This document shows, in pieces, positions 1 through 64,000 of a DNA stretch of 64,000 nt (positions within the stretch are counted from its first letter, which is position 1; every line of letters begins with the position of its first letter). The notes beneath the pieces were generated by a model. It worked only from the letters and a program-made list of their open reading frames with translations, was not told the DNA's origin and did not search any database. The stretch comes from a virus. The DNA lies in the IMG/VR virus record IMGVR_UViG_3300045973_000529, positions 1 to 64,000 of that record; one strand, given 5' to 3'. Position numbers and translations under genes: made by a program.

Positions 1-13
1 ACTCGAAGCCCAG

Positions 14-217
14 ATGGTTGATGAGCTACATGTGACCATCGTTCACACCACCTCAGGTGCCGACGTGACACTGCCTTTCGAGCTCGCGGCCTGGAAGCTG
101 TTCATCCTGCATCAGCGCAAGCTGGGCGTGGACTGGGAGATGGTTGATCATCTCCGGCCGACGGTGGTGGACCCCTCGCCCGGCATCGACATCATGGTTT
201 TCAGGAAGCTGAAATGA
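14..217 (+). CDS. hypothetical protein (5' end may lie outside the window)
   Basis: 67-aa ORF; its stop overlaps the next ATG (ATGA at 214-217), consistent with operon packing. Confidence 0.55.
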   Translation: MVDELHVTIVHTTSGADVTLPFELAAWKLFILHQRKLGVDWEMVDHLRPTVVDPSPGIDIMVFRKLK

Positions 218-426
218 AAGCACCATCGTTCATGGCACTGATTGCAATCGGCGGTATTGGTGCTTGCGGTGTGATGTTTGCGGCGCGTGGCCTGGCAGTT
301 GGCGCTGATGTGCATCACTACGAAGCCCCCGCTTCGGCGCCAATGCCCGAGTGTCGTGGCGGGTACCTGATGCTCGGGTCCAAGGCCGTTACAGCACTAC
401 AAGACGGTCGGGCCGTTCGTTGTTAG
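214..426 (+). CDS. small hypothetical protein with hydrophobic N-terminus
   Basis: 70-aa ORF, ATGA-coupled to the upstream gene; N-terminal hydrophobic stretch FMALIAIGGIGACGVMFAA. Confidence 0.55.
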   Translation: MKAPSFMALIAIGGIGACGVMFAARGLAVGADVHHYEAPASAPMPECRGGYLMLGSKAVTALQDGRAVRC

Positions 427-434
427 GATGCATC

Positions 435-872
435 ATGATCGACTGGACCAACTTCAAACCAAGGACTTCTGTGAAGAACCCATTCAAGCGCGGCGGCTTC
501 GACACGCTCGTTAGCAAGAACACGACCTTCAACGGTGCAGGTGCGCTGATCATTGGAGCGAACGAGACTTGCATCTTCGACGGGAACTTCGTCGGGATCG
601 GCATTACACAAGAAGGTGATGGATCACCGAACAAGACGACCCTGGTCGTTGGCGGTCACATGCGCGCTGAGACCATCACGGTCTCGAATGTCACCATCAC
701 GGGTCGCATTGATTGTGACGTGATTGTTGTCGAAGGGCAGCTCTCCATCAAGGGCGATGCAACCTTGAAGGCCCGGGAGATTCGCTACCGGGCGCTAACT
801 ATCGAAGATGGTGCTGTCGTTCTGGGCCAGATGAACCATCTCGACTACATCTCTGCTGGTGAGCAGACATGA
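435..872 (+). CDS. bactofilin (polymer-forming cytoskeletal protein, CcmA family)
   Basis: Start moved to ATG 435 (AGGA upstream). Beta-helix pattern DTLVSKNTTFNG...IFDGNFVG.I...TLVVGG...NVTITGRID..I.VEGQLSIKGDATLKAREIRYRALTIEDGAVVLGQM matches the bactofilin consensus. Confidence 0.85.
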   Translation: MIDWTNFKPRTSVKNPFKRGGFDTLVSKNTTFNGAGALIIGANETCIFDGNFVGIGITQEGDGSPNKTTLVVGGHMRAETITVSNVTITGRIDCDVIVVEGQLSIKGDATLKAREIRYRALTIEDGAVVLGQMNHLDYISAGEQT

Positions 873-1051
873 AGCGCAGCACTCTGATAGTTCTCGCAAT
901 CACGCTGCTGGCGATCTATCTGGCCGCTGTTCTGGTCTTTCCCGAAGAGGTGCTCCCCAACACCTCGCAGTATCTCATCGGTACTGCTGGTTCCAAGCCA
1001 CTCGTGTGCTTCCTGCACGGTGGCGCGTTTCAAGCGATGCAATGTCGCTAA
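869..1051 (+). CDS. small membrane/secreted hypothetical protein
   Basis: ATGA overlap with the bactofilin stop; hydrophobic segment LIVLAITLLAIYLAAVLVF. Confidence 0.65.
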   Translation: MKRSTLIVLAITLLAIYLAAVLVFPEEVLPNTSQYLIGTAGSKPLVCFLHGGAFQAMQCR

Positions 1052-1144
1052 CCCCCGGAATGACGTCTCAACCGTTCGAAACTGTCTAGAATAGAACTTG
1101 AGGCCGTTAGGTCTTCAATTCATCTCAGCCCAAATGGAGTCTAC

Positions 1145-3106
1145 ATGTCAAAGTTGAACCAACTCGCGTCAACCTTCGCTGCGAAGTTCGCAGCTCCGGA
1201 GGTGATGAGCCTCGATGCGTACCTCGATCAGTGCAAGACCGATCGCCTCGTCTACGCCAACGCGGCCGAGCGCATGGTCGCCGCGATTGGTGACCCCGAA
1301 GTGGTCGACACCAGCGAAGACAGCCGTCTGTCCCGCATCCACAGCAACAAGAAGATCCGCGTGTACTCCGCGTTCAAGGACTTCTTCGGTGCCGAAGACG
1401 CCGTCGAGCGCCTGGTCGCGTACTTCCGCCATGCCGCAGCCGGCCTGGAAGAGTCCAAGCAGATCCTGTACCTCAAGGGCCCAGTCGGCGGCGGCAAGTC
1501 GTCGATCGTCGAGCGCCTGAAGACGCTGATGGAGAAGCACCCGATCTACGTGCTGTACGACGCGAACGAACCGGATCCGGAACTGCGCACCTCGCCGGTG
1601 TTCGAATCGCCGCTCGGGCTGTTCAACAAGGACGAGCATGGCGAGCTGCTCTCGACCGAGTACAACGTTCCGCTGAGCTACATCGGGAACACGGTCCTCT
1701 CTGGCTGGGCGCTCCTGAAGCTGCAACAGTTCGGCGGTGACATCACCCGCTTCTCGGTGGTCAAGCTCTACCCGAACAAGGACCGCCAGATCGGCGTGAT
1801 GAAGGTCGAGCCGGGCGACGAGAACAACCAGGACGTTTCGGTCCTCATCGGCAAGACCGATCTGCGCAAGCTCGAGAAGTTCCCGCAGAACCACCCGTTC
1901 GCGTACGCCTACAGCGGCGGTCTGAACCGCACGAACCAAGGCATGATGGACTTCGCCGAAATGTTCAAGGCGAACATCAAGACGCTGAACCCGCTGCTGA
2001 TGGCCACGCAGGAACACAACTACAACGGCACCGAAGCCATTCCGGCGATGCCTTACACCGGCATCATCTGCGCACACAGCAACGAGTCCGAGTGGTTCGC
2101 GTTCAAGAACAACAAGACGAACGAAGCCTTTCTGGACCGTGTGTTCATCGTCGACGTTCCGTACTGCCTGCGCACCGACGAAGAAGTCAAGATCTACGAG
2201 AAGATGCTGAACGGCTCAGCTCTGCGCGACGCCTCCATCGCCCCTGGCACCCTCAAGATGCTGGCCCAGTGGATCGTGCTGACTCGCCTGAAGGAGCCCG
2301 AGAACTCGACGATCTACGCCAAGATGCGCGTCTACAACGGCGAGAACGTCAAGGACACGATGCCGAACGCGAAGCCGTACGAAGAGTACCGCGATCTGGC
2401 CGGCGTGAACGAAGGCATGAGCGGCATGTCAACTCGCTTCGCCTTCAAGGTCATCAGCTCGGTCTTCGATCTGCGCCCTGAAGAACGTGCTGCGAATCCG
2501 GTGGACCTGATGTTCGTCATCGAGGAAGCCATCAAGAAGGAAGCCCTGCCCGATGAGCTGCACAAGAAGTACCTGGCCTTCATCAAGGAATGGCTGAGCA
2601 AGCGGTACTTCGAGTTCCTCGAGAAGGAACTGCGCGCCGCGTACCTCGACTCGTTCAGCGCCTTCGGCCAGAACATGTTCGAACGCTACGTGCTGTTCGC
2701 CGAAGCGTGGATCAGCGACGAACAGTGCCGTGATCCGGAGACTCACGTGCTCCTGAACCGTGACGCGCTGAACGCACGCCTCGAAGAGATCGAGAAGCCG
2801 GCCGGCATCGTCGGTGCCAAGGACTTCCGGAACGAGATCGTGAACTACGTGCTGCGCTACAAGGCCAAGCACGAAGGCCACGCCCCGCGTTGGAACGAGT
2901 ACGAGAAGATCAAGGTCGTGCTCGAGAAGCGCATGTTCTCCGCCACCGAGAACATCATGCCCGTAGTCAGCTTCGGCGCCAAGCAGGACAAGGAAACGGC
3001 TGAGAAGCACGACCAGTTCCTCAAGCGCATGATGGAGAACGGCTACACCGAGAACCAGGTCAAGATCCTGGTGAGCTGGTGGTCTGCCAACAAGAAGGCG
3101 AGCTGA
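1145..3106 (+). CDS. prkA: PrkA/YeaG family AAA+ ATPase / Ser kinase
   Basis: Walker A LKGPVGGGKSS; family motifs MSLDAYLD, GLEESKQILYL, YSGGLNRTNQG, AHSNESEW, EGMSGMSTRF; GGAG RBS. Confidence 0.95.
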   Translation: MSKLNQLASTFAAKFAAPEVMSLDAYLDQCKTDRLVYANAAERMVAAIGDPEVVDTSEDSRLSRIHSNKKIRVYSAFKDFFGAEDAVERLVAYFRHAAAGLEESKQILYLKGPVGGGKSSIVERLKTLMEKHPIYVLYDANEPDPELRTSPVFESPLGLFNKDEHGELLSTEYNVPLSYIGNTVLSGWALLKLQQFGGDITRFSVVKLYPNKDRQIGVMKVEPGDENNQDVSVLIGKTDLRKLEKFPQNHPFAYAYSGGLNRTNQGMMDFAEMFKANIKTLNPLLMATQEHNYNGTEAIPAMPYTGIICAHSNESEWFAFKNNKTNEAFLDRVFIVDVPYCLRTDEEVKIYEKMLNGSALRDASIAPGTLKMLAQWIVLTRLKEPENSTIYAKMRVYNGENVKDTMPNAKPYEEYRDLAGVNEGMSGMSTRFAFKVISSVFDLRPEERAANPVDLMFVIEEAIKKEALPDELHKKYLAFIKEWLSKRYFEFLEKELRAAYLDSFSAFGQNMFERYVLFAEAWISDEQCRDPETHVLLNRDALNARLEEIEKPAGIVGAKDFRNEIVNYVLRYKAKHEGHAPRWNEYEKIKVVLEKRMFSATENIMPVVSFGAKQDKETAEKHDQFLKRMMENGYTENQVKILVSWWSANKKAS

Positions 3107-3108
3107 TC

Positions 3109-3309
3109 ATGCAAGCGGTCATCAAGTTGATGGGCCGCTTCAATGAGTGGTACGACTCTCTCAAGGAGCCGTACCGCTTCTTGTTTTGCATGGTCGTTCT
3201 CATGGGCTGGATCTTCCCGATCCAGAGCACCAACGAAGTTCTGTGTGACATTGGCGTGACGTGGATGCTCACCACCTGTGCCCTTGCAACATCACGCGTC
3301 TGGAGGTAA
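3109..3309 (+). CDS. small two-TM membrane protein
   Basis: Start moved to ATG 3109; two hydrophobic segments; fills the gap between prkA and yeaH. Confidence 0.6.
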   Translation: MQAVIKLMGRFNEWYDSLKEPYRFLFCMVVLMGWIFPIQSTNEVLCDIGVTWMLTTCALATSRVWR

Positions 3310-3312
3310 GGA

Positions 3313-4653
3313 ATGGCCGAAAAGCTCCCAACAACGTCGTACATCTTCGTGGACCGTCGCAAGACGGGACACGGGAAGTCGCTCCCCAATCGTCAGCGTC
3401 TGCTGCGTCGCATCAAGGACGCCATCTCGGCCGCCAAGCCCAAGGACATCGACTCTGGTGGTGTCAAGAACATGACGGGTGGTGGCAATCAGTCCATCAA
3501 TCCGGTGAAGGTCGCCAAGCACAGTCTGCATGAACCAACGCTGCACTACGCGCGCAGCACCGGCAAACACGACATCGTGCTGATCGGAAATGATGAGTGG
3601 GAGCGCGGTGACGAGTTCCCGCTCGATGGTGGCGATGGTGAAGGCAGTGGCAATGGTGCTGGCCACGGCAACGAAGATGGCGAAGATGACTTCGTCGTGA
3701 ACGTCAGCCGCGACGAATACCTTCGAGTGTTCTTCGAGGACTGCGAGCTGCCTGACCTGCAGGAAACGCACGAGAAGGACCTGCCCGAGCTGATCCCCAA
3801 GCACGCTGGCTTCCAGAAGTTCGGCAACCCTGGTCAGCTGTCTGTGAAGCGGTCATTCAAGAACTCGCTCGGCCGTCGTCTGGCCTTGACGCGTAGCGCT
3901 CGTGATGAGCTCGAAGAGCTCGAAGAAGAGTACAAGCAGCTGCTGCTCGGCTTCACCGATGCGCCAGACATCCATGCTCGCATGTCGTTCGTCGAGACCC
4001 GCATGCAAGAGCTGCGTGACAAGATCAGCCGCACGCCGTACTTCGAGGAGATGGACCTTCGGTACACGAAGAAGGACCACGTGCTACAGAAGTCAGCCGA
4101 TGCGGTGTTCATCATGATCATGGACGTGTCGGGCTCGATGGACGAAGACAAGAAGCGGATGGCTCGCAAGTTCTTCTCACTGCAGTACGCGTTCATTCAC
4201 AGCAAGTACCCGCAGACGGACCTCGTGTTCATCGCCCACACCGAGGCAGCCGAAGAGCTGACTGAGGAAGAGTTCTTCACGACACGCAAGAGCGGCGGCA
4301 CGATGGTGTCCCCGGCTTACGCGCTTGCGCACAAGATCGTCAAGGAACGGTACGACGCGAATGACACCAATCTGTACCTGTCGCAAGCCAGTGATGGCGA
4401 CAACTGGGACAACGACAATGGTGCGTGCATCACTGAGCTCGAAGAGTCGGGCCTGATCACGAAGCTACGGCACATGAGCTACGCTCAAGTCGGCCAGAGT
4501 TTTGCCAGTGGGTACTCGTCAGTGACCCTCTGGACCGTGATCGAGTCGATGAAGAACACCACCAAGAAGATCTCGATGGTGAAGATCAATGACGACACGG
4601 AAGTGTTCGAGGCCTTCCACAAGATCTACAAGAAAGGCAAGACGAAGAAGTGA
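3313..4653 (+). CDS. yeaH: YeaH/YhbH (DUF444) VWA-domain protein
   Basis: FVDRR..G.GKSLPNRQR N-terminus, MIDAS-like MDVSGSM, SQASDGDNW; sits between prkA and spoVR. Confidence 0.93.
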   Translation: MAEKLPTTSYIFVDRRKTGHGKSLPNRQRLLRRIKDAISAAKPKDIDSGGVKNMTGGGNQSINPVKVAKHSLHEPTLHYARSTGKHDIVLIGNDEWERGDEFPLDGGDGEGSGNGAGHGNEDGEDDFVVNVSRDEYLRVFFEDCELPDLQETHEKDLPELIPKHAGFQKFGNPGQLSVKRSFKNSLGRRLALTRSARDELEELEEEYKQLLLGFTDAPDIHARMSFVETRMQELRDKISRTPYFEEMDLRYTKKDHVLQKSADAVFIMIMDVSGSMDEDKKRMARKFFSLQYAFIHSKYPQTDLVFIAHTEAAEELTEEEFFTTRKSGGTMVSPAYALAHKIVKERYDANDTNLYLSQASDGDNWDNDNGACITELEESGLITKLRHMSYAQVGQSFASGYSSVTLWTVIESMKNTTKKISMVKINDDTEVFEAFHKIYKKGKTKK

Positions 4654-4720
4654 TCCCAAGGCGGCGTAGACCGCCAGTCACTCGTTCGTTATGATGCACT
4701 ATCTCCTCAAGGAACATCAC

Positions 4721-6280
4721 ATGTCTGACAAGCCGCTGATCGTCGACTCTCGTACCGACTGGACCCCTGAACTGCTGCAACGAGCGTGGGTCGAGATCGA
4801 GAAGATCGCCGTCGAGGAACTCGAGCTCCGTCCCGGCATCGAGCTGTACACGAATCAGTTCGAGATCGTCAGCGCCGAGCAGATGCTCGATGCGTACTCG
4901 TCCATCGGTCTGCCAGTGCACTACAACCACTGGTCGTTCGGCAAGGACTTCATGCAGCAGTCCAAGCAGTACGAGAAGGGCCGTATGGGTCTGGCATACG
5001 AGATGGTCATCAACTCCAATCCGTGCGTCAATCTCCTGATGGAAGAGAACCTCGCGTACATGCAGGTCATGGTGATGGCGCATGCCGGTGTTGGTCACAA
5101 TGCCGTGTTCGCGAACAACGTGTACTTCAAGGAGTGGACACAAGCCGGCTCGATCATCGACTACATGATGTTCGCTCGCGACTACATTCAGCGCTGCGAA
5201 GAAACGTACGGCCCTCGTGAAGTCGAGCAGGTCCTGGATGCCGCGCACTCGTTGGCCAGCCATGGCATCGACAAGTTCAAGCGCAAGCATCGCCCGAAGC
5301 TCTCCGAAGAGCAGCGCCTGAAGAAGCTCATGGCCGAAGATGAGCGCCGCCAGCGCGAGCTCGACATCATCATGAAGCGGACAACCATCGTCGATGCTGA
5401 CGAGAAGGCCTTGTCACTGGACGAAGAGGACTTCATGGAGGAGGATGAAGAGAACCTCCTGTACTACATCATGAAGAAGAGCCCCAATCTCGAGCGTTGG
5501 AAGCGCGAGATTCTGCGCATCGTGTACAAGGTGAACCAGTACTTCTCGCCCCAAGGGCTGACGAAGACGTTGAACGAAGGCATGGCCTCGTTCTGTCACC
5601 TGTACATCATGGAGCGACTCGAGGACAAGGGCATCATCACCAGCGACGCGTACATGGCATTCTTGGCCAGCCATTCGGGCGTGATCTACCAGCCGACGTA
5701 CAAGAGCAAGCACTACAGCGGCCCGAACCCGTACGCCCTCGGCCTGGCGATTCTGCAGGATGTGCGTCGGATCTGTGAAGGCGGGCACTTCGAACACAAG
5801 TCCAAGGGCAGCAAGTGGATCCCAATCACCGAAGAAGATCGCCGCTGGTTTCCTGAACTGATCGGCCGCCGTTGGCAGGACGTGATCAAGGAAGCCTGCT
5901 TCGAGCATCGTGATGACTCGTTCATCATGCAGTACTTGTCACCGAAGGTGATCCGCGATCTGAAGCTCTTCACGGTCTCGATCGAGTACGGCGATGGCGA
6001 CACGTCAGGCATGCACAATCCGATTGCGGCGACTGCCATCGTGTCGGAGATCCATGACGACATCGGGTACAAGGCGATTCGCAATGCTCTGGCTCGATCG
6101 AAGGAACGTGTGAACTACGTGCCGCAGATCAGCGTCAAGGGTGCCGATCTTGAAGGTGACCGGACGCTGTACCTCGAGTACACGCCGTACATGGACCGTG
6201 AGCTCGACGAAGACGATGCTGCTGAAGTGCTGTCGTACCTGGATACGCTGTGGGGGTACAAGGTCCAGCTCAGCGCGTGA
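4721..6280 (+). CDS. spoVR: SpoVR/YcgB family protein
   Basis: Start moved to ATG 4721 (AAGGA RBS). Motifs YSSIGLP..Y.HWSFGK, GLAYEMVINSNP, AHAGVGHN, TK.LNEG.AS, NPY.LG, DDSFI.QYLS. Confidence 0.95.
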   Translation: MSDKPLIVDSRTDWTPELLQRAWVEIEKIAVEELELRPGIELYTNQFEIVSAEQMLDAYSSIGLPVHYNHWSFGKDFMQQSKQYEKGRMGLAYEMVINSNPCVNLLMEENLAYMQVMVMAHAGVGHNAVFANNVYFKEWTQAGSIIDYMMFARDYIQRCEETYGPREVEQVLDAAHSLASHGIDKFKRKHRPKLSEEQRLKKLMAEDERRQRELDIIMKRTTIVDADEKALSLDEEDFMEEDEENLLYYIMKKSPNLERWKREILRIVYKVNQYFSPQGLTKTLNEGMASFCHLYIMERLEDKGIITSDAYMAFLASHSGVIYQPTYKSKHYSGPNPYALGLAILQDVRRICEGGHFEHKSKGSKWIPITEEDRRWFPELIGRRWQDVIKEACFEHRDDSFIMQYLSPKVIRDLKLFTVSIEYGDGDTSGMHNPIAATAIVSEIHDDIGYKAIRNALARSKERVNYVPQISVKGADLEGDRTLYLEYTPYMDRELDEDDAAEVLSYLDTLWGYKVQLSA

Positions 6281-6327
6281 ACCCGAGCTGCCGGTACGTG
6301 GTACGATGCAATCAACTGGAGAATGAC

Positions 6328-6474
6328 ATGAATCGAGTTGGTCTGACGTTGGCATTCATCACGCACTGGCAGCGACGAAATGAGCCTGATCGTCGTCGTT
6401 TCCTGAAGAATTCCATTCTTCCAGCGCTGAAGCGTTACACTTCTTCAGTGTACAACGCTCGGGTTCCGAGCTAA
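6328..6474 (+). CDS. small hypothetical protein
   Basis: GGAG RBS before ATG 6328; 48 aa, basic. Confidence 0.4.
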   Translation: MNRVGLTLAFITHWQRRNEPDRRRFLKNSILPALKRYTSSVYNARVPS

Positions 6475-6504
6475 GATGGACACATCATCAACCTGGAGCC
6501 CAGC

Positions 6505-6816
6505 ATGTCAGCCCCCTCACCCTTCGACACCGTGGACCTCTCCTACCTCGCCACCCTGACCCCTGAGGCCTTCGAAGCTGAACGGAACCGCCTGATCGCG
6601 AACGCGCTGATCGCCACGCCGGCTCCGCACCGAGCCGCATGCATCAAGCTCCAGCAAGAACTGACCGAGCACCGCGGCACGCATTCACCGACCGAGCACA
6701 TGGCCTTCATCGGCGCCAAGCTCACCGAGAACCTCGAGAACCTCAGTGACGCCGTGATGCGACTTGGCCATGCCGTCGGCGTCGTGCCGACCGTCAAGCC
6801 CTACGCCGATCGCTGA
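6505..6816 (+). CDS. hypothetical helical protein, possibly DUF3135-like
   Basis: GGAG RBS; LATLTPEAFEAERNRLIANAL..TP resembles the DUF3135 pattern (from memory). Confidence 0.55.
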   Translation: MSAPSPFDTVDLSYLATLTPEAFEAERNRLIANALIATPAPHRAACIKLQQELTEHRGTHSPTEHMAFIGAKLTENLENLSDAVMRLGHAVGVVPTVKPYADR

Positions 6817-6838
6817 ACCTTTCCGCTGTCAACGCCTT

Positions 6839-6865
6839 CCTCATGGGACCTTCGGGTCCCTGAGG
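6839..6865. terminator. hairpin with C(UUCG)G tetraloop between convergent transcription units
   Basis: CCTCA-T-GGGACC TTCG GGTCCC-TGAGG; 11 bp with one bulge; no clear U-tract. Confidence 0.65.
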
Positions 6866-6984
6866 TCGTTTCCGGGACCGTGAAATCGGTGGTGCCCGAA
6901 GACACCCCCGACGGAGACATGAGGAACCTATCACCAAAGTTCCTCGAGGGTCTCCGTCGTCGCCTCGGTGGTCAGAGGGAGTGC

Positions 6985-8223
6985 TTAAATGCTGATGTCT
7001 GCGAACGTACACGCCGATGTTGTCGTGCTGGAGACTGCATCGGTCACGAACCTCAACTTGGCTGCGTCGATTGGCTGCCACGGACCCATGATGGTGTCGA
7101 CCACTGCGTTGGTGGTGAGGTTCGTCATCCGGAACACCGCATTGGCACCTGACTGGAACACTGTTCCTTGGTACCATACACTGGTCGAAAGCACAGCAGT
7201 ACCAACACTCGCAGAAGAGGTACTACCGCTTGGACCCTGCCAGAACACCATTGGGCGCCGCGCAGAATCATAGAACCCCTCACGAGCCGGTGTCATTGCA
7301 AGGCGATAGTTGCTATACTGGTCCGTCACATAGAAGAAACACGCATCATCAGTGCCGAGTGAATCAAGCCGGAACTTGAAGTTGATAGTGCTTGCGCGGG
7401 TGGTCGTAAACGTACGTTCGATGCTGTTCACTGACGCGACACTTGAGGTGACCAGAGTGCTGCCATACGGGGAAGTGCCAATGAAGAATGGTGGTGCCAA
7501 CGATCCTGACTGCAGAGTGTATGCACCCAATCCAGAGCTGAAGTTCTCAGTGATTGTGGTTGTGGTGGTTGGGACGAATAGGATGTCAGATACAAGCAAT
7601 GTGGTAGTATCCCCGCCAACTGCACCGACAACAACGGTGCATCGCACCTTAAGTGAGCTCGGAACAACACTCGCAAGCGACTCCGTAAGCAATGTTGGTG
7701 TTGTGACATTGGTGTTATTGAAGAATGCCCAGGATGCTCCTCCATTGGTCGAGTACTCGATGAGGATTTCTCCGCTACTGCCACCGCCAATGTCAGTCTC
7801 AATGATGCTCATGCTAGCTCGTACTGTGAGCAAGCCGGAAACCGCTGTACCACCCGAGAACGAGTATGTGATGGTCGCTGTATCGGCGCTGTTTACACCG
7901 TCGAGGAACATTGTCATCCAGGTGCTGGTGTCAAGTGTCGTGGTGGCGGTATCGTACGCGCTAGCTGGAGATGCCGTGACACCAAGATTCATGACATGCG
8001 AAGTTGGACGGAGGAACGTGGAAGAAGTCTCTGTCAGCGTCCGGAACATCCCCATGCGGATGGTGCCAGAAGTGCTGATGGCGACTCCATCGGTTGCGGA
8101 GGTTGCCTGACCACTTGGGACGTTTGCACCGCCTCTGTAGTACTCGCTCAGAGAGATTGGATTCGTGCCACCGAACTCCGTCTGGATGGAGGACAGCGTG
8201 ATGTTGGTTGTTGGGGTCGTCAT
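6985..8223 (-). CDS. tail-fibre-associated protein with C-terminal beta-sandwich (lectin-like) domain
   Basis: N-terminal ITLSSIQTEFGGTNPISLSEYYRGG motif shared with 25828..28539; Thr/Ser/Gly-rich; last gene of the fibre block. Confidence 0.7.
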   Translation of the reverse strand: MTTPTTNITLSSIQTEFGGTNPISLSEYYRGGANVPSGQATSATDGVAISTSGTIRMGMFRTLTETSSTFLRPTSHVMNLGVTASPASAYDTATTTLDTSTWMTMFLDGVNSADTATITYSFSGGTAVSGLLTVRASMSIIETDIGGGSSGEILIEYSTNGGASWAFFNNTNVTTPTLLTESLASVVPSSLKVRCTVVVGAVGGDTTTLLVSDILFVPTTTTTITENFSSGLGAYTLQSGSLAPPFFIGTSPYGSTLVTSSVASVNSIERTFTTTRASTINFKFRLDSLGTDDACFFYVTDQYSNYRLAMTPAREGFYDSARRPMVFWQGPSGSTSSASVGTAVLSTSVWYQGTVFQSGANAVFRMTNLTTNAVVDTIMGPWQPIDAAKLRFVTDAVSSTTTSACTFADISI

Positions 8224-8227
8224 TGGA

Positions 8228-8560
8228 TCAGTCCTTCAGCAGGGCAAGCGCTTCGTTTTGTGAAAGGGCTGCACCATACCTTGTCGCCAGGTATGAGGCG
8301 AAGAGCGCCTCCTTGCCAGGTGAGTACTTCAGTTGCTCGCGATAGGCTTCAACTTCGTATTTCACGCGTGCCTTGGCACTCAACCAGTAAGGAATTGCGA
8401 ACAACCCACAGGTCCGCCAGAACTGCTTGACGTGCACTTTCTCGTGCTCAAGCAGACCGACGTCACCCTTCTTCTCCGGGCGAATGAAGATGAATGGACC
8501 GTAAGTTTCAGCCGCGAACCGATCCGCGATGAACTTGTTGGTATAGAAGACGTGGTACAT
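8228..8560 (-). CDS. small zincin-like metallopeptidase
   Basis: HEKVH plus downstream EVEAY; TGATG coupling to the upstream fibre gene. Confidence 0.6.
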   Translation of the reverse strand: MYHVFYTNKFIADRFAAETYGPFIFIRPEKKGDVGLLEHEKVHVKQFWRTCGLFAIPYWLSAKARVKYEVEAYREQLKYSPGKEALFASYLATRYGAALSQNEALALLKD

Positions 8561-11307
8561 CACTTGTTCTCCAGTGCATTGACGCGGGCAAGCAGCGCCT
8601 TGTTCTGCGCTGACAGATCCTTGATGGCTTCAATCAGCAGACCAACCATGTTGCCGTATGCGACAGAGAGAGTTTCACCCTCCTTCACCGCCTCTGGCAG
8701 AACAGCTTGGACTTCCTGAGCAATGACGCCAGTTGACCGCTTGTTCGTGTACTTATCGTCGGTGTCAGTGCGAACGAAAGTTACACCCCGAAGAGCTTCA
8801 ACCTTGGACAGCGCATCAGGAATCACTTGCACATCCGTCTTGATGCGTGCGTCAGAGAACGCGGTCACGTCACCTGCGACTGTGAACCCACCTGTCGATG
8901 GGTTGAAGGACATCTTCGTCGAGCTGATCTTCTGTGGAAGATTGCCAGTGGTCGTTGTCACCCAAGTAGGATAGACGGTTGCGTTCGTGGTGGTGTCATC
9001 CGTGATGCCTGTGTTCGTGGCATTCGTCGCGTTCGTGGCTGAAGTGGCACTTGTTGCTGACGTGGCGCTTGTTGCTGTTGACGCGTTGCCAGTGAGAGCA
9101 CCAACAAAGGTCGTCGACGTGACTGAGGTCAACCCTGCGATGGTTGTGACTGTTCCACCAAGCGACACAGCTGTCGATCCAATGGTCACTGAGCTGTTCG
9201 TCAACGCGGCATTCGGGATGGCAGTCAGTGAGGCACCTGAACCGGCGAAGGTCGTTGCTGACAAGACACCTGTGGATGGCACGAAGGACAGCTTCGTGGA
9301 GCTGACCTTGATTGGATTATCGCCCGTGTTCGTGCCAACCCACGCAGGGAAGACTGATGTTGCGGTCGCTACGTCGTTCGTGACGGCGCTGTTGTCAGAG
9401 TTTGTCGCGTTGCTTGCATTCGTGGCATTGCCAGCCGTCAGCGATGCCGCTGTGCCAGTCAGACCGGTGCCGGCACCGGTGAAGGAGGTCGCAGAGAGAA
9501 CACCAGTCGATGGATTCAACGAAAGCTTGGTTGAGCTGACCTTCTGTGGAAGATTGCCAGTCGTTGCCGTCACCCAGGTAGGATAGACGACAGCATTGGT
9601 CGCCACATCATCAGTGATCGCGGTATTCGTGGCGGATGTTGCTGAAGTGGCGCTTGTTGCAGTGGTGGCGGATGAAGCGCTACCTGTGATGCTGATGCTC
9701 CAGGTGCCAGATGCGCCAGTACCGGTCAGTGCCGGTGCAAAGCTGTTGTAGTTCCCTGAGTGCAGAATGGTCTGCCAAGAACCCCACGTCGTATCAATGC
9801 CCGCACGCAGCTTCATCACTGGGGTTGCAGTGCTATTTGCAGCAACTGGATTGAAGGACAGCTGGTATGATGGATCACCTGTAGATGCAGTGGTGCCGAG
9901 CCACGGAGCAATGGTGACGAGTCCCGTGTACGTGCCAGTGTTGCCGAACAGGTTCGAGTTCTTGAACTCGGCAGCAATCACGTTGCCGTAGGTGTTCGGT
10001 GCCAGATCCACTGAGCGAGAGCCAGTTGTCGCGATGGCGGAAGTGCTAGCCAAGAATGCGGTGCCATCAGAGAACTGCAACACGTTTGACTTCGAAGAGG
10101 TCGTTGCGGTTGTTGCCGAGGTTGCAGAGGTAGCTGAAGTTGCGTTCCCGGTGAGAGCGCCAACAAAGCTTGTCGACGTGACCGAGGTCAACCCCGCCAG
10201 TGTTGTTGATGTTCCGCCCAACAGGATTGCAGTTGTACCAATCGTGACATCACCACCGCCTGCCAGCGCCGTGTTCGGAATGCCCGTGAAGTTCGTGCCT
10301 GTCAGCGTCGGAGTAGATGACCAGTTCGGAACACCAGCCACAACGGTGAGGACCTGACCAACCGTTCCAATTGTGCGATACGCCGTAGCATTTGCACCAG
10401 TTTGGTATGGCAGATCGCCGCTGACACCACCAGCAAGATCAGCTGCCAGGGTTGCATTGCCGACAGTCAGTGATGACGCAGTACCCGTCAGTCCAGTACC
10501 TGCACCCGAGAACGCGGAGGCTGTGAGGGTTCCTGTTGATGGGATGAATGTCAGCGCGGTCGTCGTCTTGATGGCTTGGTTGCCGCTTGAGTTCGATGCC
10601 ACCCAGGTTGGGTACACTGAGGTTGCAGTTGCTGAGTCGTTTGCGGTGCCGACGTTCGTGGCGTTGCCAGCCGTCAGCGATGCCGCGGTGCCACTGAAGT
10701 TCGTGCCAGTAATTGTCGGCGTCGTGGTGTACGCTGGTGTTGTACCACCAACCAACACACCGGTACCAGCGGCGAGCATTGCGGTCGTATTCAGGGCGGT
10801 CTGATAGTGGAGTGAACCAGCAGCGCCACCCACAACGTTCGTTGCCAGGGATGCAGTACCCGTCAGAGCAGCAGTGATGGTGCCAGCAGTGAAGTTCCCT
10901 GACGCGTCACGCGCAACGATCGCTGAAGCGGTGTTTGCATTGGTCGCTGTAGTTGCGCTATTTGGGATAGACGTCAGCGATGCACCTGAGCCAGAGAATG
11001 TCGTGGCAGTGACTGTGCCTGTGACGCTCAACGCCGTCAGCCCCGTGAAGGACGTGACTGCAGCGCCAAGAGCAACTGCAGTAGAGCCAATGGTGACTGA
11101 CGAGCTCGTCAGCCCAACGGTGATTGAACCAGCGCCGTTCGTGATCGTGATGCCAGTACCCTGTGTCAGAGTACCTGCTTGAAAGTCGCTGTTCGTCGTG
11201 TTGCCGATGAGCAGCTGTCCGTTGGTCGGTGCAGCATTGTCGTACAGTGAGATTGACCCACCGAGCTTAATGCCATTCTTGACCTTGAAGTCTTGATTCG
11301 TTGCCAT
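8560..11307 (-). CDS. tail fibre with C-terminal peptidase S74 intramolecular chaperone
   Basis: T/A/S/G-rich repeats; SDARIKTDV...DAL.KV.ALRGVTF...GVIAQEV...VAYGNMVGLLIEAIK.L. Confidence 0.88.
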   Translation of the reverse strand: MATNQDFKVKNGIKLGGSISLYDNAAPTNGQLLIGNTTNSDFQAGTLTQGTGITITNGAGSITVGLTSSSVTIGSTAVALGAAVTSFTGLTALSVTGTVTATTFSGSGASLTSIPNSATTATNANTASAIVARDASGNFTAGTITAALTGTASLATNVVGGAAGSLHYQTALNTTAMLAAGTGVLVGGTTPAYTTTPTITGTNFSGTAASLTAGNATNVGTANDSATATSVYPTWVASNSSGNQAIKTTTALTFIPSTGTLTASAFSGAGTGLTGTASSLTVGNATLAADLAGGVSGDLPYQTGANATAYRTIGTVGQVLTVVAGVPNWSSTPTLTGTNFTGIPNTALAGGGDVTIGTTAILLGGTSTTLAGLTSVTSTSFVGALTGNATSATSATSATTATTSSKSNVLQFSDGTAFLASTSAIATTGSRSVDLAPNTYGNVIAAEFKNSNLFGNTGTYTGLVTIAPWLGTTASTGDPSYQLSFNPVAANSTATPVMKLRAGIDTTWGSWQTILHSGNYNSFAPALTGTGASGTWSISITGSASSATTATSATSATSATNTAITDDVATNAVVYPTWVTATTGNLPQKVSSTKLSLNPSTGVLSATSFTGAGTGLTGTAASLTAGNATNASNATNSDNSAVTNDVATATSVFPAWVGTNTGDNPIKVSSTKLSFVPSTGVLSATTFAGSGASLTAIPNAALTNSSVTIGSTAVSLGGTVTTIAGLTSVTSTTFVGALTGNASTATSATSATSATSATNATNATNTGITDDTTTNATVYPTWVTTTTGNLPQKISSTKMSFNPSTGGFTVAGDVTAFSDARIKTDVQVIPDALSKVEALRGVTFVRTDTDDKYTNKRSTGVIAQEVQAVLPEAVKEGETLSVAYGNMVGLLIEAIKDLSAQNKALLARVNALENK

Positions 11308-11328
11308 TTGAGTTCCCTATCCCTCAAG

Positions 11329-14300
11329 TTAGACCGTCATTGAGACGGCATAGACCTTCACGGTCTTCGTGGTGGCAGCTGTCGCAGTGAACTGCAGGCT
11401 CAGCGTGCCGGTTGTGATCGATGCATCGAACGTGCCGAGTGCTCCATTGGTGCTGACTTCGCCGTACTCCGTCTTGAACACTGTCGCTCCATTGTGGATG
11501 AGCAGAATCTCAACCGCGTGGTACTGAGAGTTCGTGGTGTCGGTGACTTGAACGAGGTACTTCGCAGTACGGTAAGTGGCTGTTGCGAAGGATGCAATGG
11601 TGGTTGCAGTTGTGGTAGTGACCGCAGTGCTTGCCGTGTCGAGGAGCGCATTCGAGTCAATCGTCAGCGCACCAGTTGCTCCACCAGCAGTGGACACCGC
11701 GTCAGTAATACCGTACCCGGCGAGCGTCGTTGGATTGGTACCAGCCGTGACGAGACCCTTGGCATTCACGGTCACCGAGGTGTACGTACCAGCGGTCGCC
11801 ACCGTTGCGAGAGTCAGCGCTGCAGTGACGTTTGCTGAACCACTGAAAGTCGTTGTCCAGGTGGCGTCGCCGGTGATGCTGATAGACCGTCCAGTGGTGA
11901 GGGCTGCAGCTGTTGTTGCAGTCGACGCATTGCCAGTCAAGGCACCGACAAAGGCAGTCGACGTCACCGAAGTCAGACCAGTGAAGGCGGTGACTGCAGC
12001 ACCGAGAGCGACCGCGGTAGAACCAATGGTGACAGAGCTGTTCGTCAGTGCAGTGTTCGGAATGCTCGTCAGTCCTGCACCAGAACCAGTGAATGACGTT
12101 GCCGACAAGACACCAGTGGATGGCACGAACGAGAGGCTCGTTGAAGATGTCTTCTGTGGAAGATTGCCTGTAATCGCAGTCACCCACGTTGGATAAACAG
12201 CAACAGCAGTCGCCACATCGTTCGTGATGGTGGTGTTCGTTGCAGCACCAGCCGTCAGTGACGAAGCGGTACCAGTCAGACCAGTGCCGGCACCAGTGAA
12301 TGAGGTCGAAGTCAGCACCCCGGTTGATGGCACAAACGTGAGCTTCGTGGAGCTGACCTTGATTGGATTGTCACCTGTATTCGCACCAACCCAAACAGGG
12401 AACACAGCAGTTGCCGTAGCAACGTCGTTCGTTACCGCGCTGTTGTCCGCATTCGCGGCATTGCCAACCGTCAGTGAGGAAGCAGTACCAGTCAGACCGG
12501 TGCCGGCACCAGTGAAGGAGGTTGCAGAGAGGATGCCGGTCGATGGCACGAATGTGAGCTTCGTGGAGCTGACCTTCTGTGGCTGGCCGCCTGTATTTGA
12601 CGTCACCCACGTTGGGAACATCGTTCCAACGGCAGTCGTGTCATCCGTGATCGCGGTGTTCGTTGCGCTGGTCGCTGTGGTTGCTGTGGCAACCGTGCCA
12701 GTCACCGCGATCGTCACGTTTCCTGTTGCGCCAGTCACCGAGATGTTTGTGCCGGCAGCCACTGACAGAACGCCGGTGTTCGAGATCACGTTCGATGACA
12801 GACCAATACCTGTGCCTGCTGAGTATGTACCAGCGCCAGAGAACTGGGTAAACGTGATTGGATCCACACCCATCGTGATGTAGTCGTTTGGCACGCCGGT
12901 GCCGACTGAATTCATCACCCACTGGGTACCAGCAAGAGAGCCCTCTTGAACGTAGGTGAGTTCACCCGCGCTGATTTCCGAGGTTGGGGAACCGTCGAAG
13001 TCGGTAGCACGCGTAAGGATCCACGGAGCGGTACCTGCAGCCCCGACGTTGGTCACCACGTAGATGCCGTTCTGCAATGACGTTGGTTGGTCCTTGACCA
13101 ACAGGCGTGAACCAACAACCAAGCCAGTATACCCGCCAATCGTGCCAAGCGCCACATTCGTTGTTGCAGTCAGGGTTGCACCTGCACCGCCAGTACCGTT
13201 CACATAGGTCGCGGTCAGAGCAGTTGCCGTTGCCGTTTCGCAGGCGCCGTGGATGTTGATACCAGCAGCCACGTTGTCAACGTACTGCTTGGTTGCGGCG
13301 TGCATCGCTGAAGTTGGATCGGCGTTCAACGACAGGGAGCCTGTCATCGTGTCGCCAGCAACGTTCACGTACGTGCCGTCAACCAAACCAGTGATGTCAG
13401 CTGCAACCACCGCGGTCGTCGCAGTGACGAGACCCTTGGCGTTTGTGGTCAGCTTGTGGAAGCCAGTGGTGACTGGTGCAGCGTTCACGGTTGCAAGGGT
13501 CAGCGCTGCGGTGACGTTTGCCGAGCCGTTGAAGGAAGGCGAAGTCCAGGTGGCATCGCCAGTTGCAGCGATGGTGCGACCGGTCGCAAGGGTCGTTGCA
13601 GTCGACGCATTGCCAGTCAAGGCGCCAACGAAGGCGGTCGAGGTGACAGAGGTCAAACCAGCGAAGGTCGTGACAGCAGCACCGAGTGCAACATCAGTCG
13701 AGCCAATGGTGACTGACGAATTCGTCAGCGCTGCATTTGGAATGGCAGTCAGTCCAGTACCGGCACCAGTGAAGGAAGTCGCAGAGAGGACACCTGTCGA
13801 TGGCACGAACGTGAGCTTCGTCGAGGTCGTCTTCGCAGCCAAGTTCCCCGTGTTCGCGCCAACCCAGGTTGGGAAGACCGCGGTTGCGGTTGCGGCGTCG
13901 TTGGCAATGGTGACAGTCGATGCGGCGGTTGATGTTGATGCGTTGCCAGTGAGAGCACCGACAAAGGCAGTTGATGTGACGGAGGTGAGACCAGTGAAAG
14001 CGGTGACCGTTGCACCAAGTGCAACCGCGGTCGAGCCGATGGTGACTGACGAGTTTGTCAGCGCTGCATTTGGAATGGCAGTCAACGAGGCACCTGAGCC
14101 TGAGAAGATGGAAGCAGACAGCGTACCTGTTGATGGTACGAATGTGAGCTTCGTTGAGGTCGTCTTCTGTGGCAAGCCGCCTGTATTTGCCGTCACCCAC
14201 GTTGGGAAAACAGCAGTGACAGTTGCCACATCTTCAGTGATGGACGTGTTCGTGGCAGTTGTGGCGGTTGTGGCATTGCCGGACAGGGCACCAACGAAGG

Positions 14301-15906
14301 TCGTTGAGGTGACAGAGGTCAGACCAGCAAAGGTAGCGACCGTTGCGCCAAGCGCAACCGCGGTCGAGCCAATGGTGACTGACGAGTTTGTCAGTCCGGT
14401 GTTCGGGATGGCCGTGATGTTCGCACCCGAAATTGTCGGAGCTGATGACCAAGCCGGAGCAGTACCACCAACAAGCACCTGCGACGAGGTGCCAGCTGCC
14501 GTCAACGCGGTAGCATTCACTGCCGTTTGGTACGGCACAGCACCTGCGACACCACCAGCGATGTTTGTCGAGCGAGTAGCGGTTGACGCGTTACCGGTCA
14601 GTGCACCCACAAAAGTGGTGGATGTTACTGAGGTGAGACCCGCAACCGTGGTAACCGTGTCACCAAGGTTGATGACAGTGCTACCAAGCGTGAAGGAGCT
14701 GGTGAACGCAGTAGATGGGATGTTCGTCAGCCCAGCGCCAGAACCAACGAACGCAGTTGCTGTCAAGGTGCCAGTCGAAGGATTGAAGGACATCTTCGAG
14801 GAGCTGACCTTCTGAGGATTGTTGCCGGAGACAGCCGTCACCCAGGTCGGGTACACAGACGCGTTCAATGTCGTGTCGTCTGTGATTGCAGTGTTCGTTG
14901 CGTTTGACGCCGTGCCAGTCAGCGCGGCAGTGATGGTGCCAGCGGCGAAGTTCCCCGAAGCATCACGAGCAACGATAGCCGAAGCCGTGTTCAGATTGGT
15001 TGCGGTTGAGCCAAGCGTCAGGGTGTTGCCAACGTCGGCGTATGTCGCAGAGATACCACCGCCGTTCACGATGAAACCAGCGACCGTGTCTTGAACCGCT
15101 TCAGCAAAGTCCGTCAGCGACGTTGACGCGATCTGCGCTGTTGAGACACCTGTCACCAACCCCTTGGCGTTCACAGTGATGACGGGGATGAGTGAAGCAG
15201 ATCCGGTCGTTCCGACGTTCGCGTTCACCGTAGCCAGCGTCAAGGCGTCAACGCCGCCATTGATCGTGCCAGTGACATCACCGGTGATCGTGAAAGATGC
15301 AGAGAGAGCAGCAGTGGTGACGGCAGTCACCAACCCCTTGGCATTCACCGTGATGACAGGAATGGTGTTTCCAGAACCAAACGCACCAACGTTCGCGTTC
15401 ACGGTCGCCAGTGTAGTGGTGATTGCAGTCGCACCAGAGCCGGTGATGTCACCCGACAGCGCAACCGACTGATTTCCAGTCAGGTACGTGCTCGTGTCCA
15501 GCGACCAAGTGTTCGCCGCCGTCTTCTTCAGCAGTCCTGACGTGCTCGCGATTGCGGCGATTGCGGACAAGTCAGCATCGAATGCCTGCACATCGGTGCC
15601 AATGACCAATCCGAGAGATGACCGCGCGGTTGCAGCGGTAGTTGCGCCCGTGCCGCCATGCAGGATCGACATCGTTCCTGTGGCATTCGCATTGTCAAGG
15701 TAGTACGAACCCGGTTGATCTTCCAGCAATGAAGATGAACTGCCAATCTGTACCCAGATCGTGCCATTGTAGACATGCAGAGCATCCAGATCGGTGCGGA
15801 AGTACAGCTCGCCAGCGTCTGGAGTAGCTGGGAACGTAGTGCCGGTTGCGATCGACGCGTTCGTGATGACCGAGCCTTCGGTCAGATGCAGGCCGTCGTA
15901 GAGCAT
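11329..15906 (-). CDS. long tail-fibre protein (1525 aa)
   Basis: Repeated shaft modules; RLLVKDQ....QNGIYVVT..WILTRATDFD module; C-terminal YRTAKYLVQV..EILLIHNG..EYGEV domain. Confidence 0.85.
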   Translation of the reverse strand: MLYDGLHLTEGSVITNASIATGTTFPATPDAGELYFRTDLDALHVYNGTIWVQIGSSSSLLEDQPGSYYLDNANATGTMSILHGGTGATTAATARSSLGLVIGTDVQAFDADLSAIAAIASTSGLLKKTAANTWSLDTSTYLTGNQSVALSGDITGSGATAITTTLATVNANVGAFGSGNTIPVITVNAKGLVTAVTTAALSASFTITGDVTGTINGGVDALTLATVNANVGTTGSASLIPVITVNAKGLVTGVSTAQIASTSLTDFAEAVQDTVAGFIVNGGGISATYADVGNTLTLGSTATNLNTASAIVARDASGNFAAGTITAALTGTASNATNTAITDDTTLNASVYPTWVTAVSGNNPQKVSSSKMSFNPSTGTLTATAFVGSGAGLTNIPSTAFTSSFTLGSTVINLGDTVTTVAGLTSVTSTTFVGALTGNASTATRSTNIAGGVAGAVPYQTAVNATALTAAGTSSQVLVGGTAPAWSSAPTISGANITAIPNTGLTNSSVTIGSTAVALGATVATFAGLTSVTSTTFVGALSGNATTATTATNTSITEDVATVTAVFPTWVTANTGGLPQKTTSTKLTFVPSTGTLSASIFSGSGASLTAIPNAALTNSSVTIGSTAVALGATVTAFTGLTSVTSTAFVGALTGNASTSTAASTVTIANDAATATAVFPTWVGANTGNLAAKTTSTKLTFVPSTGVLSATSFTGAGTGLTAIPNAALTNSSVTIGSTDVALGAAVTTFAGLTSVTSTAFVGALTGNASTATTLATGRTIAATGDATWTSPSFNGSANVTAALTLATVNAAPVTTGFHKLTTNAKGLVTATTAVVAADITGLVDGTYVNVAGDTMTGSLSLNADPTSAMHAATKQYVDNVAAGINIHGACETATATALTATYVNGTGGAGATLTATTNVALGTIGGYTGLVVGSRLLVKDQPTSLQNGIYVVTNVGAAGTAPWILTRATDFDGSPTSEISAGELTYVQEGSLAGTQWVMNSVGTGVPNDYITMGVDPITFTQFSGAGTYSAGTGIGLSSNVISNTGVLSVAAGTNISVTGATGNVTIAVTGTVATATTATSATNTAITDDTTAVGTMFPTWVTSNTGGQPQKVSSTKLTFVPSTGILSATSFTGAGTGLTGTASSLTVGNAANADNSAVTNDVATATAVFPVWVGANTGDNPIKVSSTKLTFVPSTGVLTSTSFTGAGTGLTGTASSLTAGAATNTTITNDVATAVAVYPTWVTAITGNLPQKTSSTSLSFVPSTGVLSATSFTGSGAGLTSIPNTALTNSSVTIGSTAVALGAAVTAFTGLTSVTSTAFVGALTGNASTATTAAALTTGRSISITGDATWTTTFSGSANVTAALTLATVATAGTYTSVTVNAKGLVTAGTNPTTLAGYGITDAVSTAGGATGALTIDSNALLDTASTAVTTTTATTIASFATATYRTAKYLVQVTDTTNSQYHAVEILLIHNGATVFKTEYGEVSTNGALGTFDASITTGTLSLQFTATAATTKTVKVYAVSMTV

Positions 15907-15932
15907 GGGAGGTCCTTGTAGAGCAGGTTGCT

Positions 15933-15940
15933 CTATTTAG
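15933..15940 (-). promoter_or_regulatory. late-promoter-like motif CTAAATAG
   Basis: Resembles the T4 late consensus TATAAATA; upstream of ATG 15906; one of six copies. Confidence 0.7.
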
Positions 15941-15965
15941 GACCTCCCAGCACAGGAGGCGTCTA

Positions 15966-18900
15966 TTAGGCGGCGACGGCCTTGATCACGGCGAAGTTCA
16001 GCACTGGGGCTTCAGCCACCGCGACCGCAGCTGGTGAGTACACGCTGATGTTGCAAGAACCAGCAGCCGTCGCAGTGACGCTGACGAAGTACACGCCAGT
16101 TGCCGTCTTGACTGAGGCGTGAACCACGTCAGTAGCAGCAATCGTCGAGTTGGTGAACGTGAACGTCGTGACCTGTCCCGCCGTGGTCGTTGTGCTGAAC
16201 AGCGTGATGCTGCCGCAGATCTTGTTCAGCGTAACGCCGGTCGTCCGGCTAGTAGCCTGAGCAGTAGCCGCACCACCAGCACCCGTTGAGTAACCAACAC
16301 CAGCAGTACCAGAGCTTGTGACGGCGCCGGTTGCTGTGATCGTGGTGAAGGCAGTTGTTGCCGACGTCACGATCGTGTTGCCACCAACCGTCCAGGTACC
16401 CGTCAGATCAACGCTTGCGTTGGATGCGAGATGACGGATCGATGCCAGTTCCACTGGCGAACCAGCGGTTGAAGCGCTTGTCAGGAACGAAATGGTCCTC
16501 GTCGTAGCCACCGAGGTAGCTGGCTTGAACACCATACCGAACTGGGTCGTTTCACCAGTGTAGTTCACCACTTGTGCAGCAGCAAAGCCAGTGTACGTTG
16601 TGGCACCACTGAAGGTAGCGATGCCCGCGACGTTCATGACACCACCGACGCTGAGTGTTGTACCAGCGCTAGCAGCATTGATCGAAACACCACCCAACGT
16701 GTTGATGGTCATCCGTGTCGTCAGCGCATTTGCAGTTGCAGAAGTAGCACCACCGGTTGGCGATGTCTGGAAGACAATCGAACCACCAGCGCCAGTACCC
16801 GTCGATTGACCACCAGCGATCGTCAGTGCAGCACCAGCGATGTCGGTGCCAGAACCAGCGGTACCACGCAGGGTACCAGCTGATGGAGTTGCACTTGACG
16901 AAGCATTACCAACAACCACGACACCAGTGGCGCCATCAATCACGAGACGTGTCGTTGCAGCAGCGGTGTTGCCAAACAACATGCTGTCATCTTGAGCAAC
17001 CAGAATACGCGCTTGTTCTGTACCAGCATTGCTGTAGAAGTTCAGGATTGAGATGTCATCAGCCGAACGACCGTAGATGCTGAGACCCAGACCGGATGTA
17101 GCGGTTGCTTGTACCTGCAAAGCTGAAGACGACGAGGTGGTCGTCAGACCAAGCAGCATACGACCAGCTGAGTCGAACCGAGCGCGTTCAGTGCTGGTAG
17201 CGGCGCCGTCGGCAGTCGTGTAGAACACAAGGCGACCTGGCATGTCGTTCGTGCCTGGTGTGCCATCAACTTCACCACGGATTTCGACTGATGGGATCGG
17301 ACCGGTGCCATCAGCACCGAACCAGGTCAGGTGACCAAGGCTATCGCCGCTGACAACTGCCGTGTTGGTGTTCACTGCAGTGCCACGTGTCTTGTAGAAG
17401 CGGTAGTTGCCGCCAGCAGTATCAGCAGAGTTGCGAGTAACCGAGACACCAGCGTTGTTGTCGATAGCTTCGACCTGCAGACGCATTGGCGCGGTAGATG
17501 TCAGAACACGCGAGGTACCCGTACCAATGGTGACTACGCCACCACTGTTGATGCGCATGCGTTCTGTCGGTGTAGCGCCACCAGCAGCAGTCGTGCTGAA
17601 CACAAGGCGACCTGGCATAACGTTTGCACCAACGGTGCCTTCAGCCATTGCCAGGATTTCAGCAGCATTCGTGCGAATGTCAGTGCCATCAGCACCAGAG
17701 AACGCGATACCACCAAGAGTATCACCAGTCGTCACAACCGTCACGGCACCATCAGCAGCGCCACGAGTGCGTGCCAAGTTGATGGTAGCACCGAGCTGTG
17801 CCGTTGCATTGTCGTTCCGAACGATCGTGATGCCAGAGTACTGGTTTGCCGACACCGTTTCGATGTTCACGATGTTGGTGGAACCAGAAGTGTTACCACC
17901 AGCAATCTCAACCGGACGAGGAGCAACGTCGCTGGCTGAACCAATAGTGACAAAGCCAAGACCGGTGATGCGCATCTTCTCGGAGAGTGATGCAGTTGCC
18001 GAAGTACCGAAGGTAAGATCACCCGTGCCAAGAGCATCAGTAGCGACTGACGTGATAGCGCTAAGGGTCACTCCGGCCAAGAAGTTTGTAGCAGTCGCGA
18101 AACTGATCTGAACACCCGTGCCAGTGGTGGTGCCCGCGTTGCGGAACATTGCGGCCAGGGTTGTGGAACCAGAGGTCGTGTTCTTGACGAGCAGCTTTTC
18201 GGTGCTGATCGGAGCAGTGTCATCACCAACAATCAGAGTACCACCAGAGGTGATACGACCCTTGAACGCGCCAGTACCAGAGAGTGCCGTGCTGAAGACC
18301 AGGTCACCGGAGCCAGTTGCATTCGTTGCGAGACCGGTGATGCCAGCCAGCGCAATAGGTGCAGTGCTGTTGGTGTTCGCCATCAGCGTCATTGTGGTGC
18401 CGGAACCCGAGGTCGTTCCAGTGTTTTGAATCGCGAGTGCAGTGGCTGTTGCGCCAGCATTTGAGTGCGTTGCGAGGATTCGCTCTGCACCCACTGCCGC
18501 TGTTGCGGTGCCACTGACGATGAACGTACCACCTGAGGTGAAGACGCCAAGGTTGTTCGTACCGTTGCGGAACACCATCAAGTTCGCGAAGGTCGCCGAG
18601 GTCGAACCGCCAAGCTGGATGTTCGGACCATTGTTCAGGTCAGAGCCACCCGAGAGCGACAGATAACCAGAGGTGTTGCCACGAGCAATCGTTGAGTTAC
18701 CACCACGTGACAGGGTGAGCTGTCCAAGGTGTGTGATGTCCCCGGTGGCACCATCCCAACGGGTACGCTCAATGTCATTCGTGCTGAAGATGAGAGGCGC
18801 AGAACGCACCACGTTCAAGATCACGCTGTTTGGGTCGATTGAGTGCGTATTGCCGCGGTGATACAGGTATGCGCCAACCGCAAAGGCTGTGCCGTTGTGC

Positions 18901-21900
18901 GAGAACATTTCCAGACCACCGAGGATGTCAGTGCCCGAAGATGCGGTGTTGTTCGTGCGCATGATAGCACGACCAGCGTCGAAGATTTCGATCTTGCGGT
19001 TTGCAGCTGCTGCGCCAATACCCAGACCAACGCTATCAACACGCATGCGTTCGCTGCCGTTCGTGTAGAACGTGATCGGATTTGCGCCAGATACGAATAC
19101 TGCGGCTTGGCTTGCACCAACAGAGTTCGCAGTACCGCGCATGATGACGCCAGCAGTGTCAGTGCCATTGCTCAATGTCAGGCGCGCATCAGCAGAAACA
19201 CCAGCATTGGCATTCGTCACCGTGACGCCAACATTCGCGTTCGCCGTCTTCGTGATGGCGAGGTCACCCGTCATCGTGTCACCAGTGATGTCAACGTACG
19301 TGCCGCCGAGGACCGACGCAAAGTTCAGATCCGTCAGGACCTTCTGCCATGCCGTCCAGGTTTCAACGTTTGGCGTGCCAGCCGTCCAGTTGCTGATCTT
19401 GCGGAAGTAGAAATCGGTGTTGCTCGTTGCGTTGTTCGAGAACAGCTGGAATGAACCCATTGCCGAAGCAGAGCTGGATGATGAACGACGAGCTTCAAGC
19501 GCGATACCAGCAGCCGTCTGGAAGTTCGTCGAACCAGTGGTGTTCGTCAACAGCAACAGACCAGGATTGCGTTCAGTGTTCGCGTCAACAACGTTGAAAG
19601 CATTCACAGAACCAGTGAACGAACCACCAGTGATGGTGCCAGTTGCAAAGATCGTGCCAGACGTCGTGACGTTACCTGTGCCAGCACGGATGTTGAACGT
19701 GTTGGTTGCCGTGCCTGGGTTGTAGATGTAGAAGCCAGAGTTGGTAGACGTACCAGTCGAACCGCGGTGCATGCGGATGATGGACTCATCGACAGACGTG
19801 GCTGGGAAGGCGTCAATGTCAACGAATGCCTGTGCAGCGTTTTGGTAACCTTCGATCGAGGCGCCACCAGTCGATGATGCCGCATTGAAGATACCATAGC
19901 CACCAGCAGTGATGGACGAAACACGGATGTTGCCAAGAACTTCCAGTGCATCAGCAGGAGCAGTTGAACCAGTGCCGATACCGACGAAGCCAGCGCTCGA
20001 GATGCGCATACGCTCCGTCATCGCACCACCAGTTGTCTCCGTAGCGAATACCAGATTGCCGCCAGCAGCAGCTTCGCGAACAGCGTAGATTGATGAGTTA
20101 CCACCGCCACCGCCAATGTCGAAGTACACTGATGGGCTGACGTGTCCATTGCTTGCACCATCGCGGTTCAGCACCAGACCTGGGATGACCGATGACGATG
20201 CAGCGGTGTTGTCACGGATGTAAGCGACACCTTGAGTTCCATGTGCAGTGCCGTTCACAGCAAGCTTCGCCACGAACGCCGTCGTACCGATTTGGACGTT
20301 GCCAGAAGCGTCGACACGCAGGCGCTCAGTGCCACCGGTACCGATCGCGAGGGTGTTCGCAATGTCAGCAGTGGTGAATGAGTACGATGGGGAGACTACT
20401 GAACCAGATGGTGCAGTGCCAGCGTCAAGTGACAGGGTCGGAACAGCAGTTGCCAGCGAGACAGAGACCTCGACGTGGTACGGCATCGTGTTCGCTGCGT
20501 GACCGAAGCGGAGGTACGAAATACCAGTTGCCGTGTCGTGGTACCACACAGTGCTGAAGGTACCGCCAATGGAGCCAGCAACGTCAGCGCCAACCTGCGA
20601 GTGCACGGTGAAGTACGAGTTTGCACCAGTTCCGCCGCCAGAGCGAACGACCTTGAACTCATGCCATCCACCATTCGTGCCAGTTGCGTCGCTCAGTGAG
20701 CGTTGATTTGCAACCCGAACCGTGCCAACCCAGCCGTTTGCCAGAGGACCAGGGAAGGTCAGGAGCAAACGCTTGCCTGCGACTGCATCAGCATTCGCAA
20801 GGGATTGAGTGAACGATGTGGTGGTGAATTGGCCTGCGGTGATGGAACCATCAGCGCTGATGCGCATACGTTCCACTGGAATCACAGTACCATCTGGTGA
20901 CGTGGAGAATACCAGACGACCTGGAACATCGCCAACACCAGGAGTGCCGTCAACGAAGGCAGTGATTTCGGCTGATGGGCCAATCAGTGTGGCACCATCG
21001 GCGCCACTGAACTTGATCGAACCCAGAGTGTCGTTGGCTTGCACGATTGTGACGGCACCAGCGGTGGTGCCACGCGACTTGCCGAGCGAGATGACTGGTT
21101 GCAATGAATCAGCAGTGTTGCGAACGATAGACAGACCAGCAGTGGTGCCACCTTCGAGCTGCATCATCCGGGAACCACCAGCAACTGACTGCAGAGTCGA
21201 CGTGCCGATGAGAACGTTACCAGCACTGTCAAGGCGCATGCGTTCTGTCAGAACACCACTCGTTGTGTCAGTGCTGATGACCAGATTGCCACCAGTACCA
21301 CCTTCACGAATCGTGTGCAGCGAAGCATTGCCGCCACCTGAACCGACGTCGAAGAACAGAGATGGCGAAGTGAAGCCAGTACCACCACCATCACGCTGCA
21401 GGGAGATACCTGGTTGCGCTGTGGCTGAAGCTGCCGTTGTGTCCTTGACGAACATGACACCGAATGTGCTGTTTGCCGCGGCATAAACGTTGATGCCAGG
21501 GGCGGTTGTAGCAGCCAGAGCAGCATTACCAACATTCAGACGACCAGCGCTGTCGATGCGAACGTGCTCAGTTGCTGAGACGAAACCATCAGCAGTGGTT
21601 GCAAACGACAAGCGACCTGGCATGTCGTCAGTACCTGGGGTGCCGTCAACCGATGCGAAGATCCGTGCCGTTTCGACGAACTTGGCACCATCGGAACCGA
21701 GGAAGTTCAGACCACCAACAGTGTCGCCGCTTGCAACGATAGTGTGGGTGCCGACTGCCGCGCCGCGCGACTTCGAGAAGAACGTGGCTGGGTAAGAGAC
21801 GTCAGCTTGCCAACGCGACAGACCGAGCGAAGAAGTTCCAACCGTGGCACCAGCAACTTGCAATGTTGGAGTGACCGATGTAACACCAACGCGAGTCGCG

Positions 21901-23990
21901 ACAGCACCATTTGCGCCGCCGGTTGATACCGACAAGACGCCACTGCTGTTCAACCGCATCTGCTCGGCGCCGTTGTTCACGAACAACAGACCCGTGAGCG
22001 CGGTGTCGATGCCACCGATGTACAGCAGATCAGACGCATTCAGACCGAAGAGACGAGTTCCGGCGGCGGCGACAGTCTTCGAACGCAGATACACAGCGTT
22101 GTCGAGGATCAGGTCACCAGACATTGTGTCGCCAGTGACGTTCACGTACTCACTGTCAACCAGCGCCGTGATGTCGCCAGCCACAACAGCTGTCGTGCCA
22201 GAGACGCGACCAAACGTGTCGACCGTGACCTTCTTGAAAGTGCCGGTGCCAGCATCAGTGACCGTTGCCAGATCGATGTTGTCAGCATTCACAACGATGC
22301 GAGCCGTCGAGGCGGTGCCAACGTTGAACGCGTTGCCTGATTGCGACAGACCTGCACCTGCAGTGTAAGAACCAGCAGCAGAGAACTGTACGAACGTGAT
22401 CGGGTCGGTACCAATCGTCGACACGGCAGCAGTTTGTGTCCAGCCAGTGTCAGCGTTGGTGGTACCAGAAGTGACGAACACGGCAGCAGAATTCACCTCG
22501 TCGATTGGAGCGGTGTTGTCGAAGTCGGTTGCACGTGTCCATGCGCCAGCTGCAACGACATAGACGCCGTTCTGCGAGGTAGTGGTCTGGTTCTTGACGA
22601 GAACGCGATCAGCTGCAACAACAGCAACGCCGTCGATCGTCTGGGTACCGGACAAGGTGATGTTCGCGGTCGTAGCGACCTTGACTGGGAGCTTCCAAGT
22701 CAGACCAAGCACCGCATTGTCGACGTAGTTCTTGGTGGCGAGATGCGCAGCAGCAGTTGGATCAACGCCAGTGACAGCATTGCTGAACGTCCAGGTACCA
22801 GCGACTGTTTCGTTCGAACCAAGGCGTGCAAGCAGAGCACCGTCAGTGATCTGCGATTCAGAGATCTGGATGGAGGTGTTTGATGCAGCGGTAACAAGAC
22901 CCTTTGCATTCACCGTGAAGGTGCCAACCGAGTTCGCGGTACCGAAAGTGCCAGTGGTTGCGTTCACCGTTGCGAGAGTCAGAGCACCCGTAGCATTCGC
23001 AGAGCCGTTGAACGAGGTCGTCCAAGTAGCGTCACCAGTAGCGCTGATCGAGCGAGCCGTGGCGAGTGCAGTAGCCGTGTCAGCATTGCCGACCAGGTCA
23101 CCAGTGATAGCGTTCGAGAATGTCCAGCTGCCAGCGACTGTTTCGTTTGCAGCGAGGCGAGCAAGCAGCGCGCCATCGGTGATCTGCGTTTCAGCGATCT
23201 GGATGCTGGTGTTCGTGACCGAAGTCACCAGACCCTTGGCATTGATGGTGGTGACTGGCACCGCAGAAGCAGAACCATAGGTGCCTGCGGTCGCGACAGT
23301 TGCGAGAGTCAGCGAGACTGAAGTGGTGCCTGAACCAGAAACATCACCAGAGAAGTTGATGTTCTGATTGGCTGTCAGATAGGTGTTCGTGTCGAGCGTC
23401 CAGGTGTTGGCAGCTGTCTTCTTTGCGTAGCCAGTTGTACCAGCCAGGCCAGCAATTGCTGTCAGATCACCATCGAGCGGTTGCGCATCAGTGATGCCGT
23501 AGCCGGTCAGTGTCGTTGGATTCGTGCCAGAAGTGACAAGACCCTTGGAGTTGATGGTGACCGAGCGGTATGTGCCAGCCGTTGCCACATCAGCGAGGGT
23601 CAGTGCATCAGTGCCACCATCGATCGTGCCGGTGACGTCACCAGTGATCGTGTACGTTGCTGAACCACCGCCTGAACCGATTGCATTCCACGACGAACCG
23701 TTGTAGGCGTACAGGCCTTCATCAATTCCGTTCGAGTCGAGGTAGTACAGATCGCCTGCGTTTGCGGTGGCCGGCAGCGATGCGCCAACTGGCGCAGTCA
23801 AGCTGTCCGAGGAAGCGATACGGTCCCAAGAGCCGTTGATGTATGCGTGCAGTCCCTTGACGGTGATTGCAGTGTCTGTCCGGAAGAACAGCTCGCCCTC
23901 ATCCGGTGACGTTGGGAAGGAGGTGCCAGAGGCAACAACCAAGTTGGAGATGTTTGAGCCTTGAGCGAGTTGGATGCCGTCAATACGCAT
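15966..23990 (-). CDS. giant tail-fibre/adhesin protein (about 2674 aa)
   Basis: Start moved to ATG 23990 (GGGAAACACC-ATG). N-terminus paralogous to the 1525-aa fibre; four DGT/EGT..G..D.PGRLVF.T repeats; many ER(M/L)RI.S.G fibre repeats. Confidence 0.85.
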   Translation of the reverse strand: MRIDGIQLAQGSNISNLVVASGTSFPTSPDEGELFFRTDTAITVKGLHAYINGSWDRIASSDSLTAPVGASLPATANAGDLYYLDSNGIDEGLYAYNGSSWNAIGSGGGSATYTITGDVTGTIDGGTDALTLADVATAGTYRSVTINSKGLVTSGTNPTTLTGYGITDAQPLDGDLTAIAGLAGTTGYAKKTAANTWTLDTNTYLTANQNINFSGDVSGSGTTSVSLTLATVATAGTYGSASAVPVTTINAKGLVTSVTNTSIQIAETQITDGALLARLAANETVAGSWTFSNAITGDLVGNADTATALATARSISATGDATWTTSFNGSANATGALTLATVNATTGTFGTANSVGTFTVNAKGLVTAASNTSIQISESQITDGALLARLGSNETVAGTWTFSNAVTGVDPTAAAHLATKNYVDNAVLGLTWKLPVKVATTANITLSGTQTIDGVAVVAADRVLVKNQTTTSQNGVYVVAAGAWTRATDFDNTAPIDEVNSAAVFVTSGTTNADTGWTQTAAVSTIGTDPITFVQFSAAGSYTAGAGLSQSGNAFNVGTASTARIVVNADNIDLATVTDAGTGTFKKVTVDTFGRVSGTTAVVAGDITALVDSEYVNVTGDTMSGDLILDNAVYLRSKTVAAAGTRLFGLNASDLLYIGGIDTALTGLLFVNNGAEQMRLNSSGVLSVSTGGANGAVATRVGVTSVTPTLQVAGATVGTSSLGLSRWQADVSYPATFFSKSRGAAVGTHTIVASGDTVGGLNFLGSDGAKFVETARIFASVDGTPGTDDMPGRLSFATTADGFVSATEHVRIDSAGRLNVGNAALAATTAPGINVYAAANSTFGVMFVKDTTAASATAQPGISLQRDGGGTGFTSPSLFFDVGSGGGNASLHTIREGGTGGNLVISTDTTSGVLTERMRLDSAGNVLIGTSTLQSVAGGSRMMQLEGGTTAGLSIVRNTADSLQPVISLGKSRGTTAGAVTIVQANDTLGSIKFSGADGATLIGPSAEITAFVDGTPGVGDVPGRLVFSTSPDGTVIPVERMRISADGSITAGQFTTTSFTQSLANADAVAGKRLLLTFPGPLANGWVGTVRVANQRSLSDATGTNGGWHEFKVVRSGGGTGANSYFTVHSQVGADVAGSIGGTFSTVWYHDTATGISYLRFGHAANTMPYHVEVSVSLATAVPTLSLDAGTAPSGSVVSPSYSFTTADIANTLAIGTGGTERLRVDASGNVQIGTTAFVAKLAVNGTAHGTQGVAYIRDNTAASSSVIPGLVLNRDGASNGHVSPSVYFDIGGGGGNSSIYAVREAAAGGNLVFATETTGGAMTERMRISSAGFVGIGTGSTAPADALEVLGNIRVSSITAGGYGIFNAASSTGGASIEGYQNAAQAFVDIDAFPATSVDESIIRMHRGSTGTSTNSGFYIYNPGTATNTFNIRAGTGNVTTSGTIFATGTITGGSFTGSVNAFNVVDANTERNPGLLLLTNTTGSTNFQTAAGIALEARRSSSSSASAMGSFQLFSNNATSNTDFYFRKISNWTAGTPNVETWTAWQKVLTDLNFASVLGGTYVDITGDTMTGDLAITKTANANVGVTVTNANAGVSADARLTLSNGTDTAGVIMRGTANSVGASQAAVFVSGANPITFYTNGSERMRVDSVGLGIGAAAANRKIEIFDAGRAIMRTNNTASSGTDILGGLEMFSHNGTAFAVGAYLYHRGNTHSIDPNSVILNVVRSAPLIFSTNDIERTRWDGATGDITHLGQLTLSRGGNSTIARGNTSGYLSLSGGSDLNNGPNIQLGGSTSATFANLMVFRNGTNNLGVFTSGGTFIVSGTATAAVGAERILATHSNAGATATALAIQNTGTTSGSGTTMTLMANTNSTAPIALAGITGLATNATGSGDLVFSTALSGTGAFKGRITSGGTLIVGDDTAPISTEKLLVKNTTSGSTTLAAMFRNAGTTTGTGVQISFATATNFLAGVTLSAITSVATDALGTGDLTFGTSATASLSEKMRITGLGFVTIGSASDVAPRPVEIAGGNTSGSTNIVNIETVSANQYSGITIVRNDNATAQLGATINLARTRGAADGAVTVVTTGDTLGGIAFSGADGTDIRTNAAEILAMAEGTVGANVMPGRLVFSTTAAGGATPTERMRINSGGVVTIGTGTSRVLTSTAPMRLQVEAIDNNAGVSVTRNSADTAGGNYRFYKTRGTAVNTNTAVVSGDSLGHLTWFGADGTGPIPSVEIRGEVDGTPGTNDMPGRLVFYTTADGAATSTERARFDSAGRMLLGLTTTSSSSALQVQATATSGLGLSIYGRSADDISILNFYSNAGTEQARILVAQDDSMLFGNTAAATTRLVIDGATGVVVVGNASSSATPSAGTLRGTAGSGTDIAGAALTIAGGQSTGTGAGGSIVFQTSPTGGATSATANALTTRMTINTLGGVSINAASAGTTLSVGGVMNVAGIATFSGATTYTGFAAAQVVNYTGETTQFGMVFKPATSVATTRTISFLTSASTAGSPVELASIRHLASNASVDLTGTWTVGGNTIVTSATTAFTTITATGAVTSSGTAGVGYSTGAGGAATAQATSRTTGVTLNKICGSITLFSTTTTAGQVTTFTFTNSTIAATDVVHASVKTATGVYFVSVTATAAGSCNISVYSPAAVAVAEAPVLNFAVIKAVAA

Positions 23991-24022
23991 GGTGTTTCCC
24001 TGAGGGTAGATCAATCGATGGG

Positions 24023-24030
24023 CTATTTAG
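24023..24030 (-). promoter_or_regulatory. late-promoter-like motif CTAAATAG (leftward)
   Basis: Upstream of the giant fibre gene; back-to-back with the rightward copy. Confidence 0.7.
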
Positions 24031-24048
24031 TCCACCCCGTGCCGGCCC

Positions 24049-24056
24049 CTAAATAG
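24049..24056 (+). promoter_or_regulatory. late-promoter-like motif CTAAATAG (rightward)
   Basis: Upstream of ATG 24080. Confidence 0.7.
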
Positions 24057-24079
24057 CTGGAACCACTCTTGGGAACACC

Positions 24080-24355
24080 ATGAAACTGTCAGAACTCTTT
24101 GAATCGGCAATGGCTGATGCACACCTGGACGCACAGGAAACGCTGATGCAGAAGTTCAGTCTTGGGGATCACGATGCGGAGGACGTACTCGCCTTTGTGC
24201 TCGGTGATTCTGATTGGGAGGATCTCAGCGATGAGGCACGCGAAAAGCTGAACAGTCACTACCAGAAGACTCTGCCATACGGCGGCAGCAAGGATGACTC
24301 TGCCAATCCAGCCGAGTTCACACGCACTGCTCTGAAGAAGGAACTGGCGCTGTGA
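24080..24355 (+). CDS. small acidic late protein with MKLSELFE N-terminus
   Basis: 91 aa; GGGAACACC-ATG; downstream of the late motif. Confidence 0.8.
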   Translation: MKLSELFESAMADAHLDAQETLMQKFSLGDHDAEDVLAFVLGDSDWEDLSDEAREKLNSHYQKTLPYGGSKDDSANPAEFTRTALKKELAL

Positions 24356-25242
24356 AACTCATTGAGCTACTTTGCGAAGGTGGCAAGGCCACCGAGAAGC
24401 TTGGTACTGTCAGAGCGCGCAAAGAGGACTTCGATGCGGCCCTTGCCTTCGTGTCGAAGTACTCGGACATTGGGGTCGAGACTCTTCGGTCTCAACTGCT
24501 CGGTTCAGGCCGGCTAACGGCGGCGGGCAAGCAGGAAGACAGCGGAGACATCGACATTGCGATCGCTGAAGGCACTGTGGATCGAGACACTCTCGTCAAG
24601 CGGTTGACCAAGGCGACAGGGAATGCACCGCACGTGACTGGTGGTAGCACGTACTCTTTTGCCGTGCCGACCAGCAAGGGTCGAAAGGTTCAAGTCGATC
24701 TGATGCTGGTGCCGGACGTGAAGTGGGCGCTGTACAGTCATCACTCAGCTGAGGGCTCCAAGCACAAGAGCGGCGTTCGGAACGAACTGCTGCACTCAAC
24801 GCTGAAGTTCTCGATGGTGCCTGGTGAAGATGTCCGTGTCAAAGACGAGAACGGGAACGACATTGCCCGTGCTTCTCGCGCCTACAAGCTCGACAAGGGT
24901 GTGGAACGGATCTTCAAGATCGCTCCAGATCGCAAGGACGGCAAGGGTCGCGTCAAGAGCGTCGTGCACGCCACTCCTGATGAAGTTCGTGCAGTGCTCG
25001 GCAAGGAAGGTCGGCACGACAAGTTCAATCCTGAGGTCGACACAATCCGTGATCCAGACAAGTTCGCTGAGCTGCTCTTTGGCAAGGGTGCCAAGGCACA
25101 GAACACGATGAGCACCGAGCAGATGATCCAAATGATCAGCAAGTACCGCAAGAAGGACGCTGAGAAGATCTTTGCTGACGCGGTCAAGGGCATCGAGCGT
25201 CTGAAGTTCCCGGTTCCGGATGAGCTGAAGCAGTACGCGTAA
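24352..25242 (+). CDS. Pol-beta-superfamily nucleotidyltransferase-like late protein
   Basis: LLGSG...SGDIDIAI...KVQVDLML, i.e. the hG[GS]x..DhD..hD signature; MKLIELLCEGG N-terminus. Confidence 0.72.
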   Translation: MKLIELLCEGGKATEKLGTVRARKEDFDAALAFVSKYSDIGVETLRSQLLGSGRLTAAGKQEDSGDIDIAIAEGTVDRDTLVKRLTKATGNAPHVTGGSTYSFAVPTSKGRKVQVDLMLVPDVKWALYSHHSAEGSKHKSGVRNELLHSTLKFSMVPGEDVRVKDENGNDIARASRAYKLDKGVERIFKIAPDRKDGKGRVKSVVHATPDEVRAVLGKEGRHDKFNPEVDTIRDPDKFAELLFGKGAKAQNTMSTEQMIQMISKYRKKDAEKIFADAVKGIERLKFPVPDELKQYA

Positions 25243-25269
25243 CGGTCCTGTAACGGTGCCGGGATGGTG

Positions 25270-25275
25270 TACAAT
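25270..25275 (+). promoter_or_regulatory. sigma70-like -10 box TACAAT preceded by a GTAACGGT direct repeat
   Basis: GTAACGGT at 25239 and 25250; TG.TACAAT context; precedes 25299. Confidence 0.45.
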
Positions 25276-25298
25276 GTGAATACACTTCTGGAGAAGCA

Positions 25299-25574
25299 AT
25301 GGACCGCAAGACCGCCGCGTACTTCCGTGAATGCCCAGCCAAGCGTGGTCATGGTGCAGAGCGTAAAGCGCTGCTCACTGAACTGCTTGCCGAAGAGAAC
25401 ATGCACTGCCACATGATCATCATGACGATGACTGGCATGAGCCGCGAAGGCCGGCCCGAGTACCAGCCACCGCAGGAATGGCTCGACAAGCGCGCCGCCT
25501 GCGAAAAGCGGCTGGCGGAGCTGGAAGAAGCGCTCTCGAAGATCGTTGGTGAGCCGAAGCCGAGGCTCATGTGA
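25299..25574 (+). CDS. hypothetical protein
   Basis: GGAG RBS; 91 aa with C-terminal coiled-coil pattern. Confidence 0.7.
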   Translation: MDRKTAAYFRECPAKRGHGAERKALLTELLAEENMHCHMIIMTMTGMSREGRPEYQPPQEWLDKRAACEKRLAELEEALSKIVGEPKPRLM

Positions 25575-25768
25575 GGATCCCTAGGGAGTTCATGGAGATA
25601 CTCAAGCCGTACCTGGATCGGGGTGTCATCACCTTGGAGCAGGGCGGCAAGCATCTGAGGTACCGGCGCCCGGATGGGCACAAGCTCCCGATTCCGGGAT
25701 CGCCTGGCGACTACCGCACCCTGGCAAACTTCAAATGCCAAGCTCGGAGGTTCCTGAAGGACCTCTGA
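25571..25768 (+). CDS. HicA-like (dsRBD-fold) small protein
   Basis: GGKH.....PDG....P.SPGD.R...N pattern; GTG start overlaps the upstream TGA. Confidence 0.55.
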   Translation: MRIPREFMEILKPYLDRGVITLEQGGKHLRYRRPDGHKLPIPGSPGDYRTLANFKCQARRFLKDL

Positions 25769-25791
25769 CCACGCGGTGTAGAACCAATCAA

Positions 25792-25815
25792 CTCAGGGAC
25801 CGGAAGGTCCCTGAG
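25792..25815. terminator. perfect 10-bp hairpin between convergent genes
   Basis: CTCAGGGACC GGAA GGTCCCTGAG; near-identical to the 6839 hairpin in inverted orientation. Confidence 0.7.
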
Positions 25816-25827
25816 GCGCTTCTGGTG

Positions 25828-28539
25828 TCACGGAAGCACGTTCGGTGACAGTGATGGATCAGCAACGACCGGAGCTGGCTGGAAGTTCGGATCGATGATT
25901 GGCGGACGCTCGTACGGGACTGGCAACGCTGGTGGTGCAGATGTGCCGCTAGCTTCCACAGTGAGTTGTTCCCGTGGCGGTTGAGCCGCAAGCACATTCA
26001 GACGAGCGATGTCCCAATCCAGCGCCGCGTAGTTGAACTTGGCCTGATCAGCACCTGCACCGACGAGATACCCGTCAACGATGATGGGCACCCCGTTCGT
26101 CATCGGGAGGTACAGCTGCATGCTGCTTTCACCAGTCATTTCAGCCGGTGTTTCGCTCTTCCATCCGTCGAGATGCGCGAACAGCGCGTTGCCGGTCCTG
26201 ATGGAGTTGTTGTCCGTCAAACCTCCAAAGTACCCTGCTTCAACTTCAGCGATCCACTTTGCTGGGTTGTACGACCACCACCACTGTGAGCCATCAGTTG
26301 GGCTCTTCGTCCAGTGACTGTGTTCTTCCGACCAGGTGTGTCCATCTTGGAACTGCAAAAGCTTTCGATTACCAAGGACCGGTGTCTCCATTGCGATGAC
26401 AACGGTAGGTCCAAATGGGCCCATCACCATGTCACCCACGGTGATCTGCTCAATAGCCTTGAGTGTTGTGTCGCCCATCAGCACTTGGGATCCTGCTGGG
26501 AAGCAAGTGCTGCCACCGTCGAAGATTGGTGGTGGATCTTGTTCGACACCAAACCAGAAGAAGTCAGTGAACGCTGATGAGGTTCCATCAGACACGTGGC
26601 ATCGAATCTGCCCTGCGGTTCCTGGACCGTCAGGTGCTACAACGGCGCACCGCGCAGAGAATTGGTTGAACAACGATGCACCACCAGAAATGTTCTGCCA
26701 CTCGTATGTGTACTCAGACCCCGGGTTGCCACCCCCACCGAAGCCATCGAGTGCAAAGCTGTTCGTTCCGGTGCCGTATTGGAAGTAATAAACCGTTGGT
26801 GAGTACGCGCCACCAAATGCTGGCATGTTGGTGAGCGCGAAATTGATGATGCTAGCTCGCAGTGCTGCACGTGATACAGACGGTGCAGTGACCGCGGTGT
26901 TGGTGTACCCCCAATCCACGTAAGCAGCGCCATTACCGCCTGCAGCAGCGTTCTGCACGTTCGGTGCCGTAGCCCCTGCGCCACCTCGCCCGAACAAGAG
27001 CAATGTTGCAACTGACGTCCCAACGAGACTCGTTGTCGGCAGGATTGGGAAGCGACTCGTTGTTGGCACGTGCATGACATCGGCGTATCGAGTTGCAAAG
27101 GCTGAGATACCAGACTTGCCGCTTTCGCCACCATCAGCGCAGGTGTCATTGTACACGAGATTGCCGCGAGCTGTTCGACCACCAAACCCTGAACGAAGGA
27201 AATTGCGTGTAGACACATAGATGCGATCATTCGTGATGCCGCCTCCACCACCGCCTCCACCGCCGCCGTCAGACATAAGCCCACCACCAGCACCATCATT
27301 GATCTTGCCAAGATACTCGCCGTCGCCTCCGCACTGGCGCGATGGGAACCCTGAATCAGTCGTCAACCCCTGAGTCGCCCAGTTCGCGTGTTGGCTAACA
27401 TTCACATAGCCGCTGTCACCACCGCCACCACCGCCTCCACCCCCACCAGCGCAGGCGAGGAAGTACTCACCAGATGGTGTTACCAGAGTCACAAGAGTTG
27501 CCGAGCCACCGCCACCACCATAACCAGAGGCACCGACAGAACCTGCGTAGCCACCGCTGCCACCAACTGGGTGCGCCATCCAGGTGGAGTATTCATCACG
27601 AGTAGTCCACATCTGTGCAGCACCATTCATGATGCGAATCGCGAAACTCCCAATGTCACCGCTGTTCGAATACACAGCAGTGATCTTGTGCCAACCTGGT
27701 GCCACTGAAACGGTTCTGGTCAATGGCGAACCAAGATTGAAAGACGTGCCCGTTGTTGACCCCTGATCGTTCAGACCAAACGTGTTTGCCACAGCAGCAC
27801 CGTTAATCTCGATGGTGACGAAGTTATCAGCGGTGAACTGGAATTGATAGGAACCAAAGAACGGGAAATGCACCATGCGCGACACATGTCGATTGTTCAC
27901 CGGGAACCCGCCGCTCATGTCAGTGGTGACCGCGTATGTGTTATGCCAGGCACCCCAAGAGGTGCTTTGCACTCCGAAGATGCCGTATCCATGCCCACCT
28001 GCTGGTGCTGGATTATTGATTGAGTGCCCCTGGGCCATGAAGCCATTGGCACCGCCACGCCCAATGAAGAATCGCAGGATTCGATTCTCATTCAAATTCC
28101 CAGCCCAAGAGGTGTTCACCGTGCCAGAGATAGTAGAACCACCACCGCCATTTCCACCAGCGATGCTGTTCGAACCGCCACCGCCACCACCGCCGCCGAC
28201 CAAGAACAGCCTGATCAGATCGACGCCTGCTGGGAGCGTTACCTCAACGTAGTCTGAGAGATCATCACCAGCGGCTGGAGCTTGGATCAGCCCAGTGTCA
28301 CCAACGATGACGTCCTTCGTACCATAGAAGTGCGAGAATTGAATGGTGCCTGAAGTTGGAATCAGCACATTGGAGGTCGGAGTCAATGGTGCTGTCTGAA
28401 TCGACCCTGGCCCTGCTGTAGTAACCTGATTCACCTGGCTTCCGCCACGGTAGTATTCGTCAATGGCGACGGGGGCTCCGCCCCCGAACTCCATTTGGAT
28501 GTCGAACAGCGAGATTGCGCCAGAGGTCTGAAGTGCCAT
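25828..28539 (-). CDS. tail-associated protein: Gly-rich + PA14-like + C-terminal Hint domain
   Basis: MALQTSGAISLFDIQMEFGG...EYYRGG N-terminus; LVGGGGGGG blocks; YQFQFTADNFVTIEING..PGWHKITAVY (PA14-like); TCFPAGSQVLMGD.TLK.IEQI.VGD.V (Hint). Confidence 0.8.
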   Translation of the reverse strand: MALQTSGAISLFDIQMEFGGGAPVAIDEYYRGGSQVNQVTTAGPGSIQTAPLTPTSNVLIPTSGTIQFSHFYGTKDVIVGDTGLIQAPAAGDDLSDYVEVTLPAGVDLIRLFLVGGGGGGGGSNSIAGGNGGGGSTISGTVNTSWAGNLNENRILRFFIGRGGANGFMAQGHSINNPAPAGGHGYGIFGVQSTSWGAWHNTYAVTTDMSGGFPVNNRHVSRMVHFPFFGSYQFQFTADNFVTIEINGAAVANTFGLNDQGSTTGTSFNLGSPLTRTVSVAPGWHKITAVYSNSGDIGSFAIRIMNGAAQMWTTRDEYSTWMAHPVGGSGGYAGSVGASGYGGGGGSATLVTLVTPSGEYFLACAGGGGGGGGGGDSGYVNVSQHANWATQGLTTDSGFPSRQCGGDGEYLGKINDGAGGGLMSDGGGGGGGGGGITNDRIYVSTRNFLRSGFGGRTARGNLVYNDTCADGGESGKSGISAFATRYADVMHVPTTSRFPILPTTSLVGTSVATLLLFGRGGAGATAPNVQNAAAGGNGAAYVDWGYTNTAVTAPSVSRAALRASIINFALTNMPAFGGAYSPTVYYFQYGTGTNSFALDGFGGGGNPGSEYTYEWQNISGGASLFNQFSARCAVVAPDGPGTAGQIRCHVSDGTSSAFTDFFWFGVEQDPPPIFDGGSTCFPAGSQVLMGDTTLKAIEQITVGDMVMGPFGPTVVIAMETPVLGNRKLLQFQDGHTWSEEHSHWTKSPTDGSQWWWSYNPAKWIAEVEAGYFGGLTDNNSIRTGNALFAHLDGWKSETPAEMTGESSMQLYLPMTNGVPIIVDGYLVGAGADQAKFNYAALDWDIARLNVLAAQPPREQLTVEASGTSAPPALPVPYERPPIIDPNFQPAPVVADPSLSPNVLP

Positions 28540-30692
28540 TACTTGCTCTCAAGTTCGTCAACACGCGCCATCAGTGACTTGATTTGCTGCTGCTGTTCCG
28601 CCATTGCAGCTGTGAGCAGAGCGACGATTCGCTCATAGCGAATCGTGAGGTACTCGGCGTTGAACGGTGCTGGAGCCACCGCGTCTGGCATGACCTCGAG
28701 AACTTCCTGAGCAATCAGACCGTGTTCGTGTTCACGCTCAGGAACGAAGCCAACCTCTTGGCACTTCTCGGCATTCCAGTCGTAGGAGTAACCACCGATA
28801 GCGAGCACCTTATCGAGCGCGTTCTCAATGAGGGTGACGTTTGTTTTCAGACGGCGGTCAGATGAGTACGCCGTGATGTTTCCGGTCGATGTGATTGGAC
28901 CACTAAATGCGTGTGAACCAGCGACGTAGCTAATTGTAGCAGTGTCCTGAGTCACCACCGTGCCGGTGTTTCCAATGTACCCGGTGCGGGTGCCGTTCGA
29001 TCCGCCATAGAACTCGAGATACCCTGAGTTGCCAGAGGTCGATGACTGCATCCGGATAAAGCCAGTGGTGCCGTTCGAGTTACCAGCTGCCACGTAAGGA
29101 TAGAACGCGCCAACTGGACCTGGATTTGTGGTGGTGATAACACTACCACCCGTGGTGACCAGATTACCAAGTGCCGAAACAGCGCCCGTTGTTTGGATAA
29201 GCGAGTTCTGCCAGTGCAACGTGATGCCGTTCACAGTCAAGCGTTCGCCGTTTGCGGTGCCGACTGTCGTGTTCCCTTGGACCGTCAAGTCGCCAGTGAT
29301 GGTATCACCTGCCTTGAGGACATAGTTCCCGAGCGACGTAGATGTCAGGTACCCTGGGCCGTTTGCAAGCTGACTGAGATTGGTCAGATTGGAGGTATCC
29401 CACAGCGTCTGGATCTGACCCCAGGCATTCGTTGTGCCAGTGTCATCGTTCACCCGGAAGCGGAGACCTGACGGTAGGTTCTCATCGTAGTTCCATCCCG
29501 CCATCAATTGAAATGCATGGACGCCGGTACCGCGAATCGTGAGACCCACCTGATAAGAACCAAGATCAGACGTCGAGTAAGCATCGAAACCGGTCAGCGT
29601 AGTGTTCGCAAATGCTGTCGGACCAGGTGAGGCGATGCCTGTGGTTCCAAAGTCGTAGAAGTATGAAGGAAGCACGTATGCCGTTGACCCCGTCAACGGT
29701 GTATTCGCCACTGTTCGTGCTGTACCAATGCCAGTGATGCCAGACCAAGGAACTGCACCTGCTGAACCAGCAGTCGTTGCTGAACCAGCAGTCGTTGCTG
29801 AGCCGGCGGTATCTGCTGTCAGTGCGTGTGACACATTCAGCGCGGAGCTTGCCACCCATACCGGTGCGCCAGTGCCACCAGAGGTCAAGATGTTGTGTGT
29901 CAGTCCAGTGCCAGAACCGAAAGCGGTGCCGCTGGCAGCTGAGTACCCGATGGTCGTCGTTGAAACACCGTACATGATGCCACCGAGCGTTGGGGCAGTG
30001 GTGATGCCTGTGCCGCCAAGTGTCACCGACAACTTGTTGTTCAGCGCAGTACCGAGACCAACGTCAGTGCCAGACCAGCCACCGTTCATGTTCCCGATGT
30101 TCAACAGATCCTTGGCATGGCGACCGTCCACAGAGTCAGCATCAAGCAACGAAGTGTGACCCATGTTCCCAGCGTGCCATACTTGCCCGCCAAGGTACTT
30201 CAGTCCCAGAGCACCAGCTACCCGAGCAGGTGGACCAACGACCGCAGCGGTATTCGAGTCGATCGACAAGAAGTTCGTCATGGTGCCACCGGCACCAGTC
30301 CAGCTGTTGCCAGCTCCGATCTTCACGATGCCGTCGAGACCTTCAATGATGAGCGGTTTGTTGGTGCCAGAGCCAGTGCTGTTACCGAGCACCAAGCGCT
30401 GAGCGCCTGTAGTTTGTGTGATCTTCAAGAACGATGGGACCGTCAGCTGTCCTGTCATCGTGTCGCCAGTGATGTCGACATAGATGGATGGCTGACCAGC
30501 CAAGAACCAGCTCTGTGACACCTGTCCACCAAGTGCAACCGTGTTCGTGTCAGGCGAGAAGCCGTACACATACAGCCCCTGCGCTGAACCGACATCGTTC
30601 GTCTTGTAGAACATTGCCCCGTCCATCGAGAGCCCCGCGGTTGGAAGCGTTGGGCCGTACGAGATGATTGCGCCGTTATTGATCTTCGCCAT
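28539..30692 (-). CDS. tail fibre with peptidase S74 chaperone
   Basis: SSDRRLKTNV...IGGYSYDWN...GLIAQEV...IRYERIVALL; TAATG coupling to the next gene. Confidence 0.88.
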   Translation of the reverse strand: MAKINNGAIISYGPTLPTAGLSMDGAMFYKTNDVGSAQGLYVYGFSPDTNTVALGGQVSQSWFLAGQPSIYVDITGDTMTGQLTVPSFLKITQTTGAQRLVLGNSTGSGTNKPLIIEGLDGIVKIGAGNSWTGAGGTMTNFLSIDSNTAAVVGPPARVAGALGLKYLGGQVWHAGNMGHTSLLDADSVDGRHAKDLLNIGNMNGGWSGTDVGLGTALNNKLSVTLGGTGITTAPTLGGIMYGVSTTTIGYSAASGTAFGSGTGLTHNILTSGGTGAPVWVASSALNVSHALTADTAGSATTAGSATTAGSAGAVPWSGITGIGTARTVANTPLTGSTAYVLPSYFYDFGTTGIASPGPTAFANTTLTGFDAYSTSDLGSYQVGLTIRGTGVHAFQLMAGWNYDENLPSGLRFRVNDDTGTTNAWGQIQTLWDTSNLTNLSQLANGPGYLTSTSLGNYVLKAGDTITGDLTVQGNTTVGTANGERLTVNGITLHWQNSLIQTTGAVSALGNLVTTGGSVITTTNPGPVGAFYPYVAAGNSNGTTGFIRMQSSTSGNSGYLEFYGGSNGTRTGYIGNTGTVVTQDTATISYVAGSHAFSGPITSTGNITAYSSDRRLKTNVTLIENALDKVLAIGGYSYDWNAEKCQEVGFVPEREHEHGLIAQEVLEVMPDAVAPAPFNAEYLTIRYERIVALLTAAMAEQQQQIKSLMARVDELESK

Positions 30693-30712
30693 GGTGTTTC
30701 CTTTGTCAGGGG

Positions 30713-30720
30713 CTATTTAG
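30713..30720 (-). promoter_or_regulatory. late-promoter-like motif CTAAATAG overlapping the upstream TAA
   Basis: Its TAA is the stop of 30717..35621; precedes AGGAAACACC-ATG at 30692. Confidence 0.68.
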
Positions 30721-33700
30721 GCGCGCAGCGAAGCAATCTCGGCGCGCAGCTCCTCGATCTGCCGTTGCTGTTCCTTGATCGCCTCGATCAGCACCCCGAC
30801 CATGTTCCCGTACGACACACTGAGTGTCCCGTCGTTTGTCTCGTGCACTACTCGTGGCAGTACTTCTTGAACTTCCTGCGCAATCACACCAGTGCTAAGA
30901 GCACCACCATCAGTACGGGTGAAGTCCACACCTCGGAGAGCCATGACCTTGTCCAACGCATGATCAATCGTGACGACATCGGTCTTCAGTCGCGCATCAG
31001 AGAATGCCGCAACGTCACCAGCCACGATAAGTCCGTTGGCACTTGTTCCACCGAGATTGTAGTTCGTGCCATCAAAGTACAAGTAGTGGTTGTTGTTGTC
31101 GCCGAAGTACAGCACACCGGTGGTTGCAGACCGACGACTGACGATGTCGCCAGCCTGGCCGCTGGAAGCTACAACACCATCAAACGATGCAACCAACTTA
31201 GGAATCGTGAACTGAGTCTTGGATGACTGGAGCCGGTAGCTGTTCAACCCATCCGACCAACCACCAAGGCGGAACACATTGTCATTGTCAAGACCCATGT
31301 TCAAAGCGTACTGACCGGCACGGTGGAATGCCATAATGGCGCCGAGGCCAGATCCAGAAGCTGTATACGCTTGCAGGGTGCCGGCATTAGCAGCACTACC
31401 TACGGTTGAAGCAGCGAGTGTAGAGAACTGTTGCTCAGTCGTCCAGACATTGGCGCCATAGTTCGCGATCGTGTCTCCATCAACCTTCCAGGTGCCTTGA
31501 AGATCGATGCCGCCGTTGCTGGACAGATGCACCATTGAAGCCATGGTGGCATTTGGGCCGGCTGCGGTTGCAGTACTTGGAAGGAAACCAATCGCCACCG
31601 TGTTCGCTGATGAAGTAGAAGGCTTCAAGATCAAACCGAACTGGGTGGAACCACCTGGGTAGGTGTTCGTGATCGATGAGGAGAATCCGTTGTACGCGAT
31701 GTTCCCAAGGTTCAAGAATGGCAGAGAAGAACTGAAGTGCGCAATGGATGCCTTGCGCATGACGTTGTCTGCGCTGGTGGTCACCATGACCTGATTGATC
31801 GTTGGGTTCTCGCTCACTGCAGATGTCTGAAGGAAGTGCTGCGCAGTGATGTCAGCATTTGGATCACGCTGAACGATCGTTGATGCAGTTGCGGTGGTGG
31901 CTGATGCTGGGATCTGGCGGGAGGTCCACTCAGTTCCGTTCCAACCGAGCACGTCGTTGGCGAGCTTCGTGGAGATTACAACGTTGCCAAGCTCTTCCAC
32001 GGTATCGTACTGGCGAACTGGATAAGAAACTTGTGACACGATGTTTGTCGCATCAGTCGTGATTTCAGCAAGCAGCACGCGAATGAACGACGTTGGAAGC
32101 AGCGTTGTCGACACCGTGATGTCGACGGAAGTACGGTCACCAGCATGCTTTGATGCATAGACGTAGTTCACGGCGCTTGGGTTCAGCGCAATGGACTGTG
32201 TTGGCGTCGTGCAGTAGTATCCACCAATGAAGAGTGGATAGCTTGAGATGTACGCGATCAGACCCGTGGCGCTTTCGGTCGTCACCCACATCTGCTTGCG
32301 TGTTGCGGTGTTGGTGAACCACTGTGTTTCAGTGATCGTTGAACCATCGCGAACATCACGTGACGACAGGAAGTACGCCGCGTCATACACCGTGGTCGAT
32401 TGGAAGTGGTAGTACCCGAGTGCGGTGCTGTACCCCCATGAATTGCCAGGGTAGTTGTTCTGCGTGCCATAGCCGCCTGGGCCGGTGGAGATTGCATTCC
32501 AGCTGTTGATCGATCCAGTAACAGCCACGTTCGTGCCAGTGTCGAAGTAGCCGTAGTACCAGAACGTTCCACCAGTCACTGGCACCGAGAAGTGGTACAG
32601 CATGCGTCCTGCTTCAGTGAGCAGAGTATGACCAGATGCTGATGTCGTGAAGAGATAGTAGAAGTCGTTTCGAGCTGTCCGAGCTGAGGCGAGTTCCGTC
32701 TGGTGAATGCTTGTTGCCACCACTGACCAGACGCCGCTGACGCACTTCAACATGTGCATACCGCCGCCAGTCGTCTGTGTGACGTGACCGGAACCAGTAC
32801 CCGCGGCAGTAGCAGTGAACGTGGTGCCGACGTTATTCGAAGAAGCACCGACCAACGTGAAGTTCGTGGAGCCAGCAATCGCAATGACGTAGTCACGCCC
32901 TGGAACCATTGCCGTTGCGAGAATGTCGGAATTTTGCACAACCGCCCAGTACACCGGGCTTACCGTGCTGCCGTTCCACGCAGTGATCCAAGCATCAGCC
33001 AGATCGGTGAGTGCGCCAACCGTATTTGGGATGACTGGCATGGTGATACCAGTCGACGTGTATGCGCGAGACACCCCGTCAGGATTGACAGAGATGTTGT
33101 ACACCAACGATCCTGGGTGTGTCCAGTAGTATGTTGGCACGCCCGCGGTCACCGTAGTTCCGAACTTGCCAGGGCGGAAGTTTGAGGTGATTGTCGCTGG
33201 TGCTGAAGTTTGTGGGTTCACCAGAGCTGTCGGTGAATCAAGCTTCAGGGTGTCGTTGGTCTGTCCTTGTGCAACCGAGCTGAACACGGTGGTGGAGAAC
33301 TTCGCCTGCACATACACCGAGCCATACCGGGTGCTGGTGGCGTGGAACATAATGTTGTTCCCGATCACGTGACCGAACCACGAGTCAATGGTCTTTGACC
33401 AAGGTGAACCGTCAGGGATGTTCTGCGAGTGCGTGATTTCGAGCTTGTTCGTCAGATTGGTGCCGAACGTCTTGTACTCGAATGGAGCTTGCGCCGCCGC
33501 TGTACCAGTACCAGTGCCTGGTCCTGTTGCGGTGAACGATGTACCAATTGTGTTTGAAGACGCACCGTACAGCGTGAAGTTCGTTGTGCCAAGCGATTCG
33601 ATGGTGTACGTTGTACCAGCGAGCATACCTGGAGCGAGGGTCGTGTTGAATGACAAACGCCGAATGGTGCCAATGCTGGTGCTTGAGAAGCTGCCCTTCG

Positions 33701-35621
33701 TGGTGAGGTACATGTCACCCGAGTACTCATCAGTGATGATGGATGAGTTCGACTGACCGAATGCCCAGGTGCTGACAACGCCACCGTCATCAGTGTTCCA
33801 GGTGGCGTCTGGCTGAGCGTGGTAGCGGTAACCATCACCCTTCACTGGGATCTTGTTCTGCGGTGTTCCAACCCCTGTCTCGATCCATGAGCGTGGAACG
33901 TCCCACGACACGTGCAAGCCCCACGACTGTCCAGTTGACGCGTCGAACGGTGTTGCGAAGTCGTAGTACGTTGAGAACACTGTGTAGAACGTTTCGAGGA
34001 ACGGGTTCCAGGTAAACGGATAGATGTTCCCGTGTCCGCTGTAGTTCAGCAGCGTTGTTGGCGTATTGATGCGACGCTGCGTCACCGTGCCGGTGCCGGT
34101 GCCTGGAGCAGTCGCAGTGAAGGACTGACCGACAGTGTTCGACACTGCACCGTACAGTGTGAAGTTCGTGGTGCCAATGGAAGAGATCAGGTACTTTGTG
34201 CCTGGTACCATTGTGGTGACTGGAGCTTCAGTCACATCAAGCAGCTGCAGATCAGTGGACTTCGTGTACAGTACTTGCGACCGAAGAAGAGTCAATGAAC
34301 TATCGTACACTTCAAGCGTGTACAGGTCCTGCGCAGAATTCATGATGCCGCGCAGAATCCGGTCACCAGAAGCCGTCTCAATCAAACTGAGATTGGTGCG
34401 AACCGCGTACAGAGTAGTCACATCATACGCGAACACCCAATCACGCCAGTCCGATGAACCAGCTGTCTTCACCAACACAACGCGTGTCAAGGTGTTCGGG
34501 TATGTGATTGAGGTGATGTAGAGCAGCGCAAAGAACGTGCCCATGTTCGCGATGTAGTTCACCTTCTCAGTTGGGAGCAGGAACACTGCCGAGACAGGGT
34601 CATTGTCGTACACGAGAGTGTCGTTGTCTGAGAAGCGGTACGCACGGTAGTAACGGGCATCGCCAGTTGGTGTTGAGGTGCCATAGAAGAACACTTGCCG
34701 ACCAGAAGCACCGACCCAAGCATAAGTGGTGTCGTTCCAAACACCCTGAGAGAAGCCAAAGGAAGCGTACACCGGAACTGTGTTGTCCTTCAGAGTACCT
34801 GCAAGCGGTGGCAAGTTCAGGTAGTCGGCAGCGTCAACGTACGCTGTGGTTGACACCGTGTCGGTGATACCATAACCCAAGAGAGTTGTTGGAGTACCAG
34901 TGACACCTGACCAGGCGACCCCAGAGGCCGTAGTGGCAGTGCCTGCGCTGACTGCACGGGAAACATTCAGACTCGTGGCGTTCAACCATGATGGCGCACC
35001 AGTTCCGCCGGAGATCAGGACCTGCCAGTTTTGCGATGTACCTGAACCAGAGGTGGCGGTACCAGCAGCTGTGAAGCCGTGCGCCGTTGTCGATGCGCCG
35101 TACGCAATGCCGCCCTGTGTCGAGGTGGTCAGATTCGTACCGCCCTTGGCAACCGTCAAAGTACCACCAAGATTGGACAACGTCAAATTCGCTTCAGTGA
35201 CATCGATGGTTGGATTACCAGCGACACCTGAACCGTTCGTGATGCTGATCTTTGTTGAGCCAGCCGTCAGAGTTCGCACTGCACTGGTAGATGCGCCGGT
35301 GATGACGTACATGCCGGTCGAGGCGGCTGAGATCGCTGCCAGAGCATCAAGCGATGCATCCTGTGTCTGGAAGTGCGTCGAGTCGAAACCATCCAGGGTG
35401 TCGGCATCAACCTGATCAGCCGTTGCTTTTGTCCAGCCTTGCGAAACTTGCTGCCCGAAAGCAGCTGAGTTCGAATCGGCAGTGAACCCATAGACGTACA
35501 ACCCCTTCGACGGACCAATCAGACCGTCCGTCTTGTAGAACAAAGCGCCGTCGATTGAGGCCGTAGCGTCCGGAAGAATCGGGCCGTACGAGATCAGGGC
35601 GCCAGAGAGAAGTTTTGCCAT
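30717..35621 (-). CDS. long tail fibre/spike with peptidase S74 chaperone (1634 aa)
   Basis: N-terminus paralogous to 28539..30692; aromatic beta-rich centre; SDARLKTDV...GVIAQEV...VSYGNMVGVLIEAIKE. Confidence 0.88.
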   Translation of the reverse strand: MAKLLSGALISYGPILPDATASIDGALFYKTDGLIGPSKGLYVYGFTADSNSAAFGQQVSQGWTKATADQVDADTLDGFDSTHFQTQDASLDALAAISAASTGMYVITGASTSAVRTLTAGSTKISITNGSGVAGNPTIDVTEANLTLSNLGGTLTVAKGGTNLTTSTQGGIAYGASTTAHGFTAAGTATSGSGTSQNWQVLISGGTGAPSWLNATSLNVSRAVSAGTATTASGVAWSGVTGTPTTLLGYGITDTVSTTAYVDAADYLNLPPLAGTLKDNTVPVYASFGFSQGVWNDTTYAWVGASGRQVFFYGTSTPTGDARYYRAYRFSDNDTLVYDNDPVSAVFLLPTEKVNYIANMGTFFALLYITSITYPNTLTRVVLVKTAGSSDWRDWVFAYDVTTLYAVRTNLSLIETASGDRILRGIMNSAQDLYTLEVYDSSLTLLRSQVLYTKSTDLQLLDVTEAPVTTMVPGTKYLISSIGTTNFTLYGAVSNTVGQSFTATAPGTGTGTVTQRRINTPTTLLNYSGHGNIYPFTWNPFLETFYTVFSTYYDFATPFDASTGQSWGLHVSWDVPRSWIETGVGTPQNKIPVKGDGYRYHAQPDATWNTDDGGVVSTWAFGQSNSSIITDEYSGDMYLTTKGSFSSTSIGTIRRLSFNTTLAPGMLAGTTYTIESLGTTNFTLYGASSNTIGTSFTATGPGTGTGTAAAQAPFEYKTFGTNLTNKLEITHSQNIPDGSPWSKTIDSWFGHVIGNNIMFHATSTRYGSVYVQAKFSTTVFSSVAQGQTNDTLKLDSPTALVNPQTSAPATITSNFRPGKFGTTVTAGVPTYYWTHPGSLVYNISVNPDGVSRAYTSTGITMPVIPNTVGALTDLADAWITAWNGSTVSPVYWAVVQNSDILATAMVPGRDYVIAIAGSTNFTLVGASSNNVGTTFTATAAGTGSGHVTQTTGGGMHMLKCVSGVWSVVATSIHQTELASARTARNDFYYLFTTSASGHTLLTEAGRMLYHFSVPVTGGTFWYYGYFDTGTNVAVTGSINSWNAISTGPGGYGTQNNYPGNSWGYSTALGYYHFQSTTVYDAAYFLSSRDVRDGSTITETQWFTNTATRKQMWVTTESATGLIAYISSYPLFIGGYYCTTPTQSIALNPSAVNYVYASKHAGDRTSVDITVSTTLLPTSFIRVLLAEITTDATNIVSQVSYPVRQYDTVEELGNVVISTKLANDVLGWNGTEWTSRQIPASATTATASTIVQRDPNADITAQHFLQTSAVSENPTINQVMVTTSADNVMRKASIAHFSSSLPFLNLGNIAYNGFSSSITNTYPGGSTQFGLILKPSTSSANTVAIGFLPSTATAAGPNATMASMVHLSSNGGIDLQGTWKVDGDTIANYGANVWTTEQQFSTLAASTVGSAANAGTLQAYTASGSGLGAIMAFHRAGQYALNMGLDNDNVFRLGGWSDGLNSYRLQSSKTQFTIPKLVASFDGVVASSGQAGDIVSRRSATTGVLYFGDNNNHYLYFDGTNYNLGGTSANGLIVAGDVAAFSDARLKTDVVTIDHALDKVMALRGVDFTRTDGGALSTGVIAQEVQEVLPRVVHETNDGTLSVSYGNMVGVLIEAIKEQQRQIEELRAEIASLRA

Positions 35622-35646
35622 GGGTGCAGCTCAGTAGAGGTTTGGG

Positions 35647-35654
35647 CTATTTAG
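35647..35654 (-). promoter_or_regulatory. late-promoter-like motif CTAAATAG
   Basis: Upstream of ATG 35621, at the head of the second fibre block. Confidence 0.7.
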
Positions 35655-35686
35655 ACCACAGTTCCTGAACCTTCTACTAGGTCGAG

Positions 35687-35708
35687 TTGTAACATCGTTG
35701 CGTTACAA
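35687..35708. promoter_or_regulatory. inverted repeat TTGTAAC-N8-GTTACAA overlapping a TACAAT -10 box
   Basis: Perfect 7-bp arms; third TTGTAAC at 35718; in the divergent intergenic region. Confidence 0.5.
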
Positions 35709-35735
35709 TTGACCATCTTGTAACGGAGACTGCAA

Positions 35736-36731
35736 ATGGACCACATCGAATCTGGTGAACTGAACAACGACTTCCGCACCTGCCTGTACCGACTGAACGA
35801 GTTCGGCATGGAAGCACATCCGCGTGGCACAACAACGAAGGAGCTGCTGAACTACAACATCAGCCTCTTCAACCCGCGGAACCGCATCGTGACCTTCCCT
35901 GACCGGAAGACGAACCTGAAGTACCTGCTCGGTGAGTTCATCTGGTACATCAGCGGTTCGAACGACCCGAAGGGCATTCTCCCGTACGCCAAGTTCTGGG
36001 ACAGCATCCGGAACTCTGGTTCGGAAGAAGGCTACGATGCCGGTACCATCAATTCGAACTACGGCAATCGCCTGTTCGGACACAGCGATCTGCCAGCCTT
36101 CTCAAAGTGGGATCACCGCGGCAATGCGACAGGTACCCTCAGTCAGTGGATCGAGACGGTGTTGTTGCTGGAACGTGACAAGGACAGCCGCCAGGCGATC
36201 ATGAACATTCACGTGCCGTCTGACCGGCACGAAGGCAACAAGGACGTGCCTTGCACATTGACGCTGCACTGGTTCATTCGCGAAGACAAGCTGCATCTGA
36301 TCGTGAACATGCGCAGCAACGACGTGGTCCTGGGCTTCACGAACGACGTGTTCCAGTTCACGATGCTCCAGGAGATGATGGCCGTTCAGCTTCGTGAAAC
36401 ATACCCGAACCTCGAGCTTGGCTGCTACTACCACAACGCCGGGTCCATGCACATCTACGATCGACACTTTGCCATGGCCGAGAAGATCATCGCTGATGAG
36501 CGAGCTCTCGAGATGGCGATGGTTCCGATGGATGTGTGCAATGACACGATCCTGACTGGGCTCGTTGGTGTCGAAGCGGCCTGGCAGGCGGCTGGCGCTC
36601 CTTCAGTCTTCGACTTCGACACCATCCCGGCTTGGGACCTGTTGACACCATACTGGCAGAACCTGGTCCTGATGTGCTTTGGCGAAGATGAAGAAGCCAT
36701 GCACAAGGTGTTTGGTATCGAGGAGCACTGA
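35736..36731 (+). CDS. thymidylate-synthase-family enzyme of the dCMP hydroxymethylase/hydroxylase type
   Basis: DSRQA, DVPCT, MRSNDVVLGFTND (Asp at the ThyA Asn177 position, as in T4 gp42 RSNDVVFGFRND), SMHIYDRHF. Confidence 0.85.
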   Translation: MDHIESGELNNDFRTCLYRLNEFGMEAHPRGTTTKELLNYNISLFNPRNRIVTFPDRKTNLKYLLGEFIWYISGSNDPKGILPYAKFWDSIRNSGSEEGYDAGTINSNYGNRLFGHSDLPAFSKWDHRGNATGTLSQWIETVLLLERDKDSRQAIMNIHVPSDRHEGNKDVPCTLTLHWFIREDKLHLIVNMRSNDVVLGFTNDVFQFTMLQEMMAVQLRETYPNLELGCYYHNAGSMHIYDRHFAMAEKIIADERALEMAMVPMDVCNDTILTGLVGVEAAWQAAGAPSVFDFDTIPAWDLLTPYWQNLVLMCFGEDEEAMHKVFGIEEH

Positions 36732-36732
36732 C

Positions 36733-37116
36733 ATGACACGTCCCGTTTACTCCGTTTCCGTTGAACAGCTTGTGAAGGCCTTGGAAGCGGCTGGCATGGT
36801 CTTTGATCATGAGGAAGTTGACAAGGCCATTGCAGTTGCGGCTCAAAAGCTAGCTGATCAGATCGACGAGGAGATCTTCCAGGAGCTCGTCAAGAAGACG
36901 CCGCCAATCAGTCATGAGTACTATGAGGAAGTCACCGTCGGCGTTGATGCTCTCTGGAAGAAGCTCAAGGTGCTTAACCCATACGACAGTGGCAGCTCTC
37001 TTCACGTTGCTGAGGAGCGCTATGAGCTCGATGGTGTAAAGTACGTTGCGTACTGGGAGATCTGTGGCGATTCAGACGTACCAGAGATCTGCATCATCAA
37101 GGAGTACAAGCGATGA
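36733..37116 (+). CDS. hypothetical protein
   Basis: Start moved to ATG 36733 (AGGAG upstream). Confidence 0.7.
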   Translation: MTRPVYSVSVEQLVKALEAAGMVFDHEEVDKAIAVAAQKLADQIDEEIFQELVKKTPPISHEYYEEVTVGVDALWKKLKVLNPYDSGSSLHVAEERYELDGVKYVAYWEICGDSDVPEICIIKEYKR

Positions 37117-37283
37117 CCAATCCGCAATACAAGTGCCCGAACTGCGGCGGGCACTGCACTGTCGATCAGATGGGTGCTGACTACTGCATCGTGTCTGAAG
37201 AAGGCGATGAAGCCTGGTGCAACTACATCTGTCCACACTGCGAGACCTGGCAAGATCTCGCCGACTATGAAAAGCTCACATGA
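37113..37283 (+). CDS. Zn-ribbon microprotein (56 aa; not in ORF track)
   Basis: MTNPQYKCPNCGG...YICPHCETW; ATGA overlaps at both ends. Confidence 0.75.
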   Translation: MTNPQYKCPNCGGHCTVDQMGADYCIVSEEGDEAWCNYICPHCETWQDLADYEKLT

Positions 37284-39028
37284 GATACGAACAACAGATC
37301 CTCGAGGCGTATGATCGCCTTGGGTTCAAGCCACGCGGACGTCAGGTCGAGGACATCGACAAGATCATGCGGGCTTTCCTCGATGACGGCTTCAAGACTG
37401 TGGTCTTGTCTGCGCCAACTGGCACTGGCAAGTCCATCATCGGTGCCGTCGTCGCTGAAGCGATCCACAAGATCAAGCACCCTGACATGACTGCAGGCGC
37501 CTCGTTCCTGTTGACCCCGACCATCGTTCTGCAGGAGCAGTACCAGAAGTCGTTCGCGTCTCCTGATCCTCTGGACACGAAGTTCCGCCTCATCAAGGGC
37601 GCTGGGAACTTCGAGTGCTCTGCCTTGAGCACACCCTCTGAGATGCAGACGGCTGAGTCGTGCGCAGTCCGGATCTTCCAGAAGGAGAGCATGTTCTCCA
37701 TGATCAACGAGCACTGCGATAGCTGCTTGTTCTCGCTGCAACGCAAGATGCGTGATCGTGCCCGGCACCTGATCTGCAACTACAGCTACTACTTCATTGA
37801 TCGCATGTTCATGGAGCTCCTCGCTCAACGCACCGTGTGCGTGTTCGACGAAGCGCACTTGATCAATGATTTGTTTACCGAGCACAACGCGATCTACTTT
37901 TCTGATTCGCGCCTCAAGAAAATGGTCGAGGAGATCAACGAGACACTTTCTTTGGTCGACCCATCGGTGTTCAAGCTGCTGCAAGAGGTGTGCGGCGATC
38001 TGATGCAGGGCGAGATCAACGATCAGAACTACATGGACTCGTTGGTCAAGTTGGCCGATGCGTACGGTCAGATCTGCGAGGCTGCGAACAACCAGGCCGA
38101 GCGAGCAATTCACGACCACAAGAAGTACCTGAAGCTGTCGAAGCTGTCCAAGAAGTACCATGGCCTTGGCTGCAAGATCGGTGACCTGCTCGAGTATGGC
38201 TACCCACACGCGTTCGAGTTCAAGGAGCGGAACCCGAAGTTCAACCAACACGAGAACGAGATCAGCGTCAAGCCGATCTTCGTGGGCGACATGTTCGACA
38301 AGCTCATCAACGCGGAGTTCAACCTGCTGATGAGTGCCACGTTCTCCAAGCAGTACGCTGAACGGACTCTGACCCTCGAGAACAGCACACACATTCGGTT
38401 GGCACCGTCCTTTCCGAAGGAGAACAAGAAGGTCGTGTTCTTCAAGCCGCAGAAGCTGTCATTCGATACGATGAAGGACCCGAAGGTCGTGAAGCAGCTC
38501 CAGGCGACGTGCTACGAGATTGTTGCGCATCACGTGTCCCTGGGTGAACGAGGGATCATCCTGGCACCTTCGTTTGCGATTGTGGAAGGGATTACACAGG
38601 CCCTCGAAGGAGCCAACGTCGGTGCCCGGATTTTCGAGCACCGACGCGGTGAAAAGCTGGCTGAGGTGATTGGGCGGTTCACGAGGTTCAAGGATGGTCC
38701 AGCAGTGCTACTGACTCCATCTGGGTTCGAAGGTCTCGATCTGGCCGGCGATCTGTCGCGGTACCAGATCATTGTGAAGGCGCCGTTCGGGTCCCTTGGT
38801 GAAGCACGCATGAAGAAGATCCTGGCGAACTGGCCAGACATCTACTCACTGCTCTGCACTATGAAGCTGGTCCAAGGTGCTGGTCGCTCAGTGCGTGGTC
38901 CTGAAGACTGGGCTGTCACATATATGCTCGACAGCAACATCCAACGACTCTGGACCGCGAAGAACATGGAATGGGCCGATGAGTTCCAGACCTCCTTCAC
39001 CTCCTTCCTAGGAACCAGCGACGACTGA
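37280..39028 (+). CDS. DinG/XPD-like SF2 helicase
   Basis: APTGTGKS, VFDEAH, MSAT, EGLDL, QGAGRSVRGPED. Confidence 0.88.
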   Translation: MRYEQQILEAYDRLGFKPRGRQVEDIDKIMRAFLDDGFKTVVLSAPTGTGKSIIGAVVAEAIHKIKHPDMTAGASFLLTPTIVLQEQYQKSFASPDPLDTKFRLIKGAGNFECSALSTPSEMQTAESCAVRIFQKESMFSMINEHCDSCLFSLQRKMRDRARHLICNYSYYFIDRMFMELLAQRTVCVFDEAHLINDLFTEHNAIYFSDSRLKKMVEEINETLSLVDPSVFKLLQEVCGDLMQGEINDQNYMDSLVKLADAYGQICEAANNQAERAIHDHKKYLKLSKLSKKYHGLGCKIGDLLEYGYPHAFEFKERNPKFNQHENEISVKPIFVGDMFDKLINAEFNLLMSATFSKQYAERTLTLENSTHIRLAPSFPKENKKVVFFKPQKLSFDTMKDPKVVKQLQATCYEIVAHHVSLGERGIILAPSFAIVEGITQALEGANVGARIFEHRRGEKLAEVIGRFTRFKDGPAVLLTPSGFEGLDLAGDLSRYQIIVKAPFGSLGEARMKKILANWPDIYSLLCTMKLVQGAGRSVRGPEDWAVTYMLDSNIQRLWTAKNMEWADEFQTSFTSFLGTSDD

Positions 39029-39040
39029 ACCCAAAGCGGT

Positions 39041-39069
39041 GTTACGGCACCGCCTCTTTCGGATAAAAT
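39041..39069 (+). promoter_or_regulatory. putative promoter GTTACG-N17-TAAAAT, leaderless
   Basis: ATG 39076 lies 6 nt after the -10 box. Confidence 0.55.
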
Positions 39070-39075
39070 GCACCT

Positions 39076-40221
39076 ATGACGAAGAGACACCTTTCAACCG
39101 TTGCTGCCAACGTGCTACGAGAAATCAAGCGCGAAGCTGGTCGGGATCGCCGATCACGGCGTTGGCTGTCTGACTGTGAACACCACGAAACTGAATTGGA
39201 TGCACGTATGGACGATCCTGACATCTTGAATCCGCTGAACACCCCATCTGAAGGTGTGATCTTCGGGACCTATGGTCCTGACGAGTGGGCCACAGCAACG
39301 TTTCTGCGTTCAGCGATGGAGCAGGGCAAGAACACCCTGATCGTCGAAGGTACGTGGATCACTCCAGCAAGCTGGACCCTGCATGAGTTCGTGCTGAGCA
39401 TCACCGAGCGCTTCAACTTCATGAGCGACAAGCGAGCCCTCGTGTTCTGGCCGTGGGGCGTTGGCGAATGCACCGTGTCCCGTGGCAAGCTGCACTTCGA
39501 GCTGAACGGTTCACCGTCCGAAGTGATGGCCCTCGTGAAGAAGCTCGATGGGCAGCTCAAGCGTGCTGAGAACCTGATCGAGTGGGTGTACGGCGCGCAC
39601 GGTGAAAGCACCAGCGTTCCGCTGAACTACCGCCCTGCCATCAATGCCGCGTACCCTTGGCTCGAGAAGCCGGTGCTCGAGTTCATCGATGACTACCTTG
39701 ACAGCAAGGCCAGCGTCATCATCCTCATCGGCCCGCCTGGCACCGGCAAGACGACGTTCATCAAGAACCTCATTCACCGCTCGGGTGGTGATGCCAAGGT
39801 CACGTACGACGAGAAGATCATGAACAGCGACTCGCTGTTCGCGAACTTCATCGAGAGCGAAGAGCGCTTCCTGATCATGGAAGATGCTGATGCATTCCTC
39901 GGTGCTCGTGAAGACGGGAACACGATGATGCACCGGTTCCTGAACGTGTCTGATGGCCTCATCAGCGCTGAAGGCAAGAAGCTGGTGTTCAGCACGAACC
40001 TGCCGAACATCCATGACATCGACACCGCGCTGCTGCGTCCTGGTCGCTGCTACGCAATCGTTGAGTTCCGCTCGATGTCGCGTACTGAAGCTCAAGCGGT
40101 GCTCGATGAAATTGGCGCCGATCGCGATCTGCCTGATGGTGACTCCTTCACGCTCGCTGAGCTGTTCAACGTACAGCCGAACGGCGAGACCCAAGCAACG
40201 CGACGTGTCGGGTTCTTCTGA
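39076..40221 (+). CDS. AAA+ ATPase
   Basis: GPPGTGKT, LIMEDAD, VFSTN, IDTALLRPGR. Confidence 0.9.
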   Translation: MTKRHLSTVAANVLREIKREAGRDRRSRRWLSDCEHHETELDARMDDPDILNPLNTPSEGVIFGTYGPDEWATATFLRSAMEQGKNTLIVEGTWITPASWTLHEFVLSITERFNFMSDKRALVFWPWGVGECTVSRGKLHFELNGSPSEVMALVKKLDGQLKRAENLIEWVYGAHGESTSVPLNYRPAINAAYPWLEKPVLEFIDDYLDSKASVIILIGPPGTGKTTFIKNLIHRSGGDAKVTYDEKIMNSDSLFANFIESEERFLIMEDADAFLGAREDGNTMMHRFLNVSDGLISAEGKKLVFSTNLPNIHDIDTALLRPGRCYAIVEFRSMSRTEAQAVLDEIGADRDLPDGDSFTLAELFNVQPNGETQATRRVGFF

Positions 40222-40520
40222 TGGCCGGTAAGATCATCTCATCTCGGCCAGGCAGCGAGGCCGTTGATCTTGAACTGAACTCGCTGTCAATCGCTGAGCT
40301 GCAGTTGATCGGTGCGTATTTGTGGGTCACACGCCTTGGGCGAGGCGTGACCCCGTATCGGGACGCCGCGTTCACTCTGATGACTAAGATCAACAATCTG
40401 ATGGGTGACGACTTTCTTGAGCATGCAGCGATCGATGTCGACATGGTCGTTGACATCATCGATTCGAACGGGGCGGTGACCCGATCCGTTGGACAACACT
40501 TCGTGGAGATTGACCTATGA
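40221..40520 (+). CDS. hypothetical protein
   Basis: TGATG coupling to the ATPase; ATGA overlap downstream. Confidence 0.7.
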   Translation: MAGKIISSRPGSEAVDLELNSLSIAELQLIGAYLWVTRLGRGVTPYRDAAFTLMTKINNLMGDDFLEHAAIDVDMVVDIIDSNGAVTRSVGQHFVEIDL

Positions 40521-41095
40521 CAGCGAACAAGTTCATGATCGAGGGCCTTGACCGCCTTGGCAAGGATACCCTCATCAACGGTATCCAGCACAAGCTCGGG
40601 TACCATCAGGTGCTGCACTTCTCGAAGCCACAGGTGCTCGAGTGCTACCACCCGAAGGACGAGAACGACCCAACTGTCGATCGTCGTGAATCACTGCGTC
40701 GCTACCAGGAAGCGAGCTTCCGGAACATGTTCTCCATCTTCCGTGATGCGAAGTACGCGCATCTGATCGCGAACCGCGCGCACCTCGGTGAGTGCGTCTA
40801 TGCGCCACTCTATCGTGGCTACTCGGGTGACTACGTGTTCGACATGGAGCGTGCCTTCATGGTCGGCATGTATGGCCTGCGACTGGTGCTTCTCATCGAG
40901 GACTTCGAGATCGCCGAGCACTTCATCGATGATGGTGACTCGTTTGACATCACCAAGCGCCGTCTCGAGCAGGAGTACTTCATCACGGCCTATCAGAAGT
41001 CGTGCATTCCCGACAAGCGCATCGTGTGCGTCACTGATCCTGGTACTGGTGGCTTCAAGCGCCCCGACTGGATTCTGAGCGAGGTGCTGGCATGA
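40517..41095 (+). CDS. dNMP (thymidylate-kinase-like) kinase
   Basis: IEGLDRLGKDT P-loop; NRAHLGECVYAPLYRG. Confidence 0.82.
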   Translation: MTANKFMIEGLDRLGKDTLINGIQHKLGYHQVLHFSKPQVLECYHPKDENDPTVDRRESLRRYQEASFRNMFSIFRDAKYAHLIANRAHLGECVYAPLYRGYSGDYVFDMERAFMVGMYGLRLVLLIEDFEIAEHFIDDGDSFDITKRRLEQEYFITAYQKSCIPDKRIVCVTDPGTGGFKRPDWILSEVLA

Positions 41096-41358
41096 ACACT
41101 GAGCAGCTTTTTCGTGCAACGCTGCAGAAGCTGGCGGCCGAAGGCGTCCAGGACGCTGTGCTGGCTCTGAAGCTCGCTGAGTCGATCTCGCTGCCGCCTG
41201 CTGTGCGGGTGGCGATGATCAAGAACGAGCTGCATGAGGCGCACACCTCGCTCTTGGAGGCGCTCAAGCAGAATGACATCGACTGGAGCCGCACCACCGA
41301 CAGACACATCAACCGGGCGTTGAGCAACATCGCTCGGAGCATTGGGGAACTGGCATGA
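41092..41358 (+). CDS. hypothetical protein
   Basis: ATGA-coupled on both sides. Confidence 0.7.
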   Translation: MNTEQLFRATLQKLAAEGVQDAVLALKLAESISLPPAVRVAMIKNELHEAHTSLLEALKQNDIDWSRTTDRHINRALSNIARSIGELA

Positions 41359-41483
41359 CCAATCCCGCTTGGGTGGTCGCAGCCATTGGGTGCGGCTTGA
41401 TTGGCTACCATTTTCAATCATGGCAACTGGGGCTCGGCATCTACATGTGCATCGCTGGGCTCGGCAACTGGATCATCTCATGA
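41355..41483 (+). CDS. small membrane protein (42 aa; not in ORF track)
   Basis: MTNPAWVVAAIGCGLIGYHFQSWQLGLGIYMCIAGLGNWIIS; ATGA overlaps at both ends. Confidence 0.6.
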   Translation: MTNPAWVVAAIGCGLIGYHFQSWQLGLGIYMCIAGLGNWIIS

Positions 41484-41929
41484 CTCTCATCGAACAAATC
41501 CGCACCGAGTACTTGGTACTTCGCAAGGCGCACAACACCGCGGCGGTTGCGTCCCTCAGCACCCTGATCGGTGAAATCGAGAACCTTGCCAAGGGCGGTA
41601 AGGGTGAACTGACCGACGCAGTGGTCGTCACTGTCGTCAAGAAGTTCATCAAGAACATCGACGAGACCCTGCAGGTGGTCGGTAAGGGCGCACCAACTGG
41701 CTTGACCGCCGAGTACAACCCGCTCAATGCGCTGAACGCTGAACGTCGGCTGTATGAGCAGTTCCTGCCGAAGCAGCTGACCGAGACCGAAATCGCGGCG
41801 CTGATCGACACGCTGGTCGTGACGCATGGTGCCAAGAACGTCGGCGACGTGATGAAGCTCCTGAAGCAGAATCACGCTGGCACCTATGACGGTGCCGTCG
41901 CTTCCAAGATCCTCAAGGCCAAGTTCTAA
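41480..41929 (+). CDS. GatB/YqeY-domain protein
   Basis: Start moved to ATG 41480; LS.L.GEI, VVKKFIK, YEQFLPKQLT..EI..LI, GDVMK.LK...G..DG. Confidence 0.85.
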   Translation: MTLIEQIRTEYLVLRKAHNTAAVASLSTLIGEIENLAKGGKGELTDAVVVTVVKKFIKNIDETLQVVGKGAPTGLTAEYNPLNALNAERRLYEQFLPKQLTETEIAALIDTLVVTHGAKNVGDVMKLLKQNHAGTYDGAVASKILKAKF

Positions 41930-41938
41930 GGAGCCATC

Positions 41939-42319
41939 ATGATCCCAGTCGCAGATGCAGTCACTCTCGGCGAGAAGCACAAGCTTCGTCAAGTCATCAT
42001 CTTCGGTTGGGACGGCCGAGAGACGTTCGTGACCACATGGGGTGGCTCTGATTTCGACAGTGCCGGAGCTGCTGGTGCTGCGAATCGAATCAAGGACCAG
42101 TGGGACTGGCCGGAGAACACGATTGTCGAGGGCGAGCGTGTCCAGAAGCTGTACAATCGCATTGCTGAGCTTGAAGCGCAACTGGCGGGTGCCGTCAAGC
42201 AGTGTGCCGATGCTGGTGATGCTGCGTACTCTGCTCGCTGCCCATTTATCGGCGACTACATCGTCGAATCGATGGGCCTTGGCGTTGCCGAAGGTGCAGC
42301 TGCTTGGCGGTCTAAGTGA
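41939..42319 (+). CDS. hypothetical protein
   Basis: AAGGAG RBS. Confidence 0.7.
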   Translation: MIPVADAVTLGEKHKLRQVIIFGWDGRETFVTTWGGSDFDSAGAAGAANRIKDQWDWPENTIVEGERVQKLYNRIAELEAQLAGAVKQCADAGDAAYSARCPFIGDYIVESMGLGVAEGAAAWRSK

Positions 42320-42456
42320 ACCCTCTGCACGAGCTCGAGAAGGCCATGGCTATGGTCTTCGCTGCTGACCCAGGTTGGTGGTGGATGCTGTGTCTAATCC
42401 CGATGGCTGCTCTGGTGGCAGCCATCATCGTTGAGAACTTCTGGAACGACAAATGA
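42316..42456 (+). CDS. small membrane protein (46 aa; not in ORF track)
   Basis: GTG start overlaps the upstream TGA; WWWMLCLIPMAALVAAIIV; stop overlaps the glycosyltransferase ATG. Confidence 0.5.
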   Translation: MNPLHELEKAMAMVFAADPGWWWMLCLIPMAALVAAIIVENFWNDK

Positions 42457-43577
42457 AGATTGCAGTAATCAAGTTGGGTGGTCGCATCACCTGGAACACG
42501 GACGGAGCAGTTGCTCCAGGTGAAGCCGTTTCGATCTGCAAGGCCCTGTCTCGCGGTGGGGCTGAGGTGCATGTCTTCACGAAGATCCTGTCAAAGGATG
42601 TACTGCATCCCAGCCTCATGTGGCACAACATCGCTGAAGCCGATCAGGCGGATCTTGATGCGCTCGACAAGCTGGTGGTGATCAACGGGAACGTGAACTT
42701 CTTCGGCGGTGCCGAGGATCCCGAGCAGATCCTGAACTACTCGATCATCAACAACTTCCAGGGCACAGTCGTGTACGTGATGTGCGACCCCGAGCTGCCA
42801 CTGCTGCAGATCTGGCCGAACGTGTCGAAGAAGCCATGGGGCGTGAACTACCGCGAGAAGGATCTGAACATCGTGCGCAAGGACATCCGTGTTCTGTCGC
42901 AGCCGTTCAATCTGGAAGCGATGAAGAAGCACTGGAAGAAGGGTGCCGTTCCGGTCGCCGAGTTCTTCCACTTCCCGATGGAGCGCTTCCCGCTGCTGAA
43001 TGAGTGGCTGAAGCCGATGGAAGAACCGAAGGTGGACTTGCTGTACGGCGGTACACCTCGCGGTGGTCGTCGGATCCCCAATCTGTTCAAGTGGTACTGG
43101 AACCTGCCGAAGGACATCAGCGTCGAGATCTTCGGGTCCATCGATGCTGACGACTTCTCCAAGCACCCGAAGGTCGGCATGACGGCGTTGATGGACAAGA
43201 ACGTTCGCCCGCCCGAGTTCACTGGCAAGGTCAAGTATGATCAGGTTCTTCCGAAGATGAACACCGGTCTGGCGCATCTCGTCACTGGTGACGGGTCGTA
43301 CGAAGAGCTCGACATCATTCCACAGCGCACGATGGAGAACATCGCGGCTGGAAACGTCGTGTTCGTCGATGCGAACATGGACAAGGCTCGCCGCATCTAC
43401 CCGAAGGGCACGTTCGCGCACGAGTTCCTGTACGTCGCCAGTCAAGAAGAGCTCGTCGAGCGGCTGCGGTACGTGAAGGACGATGAGATGCTGCGACAAG
43501 ACGTGCTGCAGTCGCAGTGTTTTGCCCAGGACTTCGCACCTGATGAGTTCTGTCGTTCGCTGGTGGAGGTGCTGTGA
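42453..43577 (+). CDS. T4 DNA beta-glucosyltransferase-like glycosyltransferase (GT-B)
   Basis: MKIAVIKLG, PLLQIWPNVSKKPW and DLLYGGTPRGGRR resemble T4 BGT MKIAIINMG, PFSQSWPNVKNRPW and DVIYGGSFRSGQR (from memory). Confidence 0.85.
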   Translation: MKIAVIKLGGRITWNTDGAVAPGEAVSICKALSRGGAEVHVFTKILSKDVLHPSLMWHNIAEADQADLDALDKLVVINGNVNFFGGAEDPEQILNYSIINNFQGTVVYVMCDPELPLLQIWPNVSKKPWGVNYREKDLNIVRKDIRVLSQPFNLEAMKKHWKKGAVPVAEFFHFPMERFPLLNEWLKPMEEPKVDLLYGGTPRGGRRIPNLFKWYWNLPKDISVEIFGSIDADDFSKHPKVGMTALMDKNVRPPEFTGKVKYDQVLPKMNTGLAHLVTGDGSYEELDIIPQRTMENIAAGNVVFVDANMDKARRIYPKGTFAHEFLYVASQEELVERLRYVKDDEMLRQDVLQSQCFAQDFAPDEFCRSLVEVL

Positions 43578-43834
43578 AGATGACCTACGCTGACGACAAG
43601 GTCGAGTGCCAGCACGTTCGCACAATGCGTGTGAACGCCAAAGCAGATGATCGCCAATACCACGTCGTGTCGCATCTCGAAGTTGAGCGAGACGGCTACG
43701 CCCCGTACCTCAAGGGCATCTGTCACGGTGACTACGTGGAGCTGACGCTCTGCCTTGACTGCGGCAAGGTGATTTCCCGCGAGTTCCCCATCGGTGACGA
43801 AGAATTGCGCGAGGCTTTTGGCATCGAGGAATAA
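43574..43834 (+). CDS. hypothetical protein with Cys motifs
   Basis: CQH...LCLDCG; GTG start overlaps the upstream stop. Confidence 0.7.
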   Translation: MKMTYADDKVECQHVRTMRVNAKADDRQYHVVSHLEVERDGYAPYLKGICHGDYVELTLCLDCGKVISREFPIGDEELREAFGIEE

Positions 43835-43924
43835 AGCCGTGCGGCTTTTTCCGCTATTGCGTCCCAAGCTTCGTTGCCTATCGTTTCTGCGCTAGGTACA
43901 ATGGCACCTGTAACAAGGACACCC

Positions 43925-44614
43925 ATGTTCAAACGACCAACTCTCGTCTCCATCACAGCACCCACTTGCGCTGGCAAGAACTACCTCGCTGAGGTGCTGT
44001 TCGCAAATGGCTTCAATCGGCTGGTGAGCACCACTGACCGTGCACCTCGGGCCGGTGAAATCGAAGGGGTGCACTACTTCTTCATCACCACTGAGCAAAG
44101 CAAGCTGAAGGAACAGTACGATCTGTTCGCTGAATTGATCACGTACAACGGCGTTCGGTATGGCGTCACGAAGGAAGAGATGGAGCGCAAGACTGCGGTC
44201 GGACTGCCACCACCCGTCGTGATTCTCGAACCGCAGGGTGTGTTCGAGTACCGCAAGTACTGCCAGGCGAACGGCATCGACATGTTCCGCATCTTCATTG
44301 ACACGGCCGAAAGCGTGCGCCTTGCTCGCCTCGCGAAGCGTGGCGCTGCTGACGTCATTGCGGCGCTGAAGAACGTGACTTTTGATCACGCGCCAGCTGA
44401 GGGCGAAGCTGATGCCGTTGCTCTCGAAGCCGTGGCGAACGTCATGAAGGTGAACAACAAGCGCGTCATGGCGATCATTGAGCAGGAGCGGACCTGGGAC
44501 ACAGCTCACCTCTGGCACTCAATCGTCGATGGTGAAGACACGGATGTGGCACTTGCGCAGATCAAGGCCGACATCGAATACCGGAACAGCCACCCATTCG
44601 ACTTCAACGCATGA
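43925..44614 (+). CDS. guanylate-kinase-like protein
   Basis: Start moved to ATG 43925; APTCAGKN, VSTTDRAPRAGEIEGVHYFF, YNGVRYG. Confidence 0.85.
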   Translation: MFKRPTLVSITAPTCAGKNYLAEVLFANGFNRLVSTTDRAPRAGEIEGVHYFFITTEQSKLKEQYDLFAELITYNGVRYGVTKEEMERKTAVGLPPPVVILEPQGVFEYRKYCQANGIDMFRIFIDTAESVRLARLAKRGAADVIAALKNVTFDHAPAEGEADAVALEAVANVMKVNNKRVMAIIEQERTWDTAHLWHSIVDGEDTDVALAQIKADIEYRNSHPFDFNA

Positions 44615-45096
44615 GAGTCATCACCGCTCCTGATCCAGTGCCGATGCGCGATGCGCTTGGGACCGAGGTCTTCCTTGCTGGCTCGATCGAGCAGGGCAAG
44701 GCGCGCGACTGGCAGCCAGAGGTCTGTGCCGCGCTCGTGCCGTTCAATGCGCTCGTGTTCAATCCTCGGCGCTTGGTCTGGGACCCGACCTGGGATCAAG
44801 ACGTCTCGAACACAGAACTCGTGACCCAAGTGAACTGGGAGCTCGATCTGATTGACCGAGCTGAGATCGTGTTCTTCTACTTCCAAGCTGGAACCTTGTC
44901 GCCAATCTCGTTCCTCGAGTTCGGCATGCAGGTGCGCAATCGCCGCAAAGACATCGTTGTGGTTTGTGAAGCCGGGTTCTGGCGGCAGGCGAACATCCAA
45001 ATCACTGCTGCCCGAAACAACGTGCCAGTCGCTCTGACCCTTGAAGAAGGCATCGAGAAGCTGGTCAAGCTTGTGAAACAACGGAGTCTTCCATGA
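44611..45096 (+). CDS. nucleoside 2-deoxyribosyltransferase-like protein
   Basis: VFLAGSI...DWQ, VFNPRR, QVNWE...I..A.IVFFYF, SPISF.EFG. Confidence 0.8.
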   Translation: MRVITAPDPVPMRDALGTEVFLAGSIEQGKARDWQPEVCAALVPFNALVFNPRRLVWDPTWDQDVSNTELVTQVNWELDLIDRAEIVFFYFQAGTLSPISFLEFGMQVRNRRKDIVVVCEAGFWRQANIQITAARNNVPVALTLEEGIEKLVKLVKQRSLP

Positions 45097-45332
45097 CATA
45101 CTTTTGGGTTCCACCTGGCAAGTCGCCAGTCCCGTGCATCATCGTCGGTCTCGCAACCTCAGTGCCTGAGCCGATGATGACCATTCGCGTCGCTGATCCG
45201 TTCGATTCGGGGCAGCTCCAGAAGGAAGTGCGGTACTCGGACGTGTACAAGCTCGTGCCGCTGTCTGAAGTTCAGCAAGTGCTCGGCAAGACCGCCTGCT
45301 GCGGTGGCGGATGCGGTTCTTGCGGGTGCTAA
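45093..45332 (+). CDS. hypothetical protein with Cys-rich C-terminus
   Basis: ATGA overlap; ends CCGGGCGSCGC. Confidence 0.65.
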   Translation: MTYFWVPPGKSPVPCIIVGLATSVPEPMMTIRVADPFDSGQLQKEVRYSDVYKLVPLSEVQQVLGKTACCGGGCGSCGC

Positions 45333-45342
45333 CCAGGAAAGT

Positions 45343-45400
45343 GTAACAGTTCCAGAAAACTGTTACGGGCTGTGTACGAACACGGCGGCGGTGTTAAGAT
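45343..45400 (+). promoter_or_regulatory. GTAACAGT-N8-ACTGTTAC palindrome plus GTGTAC-N17-TAAGAT promoter, leaderless
   Basis: ATG 45408 lies 7 nt after the -10 box. Confidence 0.65.
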
Positions 45401-45407
45401 GCCTAGC

Positions 45408-46919
45408 ATGAACACCGCCTTCCTCCCCTCCCCGCAGCAAGCAACCTTCTTCTCGTGGATCACGGATGACACCGGATCCTGCGTGCTGGAAGCAGTTGCT
45501 GGTTCTGGTAAGACCACGACGTTGATTCAAGCGCTGAACCTGATGGTCGGCCAGGTTTTCTTCGGCGCGTACAACAAGAAGATCGCCGAGGAAATCGCCG
45601 CTCGCGCTCCCCAGCGCCAAGGCCTCTTCGTGAGCACGATGCATGCTGCCGGCTTCAAGGCCTGGCGCCGCGCTGCTCCTCGCGTCCAAGTGAACGGCGA
45701 CAAGTGCCGCGACATCTTCCGCTTCGCCTCTGACCAGTACCCCGAATACACGCCGTTCGAAGGCCCGGTGCTCCAGCTCGTCTCGCTGGCCAAGCAAGCT
45801 GCCGTCGGCATCTCCAAGCCGGCCGGTCAGCGTTCCACCTGGACGGACCTGATCGATCACTTCGACATCGAGTGCTTCGACGAAGCCACCAGCACGGACA
45901 ACACCGATCTGATCATCAAGCTCGCTCGCAAGACCCTCGAGCGTTCCATCGAGCGTGACAACGACGTCGTTGATTTCGACGACATGATCTACGCGCCGCT
46001 GGTCCACAACGTCAAGATGTTCCAACACGACTGGGTGCTGATCGACGAAGCCCAAGACACGAACGAATCGCGTCGTCTGCTGGCTCTGCGCATGTTGAAG
46101 AAGGGTGGTCGCCTCGTCGCTGTTGGTGATCGTCACCAAGCGATCTACGGCTTCACCGGTGCTGACAGCGACGCGCTCGATCTGATCGCTCGCGCTGTGA
46201 ACGCCAAGCAACTGCCGCTGACCACCACGTTCCGCTGCCCGAAGGCCGTCGTCTCGTACGCTCAACAGTGGGTCAGCCACATCCAATGCGCCGAAACCGC
46301 TCCGGAAGGCGTCGTCTCGACCGCTCTGCCGGCTGATCTCGCGACCATCGCGCAGCCTGGTGACGCGATCCTCTGCCGCTTCAACGCGCCGCTGATCAAG
46401 TACGTGTACAAGTTCATCGCCGCTGGCATCCCGGCCAAGGTCGAAGGCCGCGAAATCGGCAACGGCCTGAAGACGCTGGCACGTCGCTGGAAGGTGCGCA
46501 AGCTGACGTCGATGCTCGACAAGCTGGAAACGTACCTCGAGCGTGAAGTCGCCAAGTACGTCGCCAAGGAGCAAGCTTCCAAGGCGTCTGCTGTCGAAGA
46601 CAAGGTGAATTGCCTCCGCGTCATCATCGAGCGCGTGCTCAAGATCGATCCGGATTGCACCAACCCGGTCGTTCGCGTCTGCCAAGAAATCGACGCGATC
46701 TTCACGGAAGACGGCTCTGCCAAGGTCGTGCTGTTCAGCTCCATCCACAAGAGCAAGGGTCGTGAATGGCACAAGGTTGTGTGGCTCCAGACCGGTCCTT
46801 CTGGTTGGGCTCGCATGGCTTGGGAACAAGAGCAAGAAGTGAACCTCTGCTACGTCGCCGCTACTCGTGCCAAGCACGAGCTGGTTCTGGTCGACATCAA
46901 GAACGACGACAAGGAATGA
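45408..46919 (+). CDS. UvrD/Rep-like SF1 helicase
   Basis: Start moved to ATG 45408; AVAGSGKTT, IDEAQD, VGDRHQAIYGFTGA, FRCP, SIHKSKGREW, YVAATRAK. Confidence 0.92.
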   Translation: MNTAFLPSPQQATFFSWITDDTGSCVLEAVAGSGKTTTLIQALNLMVGQVFFGAYNKKIAEEIAARAPQRQGLFVSTMHAAGFKAWRRAAPRVQVNGDKCRDIFRFASDQYPEYTPFEGPVLQLVSLAKQAAVGISKPAGQRSTWTDLIDHFDIECFDEATSTDNTDLIIKLARKTLERSIERDNDVVDFDDMIYAPLVHNVKMFQHDWVLIDEAQDTNESRRLLALRMLKKGGRLVAVGDRHQAIYGFTGADSDALDLIARAVNAKQLPLTTTFRCPKAVVSYAQQWVSHIQCAETAPEGVVSTALPADLATIAQPGDAILCRFNAPLIKYVYKFIAAGIPAKVEGREIGNGLKTLARRWKVRKLTSMLDKLETYLEREVAKYVAKEQASKASAVEDKVNCLRVIIERVLKIDPDCTNPVVRVCQEIDAIFTEDGSAKVVLFSSIHKSKGREWHKVVWLQTGPSGWARMAWEQEQEVNLCYVAATRAKHELVLVDIKNDDKE

Positions 46920-47422
46920 TGATCATGGACATGAACGCCGAACAAACGAAGCAACAGTTCGCCTTCTTCGCCGCCTGGCGCAAGATCACCGAGTCACAGC
47001 CCAAGCTGTTCGAGCTCGTGGTCATCAAGTCGTTCGCTGGCACGATGGACTGGGACTGGCTCGAGCCGGCGAGTGACCGCATGTACTTCGCCGAGAACTT
47101 CGGCCCGACCGAGTACTGGATGACCGCTGCCGACTTCCAGCGCCTGGCTCCTACGGGTGTCGCAGAGCACCTCCGGCCGGTCGATGAAGAGTCCAACACC
47201 CGCCGTCTGGAACGTCTCCAGAAGGTCACCGGTGTCGCCGAGACTGTGCTCGAGTACGCTCCCAACGAGTACACGTTCATCGATCTCGACGCGGTGTTGG
47301 AACGGCAGATGACCGCGCCCACGCTGACCGATGAGCCCCTCAACGAGCTCAAGTTCCCGGTGATCGACACTGATCTGCCCGAGGTTCCAGTCCAGTTCGG
47401 CTTCGATCATCCGAACGCCTGA
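46916..47422 (+). CDS. hypothetical protein
   Basis: Start moved to ATG 46916 (AAGGA; ATGA overlap). Confidence 0.7.
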   Translation: MMIMDMNAEQTKQQFAFFAAWRKITESQPKLFELVVIKSFAGTMDWDWLEPASDRMYFAENFGPTEYWMTAADFQRLAPTGVAEHLRPVDEESNTRRLERLQKVTGVAETVLEYAPNEYTFIDLDAVLERQMTAPTLTDEPLNELKFPVIDTDLPEVPVQFGFDHPNA

Positions 47423-47471
47423 ACACTATCTGTCGGCTAATGCCTGTTCTCGCTCGCCGTTGAGGTCTGCC

Positions 47472-47555
47472 ATGTTCACTCATCTTCTCCAAACCCGCAC
47501 CCAGCGCTGTCCGCACGGGGTGTCCCATCTGAACCGCTGCCTGAGGTGCGACTGA
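47472..47555 (+). CDS. 27-aa Cys/His microprotein (not in ORF track)
   Basis: MFTHLLQTRTQRCPHGVSHLNRCLRCD; GAGG RBS; TGATG coupling into 47555. Confidence 0.55.
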   Translation: MFTHLLQTRTQRCPHGVSHLNRCLRCD

Positions 47556-49096
47556 TGCCTGAAATCTCACGCTGGGAGAGAACTCCCAACACGACCATGA
47601 AGGTCTTCTCCAAGCTGTTCGTCGGCGTTCGTGACGGCGGTGCTGCGCATGTTCCGCTTGGGTTCGCAACTCCGTACGAGGAGAACGCCGCGGGTCGCAA
47701 GCGCCAGGAGACCGTGGTGAACTGGCTCGGCGGCACCAGTCGTATCGTAGTCGATCCCAAGACTGGGTTGTACGAGCAAGACGACAAGGGTCGATACGTC
47801 TACGAGGAGTTCGTTCCGGACACGCGCATCATCGACAACGAACCCTGTCCCGGTTTCAAGATCACGGACGATGTGAAACGGGTGTACTGGGGCGGTGGCA
47901 ATGTCGTCTGGCGCGTTGAAGACCCGCGTGGTTACGAGCTCGAGATCCAGTCCCAGAACTTGATGGCGCTGATCCAGTCGTGCGGCATCCTCGAGGGCGG
48001 TGAAATCCCAGGTCGCTGCGTCTGGGGCCGCTCAAGTGGCGACAACATTCTGCTGCACGAGACCAGCGACGAGTACAAAGCTGCCTTCAAGGCCGCCGAG
48101 ACCCTCAAGGCGCCGAAGAAACTCGGCAAGAAGGATCGTCGTGTCGGTGGCCTGTACACCCGAGTCGACGGCTCCCTCGGCATCTATCTCGGCATCGTGC
48201 ACGTCACGGTGATGAACTACCCGGCACAAGATGGTGCACTCGCGCTTGCCCGAAACTGGGATGCTTCAGAGACGGACTGGTTCAAGGCACCTGGTATGCT
48301 TCAGCCGGTCGCGGTGTCCACCTCCAACTACCCGGTGATGTCCAGCGTCGAGTACGAAGCAGTGCTGGACATCACCTCGGTGCTGGATGACAAGGACCGC
48401 CCGACGCCTGGTGTCACGATGAAGCTCTACAAGCAGGCACCGCTGGTCGCTGATGAAGGCGAGACGTACGATCTGGCCATCACCAACGAGTACCTGCGGG
48501 ACCTGCAGTGGACGTTCGCCAGCTCGAACACCTTCTGCGCCCGGATCCTGGCAGTGACGACGTCTCCGATCAAGAATCCGCTGGTGGTCGCCGTGCCCTG
48601 GGCGGCGACGAAGTACGACGCCAAACTGACACAGTTGGAGAGGTACGTCGCCCAGAACTGCACTCGCGAGATCACCTACAAGGACGAAGGCACGTTCCGT
48701 GCTCGTTGGCCAGCGACTCAGATCCTGGGCTATCAACACACTGATGTGCTCATCGTTCCAGAGCTTGGCCCGATGTCCGACATCGAGCACATTGGCGAGG
48801 ATCGTCAGTACATCACCCGTGGCGTGGCAGCGGCGCCTGATTCATTGACGGTGGCGCTGCCATGCATGCTCGGTGCCGGGTACTTCATCCATCGTGGCGC
48901 TGAAGATAGCCGGCACGCCATGCAAGTGCGCTCGTACATGTACTCGCGGTACTCCTACCCAGCCAGCCGCGAAGTCAAGGCGTACGTGCTGCCGAAGTTC
49001 TCAACCGCGGACGAGTTCATCGACTGGTTCAAGGCGCAGTACAATGATGGAAACCTCTCCACGATCTCGGTCGTGGAGGACTCCCGCTCAACCTGA
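47555..49096 (+). CDS. large hypothetical phage protein (513 aa)
   Basis: Start at ATG 47555 via TGATG overlap; no recognisable catalytic motif. Confidence 0.8.
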   Translation: MPEISRWERTPNTTMKVFSKLFVGVRDGGAAHVPLGFATPYEENAAGRKRQETVVNWLGGTSRIVVDPKTGLYEQDDKGRYVYEEFVPDTRIIDNEPCPGFKITDDVKRVYWGGGNVVWRVEDPRGYELEIQSQNLMALIQSCGILEGGEIPGRCVWGRSSGDNILLHETSDEYKAAFKAAETLKAPKKLGKKDRRVGGLYTRVDGSLGIYLGIVHVTVMNYPAQDGALALARNWDASETDWFKAPGMLQPVAVSTSNYPVMSSVEYEAVLDITSVLDDKDRPTPGVTMKLYKQAPLVADEGETYDLAITNEYLRDLQWTFASSNTFCARILAVTTSPIKNPLVVAVPWAATKYDAKLTQLERYVAQNCTREITYKDEGTFRARWPATQILGYQHTDVLIVPELGPMSDIEHIGEDRQYITRGVAAAPDSLTVALPCMLGAGYFIHRGAEDSRHAMQVRSYMYSRYSYPASREVKAYVLPKFSTADEFIDWFKAQYNDGNLSTISVVEDSRST

Positions 49097-49103
49097 GTAT
49101 GCC

Positions 49104-49178
49104 ATGAAACTCGACTCCATCTGGTTCGTGATCCTCATCGTGTCGATCATTGCCCTCTTCTTCATTCCGCACCTGTGA
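49104..49178 (+). CDS. 24-aa single-TM peptide
   Basis: MKLDSIWFVILIVSIIALFFIPHL; fills the gap between genes. Confidence 0.5.
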   Translation: MKLDSIWFVILIVSIIALFFIPHL

Positions 49179-49185
49179 GACCCCC

Positions 49186-49653
49186 ATGCGCTTCTACTCC
49201 TTCGTGAACGCTCTGTACCTCAACCCCATTCAGTACGGCATCCAGACGGCGCACTGCGTCTCCGAGATGGCCGTCGACGTTGCTCGCACTTCGCTGAATG
49301 CGGTCTTCTACGACTGGGCCGAGAACCACAAGACGATCATCATCTGCAATGGCGGCAATGTCGCCATGCTCGAGGACCTGTACACACAGCTCATCGATCC
49401 GACAGATGCATTTGGTCTGCCCCTCGTGAAGTTCTACGAGGACGAGCAGTCGCTGAACGGGGCGCTGACCTCGGTGGCGCTCATCGTGCCGGCGAAGTTC
49501 TACGACGCGAAGTTCGTGCCGGATCCGACGTCACCGCATGAACTGTCCGGGGTGTACCAGTACATCGACCCCGATGGCCGCACGACACGGTACTCGATCG
49601 ACACTCCTGAGTTCCAGTTCATTCAGCTGCTCAAGTCCTTCAGGCTGGCATGA
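49186..49653 (+). CDS. peptidyl-tRNA hydrolase 2 (PTH2)-like protein
   Basis: Start moved to ATG 49186; IQ.AH..SEM, W..NHKTIII, FYEDEQSLNGALTSVALIVP. Confidence 0.7.
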   Translation: MRFYSFVNALYLNPIQYGIQTAHCVSEMAVDVARTSLNAVFYDWAENHKTIIICNGGNVAMLEDLYTQLIDPTDAFGLPLVKFYEDEQSLNGALTSVALIVPAKFYDAKFVPDPTSPHELSGVYQYIDPDGRTTRYSIDTPEFQFIQLLKSFRLA

Positions 49654-49886
49654 CTCCGCAACTGCCACCAAACCCGATGACCATCACGCCACCCGTGAAG
49701 ATGATGCTCACGGCGGACGGTGTGCTCGCGATGTTCCAAGGCCGCAGACTGGATGCCTCGCTCTTCGCCGATGTGAGGGCCGAACTCCAGAACCTGCGGG
49801 ACTGGGACAACTACTTCCGTACTACCGATTCGCTGCGTGAGGGTGCCAAGCGTGCGCTCCATCGCATTCTTGATCAGGAGCCTTGA
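49650..49886 (+). CDS. hypothetical protein
   Basis: ATGA overlap. Confidence 0.65.
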   Translation: MTPQLPPNPMTITPPVKMMLTADGVLAMFQGRRLDASLFADVRAELQNLRDWDNYFRTTDSLREGAKRALHRILDQEP

Positions 49887-50326
49887 TGTACAAGAACCCA
49901 ACCCCAGTCGCAGTGGCCCTCATCCGTGTCGGTGACGCCGACATCAAGCTCATCGCTGGACGCCGAAGCATCGAGCCGTTCATCGGCGGACTCGCGTTTC
50001 CTGGCGGGTACGTGAACGAGGGCGAAAGCGCCGAGGTGGCCGTTGCTCGCGAAGTCTACGAGGAGATCGGCATGGTCACCGAGCCAGGGCACTGGCGGCC
50101 AATGCTGACTCGTGTCACGCCTGACAACAAGCTCCTGATCTTCATGCGACACATCTTCACGCTGACGACTGCCCAGTACGTCGAGAACGTGCGAAGCCTC
50201 TTCATCGTCGCCAACAACTTCACGCCGAACACTGAAGTCTCGGAGCTGGTGCTGGTTGACACCGGCGACACCCTGTGCTTCCCCTTGCACCAGGAACTTC
50301 TCGATCGTAAGCCTCTATGGGAGTGA
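49886..50326 (+). CDS. NUDIX hydrolase
   Basis: YKNPTPVAV; Nudix box GGYVNEGESAEVAVAREVYEEIG. Confidence 0.93.
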   Translation: MYKNPTPVAVALIRVGDADIKLIAGRRSIEPFIGGLAFPGGYVNEGESAEVAVAREVYEEIGMVTEPGHWRPMLTRVTPDNKLLIFMRHIFTLTTAQYVENVRSLFIVANNFTPNTEVSELVLVDTGDTLCFPLHQELLDRKPLWE

Positions 50327-50544
50327 CCTACGACATCACCCAGGCACCACCTGGTGCCACGCACGTACTGCCAGCTGACCCGCTCGGATTTGACCAGCAG
50401 CCGACGTGGATGAAGTGGGGTTACGCCTTCACAGGGCCTGAGTCTGGTCGGGCGTTCTACCGGTGGTACAGCTGGGACCGTGGTGAGTGGCGTCCTGACA
50501 ACAGCTTCCACCCGCGTGAGAACACGGTCATCCACAAGCTCTGA
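50317..50544 (+). CDS. hypothetical Trp-rich protein
   Basis: 75 aa; overlaps the NUDIX end by 10 nt. Confidence 0.6.
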   Translation: MGVTYDITQAPPGATHVLPADPLGFDQQPTWMKWGYAFTGPESGRAFYRWYSWDRGEWRPDNSFHPRENTVIHKL

Positions 50545-50621
50545 ACCGACCTAATCCCGGAACCGGGAGGAGTAACGGCTAGGTTCGGTTACAATCTATG
50601 CATACCCACCAAGGAGCCAGC

Positions 50622-51251
50622 ATGGACAATCACCTCGCCGTTCAATGTATCGATCGCCAGATCGCTGCCATCTCCCGCCTGCACGCCGTGATCAACACGA
50701 ACGAGTACCACTCAATCCTCAGCGCCGTGACTGCGGTTGCGAAGGATGGGTACAAGCGCCGTGTCATGATCGCAGGGGTCGGCAAGAACAGCAACATCGC
50801 CTCCAAGATCAGCGAGACGATGGCCAGTCTCGGCATCCCCTCGTTCTACCTGAACGTCAGCCACTGCGGTCACGGTGACTTCGGTTTCATCGGCCACGAG
50901 GACCTCATCATCCACATCAGCCGCTCGGGCACGACACGCGAAATGGTCGAGGCGATGAGCCACATCAAGAAGATCCGTCCACAGGTCGTGCAGGTCCTGA
51001 TCCACTGCAAGCCGAACAAGCCAGTGAACAACGATGCCGACATCGAGCTCTTCATCGGCGCAGTTGCTGAAGGCGACGAGTTCGAGCTCGCGCCGACCAC
51101 CTCCACAACCGCGTTGCTCTGTACCCTCGACACGATCTCGGTACAGGTCTCGCACGCCATCGGCTTCAAGCGCCTCGACTTCCTGAAGTTCCACCCGGAT
51201 GGCGCACTCGGTGCGATGCTCAAGGCTGAACAAACCAAGGACACTCAATGA
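50622..51251 (+). CDS. SIS-domain sugar-phosphate isomerase (KpsF/GutQ arabinose-5-phosphate isomerase-like, no CBS domains)
   Basis: Start moved to ATG 50622 (AAGGAG); GVGKNSNIASKI..T..SLG.PS, HGDFG.I, ISRSG.T.E, LAPTTSTT, F.KFHP.GALG. Confidence 0.9.
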   Translation: MDNHLAVQCIDRQIAAISRLHAVINTNEYHSILSAVTAVAKDGYKRRVMIAGVGKNSNIASKISETMASLGIPSFYLNVSHCGHGDFGFIGHEDLIIHISRSGTTREMVEAMSHIKKIRPQVVQVLIHCKPNKPVNNDADIELFIGAVAEGDEFELAPTTSTTALLCTLDTISVQVSHAIGFKRLDFLKFHPDGALGAMLKAEQTKDTQ

Positions 51252-51421
51252 ATTGCATCAAGTGTGGGAAGTCGATCTTCGAGATCGGTGCATTCCTTAC
51301 CCGCGTGAATGACAAGGGCGGGAACGGCATCTGGGAATGCAGCCCCTCGTGCGCTGCTGAGCTCACCCAAGAGCAAGCCCTGCTTGCTGCCGTCGAAGGT
51401 CCTGAACAGGAACCGAAATGA
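51248..51421 (+). CDS. small Cys-containing protein (57 aa; not in ORF track)
   Basis: MNCIKCG...WECSPSC; ATGA overlaps at both ends. Confidence 0.65.
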   Translation: MNCIKCGKSIFEIGAFLTRVNDKGGNGIWECSPSCAAELTQEQALLAAVEGPEQEPK

Positions 51422-51603
51422 TCTACGCAACACCAGTGACCGAGCACGGCGAGCGGTCAGTGCATCTCATCTGCACGAACGAGGAAATCGGCATCATCTC
51501 AAATGAGCTCGGTGAGCACGCATTCTATGCGCATGACACAGTGCCGCTTACACTCGACCTGCTCGAAGCTGTTGCCAACTTTCTGAGGACACTCAACGTA
51601 TGA
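51418..51603 (+). CDS. hypothetical protein
   Basis: ATGA overlaps at both ends. Confidence 0.65.
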   Translation: MIYATPVTEHGERSVHLICTNEEIGIISNELGEHAFYAHDTVPLTLDLLEAVANFLRTLNV

Positions 51604-53264
51604 ACCTCGTCATTGTCGCTGGGGGCCTTGGCTCCCGCCTAGCCCCGCTCACAAACTTCATCCCTAAGTTCCTCGTGAACATTGGGAAGGAGACCGGGTT
51701 CGTGAAGATGTTGGAATACTGGCGTGAGTACCAGCCCGAGTCGATCACTGTGATCGTCCACAGCCGGTACAAGGGCTTGGTGCAAGCGTACTTCGATCTG
51801 TATTTCAAGAACGATCCACTGATGAAGACATGGTCGGATGACGGTGAAGAAATCCGTACTCCGTTCATCATCAAGACGGTCGACGAAGCGAACGGCTCGG
51901 CGCACGCGATCATGACGACTTGCGGTGATCATCTGAACAAGCAGCCAGTCCTGTTCACTTGGTGTGATGTGATTCCAGGCGAGTCCTTCGACATCGAGGA
52001 ACTGAACCACGGCGGCGCCTTCGCGTTCACGAACTATGACTACCCGAACAGGTACGACCTGGTTCAACCAATGGTGGCGCCGGATGCGCCAAAGCTCGGC
52101 TGGGCTGACCGTGTGCCAGCCATTCGGTCAGATGGTCGTGGTGGTCTGTTCGGCGTGTACTACGTCAGCACCTTCGAGAAGAAGCCCTTCACCGATGGTC
52201 AGGACTTCGTCGAGCTGCTTGGGCGGTACTCGCACCGTGGCTTCGTGTACGAGGTCAAGATGCCGAGCATTGTCGACTTCGGCGACATGCCAAAGCTCGA
52301 GCGTGTTCGCTCAACAGCCGATGCAGCTCGGTCCTTCAACTCGGTCAAGATGCACGGTGACCTCGTGCTCAAGAGCGCGCTGACAGCACAGGGCGAAGGT
52401 CTCATCAAGCGTGAAGTCGCTTGGTACAGCGAGCTCGATGCGATGCAATCGACTGTCCGTCGGCCGAAGCACTGGGCGAGCTCTGATGGCACGTCGTTTG
52501 TGATGTCGAAGGTCAAGGGCGTACCAGTCTGGGAACAGTGGTCGAAACTCGACGATGACGGTCGTGCAATGGTGCTGTCACGCATCTTCGAGCAGCTCGA
52601 TACGCTGCACTGCCACAAACGCGAGGTCGGTACAGTCCAAGTCCAGACCGACATTCGTGTCGAGGCGTACGACAAGCTCATTGCCAGGTACGACGAGATC
52701 AAGCCGATGATCGATGCCTTCGGCCCAGTGCAGTGGGTGAACTGCCACAAGCTCGAGTGCCTCGATCCGAAGGTCACGATCAAGCGCTTGTACGGGGAGT
52801 TGGCAAAGCAGTACAGCACGTCACTGCACAGTTTGATCCACGGTGACCTGCAGATGTCGAACACGATGATCGATCCTGACACCCTTGAGGTGACGCTGAT
52901 CGATCCACGTGGGTACTTCGGCAAGAGCACCACCTATGGTTGCGCTGATTACGACATCGCGAAGCTGTTGTACTCGCTCAGCGGCTACGATCTGTTCAAC
53001 TACTCGAAGGACTTCCATCTGATCCACAATGGGCTGGGCAGCGTTGGCGACGGGAGTCAACAGTGGTTCATCCAGTTCGACATCCCAACACCCAACACGG
53101 GCGGATGTCAGCCGATCTTCGAGCAGCGCTTCACGCGTGTTCACCAGCTCTGGTTGGCCGTGATCTGGATCGGGCTGGCGCAGTACATCAAGAACGACCC
53201 AGTGAAGTCGGTTGCGGCGCACTACCACGGTTTGGCCATGGCCGAAAGGATCCTTGCATCATGA
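51600..53264 (+). CDS. NTP-sugar pyrophosphorylase fused to an APH/choline-kinase-like domain
   Basis: N-terminal VAGGLGSRL.PLT..IPK.L; C-terminal IHGDLQMSN...LIDPRGYFG...YD.AKL. Confidence 0.88.
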   Translation: MNLVIVAGGLGSRLAPLTNFIPKFLVNIGKETGFVKMLEYWREYQPESITVIVHSRYKGLVQAYFDLYFKNDPLMKTWSDDGEEIRTPFIIKTVDEANGSAHAIMTTCGDHLNKQPVLFTWCDVIPGESFDIEELNHGGAFAFTNYDYPNRYDLVQPMVAPDAPKLGWADRVPAIRSDGRGGLFGVYYVSTFEKKPFTDGQDFVELLGRYSHRGFVYEVKMPSIVDFGDMPKLERVRSTADAARSFNSVKMHGDLVLKSALTAQGEGLIKREVAWYSELDAMQSTVRRPKHWASSDGTSFVMSKVKGVPVWEQWSKLDDDGRAMVLSRIFEQLDTLHCHKREVGTVQVQTDIRVEAYDKLIARYDEIKPMIDAFGPVQWVNCHKLECLDPKVTIKRLYGELAKQYSTSLHSLIHGDLQMSNTMIDPDTLEVTLIDPRGYFGKSTTYGCADYDIAKLLYSLSGYDLFNYSKDFHLIHNGLGSVGDGSQQWFIQFDIPTPNTGGCQPIFEQRFTRVHQLWLAVIWIGLAQYIKNDPVKSVAAHYHGLAMAERILAS

Positions 53265-53509
53265 AACCACGTTTCCAGTTCATCGCCGACAGCGCTGCAC
53301 CAATGGTGGTGTCTGGCACCGCCACTTGGACGTACACCGTTCAGGTGCGCGGAGAGGATGTCGAGCAGCAGCTTTCAGTGCACCTTGAGAGCTTCACAGA
53401 TGCGCACCAGTTGGACGCGCTGTTGGAGCACACATTCAAGCTCGGCATTCGCGAAGGCGACTGGCGCGTCATCCGCGCCGTCGAGAACGCTATGCAGGAG
53501 TATCAGTAG
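53261..53509 (+). CDS. hypothetical protein
   Basis: Start moved to ATG 53261. Confidence 0.65.
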   Translation: MKPRFQFIADSAAPMVVSGTATWTYTVQVRGEDVEQQLSVHLESFTDAHQLDALLEHTFKLGIREGDWRVIRAVENAMQEYQ

Positions 53510-54293
53510 CCTTCTTGATGGTGATGTCACCGAGCTCCAGAAAGTACCGGTTGATCTCCATGTCGTCATCATCAATTAGTGGATCGAGGATCACGACTTG
53601 ATTGCCACGCTGTGCAAGGTTTCGTGATCCAGGGTCGAATCGCATGTTCCCGGATAGCACCTTCTTGTTCACGTCGCCCAGTGCTGTACAGAATCCAAGG
53701 AGCTCTGGATTAAGGTGCCTGGCGTACTGAATGTATGGGGCGTCATGCCCCTTCACATCGGTCATGATCCAGATCAGCGTCTTCGCGTCTTTGCGAGGAT
53801 CACCAGTGAACTCCTGTCCCGTTTCCATCAGCGTGTTCACGGTCACATAGTTCGCCAGATCGTCTTCCTCTTCGATGACCTTAGCGATCTTTGGATCGGT
53901 GAAGAGTTTGAAGGTTCCCGTCTTGCATGGTGACAGCAACTCCATCTTCACGTAGTACACCTTGCTTGAGTCAATCGGGTCGCCATCTTCACGGTCAAAA
54001 ATCCCGAGGTCCTTGAAGAATCTAGGCAGCCGACGAATCTTCGACTTCAACTTCGGAAGATACGGGTTGTCCTGGTTCTCGAGGCAGTACTTGATGAAAG
54101 ACTCATACGCTGAGTCGTACATCCAGAACTTGAAAACCGTCGTGCCATTCGTTAGAGCAACGCCATTTGTACCGCGCCCAAGTGGCCTGAGTTTTGTACG
54201 CCCCGCGTTGAACTCAGCCTGTAGCCATTCAACGGCGCTGACTGGCGTTTTGTCCTGCAGGTGCTTGATTCCGGTCAGTTCATCAACTCTCAT
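53490..54293 (-). CDS. protein-kinase-like protein (T7 gp0.7-like, divergent catalytic loop)
   Basis: LGRGTNG, VFKFW, NPYLPK, VKMELL, FDPGSRN, ILDPL. Confidence 0.72.
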   Translation of the reverse strand: MRVDELTGIKHLQDKTPVSAVEWLQAEFNAGRTKLRPLGRGTNGVALTNGTTVFKFWMYDSAYESFIKYCLENQDNPYLPKLKSKIRRLPRFFKDLGIFDREDGDPIDSSKVYYVKMELLSPCKTGTFKLFTDPKIAKVIEEEDDLANYVTVNTLMETGQEFTGDPRKDAKTLIWIMTDVKGHDAPYIQYARHLNPELLGFCTALGDVNKKVLSGNMRFDPGSRNLAQRGNQVVILDPLIDDDDMEINRYFLELGDITIKKATDTPA

Positions 54294-54940
54294 GCTGGGT
54301 CACCCATTTGTCCAGTGTCGATACGCACCGTTGGGGAAGGTGCAACAGGATCAGAGAAGACAAGCTGCTTTCCGCGCAACATCACATTCCCCTTGTGCAG
54401 ATCTAGATTGTTCACACCGTACGAGAGGATGTGCTTCCACATCTCGACGAAGTACTTGTCGCCCTTGCCAAGTTTGAAGGCCTGCTTCACGGCCGAGGTG
54501 ATGACGTACATGTCAGCTGTGTCGATGCCATCGGCCAGCTGATCAATGATCTCTTCCTCGTCATCATCGCTCGCGTCCAACCCGAGGGCCTTCACGAAGG
54601 CAGCGGTGTAGACCTTCTCCGTCTTGATTGGCGTCATCTTCTGCATGAACACGATGTGGTACGTCTTGATCTTGGCGCCTGGATCAGGATTCTGGTACTC
54701 AACTTGCTCAATGATCTCTGGCACGTACGGATTGTTCTGATGCTGCAAGCACCACTGCACGTACTTGGCGAACAGCTTGTCCTTGCCGGAGTAGACCTTG
54801 GTTACCACATTATGAAACTGTGGATGCTGGAAGACCTGGGAGAACGCGCCTCCACCAAGCTTCTTGATCTTCTCTTTCGTGACGAGCCGCTTCAGGTAGT
54901 CTTCGAGCGACTCTTCACGCAGCAGTTGAGCAACTTTCAT
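54290..54940 (-). CDS. T7 gp0.7-like Ser/Thr protein kinase
   Basis: LGGGAFSQVFQHP...VTKV, LDLHKGNVM, FSDPV versus T7 LGNGHFSAAYSHP...VIKV, FDMHSGNIM, ITDPV (from memory). Confidence 0.82.
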   Translation of the reverse strand: MKVAQLLREESLEDYLKRLVTKEKIKKLGGGAFSQVFQHPQFHNVVTKVYSGKDKLFAKYVQWCLQHQNNPYVPEIIEQVEYQNPDPGAKIKTYHIVFMQKMTPIKTEKVYTAAFVKALGLDASDDDEEEIIDQLADGIDTADMYVITSAVKQAFKLGKGDKYFVEMWKHILSYGVNNLDLHKGNVMLRGKQLVFSDPVAPSPTVRIDTGQMGDPA

Positions 54941-54961
54941 TGACGATTCCTCTGTGATGGG

Positions 54962-54969
54962 CTATTTAC
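54962..54969 (-). promoter_or_regulatory. late-promoter-like motif GTAAATAG
   Basis: Followed by CCC as in three other copies; upstream of the kinase pair. Confidence 0.62.
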
Positions 54970-54970
54970 C

Positions 54971-55014
54971 CGTTACAGATTCGCGTTGTACTTTCTCAGG
55001 GACGGTGATAAGAT
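54971..55014 (+). promoter_or_regulatory. CGTTACAGAT..TTGTAC-N17-TAAGAT promoter, leaderless
   Basis: ATG 55022 lies 7 nt after the -10 box. Confidence 0.65.
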
Positions 55015-55021
55015 GCTGAGC

Positions 55022-55276
55022 ATGAACATCGTCTCCCACTCCGATCCCAAGGCTGCCCTCGCCTGGTCCAAGATCCCCATCGGGATCGATGCCTGGAAGG
55101 CGAACTGCCTTGCCTCCAGCCATGTCCGCGAAGGCGACACGCTGCACTTCAACACCGACGCCTACAACGTCGTCTCCGCCTGGATCGACGGCACCTCGGT
55201 CTGCCTCGGGTACTTCTTCATCGACGGCGACGAGCGCAGCAAGATCGTCTCGGGCGCTGGCTGGAACCACCTCTGA
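55022..55276 (+). CDS. hypothetical protein
   Basis: Start chosen from promoter spacing. Confidence 0.65.
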   Translation: MNIVSHSDPKAALAWSKIPIGIDAWKANCLASSHVREGDTLHFNTDAYNVVSAWIDGTSVCLGYFFIDGDERSKIVSGAGWNHL

Positions 55277-55283
55277 GGGCTGC

Positions 55284-55745
55284 ATGAAGCCAATCGTCAA
55301 AGACCTGGCCCAGTGTACTCGTAACTGGGCCGAGAAGACCCGTGACCGGGTCTGTGCCCCATCCAATCTGATGGGCATGTGCGCCATCGCCAGTGCCCAT
55401 CTTCATCGGGTGCTGGCCGACGCGGGCGTCAAGACCGTGATCGCCGCGAACAACGGGCACGTGTTCCTGCTTCTGAACGGCTGCGTGCTCGACATCACCG
55501 CCACGCAGTTCTCGCGGGAAGTTGGTGACGATGGCTACCCGGCCGTGTTCTACCGCCGACACAGCCTGATCCTCTCCGGCTGTACCGAATACCGCACTCG
55601 GTTGTGGGACAGCCATTGGCACGCGTTGCACAAGTTCACCACCGTCGAGGAGCTGAACCTGTGGCAGCGGAACTGGTCTTCCAATCAGCAAGCTGTCCAT
55701 AACTGGGATCCAATCTTCATCAAGAACCCATGGATGTACTTTTGA
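55284..55745 (+). CDS. papain/transglutaminase-fold-like protein (Cys-His-Asp)
   Basis: Start moved to ATG 55284; GMCAIAS..L...GHVFL...LDITATQF. Confidence 0.55.
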   Translation: MKPIVKDLAQCTRNWAEKTRDRVCAPSNLMGMCAIASAHLHRVLADAGVKTVIAANNGHVFLLLNGCVLDITATQFSREVGDDGYPAVFYRRHSLILSGCTEYRTRLWDSHWHALHKFTTVEELNLWQRNWSSNQQAVHNWDPIFIKNPWMYF

Positions 55746-55746
55746 T

Positions 55747-55790
55747 CGTTACAGATCTCTGATGTACAAGCTCTCGGGATGGAGTAGAAT
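55747..55790 (+). promoter_or_regulatory. CGTTACAGAT..ATGTAC-N17-TAGAAT promoter, leaderless
   Basis: Same CGTTACAGAT decamer as at 54971; ATG 55797 lies 6 nt after the -10 box. Confidence 0.65.
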
Positions 55791-55796
55791 GCACTC

Positions 55797-56069
55797 ATGA
55801 GCTACATCGACATCTCCATCAAGGGCCCGGTCGGAACCTTCACCAAGCACGTCAAGCCGCTTGGTGTCTCGACCGAGATCATCCTCAAGGTTCCCGCTTG
55901 GGACATAACCTCGGTGCGCTGCCACGGCGATGACGCTGCGCTGCGCACCATGATCCTCGATCGCTTCGACGACCAACGGGTCGCTGAGATGCACTTGGTC
56001 GCCATCCGCACGGGCGATGTTGCTCGTGTGGCCTGCAAGAACCGCACCCTCATGGAGCAGCGCGCATGA
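55797..56069 (+). CDS. hypothetical protein
   Basis: First gene after the promoter. Confidence 0.7.
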   Translation: MSYIDISIKGPVGTFTKHVKPLGVSTEIILKVPAWDITSVRCHGDDAALRTMILDRFDDQRVAEMHLVAIRTGDVARVACKNRTLMEQRA

Positions 56070-56443
56070 ACGTCACGATCCAAGAAATCGACCACAACGA
56101 GTTCCACATCCTGAACAACGGCGAGCGCGTGTTCGTCGTCGAGCGCGAGCACCTCAAGGGCGGCAAGCGCGGCTTCTGGCTCTGCAAGATGGAGACCATC
56201 ATCGGTCATCTGACCGTGATGCGTGATCAGTACAGCAACGACATCCTCGAGCGCGCCAAGGCGCACATCTCCGGTGCCGTGCCGTTCGGTCCATGGCGGT
56301 TCCGCAAGGACTGCGCCAAGAACGAGTTCCTCTGGCACAACCACGAGTGGCTCGCCGATCTCGCCTTCCAGTTCGGCGGCGAGTGGACGTCTGAGTACTT
56401 CGACTGGGAAGACCGAGCAATCCTGATCCAGAAGGTGGCATGA
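56066..56443 (+). CDS. hypothetical protein
   Basis: ATGA overlaps. Confidence 0.7.
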   Translation: MNVTIQEIDHNEFHILNNGERVFVVEREHLKGGKRGFWLCKMETIIGHLTVMRDQYSNDILERAKAHISGAVPFGPWRFRKDCAKNEFLWHNHEWLADLAFQFGGEWTSEYFDWEDRAILIQKVA

Positions 56444-56751
56444 TGCGACTTCTACTGTGCTATTCCGACGGTGACCAATGCACGTGGTCGGCTGACTTCG
56501 TGCTGCCCATCGAGTACGAGTCTGCCGAGGCCGCGATCGTCGATTTCGAGGCGGCCTGCATGGCGGCCGTCAAGGAGAACGACTGGCGCCGGGCTGGTGA
56601 GTTCGTCTTCTGCGGCCACACCCTGAACGCTGACACGTTCTGGTTCACGGACCGCATGTGCGACCCGCGTGATCGCAAGCCGCATGCGTTCTACCCACCG
56701 GACTTCTACACCATCGACGAGTTCTTCGAACTCCGTAAGGGTCAATCATGA
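56440..56751 (+). CDS. hypothetical protein
   Basis: ATGA overlaps. Confidence 0.7.
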   Translation: MMRLLLCYSDGDQCTWSADFVLPIEYESAEAAIVDFEAACMAAVKENDWRRAGEFVFCGHTLNADTFWFTDRMCDPRDRKPHAFYPPDFYTIDEFFELRKGQS

Positions 56752-56984
56752 AACGCGTTCTGTTCTGGGCGGCGTTCCTGCCGCTCGCGGTCCTGCTCAT
56801 GGTGAGCGGGTTCGTCACGATGCTGTTTGTGTACCTCGGACAGCTCATGGCTGGCCTGTCCTGCGTGTACTCGCAGCTGCTCGACAACTGGGAGAACTGG
56901 TGCTATGACACGCAGGCAACCCAATGGGGCAAGCAGACCCTGAAGGACGCCTTCCTGTTCGGGTGGGAAAGCCACCATGGCTGA
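56748..56984 (+). CDS. small membrane protein
   Basis: Long hydrophobic N-terminal half. Confidence 0.65.
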   Translation: MKRVLFWAAFLPLAVLLMVSGFVTMLFVYLGQLMAGLSCVYSQLLDNWENWCYDTQATQWGKQTLKDAFLFGWESHHG

Positions 56985-57417
56985 ACTCCTGCAGATCCTG
57001 TTCCTGGCGGCAATCCAGTTCAGCGGTCTGCAAGGTGTTCAACCGCCAGTGGCGGCGCTGCATCACCATGAGATGATGCTCCAGGTCTGTGCTGATCTGG
57101 CACAAACGCCGGACTACCAGGACTGCGTGAACCAACATGGGCTGGTCGCGGCGTACATCATTGAGCAGCATCGAGTCGTCTACGACATGGACAACTTGAA
57201 TCTGAACGATGACACGGACAACTCATACGTGGTGCATGAGTTCACGCACTCGCTCCAAGCTCAGACCCATGGTGACGGCATCTTCACGACCTGCGAGGGG
57301 GTCTTTGCAGCCGAGAAGGAAGCGTACTTCGTGCAGCAGAAGTACCTGAAATCGCGATCCCAATTTCGACGCGTCGGCGATCGGCTGCGCTACATCACTT
57401 GCGAAAGTCTCAAATGA
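56977..57417 (+). CDS. zincin-like metallopeptidase with possible signal peptide
   Basis: YVVHEFTHSLQ...EKEAY. Confidence 0.65.
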   Translation: MAELLQILFLAAIQFSGLQGVQPPVAALHHHEMMLQVCADLAQTPDYQDCVNQHGLVAAYIIEQHRVVYDMDNLNLNDDTDNSYVVHEFTHSLQAQTHGDGIFTTCEGVFAAEKEAYFVQQKYLKSRSQFRRVGDRLRYITCESLK

Positions 57418-57668
57418 ACACGTACTGGTCTGATTGGCAGGCTCAAGCCCCTCGCGACTGCCCTATCTGTGAGCTCGACACTGCAACCCCACGGTACACG
57501 CTGAACGTCGTGAACTACGAAACCAAGCGTGTCAGCGTCATGACATTGGGCCAGGAAGTGCTCGGTCAGCTTATGACGTTCTGCGACCGACTCGAGATGC
57601 TGTCATCACAGCGTGCCAAGGCTCGCGTCTTCAGGCTGAACAAGATGTGGTACCGAACCCAACGCTGA
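57414..57668 (+). CDS. hypothetical protein (CPIC motif)
   Basis: Start moved to ATG 57414. Confidence 0.6.
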   Translation: MNTYWSDWQAQAPRDCPICELDTATPRYTLNVVNYETKRVSVMTLGQEVLGQLMTFCDRLEMLSSQRAKARVFRLNKMWYRTQR

Positions 57669-57731
57669 CGGTCCTCGCCAGCTGGGCGAGTTACGATTGG
57701 CGTACCCTAGTTTCACAATGAGGTAGCCATC

Positions 57732-58829
57732 ATGCGCATCGGTGTTCCAAAGGAAATCAAGAACCACGAGTACCGTGTCGGTCTCACCGACGCAGCCGTT
57801 CGCGAATACGTCAAGCACCGACACGAGGTTCGCGTTCAGCGAGGCGCTGGTCGTGGTGCCAACATCTCGGACGAGGACTACGTCAACGCGGGCGCCATTT
57901 TGGTCGACACGGCTGAAGAGGTCTTCGGCATGTCGCAGATGATCGTCAAGGTCAAGGAACCTCAACCCTCCGAGATCGCGCTGTTGAACAACAGCCACAT
58001 CCTGTACACGTACCTCCATCTGGCACCTGATCGCGCCCAGACCGAAGGGCTCCTGAACTCCGGTGCCGTGTGCTTCGCGTACGAGACCTTCACCCAGCCT
58101 GGTGGTGGACTGCCGCTGTTGGCACCGATGTCCGAGGTCGCTGGTCGCATGGCGACTCAGGTCGCAGCCATGTACCTCATGAAGCCACTTGGCGGCAAAG
58201 GTGTGCTGATGGGTGGTGTCCCCGGTGTTGCCCCCGCGCACGTGGTCATTCTTGGCGCTGGCGTCGTTGGTACGAATGCGCTACAGATGGCCGTCGGTCT
58301 CGGCGCCCGTGTCACGGTGCTGGATGTGAATGTCCCGCGGCTCCGTCAGCTGGACCAGATCTACGGCAATCGCATCACTGCGCTGTACTCGACTGAGCAG
58401 TCCCGTCGTACCTGCATGATGGCGGACGCTGTCATCGGCGGCATTCTGCTGCCTGGTGCAGCAGCCCCGAAGCTCGTGACGGCCGACATGGTCGAGTTCA
58501 TGCAACCTGGCTCTGTGCTCGTGGACGTCGCCATCGATCAAGGCGGTTGCTTCGAGACCAGCCACGCAACGACGCACCAGGACCCGGTGTACATGGTGAA
58601 CGATGTCGTGCACTACTGCGTCGCGAACATGCCTGGTGCGTACGCTCGAACAAGCACCTATGCGCTGAACAACGCTACGCTTCAATACGGCCTCGAGATC
58701 GCGAGCTCTGGCTGGCGCGAGGCCATCAAGAACGAGCACATCAAGGCTGGGCTGAATGTCCAACAAGGCATCCTCACCTGCCGCGGCGTCGCCGATGCTT
58801 TCCCTGATCTTTGTTTTGTGGAGATTTGA
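57732..58829 (+). CDS. ald: alanine dehydrogenase
   Basis: MRIGVPKEIKNHEYRVGLT, KVKEP, YLHLA, LLAPMSEVAGR, GAGVVG, DVAIDQGGCFETS, YCVANMPGA. Confidence 0.95.
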   Translation: MRIGVPKEIKNHEYRVGLTDAAVREYVKHRHEVRVQRGAGRGANISDEDYVNAGAILVDTAEEVFGMSQMIVKVKEPQPSEIALLNNSHILYTYLHLAPDRAQTEGLLNSGAVCFAYETFTQPGGGLPLLAPMSEVAGRMATQVAAMYLMKPLGGKGVLMGGVPGVAPAHVVILGAGVVGTNALQMAVGLGARVTVLDVNVPRLRQLDQIYGNRITALYSTEQSRRTCMMADAVIGGILLPGAAAPKLVTADMVEFMQPGSVLVDVAIDQGGCFETSHATTHQDPVYMVNDVVHYCVANMPGAYARTSTYALNNATLQYGLEIASSGWREAIKNEHIKAGLNVQQGILTCRGVADAFPDLCFVEI

Positions 58830-59111
58830 ATGACAAGCCCAACTGTTGCTTACATCGTCGAGATGACCGAGTACGAACGTGGTTGGGGCAGCCGGCCCGA
58901 TGGTTATCTCGCGTTCCCAACCGAAGCCGATGCCAAGGCGTACGTCACCAAGGAAACGGCGGAGCGGTCAATCCACAACGTGCCAGACGAGTACATCGCA
59001 TTCTCGATGGTCGGGTACAGGGAGTGCTCGCCGCGCATCATCGAGTCGATGGCGAATAGCGGCTGCCGCGGGTTCACGTACATCGATCGTCTCGATGAGC
59101 TGAAGACCTGA
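58830..59111 (+). CDS. hypothetical phage protein
   Basis: EYERGWGSRPDG motif. Confidence 0.7.
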   Translation: MTSPTVAYIVEMTEYERGWGSRPDGYLAFPTEADAKAYVTKETAERSIHNVPDEYIAFSMVGYRECSPRIIESMANSGCRGFTYIDRLDELKT

Positions 59112-59125
59112 TCGGTCGGAAACGC

Positions 59126-59131
59126 TATAAT
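59126..59131 (+). promoter_or_regulatory. perfect -10 box TATAAT, leaderless topoisomerase transcript
   Basis: ATG 59139 lies 7 nt downstream; no SD in between. Confidence 0.55.
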
Positions 59132-59138
59132 AGCACCC

Positions 59139-61028
59139 ATGACAAAAGCAATCATTCAAACCTACCAGGTGCTCGACGAAATCGAGCACGTGCGCAAGCG
59201 CACTGGCATGTACGCAGGCTCGACTGAGCTCACCGTCGCGTTGGAGTGGGTGTACGACCCAATGTCCAAGAAGATGGTGAAACGGCAGGTGTCGTACATC
59301 CCGGCACTCGTGAAGATCTTTTCGGAGATCCTGGACAACGCGATCGACGAACACCGCCGCGCGCCCAAGGTTCTGGACACCATCAGGATCGAGTTCGATC
59401 AAGACGGCACGATCAGCGTCATGGACAACGGCCGCGGCATCCCCGTCGAAATCCACCCGCAGACGAAGAAGTACGTCGCTGAGACTGTGTTCTCCAATCT
59501 TCGCGCTGGCTCGAACTTCAACGATGCTGAGGACCAGCAACTCATCGGCACGAACGGCGTCGGCTCGACACTGACGAACATCCTCTCGACGCGGTTCCAC
59601 GTCGAATCGTGCGACGGCAAGAAGCTCCTGAAGCAGGACTTCCTGAATGGCATGCGCGAGCGGACCGAACCGAAGATCACGCCGCACACGAAGAACTACA
59701 CCAAGATCTCGTTTGCTCCGGACTACGCGTTCTTCAAGCTCCAAGGGCTCGATGCCGATCACGTGCTGAAGATGACGAAGAAGATCGCGGACGCGAGTGC
59801 CTGCAACCCAGGTGTGAAGTTCTTTGTGAACGGCGAGCGCATCAACGTCAAGGACTTTGGCGACTACATCGCGCTCTATGCTGATGAGTACGTGTACGAC
59901 GACACCGAGGACTGGAAGGTCGGGGTCTCGTTCTCTGACGGCTTCGAGCAGGTCAGCTTCGTGAACTCGGTCGAGACGTACCAGGGCGGCACGCACGTGT
60001 TCTACGTGATGGACCAAATCACCGACGCGGTGCGTGAGTACATCAAGAAGAAGCACAAGATCGAGGTCAAGCCAGCCGACATCCGTGGTCACATGCGGGT
60101 CTACATCAGCGCGAACATCAATCGCCCGAAGTTCTCGAGCCAGACCAAGGAGAACATGATCAGTCAACCAGGCACGTACAAGACAGCTTGGGCTGTGCCT
60201 GACATCATGATCAAGAAGCTCATCAAGTCGCCCATCATCCAGCAGGTGCTGGACTGGGTCGAGATGAAGGCCAAGGCGGCCGAGCTGGCAGAGTTGCGCA
60301 AGCTGAACAAGGAAGCGTCGAAGACGAATCCAAAGCGGGTTGACAAGTTCGACGACGCGGTCGAGAAGCGCAATCGCCATCTGTGTGAGTGCTACTTCAC
60401 GGAAGGTGACTCAGCTCGGAACTCGATCCAGTCAGCTCGTGGCAAGAACCAGCTCATCGGTTCCTTCAGTCTGCGCGGCAAGCCGATGAACGTGTACGAT
60501 GCCGAGATCAAGGACGTGATCGGGAACCGCGAGTTCGCGAACATCCTCGCGATCACCGGCCTGCAGCTCGGTGAGAAGGTCACGAGCGTCACTCAGCTCC
60601 GCTTCGGCAAGCTCGTGGTGCTCAGCGATCAGGACTTGGACGGGTTCCACGTCACCTCGTTGGTCCTGAGCTTCTGGGCAAAGTACTGGCCTGAGCTGTA
60701 TGAGCTTGGCGTCGTGTACCGCATGAACACGCCGTTGTACATCGCCACAACGACCAAGGGCGAGGTGTTCGAGTTCTTCACCGAAGAGGAATACCACACC
60801 TGGTCCCTCAAGGCACCGAAGCATAAGGCCGAGTACTACAAGGGACTGGGCGGCTTCGACACCGAGGTCTTCGAGCGGTTCCTGACGAATCGGGACCGGT
60901 ACCTCGTGCGCATCACAACACTCGAGGCTGCTGATCTGGCGAAGTTCGAACTGGCATTCAGCAACACAGAACAAGACGCTCGGAAGGACTGGCTCCAGGA
61001 TGTGCGATACTTCCACGGTCAAGACTGA
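59139..61028 (+). CDS. type II DNA topoisomerase, ATPase/TOPRIM subunit (T4 gp39+60-like)
   Basis: EHVRKRTGMY, EILDNAID, DNGRGIP, GTNGVG, EGDSA, LRGK, DQDLDG, YYKGLG. Confidence 0.95.
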   Translation: MTKAIIQTYQVLDEIEHVRKRTGMYAGSTELTVALEWVYDPMSKKMVKRQVSYIPALVKIFSEILDNAIDEHRRAPKVLDTIRIEFDQDGTISVMDNGRGIPVEIHPQTKKYVAETVFSNLRAGSNFNDAEDQQLIGTNGVGSTLTNILSTRFHVESCDGKKLLKQDFLNGMRERTEPKITPHTKNYTKISFAPDYAFFKLQGLDADHVLKMTKKIADASACNPGVKFFVNGERINVKDFGDYIALYADEYVYDDTEDWKVGVSFSDGFEQVSFVNSVETYQGGTHVFYVMDQITDAVREYIKKKHKIEVKPADIRGHMRVYISANINRPKFSSQTKENMISQPGTYKTAWAVPDIMIKKLIKSPIIQQVLDWVEMKAKAAELAELRKLNKEASKTNPKRVDKFDDAVEKRNRHLCECYFTEGDSARNSIQSARGKNQLIGSFSLRGKPMNVYDAEIKDVIGNREFANILAITGLQLGEKVTSVTQLRFGKLVVLSDQDLDGFHVTSLVLSFWAKYWPELYELGVVYRMNTPLYIATTTKGEVFEFFTEEEYHTWSLKAPKHKAEYYKGLGGFDTEVFERFLTNRDRYLVRITTLEAADLAKFELAFSNTEQDARKDWLQDVRYFHGQD

Positions 61029-61041
61029 GGTACAATGAACT

Positions 61042-62379
61042 ATGCAAGACAATACTCTCACCGCCTCGCAGTTCATTGACGACAAGCTGCGCCTGTACTC
61101 AGCGCACTCGAACGTCCGCGGCATTCCGTTCATCGGCGACGGCTTCAAGCAGTCGCACCGCAAGGCGCTCGACGGCATGATGCGTCGCGGCGAGAATGCA
61201 GGGTTCGACACCGTCGAGCGCATTGCAGCCGCAGCGGCTTCAGTCACCGATTACCACCACGGCGTCGGCTCCCTGGAAGGCACCATCGTTGGCATGGCTC
61301 AGTCGTTCGCTGGTTCGAACAATCTGCCAATCTTCGAAGCGTTCGGCCAGTTCGGCAATCGGCTGAACCGCAAGCCATCGGCATCGCGGTACATCAAGAC
61401 TAAGCTCGCTCCGATCTTCCGTCAGCTGTTCCGCAAGGAAGACGATCTGATCTTCGAGCGGAACGACTCGAACGGTCTGAAGGTCGAGCCGAAGTACTTC
61501 ACCCCGATTCTGCCGATGGTGTTGGTGAACGGTGCCGAGGGCATGGGCACGGGTCACTCGTGCTACATTCTGTCGTACAACCCTGAGGACCTGCGCGCCG
61601 CGATTCTGAAGGTGCTCGATGGCAAGAACCTGAAGCCGAACAGCTTGACCCCATGGTGGCGCGGCTTCAACGGCACCGTGACCCGTGACAAGATCAGCGG
61701 TCAGGTCATCATCGAGGGCAAGTACGAGATCAAGCCGGGTCGGACCCCAACGATCGTCGTCACTGAGCTGCCGATCGGTGCCCAGAGCGACGGGTACAAG
61801 GAGCACCTCCAGAAGCTCGAGGACCGGGAGGTCGTGCTCGATCACGACAATCTGTCCGACAAGAAGGGTTTCGAGTTCATCGTACGGGTCCCTAGAACCA
61901 CCCTCGGTAAGACGGACGAGGAGCTTAAGAAACTATTCAAGCTCGTTTCCCGGGAGTCCGAGAACCTCACCGTGTGGAACGGAGATGGTATCCTGACACG
62001 TTATGAGAATGTCGAGTCACTTCTCGTCGATTTCGTGAAGTGGCGGCTCGATCGTTACGAAGACCGTCGTCAGGCCCTGATCAAGAAGGTGCAAGCCGAC
62101 ATCGCCTGGGCGAACCTCAAGGTGCGCTTCATCAAGTTCTACCTGACGAACTACAAGTTCTTCCGTGACACCGGGAACAAGGAGCTTGCAGCTCGCCTCG
62201 TCGCTGAAGGGTTCGAGCGGCACGACGAACTGCTCAGCATGCCGATGCGGAACCTGACGCACGACAAGATCGCCGAGCTCGAGAAGGACGTCGAGGATCT
62301 GAAGGTTCAGCTCAAGAGCCTGCAGTCAGATGACGCGGTGAGCATGTACCGTCGCGAACTGAAGGAGCTGAAGCTGTGA
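61042..62379 (+). CDS. type II DNA topoisomerase, breakage-reunion subunit (T4 gp52-like)
   Basis: IP...DGFK...RK, YHHG..S, GQFG, SASRY, P.VLVNG..G.GTG. Confidence 0.95.
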   Translation: MQDNTLTASQFIDDKLRLYSAHSNVRGIPFIGDGFKQSHRKALDGMMRRGENAGFDTVERIAAAAASVTDYHHGVGSLEGTIVGMAQSFAGSNNLPIFEAFGQFGNRLNRKPSASRYIKTKLAPIFRQLFRKEDDLIFERNDSNGLKVEPKYFTPILPMVLVNGAEGMGTGHSCYILSYNPEDLRAAILKVLDGKNLKPNSLTPWWRGFNGTVTRDKISGQVIIEGKYEIKPGRTPTIVVTELPIGAQSDGYKEHLQKLEDREVVLDHDNLSDKKGFEFIVRVPRTTLGKTDEELKKLFKLVSRESENLTVWNGDGILTRYENVESLLVDFVKWRLDRYEDRRQALIKKVQADIAWANLKVRFIKFYLTNYKFFRDTGNKELAARLVAEGFERHDELLSMPMRNLTHDKIAELEKDVEDLKVQLKSLQSDDAVSMYRRELKELKL

Positions 62380-62630
62380 TCATCGCCTCGCGAACTGAAC
62401 CAGTTGCACCAACGGAGCTGGCTGACATCATTGCGCTAGCTGAGATCACGATCAAGATCATCGTGGATCGATCAGTAGATCCACCCGAGGTCCGTGTCAT
62501 GCGGCAGCAGCCGGGTCGGCAGATGGATCTGCTTATGATCAATCCAAGCGATGAAGAAGTACTGTCGCTTGTTGATCTGGCGCAGATCCTCGATCGACTT
62601 GGCTTCCCAGTCGATTACGAGGAGATGTAA
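62376..62630 (+). CDS. hypothetical protein
   Basis: GTG start overlaps the upstream TGA. Confidence 0.6.
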   Translation: MIIASRTEPVAPTELADIIALAEITIKIIVDRSVDPPEVRVMRQQPGRQMDLLMINPSDEEVLSLVDLAQILDRLGFPVDYEEM

Positions 62631-62896
62631 TGCACTCTGGCCGCTCGCATCCGTACTACTTGACGTTCGTGGTGTACCACCCAACTGCGGGTGGTGCCCC
62701 CAACGTTCAAGACTTCATGTTCACGGAAGTGGAGCGAGCAACCGAGTGGCTTGCAGAACAGTTCTTCGAAGGTATGCAATGCATCGCCTTGGCTGATGGT
62801 CGAGTAAACCCTGGGCTACCGGTGCAGAAGGACTTCGTTGATCAGGTGGTCAAGAATGCGCGGTCACGCGCGGAGTTCGATCGTGGCAATCTATGA
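62630..62896 (+). CDS. hypothetical protein
   Basis: TAATG coupling; GGAG RBS. Confidence 0.65.
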
Positions 62897-63440
62897 TCCG
62901 TACGCGATCCTTGGGGTCGCGAAGAACTGCAGCGTAGAAGACGCGAAGAACGCGTACCGCAGGCTCGCCAGCAAGCACCACCCAGACAAGGGCGGCTCGA
63001 AGGAGAAGTTCCAGGAGATCAAGGAAGCTTTCGAGCTCATTGAGCGCGGTGGAGCATCGACCTTCGTACCTGGTCCTACCTCGCATCCGAACCCGCCAAC
63101 ACCATCATCCTTCACAGCCGGCATCAAGCCGAAAGCTTCACCATACGCTGGCAAGCCGGCACCTGGCTATGAGGCTGTGCGGAAGCCAATCGTGTACCCG
63201 CACACTGCTCGAAAGAATCCGGGCCGGTACAGCGAATTTGAAGTACATCTGACTGTCACTCGCGAACAAGCTGAGCGCGGTTGCACAGTGCCGTTCTGGC
63301 ACGACGGCACGATGCGTGACTACGTGGTTCAACCGTTTTCAAGCTCGCATACCCAAAAGCTTGCCTATCCTCTCGACGCTATGGTCGGCCGCTCGGTCGG
63401 CACCGTCACCATCGAAATCCATCTCACAGTAGAATCATGA
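62883..63440 (+). CDS. J-domain (DnaJ-like) protein
   Basis: Probable GTG start at 62883; YDPYAILGV...[24 protein letters not shown]. Confidence 0.88.
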
Positions 63441-64000
63441 CCAAAGACTACTACGCAACCCTTGGTGTCGATAAGGCCGCAAGCGACGAAGACATCAAGA
63501 AGGCATACCGCAAGCTGGCGAGTCAACATCACCCGGACAAAGGTGGCACTAAGGAGAAGTTCCAGGAGATCCAAGAGGCGTACTCGGCGCTCGAGACGTC
63601 TGAGAAGCGAGCTGTATACAACAACCCGCAGCCGCAGCGCCAGCATTTCAATGGTCGCTCTGCAGAAGAGATGCACGATGAAATCCTGCGTGCCATGCGT
63701 GCAGCGCATGAGCATCAGCAGCGGAATGCTGTCCCATTCATTCGCCTGAACATCTCCATTGAGCGGGCGTTCAGTGGAACAACGGTTCCGCTCAGCGTGT
63801 TTGGTCATAGCATCGCATACAAGCTCCGTGCTGGTCTGCCGCAAGGTGTCGCGTACAGTGATGCTGTACCAGTTGATGACAAGCAACGTCAGATCCAGGT
63901 CCAGTTGAACATTGACGGCGGCCGGTTCCGGTTCCTGCACGTCGGCAGTGAAGATGGGCTGAACTTCAGTGGTGATCTGGAGACGGAGATCGATGTTGAT
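63437..64000 (+). CDS. second J-domain (DnaJ/CbpA-like) protein, runs off the window end
   Basis: [11 protein letters not shown]...[18 protein letters not shown]; frame open to 64000; absent from the ORF track because no stop is in the window. Confidence 0.9.

Follow-up and report, generated by a model that had tools for sequence, protein, structure and literature searches.

A jumbo-phage gene block that joins predicted T4-type hydroxymethylcytosine genes to a putative UDP-arabinose supply

The window analysed here, 64 kb of DNA, is the first part of IMGVR_UViG_3300045973_000529 (G000), a 190-kb jumbo-phage record that is about half-complete. A sequence-only reading had named five parts of a cytosine-hypermodification pathway in it. 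All five are real ORFs on the + strand with correct coordinates; only the start of the SIS isomerase shifts, 50598 being possible where 50622 had been given. The block contains the following genes:

35736..36731, + strand: TS-family enzyme, predicted dCMP hydroxymethylase (5-hm-dCMP synthase); PF00303 (Thymidylat_synt), 6.7e-24
40517..41095, + strand: Tmk-like P-loop nucleotide kinase, candidate hm-dCMP kinase; phrog_761, 7.8e-6
42453..43577, + strand: T4 beta-glucosyltransferase (BGT) homologue, predicted hmC-DNA glycosyltransferase; PF09198, 2.8e-28
43874..44614, + strand: guanylate-kinase-like (Gmk-like) NMP kinase, second candidate dNMP kinase; PF00625, 1.1e-12
49883..50326, + strand: MutT/NudG-like NUDIX hydrolase, possible dCTP-clearing enzyme (weak link); PF00293, 8.4e-11
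50598..51251, + strand: CBS-less arabinose-5-phosphate isomerase (Api); phrog_5670, 1.4e-71, SIS domain
51600..53264, + strand: AfhE-type bifunctional sugar kinase/NDP-sugar pyrophosphorylase, 554 aa; PF00483 and PF01636

These genes are scattered over 17 kb and are not contiguous; their neighbours are replication and nucleotide genes, including helicases, topoisomerase II and ThyA. A megablast search of phage records with the 19-kb block gave no match.

In a PDB search, the solved structures closest to the TS homologue were the CMP hydroxymethylase MilA (1.7e-25) and T4 dCMP hydroxymethylase (6e-16). The protein carries D143 (DVPC), D169 and D177 within 'MRSNDVVLGFTND', the signature of T4 gp42. 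Its DVPC motif aligns with the catalytic Cys (Cys146) in both T4 gp42 and the phage's own ThyA, and its GFTND with T4 GFRND, in which Asp replaces Asn177 (cytosine specificity); the phage's own ThyA has Asn. The cytosine-type Asp noted earlier is thus confirmed at the N177 position of E. coli ThyA. Residue 143, where an acidic side chain lets water in, is Asp in the TS homologue and T4 and Leu in the phage's own ThyA, and in a hand-read alignment the positions of MilA K133 and A176 are Arg and Ser, the deoxy type. Besides the window, all 8 jumbo relatives with a readable motif, RsoM2USA included, have D143/D169/D177; all 16 T4-like arabinose loci have E143/N169/D177. D169N is diagnostic of 5-hydroxy-dCMP synthases (PMC13326640), enzymes found alongside every known arabinose cluster, and the Asn for Asp169 of the RB69 gp48/DLP3 gp80 type is absent from the TS homologue. 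The lack of D169N argues for hydroxymethylation, not hydroxylation, and with its hydroxymethylase active-site signature the enzyme should convert dCMP to 5-hm-dCMP.

That it makes 5-hydroxy- or 5-methyl-dCMP instead, which would make this an ordinary member of the 5-hydroxycytosine arabinosylation group or a 5mC system, we consider very improbable. MilA is its nearest solved relative, as for RB69 gp48 and DLP3 gp80, and identity to T4 gp42 and to Maestro_081 is only ~23% in each case. However, every tested 5-hydroxy-dCMP synthase has N169 where D169 stands here, residue 143 is acidic as in hydroxymethylases but hydrophobic in methyl-forming enzymes, and the partner of the TS homologue is a BGT homologue, a family whose known acceptor is hmC.

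The BGT homologue, from a family of inverting GT-B enzymes, shows full-length homology to T4 BGT (PDB 1bgt, 1.7e-38 over residues 1-355 of 374; 29% identity) and matches phrog_7922 (3.5e-55). T4 residues E22, D100, R191, R195 and R269 correspond to E24, D112, R203, R207 and R292, invariant in 12 aligned sequences, and T4 E272 is kept as E295. In T4 BGT we take Asp100 and Glu22 to be catalytic and Arg191, Arg195, Arg269 and Glu272 to be UDP ligands. With its catalytic base and UDP-phosphate ligands in place, the protein is a predicted hmC-DNA glycosyltransferase. A literature search for the sugar-pocket residues of T4 BGT yielded nothing usable. GT1 and GT2 family searches of the 190-kb record found no further glycosyltransferase, so that BGT is the sole recognizable one.

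The Tmk-like kinase lacks a Pfam match and shares phrog_761 ('thymidylate kinase') with the cluster kinase Maestro_079 (1.9e-27). Its P-loop reads EGLDRLGKDT, and some of its 292 metagenome homologues match PF02223 or are named thymidylate kinase. The Gmk-like kinase matches phrog_1815 (1e-27) and guanylate kinases in the PDB (~5e-10). The NUDIX enzyme matches the NCBIfam MutT model (3.6e-10) and a pyrimidine dNTP diphosphatase model (3.3e-5); it is present in relatives G002, G004 and G005 and in locus L094, and some relatives are without it. MazG, MazG-like and dUTPase family searches detected no dCTPase in the 190-kb record, which bears out the earlier remark that the window has none and counts against an hmC route. 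A PRA-PH search (PF01503) returned a candidate dCTPase, an all-alpha NTP pyrophosphatase, in relatives alone: 4 of 4 near-complete relatives encode it elsewhere in the genome, and the 190-kb record gave no hit.

Api is 51% identical to Maestro_084 of Acinetobacter phage Maestro, which is reported to carry arabinosylated 5-hydroxycytosine. It matches PDB entries 5uqi (8e-24), 3etn and KdsD 2xhz and the NCBIfam models KpsF/GutQ and KdsD. A hand-read alignment places all five KdsD catalytic residues (K59, H88, E111, E152 and H193) in Api, with the E. coli KdsD numbering counted by hand. The fusion protein combines an N-terminal NTP_transferase domain with a C-terminal APH-fold kinase (phrog_4098, 8e-106) and is 33% identical to Maestro_083 over its full length. 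Alignments to Maestro, AM101 and other T4-like phages reach 98-99% coverage, with 30-35% identity to the studied clade, and the motifs GxGxRL...K, HGD..N and IDPRGYFG are invariant. By family, Api and the fusion belong with the UDP-D-arabinofuranose makers of HY126-, RB69- and DLP3-type phages; being only 33% identical, the fusion might act on a different sugar phosphate. Neither remaining hallmark of a complete Afh cluster was found. The AfhF-type HAD phosphatase (phrog_1238), present in 16/16 T4-like loci, is absent from G000, from G002, which is complete, and from G003 and G005, which counts against a UDP-arabinose supply, and BLAST and phmmer returned no match to the Aat-type arabinosyltransferases Maestro_080, _078 and _077 in the same four records.

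Two candidates for the missing phosphatase were rejected. A 167-aa 'hydrolase' (49150-49653) was dismissed on its model (pLDDT 94), which has the PTH2/Bit1 peptidyl-tRNA hydrolase fold; in each of 11 jumbo loci it is found no more than 2-4 kb from Api and the fusion. In G005 and G004, Api carries a C-terminal extension, but this is a GIY-YIG endonuclease.

Co-occurrence across phage genomes was a check that the sequence-only reading had proposed. In seven related jumbo-phage records, TS, BGT, Api and the fusion share a single syntenic early block of 20 kb, and the gene set is not a chance grouping. In G002, G003 and G005 the Tmk-like and Gmk-like kinases are syntenic as well; the four core genes also occur in G004, G007 and G009. 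The Gmk-like kinase is syntenic in all relatives and, in the sub-clade represented by contigs L101 and L102, stands directly upstream of the isomerase. This sub-clade has Api and the fusion and neither BGT nor the Tmk-like kinase at the syntenic place, which counts against the pathway proposed below. G010 likewise combines Api and the fusion with no BGT match within a 26.5-kb contig spanning the syntenic block. A scan for close relatives with the fusion protein alone as query found nothing; its relatives were retrieved with an alignment query. Distant homologues of the Api/fusion pair occur in a cyanophage, Vibrio phages and a giant-virus MAG.

The nearest named relatives are the Ralstonia jumbo phage RsoM2USA (MG752970) and the uncultured phage LR756500. 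Both carry TS (41% identical) and BGT (39.5% and 36.7%), and neither has an AfhE homologue; Api is absent from RsoM2USA, and LR756500 has just a distant SIS protein (28% identical). Since these two phages have the TS and BGT parts only, the arabinose route appears to be an add-on to an hmC-glycosylation system. RsoM2USA also encodes a GT4-like transferase and a PRA-PH-type NTP pyrophosphatase. PMC8504454 does not report the DNA chemistry of the two phages.

Four relatives, G002, G003, G005 and G009, conserve the GT4-like gene (as two ORFs in G005), and the corresponding region is missing from G000. The model of the GT4-like protein matches SenB, HepE, T4 alpha-glucosyltransferase 1y6f, BshA 3mbo and MshA 3c4q; the arabinosyltransferases of DLP3 and RB69 are reported to have the BshA and MshA folds. 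A comparison of thin profiles with the Maestro arabinosyltransferases gave no signal. The gene lies far from the block, beside a CCA-adding enzyme and an RNA-repair-type HAD domain. Both candidate transferases thus occur in RsoM2USA without the sugar genes, another point against the proposed pathway.

On balance, we think it probable that the phage makes glycosylated 5-hydroxymethylcytosine by a T4-like route encoded in this block, to which a UDP-arabinose supply of its own has been added. The TS homologue would convert dCMP to 5-hm-dCMP, which the Tmk-like and/or the Gmk-like kinase would phosphorylate; hmC would enter DNA via host NDK and the phage polymerase, with dCTP cleared by the relatives' all-alpha NTP pyrophosphatase or the NUDIX enzyme. 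Api would yield arabinose-5-P, which the kinase domain of the fusion would turn into arabinose-1,5-bisphosphate. A host or distant HAD phosphatase would then remove the 5-phosphate and the N-terminal domain of the fusion make UDP-arabinose. The pentose would end on hmC-DNA either directly, through the BGT homologue, or through the relatives' GT4-like transferase, beside or atop a BGT-added sugar. The idea of a cytosine-hypermodification gene set is upheld, as is its hybrid character: a T4-type TS/BGT pair and an RB69-type isomerase and fusion are present and syntenic. The further proposal that BGT uses the phage-made sugar fared less well, given that BGT and TS occur without the sugar genes, that relatives encode a second transferase and that one sub-clade keeps the sugar genes with no BGT at the syntenic place.

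Which enzyme would transfer the pentose leads to two readings, each of which we consider less likely than not. The BGT-fold enzyme may have switched donor and place arabinose from UDP-arabinose onto the hydroxymethyl group, making arabinosyl-hmC the sole or main base. Its catalytic residues are intact, it has no recognizable competitor in the 190-kb record, and Api follows 7 kb downstream in a co-oriented early block conserved in seven records. However, that record covers only about half of the genome, orthologous BGTs exist without arabinose genes in RsoM2USA and LR756500, G010 has the sugar genes without a BGT match, and the relatives' GT4-like transferase has the fold of known arabinosyltransferases. 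The last point speaks for the other reading, in which BGT glucosylates hmC with host UDP-glucose and the GT4-like or another enzyme from the missing half adds arabinose, on other hmC residues or atop glucose, to give a mixed or disaccharide modification. T4 itself works with an alpha/beta glucosyltransferase pair, and the GT4-like gene is conserved in four relatives; yet it is also found in RsoM2USA, where arabinose genes are absent, it is distant from the block, profile comparison reveals no resemblance to the Maestro enzymes, and it is known from relatives, not from G000. Somewhat more doubtful still is the specific structure, that the clade carries 5-(arabinosyloxymethyl)cytosine made by a BGT-fold enzyme switched from UDP-glucose to phage-made UDP-pentose. 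This is the structure first, wrongly, assigned to RB69. With no gene for a 5-phosphatase close by, the 5-phosphate might even stay on the donor and so on the base.

We regard it as unlikely that the NDP-sugar feeds virion-protein or host-envelope glycans, leaving only hmC or glucosyl-hmC in DNA. Neither a dedicated transferase nor a phosphatase adjoins Api and the fusion, and the distant homologous pairs have no assigned role. On the other hand, the pair belongs to a DNA-modification cluster in 16 of 16 T4-like loci that the AfhE search retrieved, as it does in three annotated records of T4-like phages, inspected directly or cited (PMC13326640), and its place here is the early replication/nucleotide block rather than the late structural genes.

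Which restriction, CRISPR and glycosylase defences a phage evades, and which it sets off, depends on the sugars attached to its cytosines. In one of the two known chemistries hydroxymethylcytosine carries glucose, in the other hydroxycytosine carries arabinose (or hexoses), and the present clade seems to combine them. T4-type hmC genes with a two-gene UDP-arabinose module, hitherto known only in 5-hydroxycytosine-arabinosylating phages, are combined in 0/16 T4-like arabinose loci, nor does the literature consulted (PMC13326640) hold such a case, and the combination, judged from gene content, predicts a new sugar-decorated DNA base. If so, the sugar-supply module would pass from one phage family to another on its own, separately from the base-making enzyme and the transferases, and the clade would be a natural case in which to study donor switching by a DNA glycosyltransferase. 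The clade is frequent in metagenomes, as the homologues of the Tmk-like kinase alone illustrate, and occurs in soil and freshwater. It has a cultured relative in RsoM2USA, which therefore offers an hmC-only comparison system.

The T4 system consists of gp42 dCMP hydroxymethylase, gp1 dNMP kinase, gp56 dCTPase and alpha- and beta-glucosyltransferases. The jumbo phages share with it the D143/D169/D177 signature and the BGT residues E22, D100, R191, R195 and R269, and relatives add an all-alpha NTP pyrophosphatase and a GT-B enzyme with a fold like that of T4 AGT. They differ in their low identity to BGT and TS, in kinases of the Tmk and Gmk rather than gp1 type, in the spread of the genes over 17 kb of a jumbo genome, and in the added UDP-arabinose module, whereas T4 needs no sugar-synthesis genes. 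The ADP-/GDP-heptose pathway (GmhA, HldE or HddA/HddC, GmhB) follows the same logic of SIS isomerase, anomeric kinase, phosphatase and nucleotidyltransferase. A GmhA/HldE reading was rejected on family matches: the isomerase here matches KdsD/GutQ/KpsF, with the KdsD catalytic residues kept and no GmhA match, the kinase is APH-fold and not PfkB or GHMP, and HddC-type models match the fusion weakly, over its first 70 residues only.

The 5-hydroxycytosine arabinosylation (Afh) cluster of RB69, DLP3 and HY126 is described in PMC13326640 and, as cited there, by He et al. and Mahler et al. In RB69 the base that receives arabinose is 5-hydroxycytosine, and the enzyme behind it is a flavin-dependent TS homologue rather than a U32 enzyme (PMC13326640), which dates the picture of RB69 on which the sequence-only reading drew. 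The block here resembles the Afh cluster in Api, the full-length AfhE-type fusion, a Tmk-like kinase of the same PHROG and Asp177 of TS. It departs from it in a TS without D169N, in having no AfhF phosphatase, in its dispersed gene order, and in a BGT-fold enzyme in place of an Aat-family transferase (phrog_3891 or phrog_8302 types).

The genes at 35.7-53.3 kb, all on the + strand, form an early block of replication and nucleotide genes in a jumbo phage and have helicases, an AAA ATPase and topoisomerase II subunits as neighbours. The source record is linear, 190,499 bp long and estimated to be about 52% complete, the window being its first 64 kb; GC content is 55-60%, and Ralstonia phage RsoM2USA is the closest named relative. 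The sequence-only reading had proposed that a phage-made NDP-sugar is transferred to cytosine by a BGT-fold enzyme, a hybrid hypermodification pathway. Each of the five genes that it named is borne out by family, PHROG and structure matches, and gene content and conservation support the reading as a hybrid pathway of cytosine hypermodification.

35736-36731, +, TS homologue
40517-41095, +, Tmk-like kinase
42453-43577, +, BGT homologue
43874-44614, +, Gmk-like kinase
44611-45096, +, PF15891 nucleoside 2-deoxyribosyltransferase-like protein (PDB 4mcj at 6e-22)
47546-49096, +, 516-aa ORF with PHROG matches only (phrog_30990 at 2.6e-32)
49150-49653, +, PTH2/Bit1-fold peptidyl-tRNA hydrolase-like protein (model pLDDT 94)
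49883-50326, +, NUDIX protein
50598-51251, +, Api, SIS-type arabinose-5-phosphate isomerase
51600-53264, +, AfhE-type NTP-transferase/kinase fusion
57732-58829, alanine dehydrogenase, downstream of the block
59139-62379, topoisomerase II subunit pair, downstream of the block
62838-64000, two DnaJ-domain proteins, downstream of the block
65162-66118 of the whole record, directly beyond the window, canonical ThyA (match 3.6e-99)

The TS homologue matches PF00303, and its best solved-structure matches are MilA and T4 dCMP hydroxymethylase. DNA of phages RB69 and DLP3 contains arabinosylated 5-hydroxycytosine (Lee et al., PMC13326640); a TS homologue that binds flavin produces the 5-hydroxyl. A diagnostic mark of these hydroxylating enzymes is Asn at the position of ThyA D169, and they share Asp177 and an acidic residue at 143 with the hydroxymethylases (PMC13326640). 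Alignment and a motif scan revealed D143/D169/D177, identical to T4 gp42, in the window enzyme and in its counterparts from RsoM2USA and seven clade relatives; E143/N169/D177 in 16/16 T4-like loci with arabinose genes; and L143/D169/N177 in the phage's own ThyA. Residues K133 and A176, which give MilA its CMP preference, are R and S in the window protein, like in the deoxy enzymes. The two signatures together predict that the TS homologue is a dCMP hydroxymethylase. Since a canonical ThyA is also present, the phage retains a normal dTMP route alongside this cytosine-type enzyme.

The superfamily of the PF15891 protein includes MilB- and DNPH1-type (d)NMP N-glycosidases, and MilA is the closest solved relative of the TS homologue. 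The gene adjoins that of the Gmk-like kinase in a conserved arrangement, and its product might deplete a nucleotide pool. In relatives, the interval from BGT to the Gmk-like kinase encodes a protein with a weak UDG-superfamily match (E = 0.003; L102:2308-2787 in a sub-clade contig, 317201-317704 in the related record G002), of which the window has no counterpart. The 516-aa ORF, which shows no synteny in relatives, may be a mobile insert.

The 192-aa Tmk-like protein has a P-loop and matches phrog_761 'thymidylate kinase', which also includes the cluster kinase of the arabinosylating Acinetobacter phage Maestro. It has no match in Pfam; PF02223 is found on some of its 292 metagenomic homologues. 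The SIS protein belongs to the phage arabinose-5-phosphate isomerase PHROG and matches 5uqi, 3etn and KdsD, all five catalytic residues of which align. The 554-aa NTP-transferase/APH-kinase protein shows full-length homology to fusions in 369 T4-like phage records, and its two catalytic motif sets are invariant across jumbo and T4-like sequences. Identity to the proteins of Maestro, which is listed among the phages with arabinosylated 5-hydroxycytosine (PMC13326640), is 51% for Api and 33% for the fusion. Several relatives have GIY-YIG/NUMOD3 seg-like homing endonucleases inserted within or next to Api and the fusion, and the Api reading frame continues into the endonuclease in G005, G004 and L101.

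G005 298737-299942, GIY-YIG/NUMOD3 endonuclease site
L101:5600-6802, GIY-YIG/NUMOD3 endonuclease site
L102:6108-6854 and 8814-9455, GIY-YIG/NUMOD3 endonuclease sites

In the HY126 pathway, AfhE phosphorylates arabinose-5-P at C1, the phosphatase AfhF takes off the 5-phosphate, and UDP-arabinose is then formed by AfhE (PMC13326640). No AfhF homologue was found in the 190-kb record, nor in any of three relatives, among which is a complete genome that has terminal repeats. The protein at 49150-49653 lies within 2-4 kb of Api and the fusion in 11/11 jumbo loci containing it; we rejected it as the missing phosphatase, as its modelled fold is that of a PTH2 peptidyl-tRNA hydrolase. HAD_SAK_2 and NT5C-like proteins occur in relatives, far from the block, within a conserved island:

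G002 236745-237365, +, HAD_SAK_2 phosphatase domain
G002 237594-238667, -, GT4-like transferase, conserved in relatives
G002 241732-242835, +, CCA-adding tRNA nucleotidyltransferase
G002 244001-244504, +, NT5C-like nucleotidase

The 374-aa BGT homologue aligns with T4 BGT over its full length. In a 12-sequence alignment E22, D100, G187-G188, R191, R195 and R269 of T4 BGT are invariant and E272 is retained; in the BGT structures E22 and D100 are catalytic, and R191, R195, R269 and E272 are UDP ligands. The protein should be an active inverting UDP-sugar-dependent DNA glycosyltransferase.

TS, BGT, Api and fusion genes occur together in the window record and six related jumbo-phage records (G002, G003, G004, G005, G007 and G009), and gene order is kept over about 20 kb in the three records mapped (G002, G003 and G005). 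Close BGT relatives are 63-67% identical and lie on 310-342-kb contigs. The 16 T4-like IMG/VR loci show the tight order Api-AfhE-AfhF-TS-Aat (arabinosyltransferase)-kinase and no BGT, and Acinetobacter phage AB1I1M-1 carries a BGT cassette at the position of Maestro's arabinose cassette. The jumbo clade thus joins parts that are alternatives elsewhere. RsoM2USA and LR756500, in which TS and BGT are separated by a few kb, lack the fusion protein. In the sub-clade contigs L101 and L102 helicase, ATPase, Gmk-like kinase, Api and fusion are consecutive, with neither BGT nor the Tmk-like gene at the syntenic place.

Use of the phage-made sugar by the BGT-fold enzyme is one of two roughly equal options, the other being the GT4-like transferase of the relatives. 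The model of the latter is GT-B/GT4-like and matches SenB, HepE, T4 alpha-glucosyltransferase, BshA and MshA; the last two are the folds that have been reported for the arabinosyltransferases of DLP3 and RB69 (PMC13326640). The gene and its island lie in the genome part missing from the 190-kb record, which corresponds to 124-299 kb of G002. As the GT4-like gene is also present in RsoM2USA, and the L101/L102 block lacks BGT, neither transferase co-varies cleanly with the sugar genes.

Searches for MazG, MazG-like and dUTPase families, which bear on dCTP exclusion, returned no matches. All near-complete relatives (4/4) encode an all-alpha NTP pyrophosphatase of PRA-PH type that is homologous to RsoM2USA ORF477; it was not found in the 190-kb record, about half of a genome. 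A MutT/NudG-like NUDIX gene lies directly upstream of Api and is not universal across the clade.

The modified base is predicted to be hmC-derived. We found no description of an hmC-type and arabinose gene combination in the literature searched, and the predicted base distinguishes this clade from every characterised arabinose system.
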